The notes under the pieces were generated by a model that was given only the letters and a program-made list of their open reading frames with translations, did not search any database and was not told the origin of the DNA. 64,000 nt of DNA from Eledone cirrhosa (lineage: Eukaryota). Within the stretch, counting starts at the first letter, position 1. Each line of letters opens with the position of its first letter. Location: assembly GCA_964016885.1 (NCBI GenBank), contig CAXHJY010001394.1:62001-126000 (forward strand). Reading direction: 5' to 3'. Shown piece by piece: positions 1 to 64,000 of this stretch. The translations under genes were made by a program, and so were the position numbers.

Positions 1-390
1 TTTATCTATGCATGTATGAATATATAAAATATATATATATATATATGTGTGTATGTATTTATCTATGCATGTATGAATATATAAAATATATATATATATA
101 TATATGTATGTATTTATCTATGCATGTATATATATATAAATATATACATAAATATATATATATATATATGTATTTATCTATGCATGTGTGCATACATATA
201 TATATATATATATGTATTTATCTATACATGTATGTATATATATATATATACATATATAAGTATTTATCTATACATGTATGTATATATATATATACATATA
301 TATGTATTTATCTATACATGTATGTATATATATATATATATATATATGTATATAAGTATTTATCTATACATGTATGTATATATAAAATAT
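1..390. repeat. (TA)n-rich minisatellite with recurring TATTTATCTAT(G/A)CATG core
   Basis: Direct reading. Full-length copies lie at about 15976-16553, 33726-34303, 45139-45716 and 56550-57127. Confidence 0.95.
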
Positions 391-473
391 TGTCATGTTT
401 ACAAAAATATTTTTCTAATATCGTGTTTAATATTTTATATTGTCGTCTGCTTCTCTTCTCACGTGGTTACTAA

Positions 474-847
474 CTCTCTCACCCTCTCTCTCTTTCCCCT
501 CTCATACAACCCCTTCTTTCTCTTTCTTTCCCCTCTCACACAACCTCTTCTTTCTCTCTCTTTTTGCCAGTCCCTTCTCTCACTCTCTCTCCCTCTTCCT
601 TTTTTATCTCTTTCTTTCTGTCTCTGTTTCCCTCCTATAGACATTCTCTCTCTCTCTTTCTGCTCTCACTCAGCCTTCTCTCTCTTTCCCCTCTCACACA
701 GTCTTCTCTCTCTCTCTTTCCCCTCTCACACAGCATTCTCTCTCTCTCTCTCTCTCTTTCCCCTCTCACACAGCATTCTCTCTCTCTCTCTCTCTTTATT
801 TCCCCTCTCACACAGCCTTCTCTCTCTATCTATCTATCTCTCTCTCT
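474..847 (+). repeat. Polypyrimidine (CT)n minisatellite with TTTCCCCTCTCACACAGC units
   Basis: Repeated ctttcccctctcacacagc(a/c)ttctctctc units on an almost purine-free + strand. Confidence 0.93.
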
Positions 848-1129
848 GGAGATTTTTTAACACAAAGTCACACAAGGATTAGAAAAATGGCGATAATCAC
901 TTTGAAAGTAACAATTATGCAATAAATAGTTGTTATTGCCACGTCTCGTATCCTCCTTTGGCAATGTGTAAAATGTTAGCGAGATCGAGTGAACAATACA
1001 CAAGTTATAATACTTTACAGACGGGACTTATACAGTAGATGTAGCAAAATGCGTAGATTACGATTCTTGAGACGAGATTAAAATATACGATTATGGGATA
1101 CTTTAAGAAGACGAGTAGATGTTTGAGTA

Positions 1130-1487
1130 GATTTAGCTGCTTTTTCTAGCATTTTTAGTTATACTTTGAAGCAAATTTTTTTTGTTACTATTATATTAAA
1201 AGTTATCTGGTTACGTTATTTGACTGGTATTTCTAGCATTTTACAAGGACCACGTGTGTGTTTTATTTGAGGAAGATCTAGTTGTTATTTCTGATATTTT
1301 CTTCATCAAGTTAGTTGCTATTTCCTGCATCCTCTTGAAGACAAGGAATAATAATGAATTAGCTGCTGTTTCTAGTAGGTTCTATGGTAGTGGTGAGCGT
1401 GGGAGGGAGGTTTGACTGCTATTTTTAGCAGGTTCTAAGGCATTGAGGTTTATGTTTTACGAGAGATTTGGCTGTTATTTCTAACAT
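1130..1487 (+). repeat. Cluster of degenerate TTTGGCTGCTATTTCTAGCA-like motifs
   Basis: About 7 diverged copies (e.g. tttagctgctttttctagca, tttgactggtatttctagca, tttgactgctatttttagca, tttggctgttatttctaaca). Another copy lies near 3107. Confidence 0.6.
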
Positions 1488-1834
1488 GTTATAATGGAGA
1501 GAGAGAGAGAGAGTATAAGATATACAGAGAGAGGGAGTATAAGATATAGAGAGAGGGGAAACGGCCGATGTTTACGTTGAGAAAACCTAATAAAATGTTA
1601 TAAATGGGTTTATAAAGAATAGAATGAGATAAACAAGACAAAGTTAGATAAAATAAATCAGCTGTAAGGATATTATACGATATATTTATAATATTTTAAT
1701 ATATTTTTCCTGGTCGTCTGCTGCCATTGATAGAGAGAGGAGTGGTGGGAGGTAGCCATAACAACCGTGGTAGCAGCACTGAGGTTTGTTTTTAAAGAAG
1801 TGAATACAAGAAAAACAAGCAACTAAGAATATTA

Positions 1835-2630
1835 ATCTCTTAAACCCTTCAAGATGTGTATGACAAGAAAGAAGACGTTTTAGAGTCGTATGACATAGAT
1901 GATAACTGGAAATTCTTACGTGACAACTTACTGCAGGCTACTGAAGAAACTTGTGGCTGGAGCAGAGCTCCGACCAGACAGAGAGTGACCTGGTGGTGGG
2001 ACAACACGGTAGATAAGGCCATTAGAGACAAAAGACTAGCATGGAACACTTGAAAAAATGGTGGGAGTAGAGACCGATACACAGCTGCTAAGAGAGAAGC
2101 TAGACGTCAGATGTACTTAGCACGCACGGAGGCTGAGAGTAGGAGGTTTGCCAATGTTCTGTGATGGGAAGATCAGAGGCGTGCGGTGTTCCACATTGCA
2201 AGGCATGGTGTCAGTGTAAATCAGGATGTTGTTGGAGATAAGTGTATCCGGAATGATGCCAGTGTACTTGGTGTCACGAATGATCAAAAAAAGGAGGCCT
2301 GGAAATATCATTATGAGAGGCTGATGAATTGTGGAGAATGAATGGGAGAGAGGGAAACTATCCCCAGTAGACCCAACAGAGGGACCAGCTATTGAGATTG
2401 GGGAATATAGGGTACAAGAGGCAATTAAGGAAATGAAGAATGGCAAGGCTACTGGACTCTAGGGGATAGTTGCTCAGATGCTGAAGGCATCAGAAGTAGG
2501 CACTAAACTGGTTACACACATCATCAATCAAGCTATATATGGTAGTGTCATACCCAAAGAATGGTGCAGCAGTATTCTCATAAATTGGTACAAAGGTAAA
2601 GGGGATGCTCTGGAGAGGAGCAATTATATG
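1835..2630 (+). pseudogene. Decayed RTE-clade non-LTR retrotransposon fragment (endonuclease-RT linker to start of RT)
   Basis: Peptides EETCGWSR..TWWWDNTVDKAIRDKRLAW and IPKEWCSSILINWYKGKGDALERSNY match the RTE pre-RT region. In-frame stops (e.g. TGA at 2051) and frameshifts are present. Confidence 0.85.
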
Positions 2631-2820
2631 GGCACTTCAATATTTAATGATACAGGTGATAAAACAACAACTATAAGGTAAATAAGTCACCTTATGTTAT
2701 TTACAAACATTAACGTCCACCTTAATATGAAATAATCACCATAAAAGAGGAAGCGAGGGCATCGGCTACCGGCACCCGGGCTGCTCTCTCATCCTGAGTG
2801 GGATCTTCCAGCGTTGATGC

Positions 2821-3489
2821 ATCACCACGTTGATGTAAAACTTGGTTTTTCACTTTGGGATAATACACGTATTTGCAACTTATTTATGTTTATTTACGTT
2901 GAGCGTAATCGATTTGTTTCCATATCTCCACGCGTTTTATTTCATAGTCATAGTTATAAAATTAGAAAACTTTCTTTAAAAAAAACAAATTAACGCGGGT
3001 AACTACAAGATAACCTTGTTTTGTAATACTGGCAGACATTGAAGATTCTTTATGGATGGTTGATACTCAGCTGCCAGGAACACAGGATGTGGCAGAGGGT
3101 ATAAGATTTGCCTGCTATTTCTAGCAACTTCAATGACCACATAATTGGTTTGTAATTTTGTTTTAAAGTGTAAGGGTTTACACAGCCATTTATGAATTTC
3201 TAAGAGATACGTTTACGATGAGATACACTTATTAAAAATACTTTCATTGCATAGTTCCGTTTGTAAAGGCTTTAATTTACTGTACTACTCGGGAACCTTT
3301 TAATAACACACAGGATTAAGTCCATGTTTGTTCAACCAATTAATGGTATCTGCTGTAGTAGGGGTAACGATGGAAATATGGCGATGATTAACTCCACCCT
3401 GGGGTATAATGTAGAATTCATATTTTTCAACTTGCCCATACGTGTATTATCCCAAAGTGAAAAACCAAGTTTTACATCAACGTGGTGAT
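2821..3489. mobile_element. MITE-like non-autonomous DNA transposon, 669 bp, with 52-bp perfect terminal inverted repeats
   Basis: 2821-2872 ATCACCACGTTGATGTAAAACTTGG...TAATACACGTAT is the exact reverse complement of 3438-3489. It can be read as CAC...GTG termini with an AT target duplication. No internal ORF. Confidence 0.8.
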
Positions 3490-4717
3490 TTCAAAGTTTA
3501 TTTATTTACACATGGTGGTGGGGGGGGATACGGAAATAAACGAAGGTTGACGAATGACGTCACATTCTTCTACTTTCACTTCTGACAGCCAATTCCGTTG
3601 TAGTGCCATATATAAACATGATGGTCACGGCTGGAACAACTTTAATTATAGGTCTGCTCAATCATACTAACATGGGATTTAAATTGAGCAAAGTTGGAGT
3701 TGTCTCCCTTGGTACTTTACTACGCTACGTTTGTTTATATATATCATCATCATCATCTTCAACATTATCATTTAACGTTCATTGTTATCACACCTGCATG
3801 GGTTATACAGGTTGTCACGTTATGAGACATGTCAGGTGTGGAGACCAGGTCTCATATGGATGTGTATTTTGGTTTGGTTTCTAAGGCTGGATGCCCTTCT
3901 TAACACGAAACACGTTACAATGTGGACTGCACACTTTTGTATGACCACCTTACAGGATGAACTGGGTGTTTTTATTGTTGTAGCATCAACGAGGTGTGTG
4001 GGATATTTAGCAGGTGAGGGCAGGGCCTTATGAATAGGAAGGGGTGATGAGAAGATTGGTGAAGACTAGTGTGTTCTCTACATGTTTGTTTTATTTCATT
4101 TTCAGCACATGGGAGGGGGGGGGGGTCTTCTACATTACAGCATGACGCCAGAGATCTCGATCCTGTGACATTTCCATTGAGAGGTTTAATTGGGCAAGGC
4201 GAGCTTTTATTATTTCATCCCAAGCTTTCCTAGGTCTTCCCCTTTCATAGTTAACATCGACTTTGACAACCCTGCACCTTGTTATACAGCTGTCACCTTC
4301 CATATACATCACATGTCCAAACCACCACAATCTCCTCTCCTCTACACTGCATCTGACCTCTCTTATACCTAGTTTCTCTCTCAGTTTATTAATGCTTGTT
4401 GTTCATGCACACTATTACACATCTATCAGATCCTGTAAACTTCATTTCTTTCCAGTCTTTATAGGTCCTCTGAATATATTGCCCTGGTCTCACTTCAATG
4501 TAACATTGCTGTTTGTACACAGACTTCATACAATCTGCCTTTCACTTTCAGGGGAAATCATTTTGTAGGCATCAGTAGTAGTAGCTCCCTAAACTGTTTC
4601 CATCCCATTCTCACTCAGGCTACTGTACCTTCAGAACACCCACCTCCACTGTTAATTTGGTTAATTAAGTTAACAGAAATTATGAACCGGTTTCTACAGA
4701 GCCTTCTGGACATTTAA

Positions 4718-4938
4718 CCCTTTAGCATTTAAACCAGCCATACCTAGCCAGAATACTCTCACATCTTTCTGTTCAAACCAGCCATAACTGGCCACTCATA
4801 CTGACGTTAAGGTATTGTTCTCAATATAAATAATATCAAAATCTCATAGATTCGATATTATATGAGATAATTATGTAAGATAAAGCCTTTACCACAAAAA
4901 TACAATAGTATATATAGAGTAATAAAAATGCTAAAGGG
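4718..4938. mobile_element. piggyBac-like MITE inserted in the RTE LINE
   Basis: 13-bp TIRs CCCTTTAGCATTT (4718-4730) and AAATGCTAAAGGG (4926-4938), flanked by TTAA on the left and degenerate TAAA on the right. CCC termini with a TTAA target are piggyBac hallmarks. Confidence 0.75.
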
Positions 4939-5313
4939 TAAAAGTAGCTTATTATTTTGTGAGCTCTTGCTACTTATTGCTCTTGTGCATCAAGAACATA
5001 CACAGCTTACATTTTGTTGCTAATCTCACTGAGATCCAACTACATCTCTTGTTTATCCATAGTTTGGAATTTCTACCTACTCCTTTCCTTTAGAATGATC
5101 AAGGCCATTTTCTTGTGGGGATCTAGGCCCTGTTTTCCTTTCTATTTTGCCAAGTTATCTTACATCACTTTCATTCTAGACCATGCTTCCAGGTTTGGAA
5201 TTTCTCCTCTAATTTTACCACAGATTAAGTGACAAGGGTTCAATCATGTGCATACAGGAGTTCCCATGGACAGCCAGTAATATGTAATAGCCTGCAGGAT
5301 GATAATAAACAGA

Positions 5314-5363
5314 AGAGGGTTAATTACAGAGCCCTGATAGAGGGTTAATAACAGAGCCCTGAT
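5314..5363. repeat. 25-bp tandem duplication within the RT motif QGSVINPL
   Basis: AGAGGGTTAATTACAGAGCCCTGAT followed by AGAGGGTTAATAACAGAGCCCTGAT (1 mismatch). It shifts the RT reading frame. Confidence 0.9.
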
Positions 5364-6053
5364 AGACTTGTTCACTCAACTCCTCACTATAGCCATCATT
5401 ACTTTTAACCTTACTGACTGCTCCTCCATACATGGCTTTTACTGCTCTCACAAGCCACTCATATACCCCTAGTTTTCTAAGTTATACACCAGATTATGGA
5501 AGGGGGAAGTCTCACAGAAGCTCTCTCTGGGTCAACAAATGCCAAGTAGAGGGGCTTATTTTAGCTAGGTACTACTCTTGCAGTTGCCACACAAGGAAGA
5601 GGACATCAGTGGTACTTTTACCTGGCACAAATCCAAACTTCATCTCATCTAGGTTAACTTGGTCCCTAATCAGCTGTGTTATAAATCTAACACCTTCATG
5701 AAGTGGTCCATCTAATATTTCTATAGTTTTCTAGCTCTAGTACATCTCCTTTGCCCTTGTAGCAGTTGATGATGATGATACTACACCATTTATTTGGTAT
5801 GACACCATTTTGTATTACATGCTGTACGATACCAGTGGTTAAGATGTGACCCACCACCCCAGATACTTTCAGTATCTCAGCAACTATCACCAATGGACAA
5901 GATACTTTCTCTGTCTTCATATCCTTAATTACCTTACTACACTACTGCTTACTTGTATGGCTGGACCCTCTGTTGGGCCCACTTTCCGTAGACTATCTTC
6001 CTCCCATGCATTCTCCTCATTCAGTAATCTTTCATAAAGGCATTTCCATGTTA

Positions 6054-6248
6054 CAAAGGTTGGCTGAAAAGTTCATAGACTATCAATGATAGCATGATGC
6101 TAGAGCTGTGAAATCTTGCCTGCATTAATTTCAACTCTTCTTATTAATAACTGCATTGTTTCCTTCCAGGGACTATGTTGAAAAATAAACCTCATTTGGT
6201 CATTCCATGAGTGTATCTTGGTCTGCCTATGAACTTTTCAGCTGACCC
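6054..6248. mobile_element. Tc1/mariner-like MITE inserted in the RTE LINE
   Basis: Inverted repeats GCTGAAAAGTTCATAG / CTATGAACTTTTCAGC (16 bp perfect, decayed outer ends), TA on both flanks (6052-6053, 6249-6250), and LINE sequence resuming on either side. Confidence 0.7.
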
Positions 6249-6963
6249 TATTCAGCATCAGTGAGCCCAAATGCCCCATTATCATCCTGGACACACTTTA
6301 CCCCAACATCACAATTTGCCCTCACACACTGCCTCACAATCCTGAACATCTCATGTATTTCATCCTCACATCATAAAACCAACTGAAATTATATATTCTC
6401 TGCTTCCCTCCTTGCAAAGAATACTTCTTGCCTAGCTTCCTGTAGTGTACCCTCCAGCTGCCTCCATTCTGCCATTATTCCATGCCTGTCTCTTGGCCTT
6501 AACTGTCTCATCTACCCTAGTGTTTCACCACCAAGATACTCTCCTCTCTGAAGCCCTGCTCCAGCCACAGATCTAGTTTGACACCTTCAGCAAAGGTTCT
6601 TTAAGGAACTCCCACTGTTCCCCTATATTGTATGTTTCTATTTGTTCTTCCTTACTGTTGTAAAGATCAAACAAAATATCTCTAAATTTGGAACTGGCTG
6701 AGGGGTCCTTTAACTTCCATATCCTTCTCCTCCAAGTTGCCCTCAGTCTTCAAGTTCATCTAAGTCTATGAAATCACTAACTACTGGGTTATGTTGGGAG
6801 GTGCATTCTTCCCCAGGGGGTGGGGATTGTGTGTTTACAAATGTCAATATCTCATCTTCTGGTGAGGATAAAAATCTGACTGGCATGCTCCTCTGACCAA
6901 TAGGTGTTGAAGTGGTTGTCGGGTAAACGTTAAGACCCTCTGATATACATATATATATATATA

Positions 6964-7250
6964 CTAGCAGTGGTACCCGGCGTTGCACGGGATAACGTAT
7001 TTCGGAACGCGGGCCGCCATCTTCCACTTCAGCCGGTCGCCCTAAAGTGTTGGCTATTCAGTCTACTTGAGGCCAGTTGGTGAGGGGGGGTAAAGCTTTC
7101 AGTGTGCTACTACCCTCACGGTCAAATAGAAAGGGAGAGGAAGAAAAGTCAGCGTTAATATCGTGCTACACGTTTGAAAGGTTGGATGACCTTAGAGTTC
7201 ACCAGGGTGGGGGGTTCTAAAAGTATCTATCTTGGTATTTTATCTTAGAA
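6964..7250 (-). mobile_element. Non-autonomous Helitron-like element, 3' terminus (5' boundary uncertain)
   Basis: The minus strand reads CCCGTGCAACGCCGGG (hairpin, 6976-6991), an 8-nt spacer, then CTAG followed by T in a (TA)n tract. This is the canonical Helitron 3' end. No clear 5' TC end was found. Confidence 0.7.
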
Positions 7251-7259
7251 GTAATCATT

Positions 7260-8076
7260 ACAGAGTGTACTGGGTGTATTTTAGTGGGCAGTAATTCCAT
7301 AAAGAACACAGTATAATCTGTGGACACAAGCCTTGCAGTGTGATTACAGGCAGGTTAATGGGAAAGATAGATTATATATGTGACATGATGTACATGAGAA
7401 GTGAGGACACAGACCACACATGAAATAGATTCCTACAACTGTCAGGGAGGCTCCCTAGAATTACAGATGACATATTTCAATATCTCGGTGATCAAGTTAG
7501 CAGTGGAGGAAGAATCTCTAAAAGTGTAATACCCAGGATAAGGACAGGCTGGAAGAAGTTTAGAGTACTGTTCCATCTGTTGACAACAAAGGGCTTCTCT
7601 CTCAGAATGGAGGCTAGACTGCTTGATACTTATGTGTGGTCTGCAATCTACACCCCAGCCATGCCCCTTCCACTACCACTCCTTAGCTATTTCTCTCCAT
7701 TAATACTCCTCACATTTCAAGCAGTTTTCTCATCTCAATGAAAGAAAAATATTGGGCTCAAGAGAAGTCTTCAGTTATGCCATGGTGTGGCAACCTCCCT
7801 AGGGTTGGGCAGAGTGTAAATGAGAGTGAAATTAGGTATGAGAGGGATCATATGCAGTATACAAGAGAGTAGATTACATTGGTATGGTCATGTGATGGGT
7901 ATAAAGGATGACAGCTGTATAAAAATGTGCTGGGCAATCAAAGTTGATGGAAGTTATGAAGGCGGAAGACCCAGGATGACCTGGGATGAGGTGATAAAAG
8001 ATGACTTTGCACAATTGCAACTCTCAAAGACAATGACACAGGATAGAGATCTTGAGATGTATGCAGCAATACAGAA
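7260..8076 (+). pseudogene. Decayed RTE-clade LINE 3' fragment (post-RT Cys-rich region and C-terminus)
   Basis: Frameshifted YLGDQVSSGG and RIRTGWKKFR motifs, plus ORF 7820-8113 RLHWYGHVM..GRPRMTWDEVIKDDF. It is homologous to the minus-strand piece at 4130-4330 and is truncated by the satellite array. Confidence 0.82.
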
Positions 8077-11000
8077 GGCCCTGTGCGTCGATCGTGGGCC
8101 GGCCGGATGTTGACGGATCGATGTGTAATTAGAAGTACATGTGCGGACACTCATTGGCTGTGCGTGGTATGCATTTCAGCAAGATATCTCCGTAACATCA
8201 AGAGTTATGGCTGTGGAGGCACACCTAGTCAAACGTAAACAAGCTCTGGAGCGTATACGCTTCGCGATTTTGTTTACGTTTGACTAGGTGTGCCTCCACA
8301 GCCACAACTCTTGATGTTACGGAGATATCTTGCTGAAATGCATACCACGCACAGCCAATGAGTGTCCGCACATGTACTTCTAATTACACATCGATCCGTC
8401 AACATCCGGCCGGCCCACGATCGACGCACAGGGCCGGATGGCCCGTTTGCAGTGAATTTTCACCGGAATCGATCTGTAATTACTGGTACATGTGCGGACA
8501 CACATTTGCTGTGTGTGGTGTGATTTTCACGAAAAACTGCCCATGCTAAATGAGGAAGCTGAAGTCCGCCGGCGAATGGTGTGCTTCGAAGAAAACTAAT
8601 TCGAAAATGACCGTTTGCAGGCGGAGTAACCTTTTCGATCGTGGGCCAGCCGCCCGTGGTGGGATACATCTGTAATTACTGGTACATGTGCGGACACACA
8701 TTTGCTGTGTGTGGTGTGATTTTCGAGAAAGACTGCCCATGCTAAATGAGGAAGCTGAAGTCCGCCGGCGAATGGTGTGCTTCGAAGAAAACTAATTCGA
8801 AAATGACTATTTGCCGGCGGAATCACCTTTTCGGTCCTGGTCCGGCCGGATCTTGCCGGATCGATCGGAAATTTGTGGACCATGTTCGGAAGGCCATTGT
8901 GCATGTGTGGTGAAAAAAATTTGTGTCGAAATCTTCTCGGAAAATAACGGATCGCCGGCGGAGATTGCCATTTCGATCGTGGGCCGGCCGGATCTTGTCG
9001 GATCGATTCGGACATATGTGCATCGTGTTCGCAAGGCCCTTGTCTATGTGTGGTGTGATTTTCATAAAGAAATTCCGAAAAACCCAGTTTTAAATCTGAT
9101 TTCGCCAAAGAATTTTGGCTATCAGATCGGGTTGAAAGGTATGGTTTCAGGTCGATCTGAAAGTCTAAAATGGAATTCACTCGGTTAGCTAACTTTTGAT
9201 ATATCGGAGATATCTTTCTGAAAATCACACCACACACTCCCAATGAGTGTCTGCACATGTACGAGTAATTACAGATGGATCCCACCACGGGCGGCCGGCC
9301 CACGATCGAAAAGGTTACTCCGAAGCACACCATTCGCCGGCGGAATTCATTTAGCATGGGCAGTTTTTCTCGAAAATCACACCACACACAGCCAATGAGT
9401 GTCCGCACATGTACCAGTAATTACAGATGGATCCCACCACGGGCGGCTGGCCCACGATCGAAAAGGTTACTCCGCCTGCAAACGGTCATTTTCGAATTAG
9501 TTTTCTTCGAAGCACACCATTCGCCGGCGGACTTCAGCTTCCTCATTTAGCATGGGCAGTTTTTCTCGAAAATCACACCACACACAGCAAATGTGTGTCC
9601 GCACATGTACCAGTAATTACAGATCGATTCCGGTGAAAATTCACTGAAAACGGGCCATTCTGCCCTGTGCGTCGATCGTGGGCCGGCCGGATGTTGACGG
9701 ATCGATGTGTAATTAGAAGTACATGTGCGGACACTCATTGGCTGTGCGTGGTATGCATTTCAGCAAGATATCTCCGTAACATCAAGAGTTATGGCTGTGG
9801 AGGCACACCTAGTCAAACGTAAACAAGCTCTGGAGCGTATACGCTTCGCGATTTTGTTTACGTTTGACTAGGTGTGCCTCCACAGCCACAACTCTTGATG
9901 TTACGGAGATATCTTGCTGAAATGCATACCACGCACAGCCAATGAGTGTCCGCACATGTACTTCTAATTACACATCGATCCGTCAACATCCGGCCGGCCC
10001 ACGATCGACGCACAGGGCCGGATGGCCCGTTTTCAGTGAATTTTCACCGGAATCGATCTGTAATTACTGGTACATGTGCGGACACACATTTGCTGTGTGT
10101 GGTGTGATTTTCACGAAAAACTGCCCATGCTAAATGAGGAAGCTGAAGTCCGCCGGCGAATGGTGTGCTTCGAAGAAAACTAATTCGAAAATGACCGTTT
10201 GCAGGCGGAGTAACCTTTTCGATCGTGGGCCAGCCGCCCGTGGTGGGATACATCTGTAATTACTGGTACATGTGCGGACACACATTTGCTGTGTGTGGTG
10301 TGATTTTCGAGAAAGACTGCCCATGCTAAATGAGGAAGCTGAAGTCCGCCGGCGAATGGTGTGCTTCGAAGAAAACTAATTCGAAAATGACTATTTGCCG
10401 GCGGAATCACCTTTTCGGTCCTGGTCCGGCCGGATCTTGCCGGATCGATCGGAAATTTGTGGACCATGTTCGGAAGGCCATTGTGCATGTGTGGTGAAAA
10501 AAATTTGTGTCGAAATCTTCTCGGAAAATAACGGATCGCCGGCGGAGATTGCCATTTCGATCGTGGGCCGGCCGGATCTTGTCGGATCGATTCGGACATA
10601 TGTGCATCGTGTTCGCAAGGCCCTTGTCTATGTGTGGTGTGATTTTCATAAAGAAATTCCGAAAAACCCAGTTTTAAATCTGATTTCGCCAAAGAATTTT
10701 GGCTATCAGATCGGGTTGAAAGGTATGGTTTCAGGTCGATCTGAAAGTCTAAAATGGAATTCACTCGGTTAGCTAACTTTTGATATATCGGAGATATCTT
10801 TCTGAAAATCACACCACACACTCCCAATGAGTGTCTGCACATGTACCAGTAATTACAGATGGATCCCACCACGGGCGGCCGGCCCACGATCGAAAAGGTT
10901 ACTCCGAAGCACACCATTCGCCGGCGGAATTCATTTAGCATGGGCAGTTTTTCTCGAAAATCACACCACACACAGCCAATGAGTGTCCGCACATGTACCA

Positions 11001-14000
11001 GTAATTACAGATGGATCCCACCACGGGCGGCTGGCCCACGATCGAAAAGGTTACTCCGCCTGCAAACGGTCATTTTCGAATTAGTTTTCTTCGAAGCACA
11101 CCATTCGCCGGCGGACTTCAGCTTCCTCATTTAGCATGGGCAGTTTTTCTCGAAAATCACACCACACACAGCAAATGTGTGTCCGCACATGTACCAGTAA
11201 TTACAGATCGATTCCGGTGAAAATTCACTGAAAACGGGCCATTCTGCCCTGTGCGTCGATCGTGGGCCGGCCGGATGTTGACGGATCGATGTGTAATTAG
11301 AAGTACATGTGCGGACACTCATTGGCTGTGCGTGGTATGCATTTCAGCAAGATATCTCCGTAACATCAAGAGTTATGGCTGTGGAGGCACACCTAGTCAA
11401 ACGTAAACAAGCTCTGGAGCGTATACGCTTCGCGATTTTGTTTACGTTTGACTAGGTGTGCCTCCACAGCCACAACTCTTGATGTTACGGAGATATCTTG
11501 CTGAAATGCATACCACGCACAGCCAATGAGTGTCCGCACATGTACTTCTAATTACACATCGATCCGTCAACATCCGGCCGGCCCACGATCGACGCACAGG
11601 GCCGGATGGCCCGTTTTCAGTGAATTTTCACCGGAATCGATCTGTAATTACTGGTACATGTGCGGACACACATTTGCTGTGTGTGGTGTGATTTTCACGA
11701 AAAACTGCCCATGCTAAATGAGGAAGCTGAAGTCCGCCGGCGAATGGTGTGCTTCGAAGAAAACTAATTCGAAAATGACCGTTTGCAGGCGGAGTAACCT
11801 TTTCGATCGTGGGCCAGCCGCCCGTGGTGGGATACATCTGTAATTACTGGTACATGTGCGGACACACATTTGCTGTGTGTGGTGTGATTTTCGAGAAAGA
11901 CTGCCCATGCTAAATGAGGAAGCTGAAGTCCGCCGGCGAATGGTGTGCTTCGAAGAAAACTAATTCGAAAATGACTATTTGCCGGCGGAATCACCTTTTC
12001 GGTCCTGGTCCGGCCGGATCTTGCCGGATCGATCGGAAATTTGTGGACCATGTTCGGAAGGCCATTGTGCATGTGTGGTGAAAAAAATTTGTGTCGAAAT
12101 CTTCTCGGAAAATAACGGATCGCCGGCGGAGATTGCCATTTCGATCGTGGGCCGGCCGGATCTTGTCGGATCGATTCGGACATATGTGCATCGTGTTCGC
12201 AAGGCCCTTGTCTATGTGTGGTGTGATTTTCATAAAGAAATTCCGAAAAACCCAGTTTTAAATCTGATTTCGCCAAAGAATTTTGGCTATCAGATCGGGT
12301 TGAAAGGTATGGTTTCAGGTCGATCTGAAAGTCTAAAATGGAATTCACTCGGTTAGCTAACTTTTGATATATCGGAGATATCTTTCTGAAAATCACACCA
12401 CACACTCCCAATGAGTGTCTGCACATGTACCAGTAATTACAGATGGATCCCACCACGGGCAGCCGGCCCACGATCGAAAAGGTTACTCCGAAGCACACCA
12501 TTCGCCGGCGGAATTCATTTAGCATGGGCAGTTTTTCTCGAAAATCACACCACACACAGCCAATGAGTGTCCGCACATGTACCAGTAATTACAGATGGAT
12601 CCCACCACGGGCGGCTGGCCCACGATCGAAAAGGTTACTCCGCCTGCAAACGGTCATTTTCGAATTAGTTTTCTTCGAAGCACACCATTCGCCGGCGGAC
12701 TTCAGCTTCCTCATTTAGCATGGGCAGTTTTTCTCGAAAATCACACCACACACAGCAAATGTGTGTCCGCACATGTACCAGTAATTACAGATCGATTCCG
12801 GTGAAAATTCACTGAAAACGGGCCATTCTGCCCTGTGCGTCGATCGTGGGCCGGCCGGATGTTGACGGATCGATGTGTAATTAGAAGTACATGTGCGGAC
12901 ACTCATTGGCTGTGCGTGGTATGCATTTCAGCAAGATATCTCCGTAACATCAAGAGTTATGGCTGTGGAGGCACACCTAGTCAAACGTAAACAAGCTCTG
13001 GAGCGTATACGCTTCGCGATTTTGTTTACGTTTGACTAGGTGTGCCTCCACAGCCACAACTCTTGATGTTACGGAGATATCTTGCTGAAATGCATACCAC
13101 GCACAGCCAATGAGTGTCCGCACATGTACTTCTAATTACACATCGATCCGTCAACATCCGGCCGGCCCACGATCGACGCACAGGGCCGGATGGCCCGTTT
13201 TCAGTGAATTTTCACCGGAATCGATCTGTAATTACTGGTACATGTGCGGACACACATTTGCTGTGTGTGGTGTGATTTTCACGAAAAACTGCCCATGCTA
13301 AATGAGGAAGCTGAAGTCCGCCGGCGAATGGTGTGCTTCGAAGAAAACTAATTCGAAAATGACCGTTTGCAGGCGGAGTAACCTTTTCGATCGTGGGCCA
13401 GCCGCCCGTGGTGGGATACATCTGTAATTACTGGTACATGTGCGGACACACATTTGCTGTGTGTGGTGTGATTTTCGAGAAAGACTGCCCATGCTAAATG
13501 AGGAAGCTGAAGTCCGCCGGCGAATGGTGTGCTTCGAAGAAAACTAATTCGAAAATGACTATTTGCCGGCGGAATCACCTTTTCGGTCCTGGTCCGGCCG
13601 GATCTTGCCGGATCGATCGGAAATTTGTGGACCATGTTCGGAAGGCCATTGTGCATGTGTGGTGAAAAAAATTTGTGTCGAAATCTTCTCGGAAAATAAC
13701 GGATCGCCGGCGGAGATTGCCATTTCGATCGTGGGCCGGCCGGATCTTGTCGGATCGATTCGGACATATGTGCATCGTGTTCGCAAGGCCCTTGTCTATG
13801 TGTGGTGTGATTTTCATAAAGAAATTCCGAAAAACCCAGTTTTAAATCTGATTTCGCCAAAGAATTTTGGCTATCAGATCGGGTTGAAAGGTATGGTTTC
13901 AGGTCGATCTGAAAGTCTAAAATGGAATTCACTCGGTTAGCTAACTTTTGATATATCGGAGATATCTTTCTGAAAATCACACCACACACTCCCAATGAGT

Positions 14001-15932
14001 GTCTGCACATGTACCAGTAATTACAGATGGATCCCACCACGGGCGGCCGGCCCACGATCGAAAAGGTTACTCCGAAGCACACCATTCGCCGGCGGAATTC
14101 ATTTAGCATGGGCAGTTTTTCTCGAAAATCACACCACACACAGCCAATGAGTGTCCGCACATGTACCAGTAATTACAGATGGATCCCACCACGGGCGGCT
14201 GGCCCACGATCGAAAAGGTTACTCCGCCTGCAAACGGTCATTTTCGAATTAGTTTTCTTCGAAGCACACCATTCGCCGGCGGACTTCAGCTTCCTCATTT
14301 AGCATGGGCAGTTTTTCTCGAAAATCACACCACACACAGCAAATGTGTGTCCGCACATGTACCAGTAATTACAGATCGATTCCGGTGAAAATTCACTGAA
14401 AACGGGCCATTCTGCCCTGTGCGTCGATCGTGGGCCGGCCGGATGTTGACGGATCGATGTGTAATTAGAAGTACATGTGCGGACACTCATTGGCTGTGCG
14501 TGGTATGCATTTCAGCAAGATATCTCCGTAACATCAAGAGTTATGGCTGTGGAGGCACACCTAGTCAAACGTAAACAAGCTCTGGAGCGTATACGCTTCG
14601 CGATTTTGTTTACGTTTGACTAGGTGTGCCTCCACAGCCACAACTCTTGATGTTACGGAGATATCTTGCTGAAATGCATACCACGCACAGCCAATGAGTG
14701 TCCGCACATGTACTTCTAATTACACATCGATCCGTCAACATCCGGCCGGCCCACGATCGACGCACAGGGCCGGATGGCCCGTTTTCAGTGAATTTTCACC
14801 GGAATCGATCTGTAATTACTGGTACATGTGCGGACACACATTTGCTGTGTGTGGTGTGATTTTCACGAAAAACTGCCCATGCTAAATGAGGAAGCTGAAG
14901 TCCGCCGGCGAATGGTGTGCTTCGAAGAAAACTAATTCGAAAATGACCGTTTGCAGGCGGAGTAACCTTTTCGATCGTGGGCCAGCCGCCCGTGGTGGGA
15001 TACATCTGTAATTACTGGTACATGTGCGGACACACATTTGCTGTGTGTGGTGTGATTTTCGAGAAAGACTGCCCATGCTAAATGAGGAAGCTGAAGTCCG
15101 CCGGCGAATGGTGTGCTTCGAAGAAAACTAATTCGAAAATGACTATTTGCCGGCGGAATCACCTTTTCGGTCCTGGTCCGGCCGGATCTTGCCGGATCGA
15201 TCGGAAATTTGTGGACCATGTTCGGAAGGCCATTGTGCATGTGTGGTGAAAAAAATTTGTGTCGAAATCTTCTCGGAAAATAACGGATCGCCGGCGGAGA
15301 TTGCCATTTCGATCGTGGGCCGGCCGGATCTTGTCGGATCGATTCGGACATATGTGCATCGTGTTCGCAAGGCCCTTGTCTATGTGTGGTGTGATTTTCA
15401 TAAAGAAATTCCGAAAAACCCAGTTTTAAATCTGATTTCGCCAAAGAATTTTGGCTATCAGATCGGGTTGAAAGGTATGGTTTCAGGTCGATCTGAAAGT
15501 CTAAAATGGAATTCACTCGGTTAGCTAACTATTGATATATCGGAGATATCTTTCTGAAAATCACACCACACACTCCCAATGAGTGTCTGCACATGTCCCA
15601 GTAATTACAGATGGATCCCACCACGGGCGGCCGGCCCACGATCGAAAAGGTTACTCCGAAGCACACCATTCGCCGGCGGAATTCATTTAGCATGGGCAGT
15701 TTTTCTCGAAAATCACACCACACACAGCCAATCAGTGTCCGCACATGTACCAGTAATTACAGATGGATCCCACTACGGGCGGCTGGCCCACGATCGAAAA
15801 GGTTACTCCGCCTGCAAACGGTCATTTTCGAATTCGTTTTCTTCGAAGCACACCATTCGCCGGCGGACTTCAGCTGCCTCATTTAGCATGGGCAGCTTTT
15901 CTCGAAAATCACACCACACACAGCCAATGAGT
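8077..15932. repeat. Palindromic satellite array 1: 4 x 1584 bp + 1520 bp
   Basis: Identical ORF set every 1584 bp. Palindrome axes at 8256, 9840, 11424, 13008 and 14592. Confidence 0.97.
9347..10333. repeat. Representative long inverted repeat of the satellite (~480-bp arms, 27-nt centre)
   Basis: 9347-9826 is the reverse complement of 9854-10333, with about 9 mismatches by eye and no indels. Confidence 0.93.
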
Positions 15933-16007
15933 TTAAAATACTCACCGTTTGATTTGGAAAAACTTAAAATGCTCACATATATATGTGTATGTATTTATCT
16001 ATGCATG

Positions 16008-16053
<46 letters not shown>

Positions 16054-19000
16054 TGTATTTATCTATGTATTTATCTATATGCATGGATATATATATATAT
16101 ATATATATTTATCTATGTATTTATCTATATGCATGGATATATATATATATATATATATATATGTATTTATCTATGCATGTATGAATATATAAAATATATA
16201 TATATATATATGTGTGTATGTATTTATCTATGCATGTATGAATATATAAAATATATATATATATATATATGTATGTATTTATCTATGCATGTATATATAT
16301 ATAAATATATACATAAATATATATATATATATATGTATTTATCTATGCATGTGTGCATACATATATATATATATATATGTATTTATCTATACATGTATGT
16401 ATATATATATATATACATATATAAGTATTTATCTATACATGTATGTATATATATATATACATATATATGTATTTATCTATACATGTATGTATATATATAT
16501 ATATATATATATGTATATAAGTATTTATCTATACATGTATGTATATATAAAATATTGTCATGTTTACAAAAATATTTTTCTAATATCGTGTTTAATATTT
16601 TATATTGTCGTCTGCTTCTCTTCTCACGTGGTTACTAACTCTCTCACCCTCTCTCTCTTTCCCCTCTCATACAACCCCTTCTTTCTCTTTCTTTCCCCTC
16701 TCACACAACCTCTTCTTTCTCTCTCTTTTTGCCAGTCCCTTCTCTCACTCTCTCTCCCTCTTCCTTTTTTTATCTCTTTCTTTCTGTCTCTGTTTCCCTC
16801 CTATAGACATTCTCTCTCTCTCTTTCTGCTCTCACTCAGCCTTCTCTCTCTTTCCCCTCTCACACAGTCTTCTCTCTCTCTCTTTCCCCTCTCACACAGC
16901 ATTCTCTCTCTCTCTCTCTCTCTTTCCCCTCTCACATAGCATTCTCTCTCTCTCTCTCTCTTTATTTCCCCTCTCACACAGCCTTCTCTCTCTATCTATC
17001 TATCTCTCTCTCTGGAGATTTTTTAACACAAAGTCACACAAGGATTAGAAAAATGGCGATTATCACTTTGAAAGTAACAATTATGCAATAAATAGTTGTT
17101 ATTGCCACGTCTCGTATCCTCCTTTGGCAATGTGTAAAATGTTAGCGAGATCGAGTGAACAATACACAAGTTATAATACTTTACAGACGGGACTTATACA
17201 GTAGATGTAGCAAAATGCGTAGATTACGATTCTTGAGACGAGATTAAAATATACGATTATGGGATACTTTAAGAAGACGAGTAGATGTTTGAGTAGATTT
17301 AGCTGCTTTTTCTAGCATTTTTAGTTATACTTTGAAGCAAATTTTTTTTGTTACTATTATATTAAAAGTTATCTGGTTACGTTATTTGACTGGTATTTCT
17401 AGCATTTTACAAGGACCACGTGTGTGTTTTATTTGAGGAAGATCTAGTTGTTATTTCTGATATTTTCTTCATCAAGTTAGTTGCTATTTCCTGCATCCTC
17501 TTGAAGACAAGGAATAATAATGAATTAGCTGCTGTTTCTAGTAGGTTCTATGGTAGTGGTGAGCGTGGGAGGGAGGTTTGACTGCTATTTTTAGCAGGTT
17601 CTAAGGCATTGAGGTTTATGTTTTACGAGAGATTTGGCTGTTATTTCTAACATGTTATAATGGAGAGAGAGAGAGAGAGTATAAGATATACAGAGAGAGG
17701 GAGTATAAGATATAGAGAGAGGGGAAACGGCCGATGTTTACGTTGAGAAAACCTAATAAAATGTTATAAATGGGTTTATAAAGAATAGAATGAGATAAAC
17801 AAGACAAAGTTAGATAAAATAAATCAGCTGTAAGGATATTATACGATATATTTATAATATTTTAATATATTTTTCCTGGTCGTCTGCTGCCATTGATAGA
17901 GAGAGGAGTGGTGGGAGGTAGCCATAACAACCGTGGTAGCAGCACTGAGGTTTGTTTTTAAAGAAGTGAATACAAGAAAAACAAGCAACTAAGAATATTA
18001 ATCTCTTAAACCCTTCAAGATGTGTATGACAAGAAAGAAGACGTTTTAGAGTCGTATGACATAGATGATAACTGGAAATTCTTACGTGACAACTTACTGC
18101 AGGCTACTGAAGAAACTTGTGGCTGGAGCAGAGCTCCGACCAGACAGAGAGTGACCTGGTGGTGGGACAACACGGTAGATAAGGCCATTAGAGACAAAAG
18201 ACTAGCATGGAACACTTGAAAAAATGGTGGGAGTAGAGACCGATACACAGCTGCTAAGAGAGAAGCTAGACGTCAGATGTACTTAGCACGCACGGAGGCT
18301 GAGAGTAGGAGGTTTGCCAATGTTCTGTGATGGGAAGATCAGAGGCGTGCGGTGTTCCACATTGCAAGGCATGGTGTCAGTGTAAATCAGGATGTTGTTG
18401 GAGATAAGTGTATCCGGAATGATGCCAGTGTACTTGGTGTCACGAATGATCAAAAAAAGGAGGCCTGGAAATATCATTATGAGAGGCTGATGAATTGTGG
18501 AGAATGAATGGGAGAGAGGGAAACTATCCCCAGTAGACCCAACAGAGGGACCAGCTATTGAGATTGGGGAATATAGGGTACAAGAGGCAATTAAGGAAAT
18601 GAAGAATGGCAAGGCTACTGGACTCTAGGGGATAGTTGCTCAGATGCTGAAGGCATCAGAAGTAGGCACTAAACTGGTTACACACATCATCAATCAAGCT
18701 ATATATGGTAGTGTCATACCCAAAGAATGGTGCAGCAGTATTCTCATAAATTGGTACAAAGGTAAAGGGGATGCTCTGGAGAGGAGCAATTATATGGGCA
18801 CTTCAATATTTAATGATACAGGTGATAAAACAACAACTATAAGGTAAATAAGTCACCTTATGTTATTTACAAACATTAACGTCCACCTTAATATGAAATA
18901 ATCACCATAAAAGAGGAAGCGAGGGCATCGGCTACCGGCACCCGGGCTGCTCTCTCATCCTGAGTGGGATCTTCCAGCGTTGATGCATCACCACGTTGAT

Positions 19001-22000
19001 GTAAAACTTGGTTTTTCACTTTGGGATAATACACGTATTTGCAACTTATTTATGTTTATTTACGTTGAGCGTAATCGATTTGTTTCCATATCTCCACGCG
19101 TTTTATTTCATAGTCATAGTTATAAAATTAGAAAACTTTCTTTAAAAAAAACAAATTAACGCGGGTAACTACAAGATAACCTTGTTTTGTAATACTGGCA
19201 GACATTGAAGATTCTTTATGGATGGTTGATACTCAGCTGCCAGGAACACAGGATGTGGCAGAGGGTATAAGATTTGCCTGCTATTTCTAGCAACTTCAAT
19301 GACCACATAATTGGTTTGTAATTTTGTTTTAAAGTGTAAGGGTTTACACAGCCATTTATGAATTTCTAAGAGATACGTTTACGATGAGATACACTTATTA
19401 AAAATACTTTCATTGCATAGTTCCGTTTGTAAAGGCTTTAATTTACTGTACTACTCGGGAACCTTTTAATAACACACAGGATTAAGTCCATGTTTGTTCA
19501 ACCAATTAATGGTATCTGCTGTAGTAGGGGTAACGATGGAAATATGGCGATGATTAACTCCACCCTGGGGTATAATGTAGAATTCATATTTTTCAACTTG
19601 CCCATACGTGTATTATCCCAAAGTGAAAAACCAAGTTTTACATCAACGTGGTGATTTCAAAGTTTATTTATTTACACATGGTGGTGGGGGGGGATACGGA
19701 AATAAACGAAGGTTGACGAATGACGTCACATTCTTCTACTTTCACTTCTGACAGCCAATTCCGTTGTAGTGCCATATATAAACATGATGGTCACGGCTGG
19801 AACAACTTTAATTATAGGTCTGCTCAATCATACTAACATGGGATTTAAATTGAGCAAAGTTGGAGTTGTCTCCCTTGGTACTTTACTACGCTACGTTTGT
19901 TTATATATATCATCATCATCATCTTCAACATTATCATTTAACGTTCATTGTTATCACACCTGCATGGGTTATACAGGTTGTCACGTTATGAGACATGTCA
20001 GGTGTGGAGACCAGGTCTCATATGGATGTGTATTTTGGTTTGGTTTCTAAGGCTGGATGCCCTTCTTAACACGAAACACGTTACAATGTGGACTGCACAC
20101 TTTTGTATGACCACCTTACAGGATGAACTGGGTGTTTTTATTGTTGTAGCATCAACGAGGTGTGTGGGATATTTAGCAGGTGAGGGCAGGGCCTTATGAA
20201 TAGGAAGGGGTGATGAGAAGATTGGTGAAGACTAGTGTGTTCTCTACATGTTTGTTTTATTTCATTTTCAGCACATGGGAGGGGGGGGGGGTCTTCTACA
20301 TTACAGCATGACGCCAGAGATCTCGATCCTGTGACATTTCCATTGAGAGGTTTAATTGGGCAAGGCGAGCTTTTATTATTTCATCCCAAGCTTTCCTAGG
20401 TCTTCCCCTTTCATAGTTAACATCGACTTTGACAACCCTGCACCTTGTTATACAGCTGTCACCTTCCATATACATCACATGTCCAAACCACCACAATCTC
20501 CTCTCCTCTACACTGCATCTGACCTCTCTTATACCTAGTTTCTCTCTCAGTTTATTAATGCTTGTTGTTCATGCACACTATTACACATCTATCAGATCCT
20601 GTAAACTTCATTTCTTTCCAGTCTTTATAGGTCCTCTGAATATATTGCCCTGGTCTCACTTCAATGTAACATTGCTGTTTGTACACAGACTTCATACAAT
20701 CTGCCTTTCACTTTCAGGGGAAATCATTTTGTAGGCATCAGTAGTAGTAGCTCCCTAAACTGTTTCCATCCCATTCTCACTCAGGCTACTGTACCTTCAG
20801 AACACCCACCTCCACTGTTAATTTGGTTAATTAAGTTAACAGAAATTATGAACCGGTTTCTACAGAGCCTTCTGGACATTTAACCCTTTAGCATTTAAAC
20901 CAGCCATACCTAGCCAGAATACTCTCACATCTTTCTGTTCAAACCAGCCATAACTGGCCACTCATACTGACGTTAAGGTATTGTTCTCAATATAAATAAT
21001 ATCAAAATCTCATAGATTCGATATTATATGAGATAATTATGTAAGATAAAGCCTTTACCACAAAAATACAATAGTATATATAGAGTAATAAAAATGCTAA
21101 AGGGTAAAAGTAGCTTATTATTTTGTGAGCTCTTGCTACTTATTGCTCTTGTGCATCAAGAACATACACAGCTTACATTTTGTTGCTAATCTCACTGAGA
21201 TCCAACTACATCTCTTGTTTATCCATAGTTTGGAATTTCTACCTACTCCTTTCCTTTAGAATGATCAAGGCCATTTTCTTGTGGGGATCTAGGCCCTGTT
21301 TTCCTTTCTATTTTGCCAAGTTATCTTACATCACTTTCATTCTAGACCATGCTTCCAGGTTTGGAATTTCTCCTCTAATTTTACCACAGATTAAGTGACA
21401 AGGGTTCAATCATGTGCATACAGGAGTTCCCATGGACAGCCAGTAATATGTAATAGCCTGCAGGATGATAATAAACAGAAGAGGGTTAATTACAGAGCCC
21501 TGATAGAGGGTTAATAACAGAGCCCTGATAGACTTGTTCACTCAACTCCTCACTATAGCCATCATTACTTTTAACCTTACTGACTGCTCCTCCATACATG
21601 GCTTTTACTGCTCTCACAAGCCACTCATATACCCCTAGTTTTCTAAGTTATACACCAGATTATGGAAGGGGGAAGTCTCACAGAAGCTCTCTCTGGGTCA
21701 ACAAATGCCAAGTAGAGGGGCTTATTTTAGCTAGGTACTACTCTTGCAGTTGCCACACAAGGAAGAGGACATCAGTGGTACTTTTACCTGGCACAAATCC
21801 AAACTTCATCTCATCTAGGTTAACTTGGTCCCTAATCAGCTGTGTTATAAATCTAACACCTTCATGAAGTGGTCCATCTAATATTTCTATAGTTTTCTAG
21901 CTCTAGTACATCTCCTTTGCCCTTGTAGCAGTTGATGATGATGATACTACACCATTTATTTGGTATGACACCATTTTGTATTACATGCTGTACGATACCA

Positions 22001-24242
22001 GTGGTTAAGATGTGACCCACCACCCCAGATACTTTCAGTATCTCAGCAACTATCACCAATGGACAAGATACTTTCTCTGTCTTCATATCCTTAATTACCT
22101 TACTACACTACTGCTTACTTGTATGGCTGGACCCTCTGTTGGGCCCACTTTCCGTAGACTATCTTCCTCCCATGCATTCTCCTCATTCAGTAATCTTTCA
22201 TAAAGGCATTTCCATGTTACAAAGGTTGGCTGAAAAGTTCATAGACTATCAATGATAGCATGATGCTAGAGCTGTGAAATCTTGCCTGCATTAATTTCAA
22301 CTCTTCTTATTAATAACTGCATTGTTTCCTTCCAGGGACTATGTTGAAAAATAAACCTCATTTGGTCATTCCATGAGTGTATCTTGGTCTGCCTATGAAC
22401 TTTTCAGCTGACCCTATTCAGCATCAGTGAGCCCAAATGCCCCATTATCATCCTGGACACACTTTACCCCAACATCACAATTTGCCCTCACACACTGCCT
22501 CACAATCCTGAACATCTCATGTATTTCATCCTCACATCATAAAACCAACTGAAATTATATATTCTCTGCTTCCCTCCTTGCAAAGAATACTTCTTGCCTA
22601 GCTTCCTGTAGTGTACCCTCCAGCTGCCTCCATTCTGCCATTATTCCATGCCTGTCTCTTGGCCTTAACTGTCTCATCTACCCTAGTGTTTCACCACCAA
22701 GATACTCTCCTCTCTGAAGCCCTGCTCCAGCCACAGATCTAGTTTGACACCTTCAGCAAAGGTTCTTTAAGGAACTCCCACTGTTCCCCTATATTGTATG
22801 TTTCTATTTGTTCTTCCTTACTGTTGTAAAGATCAAACAAAATATCTCTAAATTTGGAACTGGCTGAGGGGTCCTTTAACTTCCATATCCTTCTCCTCCA
22901 AGTTGCCCTCAGTCTTCAAGTTCATCTAAGTCTATGAAATCACTAACTACTGGGTTATGTTGGGAGGTGCATTCTTCCCCAGGGGGTGGGGATTGTGTGT
23001 TTACAAATGTCAATATCTCATCTTCTGGTGAGGATAAAAATCTGACTGGCATGCTCCTCTGACCAATAGGTGTTGAAGTGGTTGTCGGGTAAACGTTAAG
23101 ACCCTCTGATATACATATATATATATATACTAGCAGTGGTACCCGGCGTTGCACGGGATAACGTATTTCGGAACGCGGGCCGCCATCTTCCACTTCAGCC
23201 GGTCGCCCTAAAGTGTTGGCTATTCAGTCTACTTGAGGCCAGTTGGTGAGGGGGGGTAAAGCTTTCAGTGTGCTACTACCCTCACGGTCAAATAGAAAGG
23301 GAGAGGAAGAAAAGTCAGCGTTAATATCGTGCTACACGTTTGAAAGGTTGGATGACCTTAGAGTTCACCAGGGTGGGGGGTTCTAAAAGTATCTATCTTG
23401 GTATTTTATCTTAGAAGTAATCATTACAGAGTGTACTGGGTGTATTTTAGTGGGCAGTAATTCCATAAAGAACACAGTATAATCTGTGGACACAAGCCTT
23501 GCAGTGTGATTACAGGCAGGTTAATGGGAAAGATAGATTATATATGTGACATGATGTACATGAGAAGTGAGGACACAGACCACACATGAAATAGATTCCT
23601 ACAACTGTCAGGGAGGCTCCCTAGAATTACAGATGACATATTTCAATATCTCGGTGATCAAGTTAGCAGTGGAGGAAGAATCTCTAAAAGTGTAATACCC
23701 AGGATAAGGACAGGCTGGAAGAAGTTTAGAGTACTGTTCCATCTGTTGACAACAAAGGGCTTCTCTCTCAGAATGGAGGCTAGACTGCTTGATACTTATG
23801 TGTGGTCTGCAATCTACACCCCAGCCATGCCCCTTCCACTACCACTCCTTAGCTATTTCTCTCCATTAATACTCCTCACATTTCAAGCAGTTTTCTCATC
23901 TCAATGAAAGAAAAATATTGGGCTCAAGAGAAGTCTTCAGTTATGCCATGGTGTGGCAACCTCCCTAGGGTTGGGCAGAGTGTAAATGAGAGTGAAATTA
24001 GGTATGAGAGGGATCATATGCAGTATACAAGAGAGTAGATTACATTGGTATGGTCATGTGATGGGTATAAAGGATGACAGCTGTATAAAAATGTGCTGGG
24101 CAATCAAAGTTGATGGAAGTTATGAAGGCGGAAGACCCAGGATGACCTGGGATGAGGTGATAAAAGATGACTTTGCACAATTGCAACTCTCAAAGACAAT
24201 GACACAGGATAGAGATCTTGAGATGTATGCAGCAATACAGAA
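15933..24242. repeat. Spacer copy B (8310 bp)
   Basis: Same content as spacer A at +16166. Confidence 0.95.
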
Positions 24243-27200
24243 GGCCCTGTGCGTCGATCGTGGGCCGGCCGGATGTTGACGGATCGATGTGTAATTAGAA
24301 GTACATGTGCGGACACTCATTGGCTGTGCGTGGTATGCATTTCAGCAAGATATCTCCGTAACATCAAGAGTTATGGCTGTGGAGGCACACCTAGTCAAAC
24401 GTAAACAAGCTCTGGAGCGTATACGCTTCGCGATTTTGTTTACGTTTGACTAGGTGTGCCTCCACAGCCACAACTCTTGATGTTACGGAGATATCTTGCT
24501 GAAATGCATACCACGCACAGCCAATGAGTGTCCGCACATGTACTTCTAATTACACATCGATCCGTCAACATCCGGCCGGCCCACGATCGACGCACAGGGC
24601 CGGATGGCCCGTTTGCAGTGAATTTTCACCGGAATCGATCTGTAATTACTGGTACATGTGCGGACACACATTTGCTGTGTGTGGTGTGATTTTCACGAAA
24701 AACTGCCCATGCTAAATGAGGAAGCTGAAGTCCGCCGGCGAATGGTGTGCTTCGAAGAAAACTAATTCGAAAATGACCGTTTGCAGGCGGAGTAACCTTT
24801 TCGATCGTGGGCCAGCCGCCCGTGGTGGGATACATCTGTAATTACTGGTACATGTGCGGACACACATTTGCTGTGTGTGGTGTGATTTTCGAGAAAGACT
24901 GCCCATGCTAAATGAGGAAGCTGAAGTCCGCCGGCGAATGGTGTGCTTCGAAGAAAACTAATTCGAAAATGACTATTTGCCGGCGGAATCACCTTTTCGG
25001 TCCTGGTCCGGCCGGATCTTGCCGGATCGATCGGAAATTTGTGGACCATGTTCGGAAGGCCATTGTGCATGTGTGGTGAAAAAAATTTGTGTCGAAATCT
25101 TCTCGGAAAATAACGGATCGCCGGCGGAGATTGCCATTTCGATCGTGGGCCGGCCGGATCTTGTCGGATCGATTCGGACATATGTGCATCGTGTTCGCAA
25201 GGCCCTTGTCTATGTGTGGTGTGATTTTCATAAAGAAATTCCGAAAAACCCAGTTTTAAATCTGATTTCGCCAAAGAATTTTGGCTATCAGATCGGGTTG
25301 AAAGGTATGGTTTCAGGTCGATCTGAAAGTCTAAAATGGAATTCACTCGGTTAGCTAACTTTTGATATATCGGAGATATCTTTCTGAAAATCACACCACA
25401 CACTCCCAATGAGTGTCTGCACATGTACGAGTAATTACAGATGGATCCCACCACGGGCGGCCGGCCCACGATCGAAAAGGTTACTCCGAAGCACACCATT
25501 CGCCGGCGGAATTCATTTAGCATGGGCAGTTTTTCTCGAAAATCACACCACACACAGCCAATGAGTGTCCGCACATGTACCAGTAATTACAGATGGATCC
25601 CACCACGGGCGGCTGGCCCACGATCGAAAAGGTTACTCCGCCTGCAAACGGTCATTTTCGAATTAGTTTTCTTCGAAGCACACCATTCGCCGGCGGACTT
25701 CAGCTTCCTCATTTAGCATGGGCAGTTTTTCTCGAAAATCACACCACACACAGCAAATGTGTGTCCGCACATGTACCAGTAATTACAGATCGATTCCGGT
25801 GAAAATTCACTGAAAACGGGCCATTCTGCCCTGTGCGTCGATCGTGGGCCGGCCGGATGTTGACGGATCGATGTGTAATTAGAAGTACATGTGCGGACAC
25901 TCATTGGCTGTGCGTGGTATGCATTTCAGCAAGATATCTCCGTAACATCAAGAGTTATGGCTGTGGAGGCACACCTAGTCAAACGTAAACAAGCTCTGGA
26001 GCGTATACGCTTCGCGATTTTGTTTACGTTTGACTAGGTGTGCCTCCACAGCCACAACTCTTGATGTTACGGAGATATCTTGCTGAAATGCATACCACGC
26101 ACAGCCAATGAGTGTCCGCACATGTACTTCTAATTACACATCGATCCGTCAACATCCGGCCGGCCCACGATCGACGCACAGGGCCGGATGGCCCGTTTTC
26201 AGTGAATTTTCACCGGAATCGATCTGTAATTACTGGTACATGTGCGGACACACATTTGCTGTGTGTGGTGTGATTTTCACGAAAAACTGCCCATGCTAAA
26301 TGAGGAAGCTGAAGTCCGCCGGCGAATGGTGTGCTTCGAAGAAAACTAATTCGAAAATGACCGTTTGCAGGCGGAGTAACCTTTTCGATCGTGGGCCAGC
26401 CGCCCGTGGTGGGATACATCTGTAATTACTGGTACATGTGCGGACACACATTTGCTGTGTGTGGTGTGATTTTCGAGAAAGACTGCCCATGCTAAATGAG
26501 GAAGCTGAAGTCCGCCGGCGAATGGTGTGCTTCGAAGAAAACTAATTCGAAAATGACTATTTGCCGGCGGAATCACCTTTTCGGTCCTGGTCCGGCCGGA
26601 TCTTGCCGGATCGATCGGAAATTTGTGGACCATGTTCGGAAGGCCATTGTGCATGTGTGGTGAAAAAAATTTGTGTCGAAATCTTCTCGGAAAATAACGG
26701 ATCGCCGGCGGAGATTGCCATTTCGATCGTGGGCCGGCCGGATCTTGTCGGATCGATTCGGACATATGTGCATCGTGTTCGCAAGGCCCTTGTCTATGTG
26801 TGGTGTGATTTTCATAAAGAAATTCCGAAAAACCCAGTTTTAAATCTGATTTCGCCAAAGAATTTTGGCTATCAGATCGGGTTGAAAGGTATGGTTTCAG
26901 GTCGATCTGAAAGTCTAAAATGGAATTCACTCGGTTAGCTAACTTTTGATATATCGGAGATATCTTTCTGAAAATCACACCACACACTCCCAATGAGTGT
27001 CTGCACATGTACCAGTAATTACAGATGGATCCCACCACGGGCGGCCGGCCCACGATCGAAAAGGTTACTCCGAAGCACACCATTCGCCGGCGGAATTCAT
27101 TTAGCATGGGCAGTTTTTCTCGAAAATCACACCACACACAGCCAATGAGTGTCCGCACATGTACCAGTAATTACAGATGGATCCCACCACGGGCGGCTGG

Positions 27201-30200
27201 CCCACGATCGAAAAGGTTACTCCGCCTGCAAACGGTCATTTTCGAATTAGTTTTCTTCGAAGCACACCATTCGCCGGCGGACTTCAGCTTCCTCATTTAG
27301 CATGGGCAGTTTTTCTCGAAAATCACACCACACACAGCAAATGTGTGTCCGCACATGTACCAGTAATTACAGATCGATTCCGGTGAAAATTCACTGAAAA
27401 CGGGCCATTCTGCCCTGTGCGTCGATCGTGGGCCGGCCGGATGTTGACGGATCGATGTGTAATTAGAAGTACATGTGCGGACACTCATTGGCTGTGCGTG
27501 GTATGCATTTCAGCAAGATATCTCCGTAACATCAAGAGTTATGGCTGTGGAGGCACACCTAGTCAAACGTAAACAAGCTCTGGAGCGTATACGCTTCGCG
27601 ATTTTGTTTACGTTTGACTAGGTGTGCCTCCACAGCCACAACTCTTGATGTTACGGAGATATCTTGCTGAAATGCATACCACGCACAGCCAATGAGTGTC
27701 CGCACATGTACTTCTAATTACACATCGATCCGTCAACATCCGGCCGGCCCACGATCGACGCACAGGGCCGGATGGCCCGTTTTCAGTGAATTTTCACCGG
27801 AATCGATCTGTAATTACTGGTACATGTGCGGACACACATTTGCTGTGTGTGGTGTGATTTTCACGAAAAACTGCCCATGCTAAATGAGGAAGCTGAAGTC
27901 CGCCGGCGAATGGTGTGCTTCGAAGAAAACTAATTCGAAAATGACCGTTTGCAGGCGGAGTAACCTTTTCGATCGTGGGCCAGCCGCCCGTGGTGGGATA
28001 CATCTGTAATTACTGGTACATGTGCGGACACACATTTGCTGTGTGTGGTGTGATTTTCGAGAAAGACTGCCCATGCTAAATGAGGAAGCTGAAGTCCGCC
28101 GGCGAATGGTGTGCTTCGAAGAAAACTAATTCGAAAATGACTATTTGCCGGCGGAATCACCTTTTCGGTCCTGGTCCGGCCGGATCTTGCCGGATCGATC
28201 GGAAATTTGTGGACCATGTTCGGAAGGCCATTGTGCATGTGTGGTGAAAAAAATTTGTGTCGAAATCTTCTCGGAAAATAACGGATCGCCGGCGGAGATT
28301 GCCATTTCGATCGTGGGCCGGCCGGATCTTGTCGGATCGATTCGGACATATGTGCATCGTGTTCGCAAGGCCCTTGTCTATGTGTGGTGTGATTTTCATA
28401 AAGAAATTCCGAAAAACCCAGTTTTAAATCTGATTTCGCCAAAGAATTTTGGCTATCAGATCGGGTTGAAAGGTATGGTTTCAGGTCGATCTGAAAGTCT
28501 AAAATGGAATTCACTCGGTTAGCTAACTTTTGATATATCGGAGATATCTTTCTGAAAATCACACCACACACTCCCAATGAGTGTCTGCACATGTACCAGT
28601 AATTACAGATGGATCCCACCACGGGCAGCCGGCCCACGATCGAAAAGGTTACTCCGAAGCACACCATTCGCCGGCGGAATTCATTTAGCATGGGCAGTTT
28701 TTCTCGAAAATCACACCACACACAGCCAATGAGTGTCCGCACATGTACCAGTAATTACAGATGGATCCCACCACGGGCGGCTGGCCCACGATCGAAAAGG
28801 TTACTCCGCCTGCAAACGGTCATTTTCGAATTAGTTTTCTTCGAAGCACACCATTCGCCGGCGGACTTCAGCTTCCTCATTTAGCATGGGCAGTTTTTCT
28901 CGAAAATCACACCACACACAGCAAATGTGTGTCCGCACATGTACCAGTAATTACAGATCGATTCCGGTGAAAATTCACTGAAAACGGGCCATTCTGCCCT
29001 GTGCGTCGATCGTGGGCCGGCCGGATGTTGACGGATCGATGTGTAATTAGAAGTACATGTGCGGACACTCATTGGCTGTGCGTGGTATGCATTTCAGCAA
29101 GATATCTCCGTAACATCAAGAGTTATGGCTGTGGAGGCACACCTAGTCAAACGTAAACAAGCTCTGGAGCGTATACGCTTCGCGATTTTGTTTACGTTTG
29201 ACTAGGTGTGCCTCCACAGCCACAACTCTTGATGTTACGGAGATATCTTGCTGAAATGCATACCACGCACAGCCAATGAGTGTCCGCACATGTACTTCTA
29301 ATTACACATCGATCCGTCAACATCCGGCCGGCCCACGATCGACGCACAGGGCCGGATGGCCCGTTTTCAGTGAATTTTCACCGGAATCGATCTGTAATTA
29401 CTGGTACATGTGCGGACACACATTTGCTGTGTGTGGTGTGATTTTCACGAAAAACTGCCCATGCTAAATGAGGAAGCTGAAGTCCGCCGGCGAATGGTGT
29501 GCTTCGAAGAAAACTAATTCGAAAATGACCGTTTGCAGGCGGAGTAACCTTTTCGATCGTGGGCCAGCCGCCCGTGGTGGGATACATCTGTAATTACTGG
29601 TACATGTGCGGACACACATTTGCTGTGTGTGGTGTGATTTTCGAGAAAGACTGCCCATGCTAAATGAGGAAGCTGAAGTCCGCCGGCGAATGGTGTGCTT
29701 CGAAGAAAACTAATTCGAAAATGACTATTTGCCGGCGGAATCACCTTTTCGGTCCTGGTCCGGCCGGATCTTGCCGGATCGATCGGAAATTTGTGGACCA
29801 TGTTCGGAAGGCCATTGTGCATGTGTGGTGAAAAAAATTTGTGTCGAAATCTTCTCGGAAAATAACGGATCGCCGGCGGAGATTGCCATTTCGATCGTGG
29901 GCCGGCCGGATCTTGTCGGATCGATTCGGACATATGTGCATCGTGTTCGCAAGGCCCTTGTCTATGTGTGGTGTGATTTTCATAAAGAAATTCCGAAAAA
30001 CCCAGTTTTAAATCTGATTTCGCCAAAGAATTTTGGCTATCAGATCGGGTTGAAAGGTATGGTTTCAGGTCGATCTGAAAGTCTAAAATGGAATTCACTC
30101 GGTTAGCTAACTTTTGATATATCGGAGATATCTTTCTGAAAATCACACCACACACTCCCAATGAGTGTCTGCACATGTACCAGTAATTACAGATGGATCC

Positions 30201-33200
30201 CACCACGGGCGGCCGGCCCACGATCGAAAAGGTTACTCCGAAGCACACCATTCGCCGGCGGAATTCATTTAGCATGGGCAGTTTTTCTCGAAAATCACAC
30301 CACACACAGCCAATGAGTGTCCGCACATGTACCAGTAATTACAGATGGATCCCACCACGGGCGGCTGGCCCACGATCGAAAAGGTTACTCCGCCTGCAAA
30401 CGGTCATTTTCGAATTAGTTTTCTTCGAAGCACACCATTCGCCGGCGGACTTCAGCTTCCTCATTTAGCATGGGCAGTTTTTCTCGAAAATCACACCACA
30501 CACAGCAAATGTGTGTCCGCACATGTACCAGTAATTACAGATCGATTCCGGTGAAAATTCACTGAAAACGGGCCATTCTGCCCTGTGCGTCGATCGTGGG
30601 CCGGCCGGATGTTGACGGATCGATGTGTAATTAGAAGTACATGTGCGGACACTCATTGGCTGTGCGTGGTATGCATTTCAGCAAGATATCTCCGTAACAT
30701 CAAGAGTTATGGCTGTGGAGGCACACCTAGTCAAACGTAAACAAGCTCTGGAGCGTATACGCTTCGCGATTTTGTTTACGTTTGACTAGGTGTGCCTCCA
30801 CAGCCACAACTCTTGATGTTACGGAGATATCTTGCTGAAATGCATACCACGCACAGCCAATGAGTGTCCGCACATGTACTTCTAATTACACATCGATCCG
30901 TCAACATCCGGCCGGCCCACGATCGACGCACAGGGCCGGATGGCCCGTTTTCAGTGAATTTTCACCGGAATCGATCTGTAATTACTGGTACATGTGCGGA
31001 CACACATTTGCTGTGTGTGGTGTGATTTTCACGAAAAACTGCCCATGCTAAATGAGGAAGCTGAAGTCCGCCGGCGAATGGTGTGCTTCGAAGAAAACTA
31101 ATTCGAAAATGACCGTTTGCAGGCGGAGTAACCTTTTCGATCGTGGGCCAGCCGCCCGTGGTGGGATACATCTGTAATTACTGGTACATGTGCGGACACA
31201 CATTTGCTGTGTGTGGTGTGATTTTCGAGAAAGACTGCCCATGCTAAATGAGGAAGCTGAAGTCCGCCGGCGAATGGTGTGCTTCGAAGAAAACTAATTC
31301 GAAAATGACTATTTGCCGGCGGAATCACCTTTTCGGTCCTGGTCCGGCCGGATCTTGCCGGATCGATCGGAAATTTGTGGACCATGTTCGGAAGGCCATT
31401 GTGCATGTGTGGTGAAAAAAATTTGTGTCGAAATCTTCTCGGAAAATAACGGATCGCCGGCGGAGATTGCCATTTCGATCGTGGGCCGGCCGGATCTTGT
31501 CGGATCGATTCGGACATATGTGCATCGTGTTCGCAAGGCCCTTGTCTATGTGTGGTGTGATTTTCATAAAGAAATTCCGAAAAACCCAGTTTTAAATCTG
31601 ATTTCGCCAAAGAATTTTGGCTATCAGATCGGGTTGAAAGGTATGGTTTCAGGTCGATCTGAAAGTCTAAAATGGAATTCACTCGGTTAGCTAACTTTTG
31701 ATATATCGGAGATATCTTTCTGAAAATCACACCACACACTCCCAATGAGTGTCTGCACATGTACCAGTAATTACAGATGGATCCCACCACGGGCAGCCGG
31801 CCCACGATCGAAAAGGTTACTCCGAAGCACACCATTCGCCGGCGGAATTCATTTAGCATGGGCAGTTTTTCTCGAAAATCACACCACACACAGCCAATGA
31901 GTGTCCGCACATGTACCAGTAATTACAGATGGATCCCACCACGGGCGGCTGGCCCACGATCGAAAAGGTTACTCCGCCTGCAAACGGTCATTTTCGAATT
32001 AGTTTTCTTCGAAGCACACCATTCGCCGGCGGACTTCAGCTTCCTCATTTAGCATGGGCAGTTTTTCTCGAAAATCACACCACACACAGCAAATGTGTGT
32101 CCGCACATGTACCAGTAATTACAGATCGATTCCGGTGAAAATTCACTGAAAACGGGCCATTCTGCCCTGTGCGTCGATCGTGGGCCGGCCGGATGTTGAC
32201 GGATCGATGTGTAATTAGAAGTACATGTGCGGACACTCATTGGCTGTGCGTGGTATGCATTTCAGCAAGATATCTCCGTAACATCAAGAGTTATGGCTGT
32301 GGAGGCACACCTAGTCAAACGTAAACAAGCTCTGGAGCGTATACGCTTCGCGATTTTGTTTACGTTTGACTAGGTGTGCCTCCACAGCCACAACTCTTGA
32401 TGTTACGGAGATATCTTGCTGAAATGCATACCACGCACAGCCAATGAGTGTCCGCACATGTACTTCTAATTACACATCGATCCGTCAACATCCGGCCGGC
32501 CCACGATCGACGCACAGGGCCGGATGGCCCGTTTTCAGTGAATTTTCACCGGAATCGATCTGTAATTACTGGTACATGTGCGGACACACATTTGCTGTGT
32601 GTGGTGTGATTTTCACGAAAAACTGCCCATGCTAAATGAGGAAGCTGAAGTCCGCCGGCGAATGGTGTGCTTCGAAGAAAACTAATTCGAAAATGACCGT
32701 TTGCAGGCGGAGTAACCTTTTCGATCGTGGGCCAGCCGCCCGTGGTGGGATACATCTGTAATTACTGGTACATGTGCGGACACACATTTGCTGTGTGTGG
32801 TGTGATTTTCGAGAAAGACTGCCCATGCTAAATGAGGAAGCTGAAGTCCGCCGGCGAATGGTGTGCTTCGAAGAAAACTAATTCGAAAATGACTATTTGC
32901 CGGCGGAATCACCTTTTCGGTCCTGGTCCGGCCGGATCTTGCCGGATCGATCGGAAATTTGTGGACCATGTTCGGAAGGCCATTATGCATGTGTGGTGAA
33001 AAAAATTTGTGTCGAAATCTTCTCGGAAAATAACGGATCGCCGGCGGAGATTGCCATTTCGATCGTGGGCCGGCCGGATCTTGTCGGATCGATTCGGACA
33101 TATGTGCATCGTGTTCGCAAGGCCCTTGTCTATGTGTGGTGTGATTTTCATAAAGAAATTCCGAAAAACCCAGTTTTAAATCTGATTTCGCCAAAGAATT

Positions 33201-33682
33201 TTGGCTATCAGATCGGGTTGAAAGGTATGGTTTCAGGTCGATCTGAAAGTCTAAAATGGAATTCACTCGGTTAGCTAACTATTGATATATCGGAGATATC
33301 TTTCTGAAAATCACACCACACACTCCCAATGAGTGTCTGCACATGTCCCAGTAATTACAGATGGATCCCACCACGGGCGGCCGGCCCACGATCGAAAAGG
33401 TTACTCCGAAGCACACCATTCGCCGGCGGAATTCATTTAGCATGGGCAGTTTTTCTCGAAAATCACACCACACACAGCCAATCAGTGTCCGCACATGTAC
33501 CAGTAATTACAGATGGATCCCACTACGGGCGGCTGGCCCACGATCGAAAAGGTTACTCCGCCTGCAAACGGTCATTTTCGAATTCGTTTTCTTCGAAGCA
33601 CACCATTCGCCGGCGGACTTCAGCTGCCTCATTTAGCATGGGCAGCTTTTCTCGAAAATCACACCACACACAGCCAATGAGT
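24243..33682. repeat. Palindromic satellite array 2: 5 x 1584 bp + 1520 bp
   Basis: Axes at 24422, 26006, 27590, 29174, 30758 and 32342. Same left and right junctions as array 1. Confidence 0.97.
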
Positions 33683-33757
33683 TTAAAATACTCACCGTTT
33701 GATTTGGAAAAACTTAAAATGCTCACATATATATGTGTATGTATTTATCTATGCATG

Positions 33758-33803
<46 letters not shown>

Positions 33804-36800
33804 TGTATTTATCTATGTATTTATCTATATGCATGGATATATATATATATATATATATTTATCTATGTATTTATCTATATGCATGGATATATATATATAT
33901 ATATATATATATGTATTTATCTATGCATGTATGAATATATAAAATATATATATATATATATGTGTGTATGTATTTATCTATGCATGTATGAATATATAAA
34001 ATATATATATATATATATATGTATGTATTTATCTATGCATGTATATATATATAAATATATACATAAATATATATATATATATATGTATTTATCTATGCAT
34101 GTGTGCATACATATATATATATATATATGTATTTATCTATACATGTATGTATATATATATATATACATATATAAGTATTTATCTATACATGTATGTATAT
34201 ATATATATACATATATATGTATTTATCTATACATGTATGTATATATATATATATATATATATGTATATAAGTATTTATCTATACATGTATGTATATATAA
34301 AATATTGTCATGTTTACAAAAATATTTTTCTAATATCGTGTTTAATATTTTATATTGTCGTCTGCTTCTCTTCTCACGTGGTTACTAACTCTCTCACCCT
34401 CTCTCTCTTTCCCCTCTCATACAACCCCTTCTTTCTCTTTCTTTCCCCTCTCACACAACCTCTTCTTTCTCTCTCTTTTTGCCAGTCCCTTCTCTCACTC
34501 TCTCTCCCTCTTCCTTTTTTATCTCTTTCTTTCTGTCTCTGTTTCCCTCCTATAGACATTCTCTCTCTCTCTTTCTGCTCTCACTCAGCCTTCTCTCTCT
34601 TTCCCCTCTCACACAGTCTTCTCTCTCTCTCTTTCCCCTCTCACACAGCATTCTCTCTCTCTCTCTCTCTCTTTCCCCTCTCACACAGCATTCTCTCTCT
34701 CTCTCTCTCTTTATTTCCCCTCTCACACAGCCTTCTCTCTCTATCTATCTATCTCTCTCTCTGGAGATTTTTTAACACAAAGTCACACAAGGATTAGAAA
34801 AATGGCGATAATCACTTTGAAAGTAACAATTATGCAATAAATAGTTGTTATTGCCACGTCTCGTATCCTCCTTTGGCAATGTGTAAAATGTTAGCGAGAT
34901 CGAGTGAACAATACACAAGTTATAATACTTTACAGACGGGACTTATACAGTAGATGTAGCAAAATGCGTAGATTACGATTCTTGAGACGAGATTAAAATA
35001 TACGATTATGGGATACTTTAAGAAGACGAGTAGATGTTTGAGTAGATTTAGCTGCTTTTTCTAGCATTTTTAGTTATACTTTGAAGCAAATTTTTTTTGT
35101 TACTATTATATTAAAAGTTATCTGGTTACGTTATTTGACTGGTATTTCTAGCATTTTACAAGGACCACGTGTGTGTTTTATTTGAGGAAGATCTAGTTGT
35201 TATTTCTGATATTTTCTTCATCAAGTTAGTTGCTATTTCCTGCATCCTCTTGAAGACAAGGAATAATAATGAATTAGCTGCTGTTTCTAGTAGGTTCTAT
35301 GGTAGTGGTGAGCGTGGGAGGGAGGTTTGACTGCTATTTTTAGCAGGTTCTAAGGCATTGAGGTTTATGTTTTACGAGAGATTTGGCTGTTATTTCTAAC
35401 ATGTTATAATGGAGAGAGAGAGAGAGAGTATAAGATATACAGAGAGAGGGAGTATAAGATATAGAGAGAGGGGAAACGGCCGATGTTTACGTTGAGAAAA
35501 CCTAATAAAATGTTATAAATGGGTTTATAAAGAATAGAATGAGATAAACAAGACAAAGTTAGATAAAATAAATCAGCTGTAAGGATATTATACGATATAT
35601 TTATAATATTTTAATATATTTTTCCTGGTCGTCTGCTGCCATTGATAGAGAGAGGAGTGGTGGGAGGTAGCCATAACAACCGTGGTAGCAGCACTGAGGT
35701 TTGTTTTTAAAGAAGTGAATACAAGAAAAACAAGCAACTAAGAATATTAATCTCTTAAACCCTTCAAGATGTGTATGACAAGAAAGAAGACGTTTTAGAG
35801 TCGTATGACATAGATGATAACTGGAAATTCTTACGTGACAACTTACTGCAGGCTACTGAAGAAACTTGTGGCTGGAGCAGAGCTCCGACCAGACAGAGAG
35901 TGACCTGGTGGTGGGACAACACGGTAGATAAGGCCATTAGAGACAAAAGACTAGCATGGAACACTTGAAAAAATGGTGGGAGTAGAGACCGATACACAGC
36001 TGCTAAGAGAGAAGCTAGACGTCAGATGTACTTAGCACGCACGGAGGCTGAGAGTAGGAGGTTTGCCAATGTTCTGTGATGGGAAGATCAGAGGCGTGCG
36101 GTGTTCCACATTGCAAGGCATGGTGTCAGTGTAAATCAGGATGTTGTTGGAGATAAGTGTATCCGGAATGATGCCAGTGTACTTGGTGTCACGAATGATC
36201 AAAAAAAGGAGGCCTGGAAATATCATTATGAGAGGCTGATGAATTGTGGAGAATGAATGGGAGAGAGGGAAACTATCCCCAGTAGACCCAACAGAGGGAC
36301 CAGCTATTGAGATTGGGGAATATAGGGTACAAGAGGCAATTAAGGAAATGAAGAATGGCAAGGCTACTGGACTCTAGGGGATAGTTGCTCAGATGCTGAA
36401 GGCATCAGAAGTAGGCACTAAACTGGTTACACACATCATCAATCAAGCTATATATGGTAGTGTCATACCCAAAGAATGGTGCAGCAGTATTCTCATAAAT
36501 TGGTACAAAGGTAAAGGGGATGCTCTGGAGAGGAGCAATTATATGGGCACTTCAATATTTAATGATACAGGTGATAAAACAACAACTATAAGGTAAATAA
36601 GTCACCTTATGTTATTTACAAACATTAACGTCCACCTTAATATGAAATAATCACCATAAAAGAGGAAGCGAGGGCATCGGCTACCGGCACCCGGGCTGCT
36701 CTCTCATCCTGAGTGGGATCTTCCAGCGTTGATGCATCACCACGTTGATGTAAAACTTGGTTTTTCACTTTGGGATAATACACGTATTTGCAACTTATTT

Positions 36801-39800
36801 ATGTTTATTTACGTTGAGCGTAATCGATTTGTTTCCATATCTCCACGCGTTTTATTTCATAGTCATAGTTATAAAATTAGAAAACTTTCTTTAAAAAAAA
36901 CAAATTAACGCGGGTAACTACAAGATAACCTTGTTTTGTAATACTGGCAGACATTGAAGATTCTTTATGGATGGTTGATACTCAGCTGCCAGGAACACAG
37001 GATGTGGCAGAGGGTATAAGATTTGCCTGCTATTTCTAGCAACTTCAATGACCACATAATTGGTTTGTAATTTTGTTTTAAAGTGTAAGGGTTTACACAG
37101 CCATTTATGAATTTCTAAGAGATACGTTTACGATGAGATACACTTATTAAAAATACTTTCATTGCATAGTTCCGTTTGTAAAGGCTTTAATTTACTGTAC
37201 TACTCGGGAACCTTTTAATAACACACAGGATTAAGTCCATGTTTGTTCAACCAATTAATGGTATCTGCTGTAGTAGGGGTAACGATGGAAATATGGCGAT
37301 GATTAACTCCACCCTGGGGTATAATGTAGAATTCATATTTTTCAACTTGCCCATACGTGTATTATCCCAAAGTGAAAAACCAAGTTTTACATCAACGTGG
37401 TGATTTCAAAGTTTATTTATTTACACATGGTGGTGGTGGGGATACGGAAATAAACGAAGGTTGACGAATGACGTCACATTCTTCTACTTTCACTTCTGAC
37501 AGCCAATTCCGTTGTAGTGCCATATATAAACATGATGGTCACGGCTGGAACAACTTTAATTATAGGTCTGCTCAATCATACTAACATGGGATTTAAATTG
37601 AGCAAAGTTGGAGTTGTCTCCCTTGGTACTTTACTACGCTACGTTTGTTTATATATATCATCATCATCATCTTCAACATTATCATTTAACGTTCATTGTT
37701 ATCACACCTGCATGGGTTATACAGGTTGTCACGTTATGAGACATGTCAGGTGTGGAGACCAGGTCTCATATGGATGTGTATTTTGGTTTGGTTTCTAAGG
37801 CTGGATGCCCTTCTTAACACGAAACACGTTACAATGTGGACTGCACACTTTTGTATGACCACCTTACAGGATGAACTGGGTGTTTCTAGTGTTGTAGCAT
37901 CAACGAGGTGTGTGGGATATTTAGCAGGTGAGGGCAGGGCCTTATGAATAGGAAGGGGTGATGAGAAGATTGGTGAAGACTAGTGTGTTCTCTACATGTT
38001 TGTTTTATTTCATTTTCAGCACATGGGAGGGGGGGGGGGTCTTCTACATTACAGCATGACGCCAGAGATCTCGATCCTGTGACATTTCCATTGAGAGGTT
38101 TAATTGGGCAAGGCGAGCTTTTATTATTTCATCCCAAGCTTTCCTAGGTCTTCCCCTTTCATAGTTAACATCGACTTTGACAACCCTGCACCTTGTTATA
38201 CAGCTGTCATCTTCCATATACATCACATGTCCAAACCACCACAATCTCCTCTCCTCTACACTGCATCTGACCTCTCTTATACCTAGTTTCTCTCTCAGTT
38301 TATTAATGCTTGTTGTTCATGCACACTATTACACATCTATCAGATCCTGTAAACTTCATTTCTTTCCAGTCTTTATAGGTCCTCTGAATATATTGCCCTG
38401 GTCTCACTTCAATGTAACATTGCTGTTTGTACACAGACTTCATACAATCTGCCTTTCACTTTCAGGGGAAATCATTTTGTAGGCATCAGTAGTAGTAGCT
38501 CCCTAAACTGTTTCCATCCCATTCTCACTCAGGCTACTGTACCTTCAGAACACCCACCTCCACTGTTAATTTGGTTAATTAAGTTAACAGAAATTATGAA
38601 CCGGTTTCTACAGAGCCTTCTGGACATTTAACCCTTTAGCATTTAAACCAGCCATACCTAGCCAGAATACTCTCACATCTTTCTGTTCAAACCAGCCATA
38701 ACTGGCCACTCATACTGACGTTAAGGTATTGTTCTCAATATAAATAATATCAAAATCTCATAGATTCGATATTATATGAGATAATTATGTAAGATAAAGC
38801 CTTTACTACAAAAATACAATAGTATATATAGAGTAATAAAAATGCTAAAGGGTAAAAGTAGCTTATTATTTTGTGAGCTCTTGCTACTTATTGCTCTTGT
38901 GCATCAAGAACATACACAGCTTACATTTTGTTGCTAATCTCACTGAGATCCAACTACATCTCTTGTTTATCCATAGTTTGGAATTTCTACCTACTCCTTT
39001 CCTTTAGAATGATCAAGGCCATTTTCTTGTGGGGATCTAGGCCCTGTTTTCCTTTCTATTTTGCCAAGTTATCTTACATCACTTTCATTCTAGACCATGC
39101 TTCCAGGTTTGGAATTTCTCCTCTAATTTTACCACAGATTAAGTGACAAGGGTTCAATCATGTGCATACAGGAGTTCCCATGGACAGCCAGTAATATGTA
39201 ATAGCCTGCAGGATGATAATAAACAGAAGAGGGTTAATTACAGAGCCCTGATAGAGGGTTAATAACAGAGCCCTGATAGACTTGTTCACTCAACTCCTCA
39301 CTATAGCCATCATTACTTTTAACCTTACTGACTGCTCCTCCATACATGGCTTTTACTGCTCTCACAAGCCACTCATATACCCCTAGTTTTCTAAGTTATA
39401 CACCAGATTATGGAAGGGGGAAGTCTCACAGAAGCTCTCTCTGGGTCAACAAATGCCAAGTAGAGGGGCTTATTTTAGCTAGGTACTACTCTTGCAGTTG
39501 CCACACAAGGAAGAGGACATCAGTGGTACTTTTACCTGGCACAAATCCAAACTTCATCTCATCTAGGTTAACTTGGTCCCTAATCAGCTGTGTTATAAAT
39601 CTAACACCTTCATGAAGTGGTCCATCTAATATTTCTATAGTTTTCTAGCTCTAGTACATCTCCTTTGCCCTTGTAGCAGTTGATGATGATGATACTACAC
39701 CATTTATTTGGTACGACACCATTTTGTATTACATGCTGTACGATACCAGTGGTTAAGATGTGACCCACCACCCCAGATACTTTCAGTATCTCAGCAACTA

Positions 39801-41991
39801 TCACCAATGGACAAGATACTTTCTCTGTCTTCATATCCTTAATTACCTTACTACACTACTGCTTACTTGTATGGCTGGACCCTCTGTTGGGCCCACTTTC
39901 CGTAGACTATCTTCCTCCCATGCATTCTCCTCATTCAGTAATCTTTCATAAAGGCATTTCCATGTTACAAAGGTTGGCTGAAAAGTTCATAGACTATCAA
40001 TGATAGCATGATGCTAGAGCTGTGAAATCTTGCCTGCATTAATTTCAACTCTTCTTATTAATAACTGCATTGTTTCCTTCCAGGGACTATGTTGAAAAAT
40101 AAACCTCATTTGGTCATTCCATGAGTGTATCTTGGTCTGCCTATGAACTTTTCAGCTGACCCTATTCAGCATCAGTGAGCCCAAATGCCCCATTATCATC
40201 CTGGACACACTTTACCCCAACATCACAATTTGCCCTCACACACTGCCTCACAATCCTGAACATCTCATGTATTTCATCCTCACATCATAAAACCAACTGA
40301 AATTATATATTCTCTGCTTCCCTCCTTGCAAAGAATACTTCTTGCCTAGCTTCCTGTAGTGTACCCTCCAGCTGCCTCCATTCTGCCATTATTCCATGCC
40401 TGTCTCTTGGCCTTAACTGTCTCATCTACCCTAGTGTTTCACCACCAAGATACTCTCCTCTCTGAAGCCCTGCTCCAGCCACAGATCTAGTTTGACACCT
40501 TCAGCAAAGGTTCTTTAAGGAACTCCCACTGTTCCCCTATATTGTATGTTTCTATTTGTTCTTCCTTACTGTTGTAAAGATCAAACAAAATATCTCTAAA
40601 TTTGGAACTGGCTGAGGGGTCCTTTAACTTCCATATCCTTCTCCTCCAAGTTGCCCTCAGTCTTCAAGTTCATCTAAGTCTATGAAATCACTAACTACTG
40701 GGTTATGTTGGGAGGTGCATTCTTCCCCAGGGGGTGGGGATTGTGTGTTTACAAATGTCAATATCTCATCTTCTGGTGAGGATAAAAATCTGACTGGCAT
40801 GCTCCTCTGACCAATAGGTGTTGAAGTGGTTGTCGGGTAAACGTTAAGACCCTCTGATATACATATATATATATATACTAGCAGTGGTACCCGGCGTTGC
40901 ACGGGATAACGTATTTCGGAACGCGGGCCGCCATCTTCCACTTCAGCCGGTCGCCCTAAAGTGTTGGCTATTCAGTCTACTTGAGGCCAGTTGGTGAGGG
41001 GGGGGTACAGCTTTCAGTGTGCTACTACCCTCACGGTCAAATAGAAAGGGAGAGGAAGAAAAGTCAGCGTTAATATCGTGCTACACGTTTGAAAGGTTGG
41101 ATGACCTTAGAGTTCACCAGGGTGGGGGGTTCTAAAAGTATCTATCTTGGTATTTTATCTTAGAAGTAATCATTACAGAGTGTACTGGGTGTATTTTAGT
41201 GGGCAGTAATTCCATAAAGAACACAGTATAATCTGTGGACACAAGCCTTGCAGTGTGATTACAGGCAGGTTAATGGGAAAGATAGATTATATATGTGACA
41301 TGATGTACATGAGAAGTGAGGACACAGACCACACATGAAATAGATTCCTACAACTGTCAGGGAGGCTCCCTAGAATTACAGATGACATATTTCAATATCT
41401 CGGTGATCAAGTTAGCAGTGGAGGAAGAATCTCTAAAAGTGTAATACCCAGGATAAGGACAGGCTGGAAGAAGTTTAGAGTACTGTTCCATCTGTTGACA
41501 ACAAAGGGCTTCTCTCTCAGAATGGAGGCTAGACTGCTTGATACTTATGTGTGGTCTGCAATCTACACCCCAGCCATGCCCCTTCCACTACCACTCCTTA
41601 GCTATTTCTCTCCATTAATACTCCTCACATTTCAAGCAGTTTTCTCATCTCAATGAAAGAAAAATATTGGGCTCAAGAGAAGTCTTCAGTTATGCCATGG
41701 TGTGGCAACCTCCCTAGGGTTGGGCAGAGTGTAAATGAGAGTGAAATTAGGTATGAGAGGGATCATATGCAGTATACAAGAGAGTAGATTACATTGGTAT
41801 GGTCATGTGATGGGTATAAAGGATGACAGCTGTATAAAAATGTGCTGGGCAATCAAAGTTGATGGAAGTTATGAAGGCGGAAGACCCAGGATGACCTGGG
41901 ATGAGGTGATAAAAGATGACTTTGCACAATTGCAACTCTCAAAGACAATGACACAGGATAGAGATCTTGAGATGTATGCAGCAATACAGAA
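33683..41991. repeat. Spacer copy C (8309 bp)
   Basis: Same content as spacer A at about +33914/33915, with a few SNPs. Confidence 0.95.
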
Positions 41992-44900
41992 GGCCCTGTG
42001 CGTCGATCGTGGGCCGGCCGGATGTTGACGGATCGATGTGTAATTAGAAGTACATGTGCGGACACTCATTGGCTGTGCGTGGTATGCATTTCAGCAAGAT
42101 ATCTCCGTAACATCAAGAGTTATGGCTGTGGAGGCACACCTAGTCAAACGTAAACAAGCTCTGGAGCGTATACGCTTCGCGATTTTGTTTACGTTTGACT
42201 AGGTGTGCCTCCACAGCCACAACTCTTGATGTTACGGAGATATCTTGCTGAAATGCATACCACGCACAGCCAATGAGTGTCCGCACATGTACTTCTAATT
42301 ACACATCGATCCGTCAACATCCGGCCGGCCCACGATCGACGCACAGGGCCGGATGGCCCGTTTTCAGTGAATTTTCACCGGAATCGATCTGTAATTACTG
42401 GTACATGTGCGGACACACATTTGCTGTGTGTGGTGTGATTTTCACGAAAAACTGCCCATGCTAAATGAGGAAGCTGAAGTCCGCCGGCGAATGGTGTGCT
42501 TCGAAGAAAACTAATTCGAAAATGACCGTTTGCAGGCGGAGTAACCTTTTCGATCGTGGGCCAGCCGCCCGTGGTGGGATACATCTGTAATTACTGGTAC
42601 ATGTGCGGACACACATTTGCTGTGTCTGGTGTGATTTTCGAGAAAGACTGCCCATGCTAAATGAGGAAGCTGAAGTCCGCCGGCGAATGGTGTGCTTCGA
42701 AGAAAACTAATTCGAAAATGACTATTTGCCGGCGGAATCACCTTTTCGGTCCTGGTCCGGCCGGATCTTGCCGGATCGATCGGAAATTTGTGGACCATGT
42801 TCGGAAGGCCATTGTGCATGTGTGGTGAAAAAAATTTGTGTCGAAATCTTCTCGGAAAATAACGGATCGCCGGCGGAGATTGCCATTTCGATCGTGGGCC
42901 GGCCGGATCTTGTCGGATCGATTCGGACATATGTGCATCGTGTTCGCAAGGCCCTTGTCTATGTGTGGTGTGATTTTCATAAAGAAATTCCGAAAAACCC
43001 AGTTTTAAATCTGATTTCGCCAAAGAATTTTGGCTATCAGATCGGGTTGAAAGGTATGGTTTCAGGTCGATCTGAAAGTCTAAAATGGAATTCACTCGGT
43101 TAGCTAACTTTTGATATATCGGAGATATCTTTCTGAAAATCACACCACACACTCCCAATGAGTGTCTGCACATGTACCAGTAATTACAGATGGATCCCAC
43201 CACGGGCGGCCGGCCCACGATCGAAAAGGTTACTCCGAAGCACACCATTCGCCGGCGGAATTCATTTAGCATGGGCAGTTTTTCTCGAAAATCACACCAC
43301 ACACAGCCAATGAGTGTCCGCACATGTACCAGTAATTACAGATGGATCCCACCACGGGCGGCTGGCCCACGATCGAAAAGGTTACTCCGCCTGCAAACGG
43401 TCATTTTCGAATTAGTTTTCTTCGAAGCACACCATTCGCCGGCGGACTTCAGCTTCCTCATTTAGCATGGGCAGTTTTTCTCGAAAATCACACCACACAC
43501 AGCAAATGTGTGTCCGCACATGTACCAGTAATTACAGATCGATTCCGGTGAAAATTCACTGAAAACGGGCCATTCTGCCCTGTGCGTCGATCGTGGGCCG
43601 GCCGGATGTTGACGGATCGATGTGTAATTAGAAGTACATGTGCGGACACTCATTGGCTGTGCGTGGTATGCATTTCAGCAAGATATCTCCGTAACATCAA
43701 GAGTTATGGCTGTGGAGGCACACCTAGTCAAACGTAAACAAGCTCTGGAGCGTATACGCTTCGCGATTTTGTTTACGTTTGACTAGGTGTGCCTCCACAG
43801 CCATAACTCTTGATGTTACGGAGATATCTTGCTGAAATACATACCACGCACAGCCAATGAGTGTCCGCACATGTACTTCTAATTACACATCGATCCGTCA
43901 ACATCCGGCCGGCCCACGATCGACGCACAGGGCCGGATGGCCCGTTTTCAGTGAATTTTCACCGGAATCGATCTGTAATTACTGGTACATGTGCGGACAC
44001 ACATTTGCTGTGTGTGGTGTGATTTTCACGAAAAACTGCCCATGCTAAATGAGGAAGCTGAAGTCCGCCGGCGAATGGTGTGCTTCGAAGAAAACTAATT
44101 CGAAAATGACCGTTTGCAGGCGGAGTAACCTTTTCGATCGTGGGCCAGCCGCCCGTGGTGGGATACATCTGTAATTACTGGTACATGTGCGGACACACAT
44201 TTGCTGTGTGTGGTGTGATTTTCGAGAAAGACTGCCCATGCTAAATGAGGAAGCTGAAGTCCGCCGGCGAATGGTGTGCTTCGAAGAAAACTAATTCGAA
44301 AATGACTATTTGCCGGCGGAATCACCTTTTCGGTCCTGGTCCGGCCGGATCTTGCCGGATCGATCGGAAATTTGTGGACCATGTTCGGAAGGCCATTGTG
44401 CATGTGTGGTGAAAAAAATTTGTGTCGAAATCTTCTCGGAAAATAACGGATCGCCGGCGGAGATTGCCATTTCGATCGTGGGCCGGCCGGATCTTGTCGG
44501 ATCGATTCGGACATATGTGCATCGTGTTCGCAAGGCCCTTGTCTATGTGTGGTGTGATTTTCATAAAGAAATTCCGAAAAACCCAGTTTTAAATCTGATT
44601 TCGCCAAAGAATTTTGGCTATCAGATCGGGTTGAAAGGTATGGTTTCAGGTCGATCTGAAAGTCTAAAATGGAATTCACTCGGTTAGCTAACTATTGATA
44701 TATCGGAGATATCTTTCTGAAAATCACACCACACACTCCCAATGAGTGTCTGCACATGTCCCAGTAATTACAGATGGATCCCACCACGGGCGGCCGGCCC
44801 ACGATCGAAAAGGTTACTCCGAAGCACACCATTCGCCGGCGGAATTCATTTAGCATGGGCAGTTTTTCTCGAAAATCACACCACACACAGCCAATCAGTG

Positions 44901-45095
44901 TCCGCACATGTACCAGTAATTACAGATGGATCCCACTACGGGCGGCTGGCTCACGATCGAAAAGGTTACTCCGCCTGCAAACGGTCATTTTCGAATTCGT
45001 TTTCTTCGAAGCACACCATTCGCCGGCGGACTTCAGCTGCCTCATTTAGCATGGGCAGCTTTTCTCGAAAATCACACCACACACAGCCAATGAGT
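41992..45095. repeat. Palindromic satellite array 3: 1584 bp + 1520 bp
   Basis: Axes at 42171 and 43755; same junctions. Confidence 0.97.
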
Positions 45096-45170
45096 TTAAA
45101 ATACTCACCGTTTGATTTGGAAAAACTTAAAATGCTCACATATATATGTGTATGTATTTATCTATGCATG

Positions 45171-45216
<46 letters not shown>

Positions 45217-45649
45217 TGTATTTATCTATGTATTTATCTATATGCATGGATATATATATATATATATATATTTATCTATGTATTTATCTATATGCATGGA
45301 TATATATATATATGTGTGTATGTATTTATCTATGCATGTATGAATATATAAAATATATATATATATATATGTGTGTATGTATTTATCTATGCATGTATGA
45401 ATATATAAAATATATATATATATATATATGTATGTATTTATCTATGCATGTATATATATATAAATATATACATAAATATATATATATATATATGTATTTA
45501 TCTATGCATGTGTGCATACATATATATATATATATATATGTATTTATCTATACATGTATGTATATATATATATATACATATATAAGTATTTATCTATACA
45601 TGTATGTATATATATATATACATATATATGTATTTATCTATACATGTAT

Positions 45650-45682
<33 letters not shown>

Positions 45683-48600
45683 AGTATTTATCTATACATG
45701 TATGTATATATAAAATATTGTCATGTTTACAAAAATATTTTTCTAATATCGTGTTTAATATTTTATATTGTCGTCTGCTTCTCTTCTCACGTGGTTACTA
45801 ACTCTCTCACCCTCTCTCTCTTTCCTCTCTCATACAACCCCTTCTTTCTCTTTCTTTCCCCTCTCACACAACCTCTTCTTTCTCTCTCTTTTTGCCAGTC
45901 CCTTCTCTCACTCTCTCTCCCTCTTCCTTTTTTATCTCTTTCTTTCTGTCTCTGTTTCCCTCCTATAGACATTCTCTCTCTCTCTTTCTGCTCTCACTCA
46001 GCCTTCTCTCTCTTTCCCCTCTCACACAGTCTTCTCTCTCTCTCTTTCCCCTCTCACACAGCATTCTCTCTCTCTCTCTCTCTCTTTCCCCTCTCACACA
46101 GCATTCTCTCTCTCTCTCTCTCTTTATTTCCCCTCTCACACAGCCTTCTCTCTCTATCTATCTATCTCTCTCTCTGGAGATTTTTTAACACAAAGTCACA
46201 CAAGGATTAGAAAAATGGCGATAATCACTTTGAAAGTAACAATTATGCAATAAATAGTTGTTATTGCCACGTCTCGTATCCTCCTTTGGCAATGTGTAAA
46301 ATGTTAGCGAGATCGAGTGAACAATACACAAGTTATAATACTTTACAGACGGGACTTATACAGTAGATGTAGCAAAATGCGTAGATTACGATTCTTGAGA
46401 CGAGATTAAAATATACGATTATGGGATACTTTAAGAAGACGAGTAGATGTTTGAGTAGATTTAGCTGCTTTTTCTAGCATTTTTAGTTATACTTTGAAGC
46501 AAATTTTTTTTGTTACTATTATATTAAAAGTTATCTGGTTACGTTATTTGACTGGTATTTCTAGCATTTTACAAGGACCACGTGTGTGTTTTATTTGAGG
46601 AAGATCTAGTTGTTATTTCTGATATTTTCTTCATCAAGTTAGTTGCTATTTCCTGCATCCTCTTGAAGACAAGAAATAATAATGAATTAGCTGCTGTTTC
46701 TAGTAGGTTCTATGGTAGTGATGAGCGTGGGAGGGAGGTTTGACTGCTATTTTTAGCAGGTTCTAAGGCATTGAGGTTTATGTTTTACGAGAGATTTGGC
46801 TGTTATTTCTAACATGTTATAATGGAGAGAGAGAGAGAGAGTATAAGATATACAGAGAGAGGGAGTATAAGATATAGAGAGAGGGGAAACGGCCGATGTT
46901 TACGTTGAGAAAACCTAATAAAATGTTATAAATGGGTTTATAAAGAATAGAATGAGATAAACAAGACAAAGTTAGATAAAATAAATCAGCTGTAAGGATA
47001 TTATACGATATATTTATAATATTTTAATATATTTTTCCTGGTCGTCTGCTGCCATTGATAGAGAGAGGAGTGGTGGGAGGTAGCCATAACAACCGTGGTA
47101 GCAGCACTGAGGTTTGTTTTTAAAGAAGTGAATACAAGAAAAACAAGCAACTAAGAATATTAATCTCTTAAACCCTTCAAGATGTGTATGACAAGAAAGA
47201 AGACGTTTTAGAGTCGTATGACATAGATGATAACTGGAAATTCTTACGTGACAACTTACTGCAGGCTACTGAAGAAACTTGTGGCTGGAGCAGAGCTCCG
47301 ACCAGACAGAGAGTGACCTGGTGGTGGGACAACACGGTAGATAAGGCCATTAGAGACAAAAGACTAGCATGGAACACTTGAAAAAATGGTGGGAGTAGAG
47401 ACCGATACACAGCTGCTAAGAGAGAAGCTAGACGTCAGATGTACTTAGCACGCACGGAGGCTGAGAGTAGGAGGTTTGCCAATGTTCTGTGATGGGAAGA
47501 TCAGAGGCGTGCGGTGTTCCACATTGCAAGGCATGGTGTCAGTGTAAATCAGGATGTTGTTGGAGATAAGTGTATCCGGAATGATGCCAGTGTACTTGGT
47601 GTCACGAATGATCAAAAAAAGGAGGCCTGGAAATATCATTATGAGAGGCTGATGAATTGTGGAGAATGAATGGGAGAGAGGGAAACTATCCCCAGTAGAC
47701 CCAACAGAGGGACCAGCTATTGAGATTGGGGAATATAGGGTACAAGAGGCAATTAAGGAAATGAAGAATGGCAAGGCTACTGGACTCTAGGGGATAGTTG
47801 CTCAGATGCTGAAGGCATCAGAAGTAGGCACTAAACTGGTTACACACATCATCAATCAAGCTATATATGGTAGTGTCATACCCAAAGAATGGTGCAGCAG
47901 TATTCTCATAAATTGGTACAAAGGTAAAGGGGATGCTCTGGAGAGGAGCAATTATATGGGCACTTCAATATTTAATGATACAGGTGATAAAACAACAACT
48001 ATAAGGTAAATAAGTCACCTTATGTTATTTACAAACATTAACGTCCACCTTAATATGAAATAATCACCATAAAAGAGGAAGCGAGGGCATCGGCTACCGG
48101 CACCCGGGCTGCTCTCTCATCCTGAGTGGGATCTTCCAGCGTTGATGCATCACCACGTTGATGTAAAACTTGGTTTTTCACTTTGGGATAATACACGTAT
48201 TTGCAACTTATTTATGTTTATTTACGTTGAGCGTAATCGATTTGTTTCCATATCTCCACGCGTTTTATTTCATAGTCATAGTTATAAAATTAGAAAACTT
48301 TCTTTAAAAAAAACAAATTAACGCGGGTAACTACAAGATAACCTTGTTTTGTAATACTGGCAGACATTGAAGATTCTTTATGGATGGTTGATACTCAGCT
48401 GCCAGGAACACAGGATGTGGCAGAGGGTATAAGATTTGCCTGCTATTTCTAGCAACTTCAATGACCACATAATTGGTTTGTAATTTTGTTTTAAAGTGTA
48501 AGGGTTTACACAGCCATTTATGAATTTCTAAGAGATACGTTTACGATGAGATACACTTATTAAAAATACTTTCATTGCATAGTTCCGTTTGTAAAGGCTT

Positions 48601-51600
48601 TAATTTACTGTACTACTCGGGAACCTTTTAATAACACACAGGATTAAGTCCATGTTTGTTCAACCAATTAATGGTATCTGCTGTAGTAGGGGTAACGATG
48701 GAAATATGGCGATGATTAACTCCACCCTGGGGTATAATGTAGAATTCATATTTTTCAACTTGCCCATACGTGTATTATCCCAAAGTGAAAAACCAAGTTT
48801 TACATCAACGTGGTGATTTCAAAGTTTATTTATTTACACATGGTGGTGGTGGGGATACGGAAATAAACGAAGGTTGACGAATGACGTCACATTCTTCTAC
48901 TTTCACTTCTGACAGCCAATTCCGTTGTAGTGCCATATATAAACATGATGGTCACGGCTGGAACAACTTTAATTATAGGTCTGCTCAATCATACTAACAT
49001 GGGATTTAAATTGAGCAAAGTTGGAGTTGTCTCCCTTGGTACTTTACTACGCTACGTTTGTTTATATATATCATCATCATCATCTTCAACATTATCATTT
49101 AACGTTCATTGTTATCACACCTGCATGGGTTATACAGGTTGTCACGTTATGAGACATGTCAGGTGTGGAGACCAGGTCTCATATGGATGTGTATTTTGGT
49201 TTGGTTTCTAAGGCTGGATGCCCTTCTTAACACGAAACACGTTACAATGTGGACTGCACACTTTTGTATGACCACCTTACAGGATGAACTGGGTGTTTCT
49301 AGTGTTGTAGCATCAACGAGGTGTGTGGGATATTTAGCAGGTGAGGGCAGGGCCTTATGAATAGGAAGGGATGATGAGAAGATTGGTGAAGACTAGTGTG
49401 TTCTCTACATGTTTGTTTTATTTCATTTTCAGCACATGGGAGGGGGGGGGTCTTCTACATTACAGCATGACGCCAGAGATCTCGATCCTGTGACATTTCC
49501 ATTGAGAGGTTTAATTGGGCAAGGCGAGCTTTTATTATTTCATCCCAAGCTTTCCTAGGTCTTCCCCTTTCATAGTTAACATCGACTTTGACAACCCTGC
49601 ACCTTGTTATACAGCTGTCATCTTCCATATACATCACATGTCCAAACCACCACAATCTCCTCTCCTCTACACTGCATCTGACCTCTCTTATACCTAGTTT
49701 CTCTCTCAGTTTATTAATGCTTGTTGTTCATGCACACTATTACACATCTATCAGATCCTGTAAACTTCATTTCTTTCCAGTCTTTATAGGTCCTCTGAAT
49801 ATATTGCCCTGGTCTCACTTCAATGTAACATTGCTGTTTGTACACAGACTTCATACAATCTGCCTTTCACTTTCAGGGGAAATCATTTTGTAGGCATCAG
49901 TAGTAGTAGCTCCCTAAACTGTTTCCATCCCATTCTCACTCAGGCTACTGTACCTTCAGAACACCCACCTCCACTGTTAATTTGGTTAATTAAGTTAACA
50001 GAAATTATGAACCGGTTTCTACAGAGCCTTCTGGACATTTAACCCTTTAGCATTTAAACCAGCCATACCTAGCCAGAATACTCTCACATCTTTCTGTTCA
50101 AACCAGCCATAACTGGCCACTCATACTGACGTTAAGGTATTGTTCTCAATATAAATAATATCAAAATCTCATAGATTCGATATTATATGAGATAATTATG
50201 TAAGATAAAGCCTTTACCACAAAAATACAATAGTATATATAGAGTAATAAAAATGCTAAAGGGTAAAAGTAGCTTATTATTTTGTGAGCTCTTGCTACTT
50301 ATTGCTCTTGTGCATCAAGAACATACACAGCTTACATTTTGTTGCTAATCTCACTGAGATCCAACTACATCTCTTGTTTATCCATAGTTTGGAATTTCTA
50401 CCTACTCCTTTCCTTTAGAATGATCAAGGCCATTTTCTTGTGGGGATCTAGGCCCTGTTTTCCTTTCTATTTTGCCAAGTTATCTTACATCACTTTCATT
50501 CTAGACCATGCTTCCAGGTTTGGAATTTCTCCTCTAATTTTACCACAGATTAAGTGACAAGGGTTCAATCATGTGCATACAGGAGTTCCCATGGACAGCC
50601 AGTAATATGTAATAGCCTGCAGGATGATAATAAACAGAAGAGGGTTAATTACAGAGCCCTGATAGAGGGTTAATAACAGAGCCCTGATAGACTTGTTCAC
50701 TCAACTCCTCACTATAGCCATCATTACTTTTAACCTTACTGACTGCTCCTCCATACATGGCTTTTACTGCTCTCACAAGCCACTCATATACCCCTAGTTT
50801 TCTAAGTTATACACCAGATTATGGAAGGGGGAAGTCTCACAGAAGCTCTCTCTGGGTCAACAAATGCCAAGTAGAGGGGCTTATTTTAGCTAGGTACTAC
50901 TCTTGCAGTTGCCACACAAGGAAGAGGACATCAGTGGTACTTTTACCTGGCACAAATCCAAACTTCATCTCATCTAGGTTAACTTGGTCCCTAATCAGCT
51001 GTGTTATAAATCTAACACCTTCATGAAGTGGTCCATCTAATATTTCTATAGTTTTCTAGCTCTAGTACATCTCCTTTGCCCTTGTAGCAGTTGATGATGA
51101 TGATACTACACCATTTATTTGGTATGACACCATTTTGTATTACATGCTGTACGATACCAGTGGTTAAGATGTGACCCACCACCCCAGATACTTTCAGTAT
51201 CTCAGCAACTATCACCAATGGACAAGATACTTTCTCTGTCTTCATATCCTTAATTACCTTACTACACTACTGCTTACTTGTATGGCTGGACCCTCTGTTG
51301 GGCCCACTTTCCGTAGACTATCTTCCTCCCATGCATTCTCCTCATTCAGTAATCTTTCATAAAGGCATTTCCATGTTACAAAGGTTGGCTGAAAAGTTCA
51401 TAGACTATCAATGATAGCATGATGCTAGAGCTGTGAAATCTTGCCTGCATTAATTTCAACTCTTCTTATTAATAACTGCATTGTTTCCTTCCAGGGACTA
51501 TGTTGAAAAATAAACCTCATTTGGTCATTCCATGAGTGTATCTTGGTCTGCCTATGAACTTTTCAGCTGACCCTATTCAGCATCAGTGAGCCCAAATGCC

Positions 51601-53402
51601 CCATTATCATCCTGGACACACTTTACCCCAACATCACAATTTGCCCTCACACACTGCCTCACAATCCTGAACATCTCATGTATTTCATCCTCACATCATA
51701 AAACCAACTGAAATTATATATTCTCTGCTTCCCTCCTTGCAAAGAATACTTCTTGCCTAGCTTCCTGTAGTGTACCCTCCAGCTGCCTCCATTCTGCCAT
51801 TATTCCATGCCTGTCTCTTGGCCTTAACTGTCTCATCTACCCTAGTGTTTCACCACCAAGATACTCTCCTCTCTGAAGCCCTGCTCCAGCCACAGATCTA
51901 GTTTGACACCTTCAGCAAAGGTTCTTTAAGGAACTCCCACTGTTCCCCTATATTGTATGTTTCTATTTGTTCTTCCTTACTGTTGTAAAGATCAAACAAA
52001 ATATCTCTAAATTTGGAACTGGCTGAGGGGTCCTTTAACTTCCATATCCTTCTCCTCCAAGTTGCCCTCAGTCTTCAAGTTCATCTAAGTCTATGAAATC
52101 ACTAACTACTGGGTTATGTTGGGAGGTGCATTCTTCCCCAGGGGGTGGGGATTGTGTGTTTACAAATGTCAATATCTCATCTTCTGGTGAGGATAAAAAT
52201 CTGACTGGCATGCTCCTCTGACCAATAGGTGTTGAAGTGGTTGTCGGGTAAACGTTAAGACCCTCTGATATACATATATATATATATACTAGCAGTGGTA
52301 CCCGGCGTTGCACGGGATAACGTATTTCGGAACGCGGGCCGCCATCTTCCACTTCAGCCGGTCGCCCTAAAGTGTTGGCTATTCAGTCTACTTGAGGCCA
52401 GTTGGTGAGGGGGGGGTACAGCTTTCAGTGTGCTACTACCCTCACGGTCAAATAGAAAGGGAGAGGAAGAAAAGTCAGCGTTAATATCGTGCTACACGTT
52501 TGAAAGGTTGGATGACCTTAGAGTTCACCAGGGTGGGGGGTTCTAAAAGTATCTATCTTGGTATTTTATCTTAGAAGTAATCATTACAGAGTGTACTGGG
52601 TGTATTTTAGTGGGCAGTAATTCCATAAAGAACACAGTATAATCTGTGGACACAAGCCTTGCAGTGTGATTACAGGCAGGTTAATGGGAAAGATAGATTA
52701 TATATGTGACATGATGTACATGAGAAGTGAGGACACAGACCACACATGAAATAGATTCCTACAACTGTCAGGGAGGCTCCCTAGAATTACAGATGACATA
52801 TTTCAATATCTCGGTGATCAAGTTAGCAGTGGAGGAAGAATCTCTAAAAGTGTAATACCCAGGATAAGGACAGGCTGGAAGAAGTTTAGAGTACTGTTCC
52901 ATCTGTTGACAACAAAGGGCTTCTCTCTCAGAATGGAGGCTAGACTGCTTGATACTTATGTGTGGTCTGCAATCTACACCCCAGCCATGCCCCTTCCACT
53001 ACCACTCCTTAGCTATTTCTCTCCATTAATACTCCTCACATTTCAAGCAGTTTTCTCATCTCAATGAAAGAAAAATATTGGGCTCAAGAGAAGTCTTCAG
53101 TTATGCCATGGTGTGGCAACCTCCCTAGGGTTGGGCAGAGTGTAAATGAGAGTGAAATTAGGTATGAGAGGGATCATATGCAGTATACAAGAGAGTAGAT
53201 TACATTGGTATGGTCATGTGATGGGTATAAAGGATGACAGCTGTATAAAAATGTGCTGGGCAATCAAAGTTGATGGAAGTTATGAAGGCGGAAGACCCAG
53301 GATGACCTGGGATGAGGTGATAAAAGATGACTTTGCACAATTGCAACTCTCAAAGACAATGACACAGGATAGAGATCTTGAGATGTATGCAGCAATACAG
53401 AA
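45096..53402. repeat. Spacer copy D (8307 bp)
   Basis: Same content as spacer A at about +45325 to +45328. Confidence 0.95.
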
Positions 53403-56400
53403 GGCCCTGTGCGTCGATCGTGGGCCGGCCGGATGTTGACGGATCGATGTGTAATTAGAAGTACATGTGCGGACACTCATTGGCTGTGCGTGGTATGCAT
53501 TTCAGCAAGATATCTCCGTAACATCAAGAGTTATGGCTGTGGAGGCACACCTAGTCAAACGTAAACAAGCTCTGGAGCGTATACGCTTCGCGATTTTGTT
53601 TACGTTTGACTAGGTGTGCCTCCACAGCCACAACTCTTGATGTTACGGAGATATCTTGCTGAAATGCATACCACGCACAGCCAATGAGTGTCCGCACATG
53701 TACTTCTAATTACACATCGATCCGTCAACATCCGGCCGGCCCACGATCGACGCACAGGGCCGGATGGCCCGTTTGCAGTGAATTTTCACCGGAATCGATC
53801 TGTAATTACTGGTACATGTGCGGACACACATTTGCTGTGTGTGGTGTGATTTTCACGAAAAACTGCCCATGCTAAATGAGGAAGCTGAAGTCCGCCGGCG
53901 AATGGTGTGCTTCGAAGAAAACTAATTCGAAAATGACCGTTTGCAGGCGGAGTAACCTTTTCGATCGTGGGCCAGCCGCCCGTGGTGGGATACATCTGTA
54001 ATTACTGGTACATGTGCGGACACACATTTGCTGTGTGTGGTGTGATTTTCGAGAAAGACTGCCCATGCTAAATGAGGAAGCTGAAGTCCGCCGGCGAATG
54101 GTGTGCTTCGAAGAAAACTAATTCGAAAATGACTATTTGCCGGCGGAATCACCTTTTCGGTCCTGGTCCGGCCGGATCTTGCCGGATCGATCGGAAATTT
54201 GTGGACCATGTTCGGAAGGCCATTGTGCATGTGTGGTGAAAAAAATTTGTGTCGAAATCTTCTCGGAAAATAACGGATCGCCGGCGGAGATTGCCATTTC
54301 GATCGTGGGCCGGCCGGATCTTGTCGGATCGATTCGGACATATGTGCATCGTGTTCGCAAGGCCCTTGTCTATGTGTGGTGTGATTTTCATAAAGAAATT
54401 CCGAAAAACCCAGTTTTAAATCTGATTTCGCCAAAGAATTTTGGCTATCAGATCGGGTTGAAAGGTATGGTTTCAGGTCGATCTGAAAGTCTAAAATGGA
54501 ATTCACTCGGTTAGCTAACTTTTGATATATCGGAGATATCTTTCTGAAAATCACACCACACACTCCCAATGAGTGTCTGCACATGTACCAGTAATTACAG
54601 ATGGATCCCACCACGGGCGGCCGGCCCACGATCGAAAAGGTTACTCCGAAGCACACCATTCGCCGGCGGAATTCATTTAGCATGGGCAGTTTTTCTCGAA
54701 AATCACACCACACACAGCCAATGAGTGTCCGCACATGTACCAGTAATTACAGATGGATCCCACCACGGGCGGCTGGCCCACGATCGAAAAGGTTACTCCG
54801 CCTGCAAACGGTCATTTTCGAATTAGTTTTCTTCGAAGCACACCATTCGCCGGCGGACTTCAGCTTCCTCATTTAGCATGGGCAGTTTTTCTCGAAAATC
54901 ACACCACACACAGCAAATGTGTGTCCGCACATGTACCAGTAATTACAGATCGATTCCGGTGAAAATTCACTGAAAACGGGCCATTCTGCCCTGTGCGTCG
55001 ATCGTGGGCCGGCCGGATGTTGACGGATCGATGTGTAATTAGAAGTACATGTGCGGACACTCATTGGCTGTGCGTGGTATGCATTTCAGCAAGATATCTC
55101 CGTAACATCAAGAGTTATGGCTGTGGAGGCACACCTAGTCAAACGTAAACAAGCTCTGGAGCGTATACGCTTCGCGATTTTGTTTACGTTTGACTAGGTG
55201 TGCCTCCACAGCCACAACTCTTGATGTTACGGAGATATCTTGCTGAAATGCATACCACGCACAGCCAATGAGTGTCCGCACATGTACTTCTAATTACACA
55301 TCGATCCGTCAACATCCGGCCGGCCCACGATCGACGCACAGGGCCGGATGGCCCGTTTTCAGTGAATTTTCACCGGAATCGATCTGTAATTACTGGTACA
55401 TGTGCGGACACACATTTGCTGTGTGTGGTGTGATTTTCACGAAAAACTGCCCATGCTAAATGAGGAAGCTGAAGTCCGCCGGCGAATGGTGTGCTTCGAA
55501 GAAAACTAATTCGAAAATGACCGTTTGCAGGCGGAGTAACCTTTTCGATCGTGGGCCAGCCGCCCGTGGTGGGATACATCTGTAATTACTGGTACATGTG
55601 CGGACACACATTTGCTGTGTGTGGTGTGATTTTCGAGAAAGACTGCCCATGCTAAATGAGGAAGCTGAAGTCCGCCGGCGAATGGTGTGCTTCGAAGAAA
55701 ACTAATTCGAAAATGACTATTTGCCGGCGGAATCACCTTTTCGGTCCTGGTCCGGCCGGATCTTGCCGGATCGATCGGAAATTTGTGGACCATGTTCGGA
55801 AGGCCATTGTGCATGTGTGGTGAAAAAAATTTGTGTCGAAATCTTCTCGGAAAATAACGGATCGCCGGCGGAGATTGCCATTTCGATCGTGGGCCGGCCG
55901 GATCTTGTCGGATCGATTCGGACATATGTGCATCGTGTTCGCAAGGCCCTTGTCTATGTGTGGTGTGATTTTCATAAAGAAATTCCGAAAAACCCAGTTT
56001 TAAATCTGATTTCGCCAAAGAATTTTGGCTATCAGATCGGGTTGAAAGGTATGGTTTCAGGTCGATCTGAAAGTCTAAAATGGAATTCACTCGGTTAGCT
56101 AACTTTTGATATATCGGAGATATCTTTCTGAAAATCACACCACACACTCCCAATGAGTGTCTGCACATGTACCAGTAATTACAGATGGATCCCACCACGG
56201 GCGGCCGGCCCACGATCGAAAAGGTTACTCCGAAGCACACCATTCGCCGGCGGAATTCATTTAGCATGGGCAGTTTTTCTCGAAAATCACACCACACACA
56301 GCCAATGAGTGTCCGCACATGTACCAGTAATTACAGATGGATCCCACCACGGGCGGCTGGCCCACGATCGAAAAGGTTACTCCGCCTGCAAACGGTCATT

Positions 56401-56506
56401 TTCGAATTCGTTTTCTTCGAAGCACACCATTCGCCGGCGGACTTCAGCTGCCTCATTTAGCATGGGCAGCTTTTCTCGAAAATCACACCACACACAGCCA
56501 ATGAGT
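53403..56506. repeat. Palindromic satellite array 4: 1584 bp + 1520 bp
   Basis: Axes at 53582 and 55166. The last monomer is a hybrid of internal and terminal types. Confidence 0.97.
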
Positions 56507-56581
56507 TTAAAATACTCACCGTTTGATTTGGAAAAACTTAAAATGCTCACATATATATGTGTATGTATTTATCTATGCATG

Positions 56582-56627
<46 letters not shown>

Positions 56628-59600
56628 TGTATTTATCTATGTATTTATCTATATGCATGGATATATATATATATATATATATTTATCTATGTATTTATCT
56701 ATATGCATGGATATATATATATATATATATATATATGTATTTATCTATGCATGTATGAATATATAAAATATATATATATATATATGTGTGTATGTATTTA
56801 TCTATGCATGTATGAATATATAAAATATATATATATATATATATGTATGTATTTATCTATGCATGTATATATATATAAATATATACATAAATATATATAT
56901 ATATATATGTATTTATCTATGCATGTGTGCATACATATATATATATATATATGTATTTATCTATACATGTATGTATATATATATATATACATATATAAGT
57001 ATTTATCTATACATGTATGTATATATATATATACATATATATGTATTTATCTATACATGTATGTATATATATATATATATATATATGTATATAAGTATTT
57101 ATCTATACATGTATGTATATATAAAATATTGTCATGTTTACAAAAATATTTTTCTAATATCGTGTTTAATATTTTATATTGTCGTCTGCTTCTCTTCTCA
57201 CGTGGTTACTAACTCTCTCACCCTCTCTCTCTTTCCCCTCTCATACAACCCCTTCTTTCTCTTTCTTTCCCCTCTCACACAACCTCTTCTTTCTCTCTCT
57301 TTTTGCCAGTCCCTTCTCTCACTCTCTCTCCCTCTTCCTTTTTTATCTCTTTCTTTCTGTCTCTGTTTCCCTCCTATAGACATTCTCTCTCTCTCTTTCT
57401 GCTCTCACTCAGCCTTCTCTCTCTTTCCCCTCTCACACAGTCTTCTCTCTCTCTCTTTCCCCTCTCACACAGCATTCTCTCTCTCTCTCTCTCTCTTTCC
57501 CCTCTCACACAGCATTCTCTCTCTCTCTCTCTCTTTATTTCCCCTCTCACACAGCCTTCTCTCTCTATCTATCTATCTCTCTCTCTGGAGATTTTTTAAC
57601 ACAAAGTCACACAAGGATTAGAAAAATGGCGATAATCACTTTGAAAGTAACAATTATGCAATAAATAGTTGTTATTGCCACGTCTCGTATCCTCCTTTGG
57701 CAATGTGTAAAATGTTAGCGAGATCGAGTGAACAATACACAAGTTATAATACTTTACAGACGGGACTTATATAGTAGATGTAGCAAAATGCGTAGATTAC
57801 GATTCTTGAGACGAGATTAAAATATACGATTATGGGATACTTTAAGAAGACGAGTAGATGTTTGAGTAGATTTAGCTGCTTTTTCTAGCATTTTTAGTTA
57901 TACTTTGAAGCACATTTTTTTTGTTACTATTATATTAAAAGTTATCTGGTTACGTTATTTGACTGGTATTTCTAGCATTTTACAAGGACCACGTGTGTGT
58001 TTTATTTAAGGAAGATCTAGTTGTTATTTCTGATATTTTCTTCATCAAGTTAGTTGCTATTTCCTGCATCCTCTTGAAGACAAGAAATAATAATGAATTA
58101 GCTGCTGTTTCTAGTAGGTTCTATGGTAGTGATGAGCGTGGGAGGGGGGTTTGACTGCTATTTTTAGCAGGTTCTAAGGCATTGAGGTTTATGTTTTACG
58201 AGAGATTTGGCTGTTATTTCTAACATGTTATAATGGAGAGAGAGAGAGAGTATAAGATATACAGAGAGAGGGAGTATAAGATATAGAGAGAGGGGAAACG
58301 GCCGATGTTTACGTTGAGAAAACCTAATAAAATGTTATAAATGGGTTTATAAAGAATAGAATGAGATAAACAAGACAAAGTTAGATAAAATAAATCAGCT
58401 GTAAGGATATTATACGATATATTTATAATATTTTAATATATTTTTCCTGGTCGTCTGCTGCCATTGATAGAGAGAGGAGTGGTGGGAGGTAGCCATAACA
58501 ACCGTGGTAGCAGCACTGAGGTTTGTTTTTAAAGAAGTGAATACAAGAAAAACAAGCAACTAAGAATATTAATCTCTTAAACCCTTCAAGATGTGTATGA
58601 CAAGAAAGAAGACGTTTTAGAGTCGTATGACATAGATGATAACTGGAAATTCTTACGTGACAACTTACTGCAGGCTACTGAAGAAACTTGTGGCTGGAGC
58701 AGAGCTCCGACCAGACAGAGAGTGACCTGGTGGTGGGACAACACGGTAGATAAGGCCATTAGAGACAAAAGACTAGCATGGAACACTTGAAAAAATGGTG
58801 GGAGTAGAGACCGATACACAGCTGCTAAGAGAGAAGCTAGACGTCAGATGTACTTAGCACGCACGGAGGCTGAGAGTAGGAGGTTTGCCAATGTTCTGTG
58901 ATGGGAAGATCAGAGGCGTGCGGTGTTCCACATTGCAAGGCATGGTGTCAGTGTAAATCAGGATGTTGTTGGAGATAAGTGTATCCGGAATGATGCCAGT
59001 GTACTTGGTGTCACGAATGATCAAAAAAAGGAGGCCTGGAAATATCATTATGAGAGGCTGATGAATTGTGGAGAATGAATGGGAGAGAGGGAAACTATCC
59101 CCAGTAGACCCAACAGAGGGACCAGCTATTGAGATTGGGGAATATAGGGTACAAGAGGCAATTAAGGAAATGAAGAATGGCAAGGCTACTGGACTCTAGG
59201 GGATAGTTGCTCAGATGCTGAAGGCATCAGAAGTAGGCACTAAACTGGTTACACACATCATCAATCAAGCTATATATGGTAGTGTCATACCCAAAGAATG
59301 GTGCAGCAGTATTCTCATAAATTGGTACAAAGGTAAAGGGGATGCTCTGGAGAGGAGCAATTATATGGGCACTTCAATATTTAATGATACAGGTGATAAA
59401 ACAACAACTATAAGGTAAATAAGTCACCTTATGTTATTTACAAACATTAACGTCCACCTTAATATGAAATAATCACCATAAAAGAGGAAGCGAGGGCATC
59501 GGCTACCGGCACCCGGGCTGCTCTCTCATCCTGAGTGGGATCTTCCAGCGTTGATGCATCACCACGTTGATGCATCACCACGTTGATGTAAAACTTGGTT

Positions 59601-62600
59601 TTTCACTTTGGGATAATACACGTATTTGCAACTTATTTATGTTTATTTACGTTGAGCGTAATCGATTTGTTTCCATATCTCCACGCGTTTTATTTCATAG
59701 TCATAGTTATAAAATTAGAAAACTTTCTTTAAAAAAAACAAATTAACGCGGGTAACTACAAGATAACCTTGTTTTGTAATACTGGCAGACATTGAAGATT
59801 CTTTATGGATGGTTGATACTCAGCTGCCAGGAACACAGGATGTGGCAGAGGGTATAAGATTTGCCTGCTATTTCTAGCAACTTCAATGACCACATAATTG
59901 GTTTGTAATTTTGTTTTAAAGTGTAAGGGTTTACACAGCCATTTATGAATTTCTAAGAGATACGTTTACGATGAGATACACTTATTAAAAATACTTTCAT
60001 TGCATAGTTCCGTTTGTAAAGGCTTTAATTTACTGTACTACTCGGGAACCTTTTAATAACACACAGGATTAAGTCCATGTTTGTTCAACCAATTAATGGT
60101 ATCTGCTGTAGTAGGGGTAGCGATGGAAATATGGCGATGATTAACTCCACCCTGGGGTATAATGTAGAATTCATATTTTTCAACTTGCCCATACGTGTAT
60201 TATCCCAAAGTGAAAAACCAAGTTTTACATCAACGTGGTGATTTCAAAGTTTATTTATTTACACATGGTGGTGGGGGGGGGATACGGAAATAAACGAAGG
60301 CTGACGAATGACGTCACATTCTTCTACTTTCACTTCTGACAGCCAATTCCGTTGTAGTGCCATATATAAACATGATGGTCACGGCTGGAACAACTTTAAT
60401 TATAGGTCTGCTCAATCATACTAACATGGGATTTAAATTGAGCAAAGTTGGAGTTGTCTCCCTTGGTACTTTACTACGCTACGTTTGTTTATATATATCA
60501 TCATCATCATCTTCAACATTATCATTTAACGTTCATTGTTATCACACCTGTATGGGTTAAATAGGTTGTCACGTTATGAGACATGTCAGGTGTGGAGACC
60601 AGGTCTCATATGGATGTGTATTTTGGTTTGGTTTCTAAGGCTGGATGCCCTTCTTAACACGAAACACGTTACAATGTGGACTGCACACTTTTGTATGACC
60701 ACCTTACAGGATGAACTGGGTGTTTTTATTGTTGTAGCATCAACGAGGTGTGTGGGATATTTAGCAGGTGAGGGCAGGGCCTTATGAATAGGAAGGGGTG
60801 ATGAGAAGATTGGTGAAGACTAGTGTGTTCTCTACATGTTTGTTTTATTTCATTTTCAGCACATGGGAGGGGGGGGGGGTCTTCTACATTACAGCATGAC
60901 GCCAGAGATCTCGATCCTGTGACATTTCCATTGAGAGGTTTAATTGGGCAAGGCGAGCTTTTATTATTTCATCCCAAGCTTTCCTAGGTCTTCCCCTTTC
61001 ATAGTTAACATCGACTTTGACAACCCTGCACCTTGTTATACAGCTGTCATCTTCCATATACATCACATGTCCAAACCACCACAATCTCCTCTCCTCTACA
61101 CTGCATCTGACCTCTCTTATACCTAGTTTCTCTCTCAGTTTATTAATGCTTGTTGTTCATGCACACTATTACACATCTATCAGATCCTGTAAACTTCATT
61201 TCTTTCCAGTCTTTATAGGTCCTCTGAATATATTGCCCTGGTCTCACTTCAATGTAACATTGCTGTTTGTACACAGACTTCATACAATCTGCCTTTCACT
61301 TTCAGGGGAAATCATTTTGTAGGCATCAGTAGTAGTAGCTCCCTAAACTGTTTCCATCCCATTCTCACTCAGGCTACTGTACCTTCAGAACACCCACCTC
61401 CACTGTTAATTTGGTTAATTAAGTTAACAGAAATTATGAACCGGTTTCTACAGAGCCTTCTGGACATTTAACCCTTTAGCATTTAAACCAGCCATACCTA
61501 GCCAGAATACTCTCACATCTTTCTGTTCAAACCAGCCATAACTGGCCACTCATACTGACGTTAAGGTATTGTTCTCAATATAAATAATATCAAAATCTCA
61601 TAGATTCGATATTATATGAGATAATTATGTAAGATAAAGCCTTTACCACAAAAATACAATAGTATATATAGAGTAATAAAAATGCTAAAGGGTAAAAGTA
61701 GCTTATTATTTTGTGAGCTCTTGCTACTTATTGCTCTTGTGCATCAAGAACATACACAGCTTACATTTTGTTGCTAATCTCACTGAGATCCAACTACATC
61801 TCTTGTTTATCCATAGTTTGGAATTTCTACCTACTCCTTTCCTTTAGAATGATCAAGGCCATTTTCTTGTGGGGATCTAGGCCCTGTTTTCCTTTCTATT
61901 TTGCCAAGTTATCTTACATCACTTTCATTCTAGACCATGCTTCCAGGTTTGGAATTTCTCCTCTAATTTTACCACAGATTAAGTGACAAGGGTTCAATCA
62001 TGTGCATACAGGAGTTCCCATGGACAGCCAGTAATATGTAATAGCCTGCAGGATGATAATAAACAGAAGAGGGTTAATTACAGAGCCCTGATAGAGGGTT
62101 AATAACAGAGCCCTGATAGACTTGTTCACTCAACTCCTCACTATAGCCATCATTACTTTTAACCTTACTGACTGCTCCTCCATACATGGCTTTTACTGCT
62201 CTCACAAGCCACTCATATACCCCTAGTTTTCTAAGTTATACATCAGATTATGGAAGGGGGAAGTCTCACAGAAGCTCTCTCTGGGTCAACAAATGCCAAG
62301 TAGAGGGGCTTATTTTAGCTAGGTACTACTCTTGCAGTTGCCACACAAGGAAGAGGACATCAGTGGTACTTTTACCTGGCACAAATCCAAACTTCATCTC
62401 ATCTAGGTTAACTTGGTCCCTAATCAGCTGTGTTATAAATCTAACACCTTCATGAAGTGGTCCATCTAATATTTCTATAGTTTTCTAGCTCTAGTACATC
62501 TCCTTTGCCCTTGTAGCAGTTGATGATGATGATACTACACCATTTATTTGGTATGACACCATTTTGTATTACATGCTGTACGATACCAGTGGTTAAGATG

Positions 62601-64000
62601 TGACCCACCACCCCAGATACTTTCAGTATCTCAGCAACTATCACCAATGGACAAGATACTTTCTCTGTCTTCATATCCTTAATTACCTTACTACACTACT
62701 GCTTACTTGTATGGCTGGACCCTCTGTTGGGCTCACTTTCCGTAGACTATCTTCCTCCCATGCATTCTCCTCATTCAGTAATCTTTCATAAAGGCATTTC
62801 CATGTTACAAAGGTTGGCTGAAAAGTTCATAGACTATCAATGATAGCATGATGCTAGAGCTGTGAAATCTTGCCTGCATTAATTTCAACTCTTCTTATTA
62901 ATAACTGCATTGTTTCCTTCCAGGGACTATGTTGAAAAATAAACCTCATTTGGTCATTCCATGAGTGTATCTTGGTCTGCCTATGAACTTTTCAGCTGAC
63001 CCTATTCAGCATCAGTGAGCCCAAATGCCCCATTATCATCCTGGACACACTTTACCCCAACATCACAATTTGCCCTCACACACTGCCTCACAATCCTGAA
63101 CATCTCATGTATTTCATCCTCACATCATAAAACCAACTGAAATTATATATTCTCTGCTTCCCTCCTTGCAAAGAATACTTCTTGCCTAGCTTCCTGTAGT
63201 GTACCCTCCAGCTGCCTCCATTCTGCCATTATTCCATGCCTGTCTCTTGGCCTTAACTGTCTCATCTACCCTAGTGTTTCACCACCAAGATACTCTCCTC
63301 TCTGAAGCCCTGCTCCAGCCACAGATCTAGTTTGACACCTTCAGCAAAGGTTCTTTAAGGAACTCCCACTGTTCCCCTATATTGTATGTTTCTATTTGTT
63401 CTTCCTTACTGTTGTAAAGATCAAACAAAATATCTCTAAATTTGGAACTGGCTGAGGGGTCCTTTAACTTCCATATCCTTCTCCTCCAAGTTGCCCTCAG
63501 TCTTCAAGTTCATCTAAGTCTATGAAATCACTAACTACTGGGTTATGTTGGGAGGTGCATTCTTCCCCAGGGGGTGGGGATTGTGTGTTTACAAATGTCA
63601 ATATCTCATCTTCTGGTGAGGATAAAAATCTGACTGGCATGCTCCTCTGACCAATAGGTGTTGAAGTGGTTGTCGGGTAAACGTTAAGACCCTCTGATAT
63701 ACATATATATATATATACTAGCAGTGGTACCCGGCGTTGCACGGGATAACGTATTTCGGAACGCGGGCCGCCATCTTCCACTTCAGCCGGTCGCCCTAAA
63801 GTGTTGGCTATTCAGTCTACTTGAGGCCAGTTGGTGAGGGGGGGGTACAGCTTTCAGTGTGCTACTACCCTCACGGTCAAATAGAAAGGGAGAGGAAGAA
63901 AAGTCAGCGTTAATATCGTGCTACACGTTTGAAAGGTTGGATGACCTTAGAGTTCACCAGGGTGGGGGGTTCTAAAAGTATCTATCTTGGTATTTTATCT
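56507..64000. repeat. Spacer copy E (3' end clipped by the window)
   Basis: Same content as spacer A at +56737 to +56754. It appears the most diverged copy and carries a 16-bp duplication near 59555-59590. Confidence 0.95.

What the first reader, a model, noticed from the sequence alone, without database searches (positions are those of the whole stretch)
1..64000. Three-level repeat hierarchy: 196-bp subrepeat < 1584-bp palindrome < 11-18 kb macro-unit with variable monomer number
Seen: the spacer length is almost constant (8310, 8309, 8307 bp) while the arrays are exactly n x 1584 + 1520 bp with n = 4, 5, 1, 1. Both junctions are base-identical in all units (ACAGAA|GGCCCTGTGCG on the left, CAGCCAATGAGT|TTAAAATAC on the right). 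Inference: an old transposon-debris segment was captured next to the palindrome array, amplified with it as one unit, and is being homogenised. This parallels rDNA-like or macrosatellite concerted evolution, but no gene cargo is recognisable, so the palindrome may be the driver.
Basis: partly seen in the sequence, partly recalled or inferred. Interest (0 to 1): 0.72.

Follow-up and report, generated by a model that had tools for sequence, protein, structure and literature searches.

The report
Self-mirroring satellite inside giant tandem repeat
This window is a gene-free tandem array in which 8.3 kb of dead transposon DNA alternates with 2–6 copies of a 1.6-kb mirror-symmetric repeat; it likely spreads by unequal recombination while its mirrored arms likely copy from each other, an unusual build of a known kind of satellite DNA.

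Summary
There are four arrays of n×1584+1520 bp (n=4,5,1,1), spacers of 8310/8309/8307 bp, and identical junctions.

The description needs correcting. The monomer is neither a run of 196-mers nor one palindrome. It has nine copies of a ~110-bp core in alternating orientation, forming two 359-bp hairpins (one near-perfect, one decayed). It is CpG-rich (o/e 1.15 against 0.34 in the spacer).

The spacer holds three broken reverse-transcriptase LINE pieces, MITE-like inserts and microsatellites. No gene was found.

Recombinant edge monomers and a ≤138-bp shared tract between spacers point to homologous exchange. Two apparently derived changes sit on both mirror arms of internal monomers but not on unpaired edge arms, which suggests arm-to-arm copying.

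Near-identical spacer and hairpin-arm contigs occur in 4 of 4 runs laid, from four studies. No listed contig bridged the junction.

That the palindrome drives amplification, or that the spacer was 'captured' by an existing array, is not shown.

Closest known: Tribolium dyad-symmetric satellites, macrosatellites and foldback transposons. Verdict: a new variant of a known kind, of moderate interest.

The parts
8077..15932 (.). Array U1: 4 full 1584-bp monomers + 1520-bp terminal monomer
24243..33682 (.). Array U2: 5 full monomers + terminal monomer; G/A at monomer position 1217 alternates in monomers 2-6
41992..45095 (.). Array U3: 1 full + terminal monomer; first monomer has the internal-type allele at position 373 (recombinant)
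53403..56506 (.). Array U4: 1 full + terminal monomer; terminal monomer is internal-type to position 1362 and terminal-type from 1423 (recombinant)
8077..8435 (.). Hairpin H1 (monomer 1-359): 166-bp arms with 1 mismatch around a 27-bp asymmetric centre that holds a 12-bp inner palindrome; predicted -231 kcal/mol, z -39.6
8440..8961 (+). Forward subunits F2, F3, F4 (monomer 364-885); source of the 196-bp period
8962..9320 (.). Decayed hairpin H2 (monomer 886-1244): same 359-bp length and 332-bp core-to-core distance as H1, 63% identical to it; predicted -79 kcal/mol, z -9.5 (folded on the copy at 10546-10904)
9321..9656 (-). Reverse subunits R3, R2 (monomer 1245-1580), mirror of F3/F2 of the next monomer
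9597..9660 (.). 64 bp found only at monomer-monomer joints; 63 of 64 bases mirror monomer 360-423
15531..15932 (.). Edge zone of the terminal monomer with 9 fixed differences from internal monomers (all 9 in U1-U3, the last 5 in U4)
15933..24242 (.). Spacer S1 (8310 bp). Other copies: 1-8076 (partial), 33683-41991, 45096-53402, 56507-64000 (partial)
15977..17013 (.). AT-rich (15977-16549) and CT-rich (16650-17013) microsatellite blocks
18073..18820 (+). Broken LINE ORF piece (region upstream of the RT domain)
   Evidence: tblastn to P0140, E 6e-61
18987..19655 (.). Element bounded by 61-bp, 95% inverted repeats (DNA-transposon-like; family not identified)
20209..22780 (-). Broken LINE ORF spanning the RT region and C-terminus, interrupted by two MITE-like inserts
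   Evidence: P0140 has RVT_1 at residues 239-439, and its residues 243-375 align to 21504-21896
20879..21109 (.). MITE-like insert with 18-bp inverted ends starting TTAACCC (piggyBac-like by recall)
   Evidence: summed contig depth 26,591 in X2
22224..22413 (.). MITE-like insert with 34-bp, 76% inverted ends
   Evidence: summed contig depth 27,111 in X2
23473..24242 (+). LINE ORF C-terminal piece, cut at the array just before where its stop and 3' UTR would lie; 4 of the 5 bases after the junction also match the other LINE copy (possible microhomology)
46674..46721 (.). Two SNPs shared only by spacers S3 and S4, flanked by S4-private sites at S3 46597 and 46736: exchange tract of 48-138 bp

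Best explanation
This is a gene-free macrosatellite in which 8.3 kb of LINE, MITE-like and microsatellite debris alternates with 2-6 copies of a CpG-rich, dyad-symmetric 1584-bp monomer; it likely changes copy number at both levels by unequal homologous exchange, while fold-back copying likely keeps the mirrored arms alike. SHOWN: the anatomy, recombinant edge monomers, exact 1584-bp register without indels, incompatible SNP partitions among spacers, and divergence concentrated at array edges. INFERRED, in order: (1) a ~360-bp hairpin (MITE-like) element with a ~110-bp core gave rise, by duplication of arms and inversion, to the nine-subunit monomer; (2) the monomer came to lie against a truncated LINE through a microhomology-type joint without target-site duplication; (3) spacer plus array were then duplicated in tandem very recently; (4) out-of-register exchange between monomers resets the count; (5) single-strand fold-back or template switching around hairpin H1 copies changes between arms where both arms are present. 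The hairpin may raise the local break rate, but that it drives macro-unit amplification is untested. The default reading is neutral or selfish repeat turnover with no host function.
For: Exact n x 1584 + 1520 lengths with no indels in 15 of 15 monomers. Switch points between edge-type and internal-type alleles differ by unit: 1-373 in U3m1, 373-1187 in U4m1, 1362-1423 in U4m2. Spacer SNPs are 18 of 24 transitions; S0-S1 differ by 2, S2-S3 by 6, S4 by 15-18 from the rest. Six site pairs fail the four-gamete test, defining a tract of at most 138 bp. Sister spacers S0/S1 precede the long arrays and S2/S3 the short ones. At 7 of 7 sites where terminal and internal monomers differ within 1289-1520, the internal allele complements the mirror arm (post hoc sign test p=0.016, or 0.031 as 6 events). 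Arm mismatches in 1289-1520 are 6 for internal and 13 for terminal monomers. Two changes look derived and lie on both arms. The 1513/1518 allele pair is shared with F2/F3, whereas F1, R1, R3, R5 and the terminal R2 keep the CCAAT form. T373 is mirrored at 1571, whereas 3 of 4 first monomers, which lack an upstream arm, keep G. H1 and H2 are the same length and 63% identical. No direct repeat sits adjacent to both array ends. Spacer and hairpin-arm contigs with 0-1 differences occur in 4 of 4 runs laid, from four studies.
Against: Five of the seven sites are alleles private to the terminal monomer. The nine terminal differences are transversion-rich (7 of 9 against 6 of 24 in spacers, Fisher p=0.013), so an error-prone joint-forming event could explain much of the asymmetry without ongoing arm copying. 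Six arm mismatches persist in internal monomers, so any correction is slow or patchy. G373 could be a private change that matches the subunit tail by chance. Homology of the H1 and H2 tails is weak (5 of 500 shuffles reach the F1-R5 score, 63 of 500 the F1-F5 score). No listed contig bridges the LINE|monomer junction, and X2 record 23 stops aligning at 24219 with 83 letters left over. No repeat library was available to name the progenitor. All inference rests on five spacers and 15 monomers from one assembly.
Confidence: 0.68

Rival explanations
1. The monomer is a non-autonomous foldback DNA transposon (Rehavkus/Tetris-like, with modular inverted termini) in head-to-tail tandem, formed by double insertion or from a circle. 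Hairpin H1 is then the end-to-end joint, and the arm identity is inherited from the element's termini.
For: Read from centre to centre, the unit has about 540-bp inverted ends built of tandem subrepeats, as described for Rehavkus (PMC12581902 passages). The two array ends are only 64 bp apart in monomer phase, like the partial terminal elements of Bari1 arrays (PMC5932611 passages). The spacer carries other inverted-repeat-bounded elements.
Against: The bases nearest the supposed termini are the least symmetric: 6 bp paired, then 7-8 bp unpaired. No target-site duplication at the array ends. No transposase similarity found. In X2 the arm is represented by one listed contig at depth 40.8, whereas the spacer's MITE-like inserts sum to over 26,000, so near-identical dispersed copies look few (summed depth is not copy number). 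Terminal arms are twice as far from the mirror as internal arms, which inherited termini alone do not predict.
Confidence: 0.17
2. One reading: a pure palindrome array existed first, an 8.3-kb debris segment was inserted at a hairpin-induced break (losing 64 bp), and hairpin fragility then drove amplification of the composite.
For: The left junction falls exactly at the base of hairpin H1, and the two ends are 64 bp apart in phase. Long, closely spaced, similar inverted repeats are recombinogenic (PMC7999016 passages). Terminal-internal divergence (9 in about 400 bp) is far older than spacer divergence.
Against: Arm-to-spacer contig depth is only about 4-7 in X2 and 3-5 in X10, against 7.5 expected from this window alone, which leaves little room for a large pure array (weak, because depth is not copy number and hairpins can be under-sequenced). 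The one mappable spacer exchange is about 1.6 kb from an array. The 27-bp asymmetric centre should lessen cruciform formation (inference).
Confidence: 0.15
3. The dyad-rich, CpG-rich arrays have a chromosomal role, such as centromeric chromatin or a protein-binding boundary, with the spacers as passive intervals, as proposed for Tribolium satellites.
For: The ~110-bp core, multi-level dyad symmetry and conserved inversion points parallel T. madens and T. freemani putative (peri)centromeric satellites. CpG o/e is 1.15 in the monomer against 0-0.05 in the RT fragment. The monomer has 3 CCAAT-box-like matches against 0 in 7.2 kb of spacer.
Against: The monomer makes up only 27-53% of each unit, and counts fall to 2. 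Motif matches are not function. No chromatin or position data. CpG retention may only reflect a progenitor that was never methylated.
Confidence: 0.1
4. The tandem structure, or the monomer counts, are assembly artefacts.
For: Near-identical long repeats and palindromes are hard to assemble (general knowledge). No spanning reads were available, and no listed contig bridges the junction.
Against: Five distinct spacer versions exceed what two haplotypes can give. Differences are transition-biased, nested and shared between copies. 20 of 24 listed runs from 16 studies hold part of the stretch and 8 of 24 hold half or more; one may be the assembly's own source. The hairpin-to-F2 back-to-back joint is in contigs of X2 and X10.
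Confidence: 0.07

Closest known systems
Tribolium complex dyad-symmetric satellites (T. madens TmSat2/MAD2 704 bp, T. brevicornis 1061 bp, T. audax TAUD2; T. freemani TfSat01/TfSat03 alternating arrays). PMC13081366 and PMC12581902, passages read
   Same: Monomer built from a short (~110-bp) ancestral unit in inverted orientation; several nested levels of dyad symmetry; conserved inversion and transition points; arrays separated by intercalary segments.
   Different: Here the interval is 8.3 kb of unrelated LINE and MITE debris homogenised to 99.8% or more, not a second satellite. Arrays have only 2-6 monomers, all in one orientation (no macro-dyad inversion in the window). No evidence of centromeric position or high genome share. 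Sequence homology was not tested; the likeness is architectural.
Macrosatellites (human DXZ4, D4Z4, NBL2). PMC8122249, passages read
   Same: Multi-kb tandem units, a CpG-rich component, concerted evolution.
   Different: The unit here is 11-18 kb, longer than the few-kb monomers described, and contains a nested, count-variable palindromic sub-array. No gene was found.
Foldback DNA transposons with subterminal tandem repeats (Rehavkus, Tetris) and TE-derived tandem arrays (Bari1, R1, hobo). PMC12581902 and PMC5932611, passages read
   Same: Long inverted arms made of subrepeats; a palindrome at the tandem joint; partial units at array ends; expansion by unequal exchange.
   Different: No target-site duplication, no symmetric terminal repeat at the presumed ends, no transposase, and no sign of many near-identical dispersed copies.
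rDNA units with variable intergenic-spacer subrepeats (own knowledge; 10.1101/2023.02.20.529178 seen as listing and start of abstract only)
   Same: 10-20-kb tandem unit with a constant part and a count-variable subrepeat block; transposon remnants in the unit.
   Different: No rRNA or other Rfam family anywhere in 64 kb, so nothing selects for a product.

Membership tests
Macrosatellite / complex satellite DNA | Head-to-tail tandem multi-kb units | tested here: met
   Three full periods of 16166, 17749 and 11411 bp; both window ends lie in spacer copies
Macrosatellite / complex satellite DNA | Concerted evolution (high identity among units, traces of exchange) | tested here: met
   0.03-0.25% spacer divergence; 6 four-gamete pairs; recombinant monomers
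Macrosatellite / complex satellite DNA | Copy-number variation among individuals | not testable with these tools
   Only contigs were laid; depth is not copy number
Dyad-symmetric complex satellite (Tribolium type) | Monomer of inversely oriented subunits from one short ancestor | tested here: met
   Nine subunits aligned, 5 forward and 4 reverse, sharing a ~110-bp core
Dyad-symmetric complex satellite (Tribolium type) | Array-level macro-dyad inversions | tested here: not met
   All 15 monomers and 5 spacers are in one orientation
Dyad-symmetric complex satellite (Tribolium type) | (Peri)centromeric position, large genome share | not testable with these tools
   No genome held for this window
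Foldback DNA transposon (Rehavkus/Tetris-like) | Long inverted termini with tandem subrepeats | tested here: met
   About 540-bp arms at 95% containing 196-bp subrepeats
Foldback DNA transposon (Rehavkus/Tetris-like) | Target-site duplication | tested here: not met
   Longest word shared by the two 20-bp junction flanks is 5 nt and not adjacent to the ends
Foldback DNA transposon (Rehavkus/Tetris-like) | Symmetric, best-conserved terminal repeats at the element ends | tested here: not met
   8 of the 9 arm mismatches within 166+13 pairs of the H1 centre lie in the innermost 13; the other candidate ends share only 5 bases
Foldback DNA transposon (Rehavkus/Tetris-like) | Dispersed copies or an autonomous partner | tested here: inconclusive
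   One listed arm contig at depth 40.8 in X2; only 90%-or-better matches to one 180-bp arm were visible, and 167 loose ends were not shown
rDNA / 5S / snRNA / tRNA gene array | Structural RNA gene in each unit | tested here: not met
   Rfam 0 at gathering score; only AT-repeat matches below threshold in 8000-25000; ARAGORN 0
Non-LTR retrotransposon debris (spacer) | Reverse transcriptase ORF homology | tested here: met
   1094 proteins at E<=0.001 to a 97-aa piece; RVT_1 above cut-off in 8 of 14 scanned, out of 150 listed; tblastn maps three pieces. Direct Pfam scans of the window pieces were empty
Non-LTR retrotransposon debris (spacer) | RTE clade placement | not tested
   RTE is a recalled resemblance; no tree was built

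The most novel reading that the evidence does not exclude
A hairpin-element-derived, self-correcting dyad array acts as a cis-acting amplifier. Breaks and template switches at the hairpin repair its own arms, reset monomer number, and carry 8.3 kb of gene-less passenger DNA to high copy number, possibly seeding CpG-rich centromere-like chromatin. This would be a Tribolium-like dyad architecture arising independently in an unrelated animal lineage (possibly a cephalopod), with an in-genome control: unpaired edge arms against paired internal arms.
Probability: 0.15. Interest if true: 0.72.

Novelty: new variant of a known kind. Interest (0 to 1): 0.4.

Why it matters
Each level has a precedent, but the nesting gives a natural experiment. 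The same arm sequence occurs with a mirror partner (internal monomers) and without one (edge monomers), so arm-to-arm copying, unequal exchange and spacer conversion can be separated and measured in one locus with long reads.

If the hairpin proved to trigger amplification, it would explain how gene-less 10-20-kb tandem arrays arise and persist. If it carried centromeric chromatin, it would extend the dyad-symmetry idea beyond Tribolium.

If neither holds, it is an ornate but neutral satellite, mainly useful for repeat annotation and as a marker.

Tried and rejected
- No whole genome is held, so array ends, unit count and a single-copy ancestral locus could not be sought.
- Rfam: only AT-microsatellite matches below gathering score in 8000-25000 (26 rows); 0 at gathering in the whole window. 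tRNA/tmRNA: 0.
- Pfam on window translations: 0 of 11 ORFs, 0 of 6 read-through frames, 0 of 4 pieces.
- PDB sequence search: 0. Word-indexed protein searches: 0 in both.
- None of 154 fetched proteins matches the monomer alone; 8 alignments only trail past the junction.
- Exact core patterns: 0 in metagenome contigs (21-mer) and 0 in viral contigs (20-mer). An 18-mer gave 120 metagenome loci, but the longest extension was 36 bp, so they were rejected as chance.
- No RNA holder listed; this is no evidence on expression.
- Uncovered parts and the unbridged junction prove nothing.
- Lineage not established: 6 of 20 looked-up proteins carry names, 5 plant and 1 Octopus vulgaris at 45% identity. 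'Octopus-like' is otherwise recalled from the look of the repeats.
- Earlier scan findings: none in 3 look-ups.
- Literature searches for a cephalopod palindromic satellite or macrosatellite listed no paper describing one by title or abstract start. The O. vulgaris repeat paper PMC13282606 has 0 occurrences of 'satellite', 'palindrom' or 'foldback' in its main text. Its supplement was listed but not read and may bear on novelty.
Full report
OBSERVATION. The coordinates and arithmetic are exact. Four arrays (8077-15932, 24243-33682, 41992-45095, 53403-56506) measure n x 1584 + 1520 bp with n = 4, 5, 1, 1. The three full spacers are 8310, 8309 and 8307 bp, and both junctions are identical in 4 of 4 arrays. 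Both ends of the window lie in spacer copies, so the array continues beyond it. The 7 internal monomers differ from a reference by 0-1 base, and no monomer has an indel. Spacers differ by 2-18 SNPs over about 7,240 shared columns; 18 of 24 variable sites are transitions.

ANATOMY OF THE MONOMER. It is not a row of 196-mers. Nine subunits share a ~110-bp core and lie in the order forward, reverse, four forward, three reverse. The 196-bp spacing holds only for F2-F3-F4 and R2-R3. Positions 1-359 form hairpin H1, with 166-bp arms, one mismatch and a 27-bp asymmetric centre; its predicted energy is -231 kcal/mol, z -39.6. Positions 886-1244 form a decayed hairpin H2 of the same length and the same 332-bp core-to-core distance, 63% identical to H1, predicted -79 kcal/mol, z -9.5. 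Tail homology between them is weak (5 and 63 of 500 shuffles reach the scores). Between neighbouring monomers the symmetry around H1 extends to 1090 bp at 95%. The 64 bp present only at monomer-monomer joints mirror positions 360-423 at 63 of 64 bases. CpG observed/expected is 1.15 in the monomer, 0.34 in the spacer and 0-0.05 across the RT fragment.

ANATOMY OF THE SPACER. A 97-aa open piece at 23986-24276 matched 1094 proteins at E<=0.001. I scanned 14 of the 150 listed, mostly long ones; 8 have RVT_1 above the curated cut-off and a ninth below it. tblastn of 154 fetched proteins maps three broken LINE pieces: 18073-18820 (+), 20209-22780 (-) and 23473-24246 (+). Direct Pfam, PDB and word-indexed searches with window pieces were all empty, so the RT call is indirect. 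Three inverted-repeat-bounded inserts (18987-19655, 20879-21109, 22224-22413) and AT and CT microsatellites complete it; these annotated parts cover about 69% of the spacer. No Rfam family or tRNA was found. The RTE clade, the piggyBac-like and Helitron-like labels and an octopus-like lineage are recalled resemblances. Of 20 proteins looked up, 6 were named: 5 plant and 1 Octopus vulgaris at 45%. The organism is therefore not established.

JUNCTIONS. The left junction cuts a LINE ORF just before its end and falls at the base of H1. Alignment to the second LINE copy runs on for 4 of 5 bases into the array, which suggests microhomology and means the G at position 1 may be LINE-derived. The right flank does not resemble the LINE 3' UTR, and there is no target-site duplication. 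The joints are thus not a clean transposon insertion.

TRACES OF MECHANISM. (1) Monomer number. Edge-specific alleles switch to internal alleles at different places in different units (1-373 in U3m1, 373-1187 in U4m1, 1362-1423 in U4m2), as in-register unequal exchange or conversion predicts. (2) Macro-unit. S0/S1 and S2/S3 are sister pairs and precede long and short arrays respectively. Two SNPs shared only by S3 and S4 conflict with three shared by S2 and S3, bounding an exchange tract of 48-138 bp about 1.6 kb from the nearest array. (3) Arms. At 7 of 7 sites in 1289-1520 where terminal and internal monomers differ, the internal allele complements the mirror arm (p=0.016, or 0.031 as six events, post hoc). 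Arm mismatches there number 6 for internal and 13 for terminal monomers. The strongest cases are two apparently derived changes present on both arms: the 1513/1518 pair, and 373 with its mirror 1571. Against this, five of the seven sites are private to the terminal monomer, the terminal differences are transversion-rich (7 of 9 against 6 of 24, p=0.013), and six arm mismatches persist. Error-prone joint formation plus one or two copying events would also fit. Template switching is described as homogenising inverted-repeat arms (PMC8604942 and PMC3820800, listing and start of abstract only). Long, similar, closely spaced arms are recombinogenic, and longer spacers weaken this (PMC7999016, passages).

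OUTSIDE EVIDENCE. Of 24 listed runs, 20 from 16 studies hold part of 22650-25826 and 8 hold half or more; none is on record as RNA, and one may be the assembly's own source. I laid 4 of the 24 on 20600-24422. X2 has spacer contigs of 1128, 794 and 1171 bp with 3, 0 and 1 substitutions (the first also with 30 gap letters) at depth 9.4, 9.2 and 5.9, and the H1 arm at 40.8 with none. X9, X10 and X14 hold shorter pieces, most with 0-2 differences. The back-to-back joint between H1 and F2 is present in X2 and X10. Two alleles absent at the matching S1 positions are shared by X2, X9 and X14. No listed piece bridges the LINE|monomer junction, and one X2 contig leaves the window at 24219. An arm-to-spacer depth ratio of about 3-7 is a weak hint against a large free array; the tool warns that depth is not copy number. 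One thing is unexplained: the two MITE-like bins sum to over 26,000 in X2 but 1-20 in the other three, while spacer depth is only 2-4 times lower. Trace DNA from a source in which the unit is very high-copy, large copy-number differences, or record filtering could each explain this.

BEST EXPLANATION AND RIVALS. Most likely (0.68) this is a neutral or selfish macrosatellite. A hairpin-derived dyad monomer lodged against LINE debris, the whole was amplified recently, counts are reset by unequal exchange, and arms are partly equalised by fold-back copying. A foldback-transposon tandem (0.17) fits the modular arms and near-adjacent ends but fails on target-site duplication and terminal symmetry. 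Capture of the spacer by an older array with the hairpin as driver (0.15) is possible but unsupported by the depth ratio or the one mapped spacer exchange. A centromeric or other chromatin role (0.10) rests on analogy. Artefact (0.07) is unlikely for the structure but not excluded for exact counts. These readings partly overlap, so the figures do not sum to one.

COMPARISON AND NOVELTY. The closest architecture is the Tribolium complex satellites: a ~110-bp ancestor, nested dyad symmetry and intercalary segments (PMC13081366 and PMC12581902, passages). Those authors state that macro-dyad arrays are documented only in Tribolium, and this window shows no array-level inversion. Macrosatellites (PMC8122249, passages) and TE-derived tandems (PMC5932611, passages) supply the other levels. 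Searches listed no description of such a repeat in cephalopods. PMC13282606 (first third of the text and term passages read) does not mention satellites or palindromes in its main text; its supplement was not read, and no repeat library was searchable. What differs here is a count-variable dyad array nested in a homogenised 11-18-kb unit whose constant part is unrelated debris. Verdict: a real feature and a new variant of a known kind, interest 0.40. The bold case of a self-correcting cis-amplifier has probability 0.15 and interest 0.72 if true.

Noticed in passing
bins 20856-20983 and 22264-22391: The two MITE-like inserts sum to depth 26,591 and 27,111 in run X2 but 1-20 in X9, X10 and X14, although spacer depth differs only 2-4-fold. 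Unexplained: trace DNA with a very high-copy unit, copy-number differences, or record filtering.
   Followed up: partly
window 24219 (X2 record 23): An X2 contig matches 23136-24219 with one difference, then has 83 letters that do not align, 23 bp before the array junction; possibly a variant junction or a pre-insertion allele.
   Followed up: no
window 21885, 22023, 22080, 22101: Runs share alleles not present in S1: two substitutions (X2, X9, X14), a 22-bp insertion (X2, X9) and an 8-bp deletion (X2, X10). This suggests other unit subfamilies or haplotypes.
   Followed up: partly
monomer position 1217 in 8077-15932 and 24243-33682: The G/A variant runs GGAGG in U1 and GGAGAG in U2, an incipient two-monomer higher-order repeat.
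   Followed up: partly
window 43804 (U3m2 position 229): A C>T change removes the only outer-arm mismatch of hairpin H1 in this copy; either arm copying or an ordinary transition.
   Followed up: partly
window 21050-23050: CpG is almost absent (o/e 0-0.05) in the minus-strand LINE piece but 0.7-1.0 in other spacer parts, implying different methylation histories within the unit.
   Followed up: no
window 23128-23200: Segment beginning after a (TA)n run with a short GC-rich inverted repeat; resembles a Helitron-like non-autonomous 5' end by recall only.
   Followed up: no
window 56507-64000, insertion near 59549-59588: Spacer S4 is the outlier (11 private SNPs and a 16-bp tandem duplication), possibly the start of an older subfamily or an approach to the array edge.
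   Followed up: partly
monomer subunits, e.g. 8352, 9389: The core carries CCAAT-box-like and E-box-like words (3 strict CCAAT-box matches per monomer, 0 in 7.2 kb of spacer); no evidence of function.
   Followed up: no

What the first reader, a model, noticed from the sequence alone, without database searches (positions are those of the whole stretch)
8077..15932. Tandem array of ~1-kb near-perfect palindromes (1584-bp foldback satellite)
Seen: every 1584 bp there is an inverted repeat with ~480-bp arms at about 98% identity by eye and only a 27-nt centre (e.g. 9347-9826 / 9854-10333). There are 15 such axes in the window; the first of each array has its left arm cut to ~170 bp. Established: long palindromes with short spacers extrude cruciforms, stall replication forks and are usually deleted, so an amplified tandem array of them is unusual. 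Inference: it may be a foldback-transposon-derived satellite, a structural chromosome element (centromeric or pericentromeric), or a hairpin-RNA locus whose transcript would form ~480 bp of dsRNA, a Dicer or ADAR substrate. The sequence alone cannot separate these options.
Basis: partly seen in the sequence, partly recalled or inferred. Interest (0 to 1): 0.8.

Follow-up and report, generated by a model that had tools for sequence, protein, structure and literature searches.

The report
Palindromic satellite nested in a macrosatellite
A 1,584-base non-coding repeat with a nearly perfect 1-kb palindrome in every copy sits in runs of 2-6 inside a larger 11-18 kb repeated block of an animal genome (likely an octopus relative); it is an unusually symmetric example of a satellite type already described in flour beetles, likely kept symmetric and copied by recombination, with no function shown.

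Summary
In detail: 15 palindrome axes, 11 with 480-bp arms (9 mismatches, 98.1%) around a 27-nt centre and 4 with the left arm cut to 166 bp. (1) The 1584-bp monomer is nine diverged copies of one ~135-196-bp subunit in alternating orientation, with a second, older inverted axis. (2) The arrays (5, 6, 2, 2 monomers, each less 64 bp) alternate with an 8.31-kb spacer of decayed LINE and microsatellite DNA that is 99.7-99.98% identical between copies, so the real unit is an 11.4-17.7-kb macrosatellite. The axis occurs letter for letter in two other public runs. The apparent spread over 16 coded organisms looks like trace contamination in the two foreign runs with laid contigs. One arm mismatch erased in one copy, and an unpaired half-arm that keeps an older signature, point to gene conversion between arms. 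Recombinant monomers point to unequal exchange. This is the architecture of Tribolium TBREV, TAUD2 and TmSat2 satellites, here with nearly identical arms and probably in a cephalopod. No target-site duplication, transposase or known RNA was found; centromeric and hairpin-RNA roles are untested.

The parts
8077..15932 (.). Array 1: 5 monomers of 1584 bp less 64 bp (7856 bp)
24243..33682 (.). Array 2: 6 monomers less 64 bp (9440 bp)
41992..45095 (.). Array 3: 2 monomers less 64 bp (3104 bp)
53403..56506 (.). Array 4: 2 monomers less 64 bp (3104 bp)
9347..9826 (+). Left arm of a full palindrome (type example), 480 bp
9827..9853 (.). 27-nt centre (axis 1): 7 x 8 nt bubble plus a perfect 12-bp palindrome at 9834-9845
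   Evidence: present as an 87-nt contig in runs X2 and X4
9854..10333 (+). Right arm, 480 bp, 9 mismatches to the left arm; perfect stretches up to 135 bp
8077..8435 (.). First, shortened palindrome of the array (166-bp arms, 1 mismatch)
10686..10765 (.). Second, older and degenerate inverted axis (axis 2, centre near 10725; also near 9141); divides the monomer into halves of 871 and 685 bp
9661..11210 (.). Nine related subunits sharing a ~60-nt core: 9661-9826 (+), 9854-10019 (-), 10056-10251, 10252-10447, 10448-10590, 10591-10724 (+), 10726-10862, 10863-11014, 11015-11210 (-); boundaries approximate
15683..15932 (.). Unpaired half-arm at the array end; 13 of 250 sites differ from the right arm against 6 of 250 for paired left arms; keeps the left-type subunit signature
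8077..8080 (+). 4-base microhomology (GGCC) joining the 3' end of a decayed LINE to the inside of the arm; contigs in X1 and X4 leave the window's sequence exactly here
43804..43804 (+). Arm position 36 in array 3: the right arm carries the left-arm base, so the mismatch seen in the other 14 axes is gone
15933..24242 (.). Spacer of the macrosatellite, 8310 bp: (TA)-rich and (TC)-rich repeats, decayed RTE-type LINE pieces, a DNA-transposon relic; copies at 1-8076 (part), 33683-41991, 45096-53402, 56507-64000 (part)
7307..8080 (+). Decayed LINE 3' part abutting the array (also LINE pieces at 1907-2654 + and 4115-6614 -)
   Evidence: family

Best explanation
This is a complex satellite DNA whose 1584-bp unit is built from nine inverted and direct copies of one short subunit and lies in runs of 2-6 inside a larger repeated block; its arms are likely kept near-identical by gene conversion between inverted copies, and its copy number likely changes by unequal exchange. 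Shown: the nested layout, loss and gain of whole monomers only, recombinant monomers, one erased arm mismatch, an unpaired half-arm with an older signature, and a microhomology join at the array start. Inferred: (a) old inversions of the subunit family made the two halves; (b) patchy conversion homogenised the inner 480 bp; (c) a join from the LINE end back into an arm made the head-to-tail 11-18-kb unit, which was then amplified; (d) the palindrome would form hairpins during replication, and breaks repaired between neighbouring direct copies would remove or add exactly 1584 bp and rebuild an intact palindrome, which explains why it persists where a lone palindrome would be deleted. It most likely works as self-renewing, non-coding repeat DNA, without a selected product.
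For: Architecture. All 4 arrays share both end points and have length n x 1584 - 64. Unequal exchange: the last monomer of array 4 carries only the 5 distal of the 9 variants shared by the last monomers of arrays 1-3; variant 1217 sits in monomer 3 of array 1 and monomers 3 and 5 of array 2. Conversion: in 1 of 15 axes arm mismatch 36 is erased with the partner's base; at arm positions 233 and 238 paired left arms carry the right-arm type while all 4 unpaired half-arms keep the type of the other left-hand subunits; mismatches remain on both sides of that tract (166/168 and 260/261), so homogenisation is patchy. Join: contigs in X1 and X4 follow the spacer to 8080 and go on into other letters, and LINE protein similarity ends at 8080. 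High copy and homogeneous: five listed X1 contigs cover 6990-8035 with no other letter at word depth 4,844-5,395. No product found: 0 of 9 frames with a Pfam family, two of them from the monomer; no Rfam match at gathering score in 1-18000 or 1050-11500; 0 tRNAs. Precedent: Tribolium satellites (PMC13081366, PMC12581902); long inverted repeats actively maintained in Caenorhabditis (PMC1803023 abstract).
Against: The erased mismatch is one site in one copy and could be a chance substitution. The extra divergence of the unpaired half-arm (7 of 250 sites against 2 of 1270 in the rest of the last monomer, p = 8e-5) is equally explained by array ends escaping exchange between monomers. The gradient of arm identity is not significant (1 of 165 against 8 of 315, p = 0.17). 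One recent inverted duplication could also give 98% arms. Hairpin formation and breakage are not shown; in cited work a 12-bp spacer stalled forks in eukaryotic cells and a 52-bp spacer did not (PMC7999016), and 27 nt lies between. The monomer keeps its CpG (observed/expected 1.15) while LINE pieces beside it are depleted (0.06-0.32), which a purely passive repeat does not predict. Chromosomal position and expression are unknown.
Confidence: 0.68

Rival explanations
1. The monomer or its half is a non-autonomous foldback/MITE-type transposon (long inverted ends made of tandem subunits) that piled up in tandem, as Tetris did in Drosophila virilis.
For: Each half begins and ends with the same kind of segment in opposite orientation (120-nt local alignment, score 148 against a shuffle maximum of 31); arms are built of ~196-bp tandem subunits, close to the ~220-bp subunits of Tetris (PMC4079207); in X1 many variant contigs and loose ends lie on the arm, so the subunit family has other members in the genome.
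Against: No target-site duplication at the array ends; the ends at axis 2 are only about 70% alike and the last bases at axis 1 are mismatched; no transposase in the unit; the array start is a microhomology join, not an insertion. Tetris gave a satellite of the subunit, not of the whole palindrome.
Confidence: 0.17
2. It is a structural (peri)centromeric repeat in which dyad symmetry is selected, as proposed for Tribolium.
For: Same architecture as the Tribolium satellites that span centromeric regions; high copy number and homogeneity in X1; variable monomer number in a fixed frame resembles TmSat2 'cassettes'.
Against: Arrays are only 3-9 kb and make up 36.7% of the window, interleaved with decayed LINE DNA, not with a major satellite; no CENP-B-box-like motif in the monomer (motif recalled); the function is also unproven in Tribolium.
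Confidence: 0.15
3. It is a hairpin-RNA locus: transcripts through axis 1 fold into ~480 bp of double-stranded RNA and feed Dicer or ADAR, perhaps silencing the subunit family.
For: The 987-nt palindrome folds with 482 pairs, -975 kcal/mol as RNA, with perfect stretches of 129, 91 and 135 bp; CpG is not depleted; CCAAT-box-like motifs lie about 100 bp either side of the axis (9743, 9937; chance 0.7% per subunit, noticed after the fact).
Against: No polymerase III boxes, TATAAA or AATAAA in the monomer; copy number varies freely from 2 to 6; strong folding follows from any long palindrome.
Confidence: 0.1
4. The palindromes or the tandem units are an assembly or read artefact.
For: Four internal monomers are identical to the majority; one raw-read run (X23) gave 0 reads, though that run is of another organism and only about 1 in 100 of it was read.
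Against: Fixed arm differences recur in 10 of 11 full palindromes; spacers differ by 2-19 substitutions with shared patterns; the centre contig exists in two other runs.
Confidence: 0.03

Closest known systems
[quoted passage not shown] 2005, seen only as cited in PMC13081366 and PMC12581902)
   Same: Long monomer in tandem, each with ~0.5-kb inverted arms. PMC13081366 calls it the most prominent intra-monomer dyad symmetry reported.
   Different: Arms here are 98% identical with a 27-nt centre (about 82% and longer spacers in T. brevicornis, recalled, not seen in a call); short arrays nested in a LINE-bearing macrosatellite; different phylum; no sequence comparison was possible.
Tribolium audax TAUD2 (~700-bp inverted subrepeats) and T. 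madens TmSat2/MAD2 (704 bp, seven related subunits, ~300-bp imperfect arms) (PMC12581902 passages, PMC13081366 passages and section 7 part 1)
   Same: Monomer made wholly of diverged copies of one short subunit in both orientations; halves of similar size (871 and 685 bp here); few monomers per array inside a fixed frame.
   Different: TmSat2 is embedded in a related major satellite and its arrays invert; here all monomers face one way and the frame is decayed transposon DNA; inner arms are nearly perfect.
Tetris foldback transposon of Drosophila virilis (PMC4079207, passages)
   Same: Inverted arms containing ~200-bp tandem subunits; non-coding.
   Different: Tetris has 8-10-bp target-site duplications, a flanking domain and dispersed copies, and its satellite is the subunit; none of these was found here.
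Long inverted repeats maintained by an active mechanism (Caenorhabditis, PMC1803023 abstract; human Y palindromes, PMC7999016 passage)
   Same: Arms more alike than their age suggests; conversion between arms.
   Different: Those are single loci with genes; this is a tandem non-coding unit.

Membership tests
Complex satellite DNA with inversely oriented subunits (TBREV/TAUD2/TmSat2 type) | Head-to-tail tandem monomers, homogeneous | tested here: met
   15 monomers, 0-3 differences from the majority for the 11 non-terminal ones, 5-12 for the 4 last ones
Complex satellite DNA with inversely oriented subunits (TBREV/TAUD2/TmSat2 type) | Monomer composed of related subunits in both orientations, giving long dyad symmetry | tested here: met
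   Nine subunits, two convergent axes
Complex satellite DNA with inversely oriented subunits (TBREV/TAUD2/TmSat2 type) | High copy number in the genome | tested here: inconclusive
   Spacer word depth about 5,000 in X1 and trace presence in foreign runs suggest high copy; single-copy depth unknown
Complex satellite DNA with inversely oriented subunits (TBREV/TAUD2/TmSat2 type) | Megabase (peri)centromeric arrays | not testable with these tools
   No genome held; arrays in the window are only 3-9 kb
Complex satellite DNA with inversely oriented subunits (TBREV/TAUD2/TmSat2 type) | Sequence homology to the Tribolium satellites | not testable with these tools
   No repeat library on hand; resemblance is of architecture only
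Foldback transposon (FB/Tetris/Galileo type) | Long inverted arms with internal tandem subunits | tested here: met
Foldback transposon (FB/Tetris/Galileo type) | Target-site duplication of about 8-11 bp | tested here: not met
   Best match at array ends 5 bp; matches at the axes only reflect the tandem period
Foldback transposon (FB/Tetris/Galileo type) | Dispersed single insertions; a mobilising transposase | not testable with these tools
   No genome; no transposase among 9 frames scanned
Hairpin-RNA / endo-siRNA locus | Long inverted repeat able to fold | tested here: met
Hairpin-RNA / endo-siRNA locus | Transcription and small RNAs from the arms | not testable with these tools
   No RNA run could be laid
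Macrosatellite (large tandem unit with internal VNTR) | Multi-kb tandem units of very high identity | tested here: met
   Start-to-start periods 16166, 17749, 11411 bp; spacers differ by 2-19 substitutions in 7,243-8,308 columns

The most novel reading that the evidence does not exclude
A CpG-rich, CCAAT-bearing palindromic unit, amplified to hundreds of copies in a cephalopod, is transcribed into ~480-bp hairpins that serve as a mass substrate for ADAR or Dicer, or its near-perfect cruciform marks centromeres; either would give the first functional palindromic satellite outside beetles and a direct test of the non-B-DNA model of centromere identity.
Probability: 0.12. Interest if true: 0.8.

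Novelty: new variant of a known kind. Interest (0 to 1): 0.4.

Why it matters
A 2026 paper calls long dyad symmetry inside satellite monomers uncommon and names a beetle satellite with ~470-bp arms as the strongest case (PMC13081366). This one has arms as long, 98% identical, a tiny centre, and probably comes from a mollusc, so the architecture has likely arisen independently in another phylum. Its fixed arm differences and unpaired half-arm make a natural record of conversion between arms, and it suggests how an unstable palindrome can persist: in tandem, repair removes whole units and rebuilds the palindrome. It would matter much more if it proved centromeric or a source of double-stranded RNA; neither is shown.

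Tried and rejected
No whole genome is held, so dispersal and chromosomal position were not tested. Rfam: 45 matches in 1-18000 and 10 in 1050-11500, all below gathering score, the former all on (TA)-rich repeats. ARAGORN 0 genes. Pfam 0 of 9 window frames. Protein searches with 4130-4402 gave nothing in two tries; the profile-free whole-library search then found 1,062 relatives. Subunit motif scans: 0 matches in metagenome, viral and prokaryote genome contigs, so no viral or bacterial origin is indicated. Sequencing runs: 20 of 24 listed rows hold part of the monomer, under 16 coded organisms and two wastewater rows; no RNA holder listed, which says nothing about expression. I laid 4 of the 24. 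X23 gave 0 reads and is no test. Summed depths on the arm in X1 (250,000-430,000) were not read as copy number, since overlapping variant contigs are added up. The target-site test at the two axes returned only the tandem period and was discarded. Telomere repeats: none in the window. Literature searches for cephalopod satellites or palindromes listed no description of this repeat; 'TBREV' gave 0 papers; Dfam and Repbase were not available. Earlier findings of the scan: nothing by place or sequence, nothing in one word search, and eight notes on unrelated genomes in another.
Full report
Observation. The 27-nt centre at 9827-9853 recurs 15 times. Eleven axes have ungapped 480-bp arms with 9 mismatches (98.1%); four, the first of each array, have 166-bp arms with 1 mismatch. 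The centre contains a perfect 12-bp palindrome at 9834-9845, so the predicted DNA stem is broken only by a 7 x 8 nt bubble. The whole 987-nt palindrome folds with 481-482 pairs (-645 kcal/mol as DNA, -975 as RNA), as any palindrome of this size would.

The level above. The window is a tandem run of a larger unit. Four arrays (8077-15932, 24243-33682, 41992-45095, 53403-56506) hold 5, 6, 2 and 2 monomers, each less the same 64 bp, and share both end points. Between them lies a spacer of 8310, 8309 and 8307 bp, with part copies at both window ends; the five copies differ by 2-19 substitutions in 7,243-8,308 aligned columns. Start-to-start periods are 16166, 17749 and 11411 bp, and the arrays are 36.7% of the window. 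The spacer holds (TA)- and (TC)-rich repeats, three decayed LINE pieces at 1907-2654 (+), 4115-6614 (-) and 7307-8080 (+) whose relatives carry reverse transcriptase, endonuclease and PHD domains (the label 'RTE type' is recalled), and a relic with short inverted ends at about 2630-3607. No gene was found: 0 of 9 frames match Pfam, no Rfam match reaches gathering score, no tRNA.

The level below. A 196-bp subunit appears as a direct pair in each monomer and in diverged copies on both strands. Alignment resolves nine subunits of about 135-196 bp sharing a ~60-nt core, five on one strand and four on the other. Past 480 bp the arms stay related through indels to a second, degenerate axis near 10725 (and 9141), which splits the monomer into halves of 871 and 685 bp. 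The segment next to axis 1 is homologous to the one next to axis 2 (score 148 against a maximum of 31 in 300 shuffles). So the monomer is a nested set of inversions of one subunit family. Divergence gives the order: subunits 55-95% alike at the core, outer halves about 70%, inner arms 98%, monomers over 99%.

Is it real, and whose? The monomer's words are held by 20 of 24 listed runs under 16 coded organisms and two wastewater rows. I laid 4 of the 24 on 6990-8270. In X1 (organism A) five listed contigs cover 6990-8035 with no other letter at word depth 4,844-5,395: this is the host species, possibly the very sample, and the spacer is high-copy and uniform. If single-copy depth were 15-50, an assumption, that would be a hundred to a few hundred copies. 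X2 and X4 (organisms B and D, other studies) hold the same letters at depth 2-8, X4 also 858 bp of decayed spacer without a difference. That is trace carry-over of a very abundant repeat, not conservation; it is shown for these two and inferred for the rest. Both hold an 87-nt contig made of the centre and 30 arm letters on each side, and a 232-nt arm contig at higher depth (8.45 against 4.94 in X4), as two arms per centre predict. Their libraries are not on record and the DNA may come from the same donor, so they confirm the axis in raw data, not in a second animal. X23 gave 0 reads and is no test. Host: among 257 relatives with 150 or more aligned residues, the best named one is an Octopus vulgaris protein (47% identity, rank 4; the three above it are unnamed), against 37% for Hydractinia proteins (another O. 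vulgaris hit). A cephalopod is likely but not established.

How it turns over. Whole monomers are gained and lost. The last monomer of arrays 1-3 carries nine shared variants; that of array 4 has only the five distal ones, a recombinant. Variant 1217 is in monomer 3 of array 1 and monomers 3 and 5 of array 2. For conversion between arms: at axis 43741 the right arm has taken the left-arm base at arm position 36 (43804), erasing a mismatch present at the other 14 axes. Each array ends inside a left arm that has no partner. These four half-arms differ from the right arm at 11-14 of 250 sites, paired left arms at 6, and at arm positions 233 and 238 they keep the type found in the other left-hand subunits, whereas paired left arms carry the right-hand type. 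Mismatches persist on both sides of that tract, so the overwriting was patchy. Against over-reading: the erased mismatch is a single site; array ends escape exchange between monomers anyway (7 of 250 against 2 of 1270, p = 8e-5); the identity gradient along the arm is not significant (p = 0.17). The array start is a join: LINE similarity runs to 8080, 8077-8080 (GGCC) belongs to both LINE and arm, and contigs in X1 and X4 leave the window's sequence exactly there. I infer that this is the head-to-tail junction of the amplified block and the reason the first arm is short, and that other copies of the spacer continue differently.

Mechanism, inferred part. Long, similar arms with short spacers are the most unstable; a 12-bp spacer stalled forks in eukaryotic cells and a 52-bp one did not (PMC7999016, passages). 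With 27 nt and a self-pairing tip, hairpins here are plausible but not shown. One fact is unexplained: CpG is intact in the monomer (observed/expected 1.15) though its subunits are old, while the LINE pieces are depleted (0.06-0.32). Lack of methylation or GC-biased conversion could each do this.

Comparison. PMC13081366 (passages and section 7 part 1) describes T. madens TmSat2, 704 bp, made wholly of seven related subunits with ~300-bp imperfect arms, mostly in arrays of up to 8 monomers inside a fixed frame; it calls long intra-monomer dyads uncommon and names the 1061-bp T. brevicornis satellite with ~470-bp arms as the most prominent. PMC12581902 (passages) adds TAUD2 with ~700-bp inverted subrepeats. 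The original papers of 2005 and 2010 were not read; the figure of about 82% arm identity for T. brevicornis is recalled. The present repeat works like these and meets the testable features of the kind; it is not shown to be homologous or centromeric. It resembles Tetris (PMC4079207, passages) in having arms of ~200-bp subunits but lacks a target-site duplication, so it is not filed as a foldback element. PMC1803023 was seen as abstract only; PMC6947457, PMC8122249 and PMC4107277 gave passages or reference lines that added nothing decisive. No supplements were opened. Four searches on cephalopod repeats listed no description of it, but the library is partial and Dfam and Repbase could not be searched.

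Verdict. A real, well-defined, probably undescribed satellite: a new variant of a known kind, notable for near-perfect arms, a tiny centre, nesting in a LINE-bearing macrosatellite and a readable record of conversion. Function is not shown. Interest 0.4; 0.8 if it proves centromeric or a hairpin-RNA source (probability about 0.12).

Noticed in passing
window 2630-3607 (and the same place in each spacer): Relic of a DNA transposon with short inverted ends inserted into a LINE piece; it holds an inner 61-bp inverted repeat at 95% identity (2821-2881 / 3429-3489).
   Followed up: partly
window about 6963-7030 and about 385-1035: A short GC-rich head after a (TA) run and a (TC)-rich minisatellite with a distinct tail look like the two ends of non-autonomous Helitron-like elements (resemblance recalled, not tested); depth in X1 rises on the head.
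   Followed up: no
window 8080, runs X1 and X4: Contigs leave the spacer into letters not present in the window, so other copies of the spacer in the genome continue differently; the full repeated block may be longer.
   Followed up: partly
window 59549-59588: A 16-bp local duplication present only in the last spacer copy, beside the inner inverted repeat.
   Followed up: no
window 9743 (-), 9937 (+), 10974 (+): CCAAT-box-like motifs (consensus recalled) placed symmetrically about 100 bp from the axis; none in the 8.3-kb spacer.
   Followed up: partly
monomer against 4100-6614 and 7307-8076: CpG observed/expected 1.15 in the satellite against 0.09 and 0.06 in adjacent LINE relics; unexplained.
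   Followed up: partly
runs listed: The repeat's words turn up under 16 coded organisms; in the two foreign runs with laid contigs it is identical at depth 2-8, so it may serve as a sensitive marker of carry-over between sequencing runs.
   Followed up: partly
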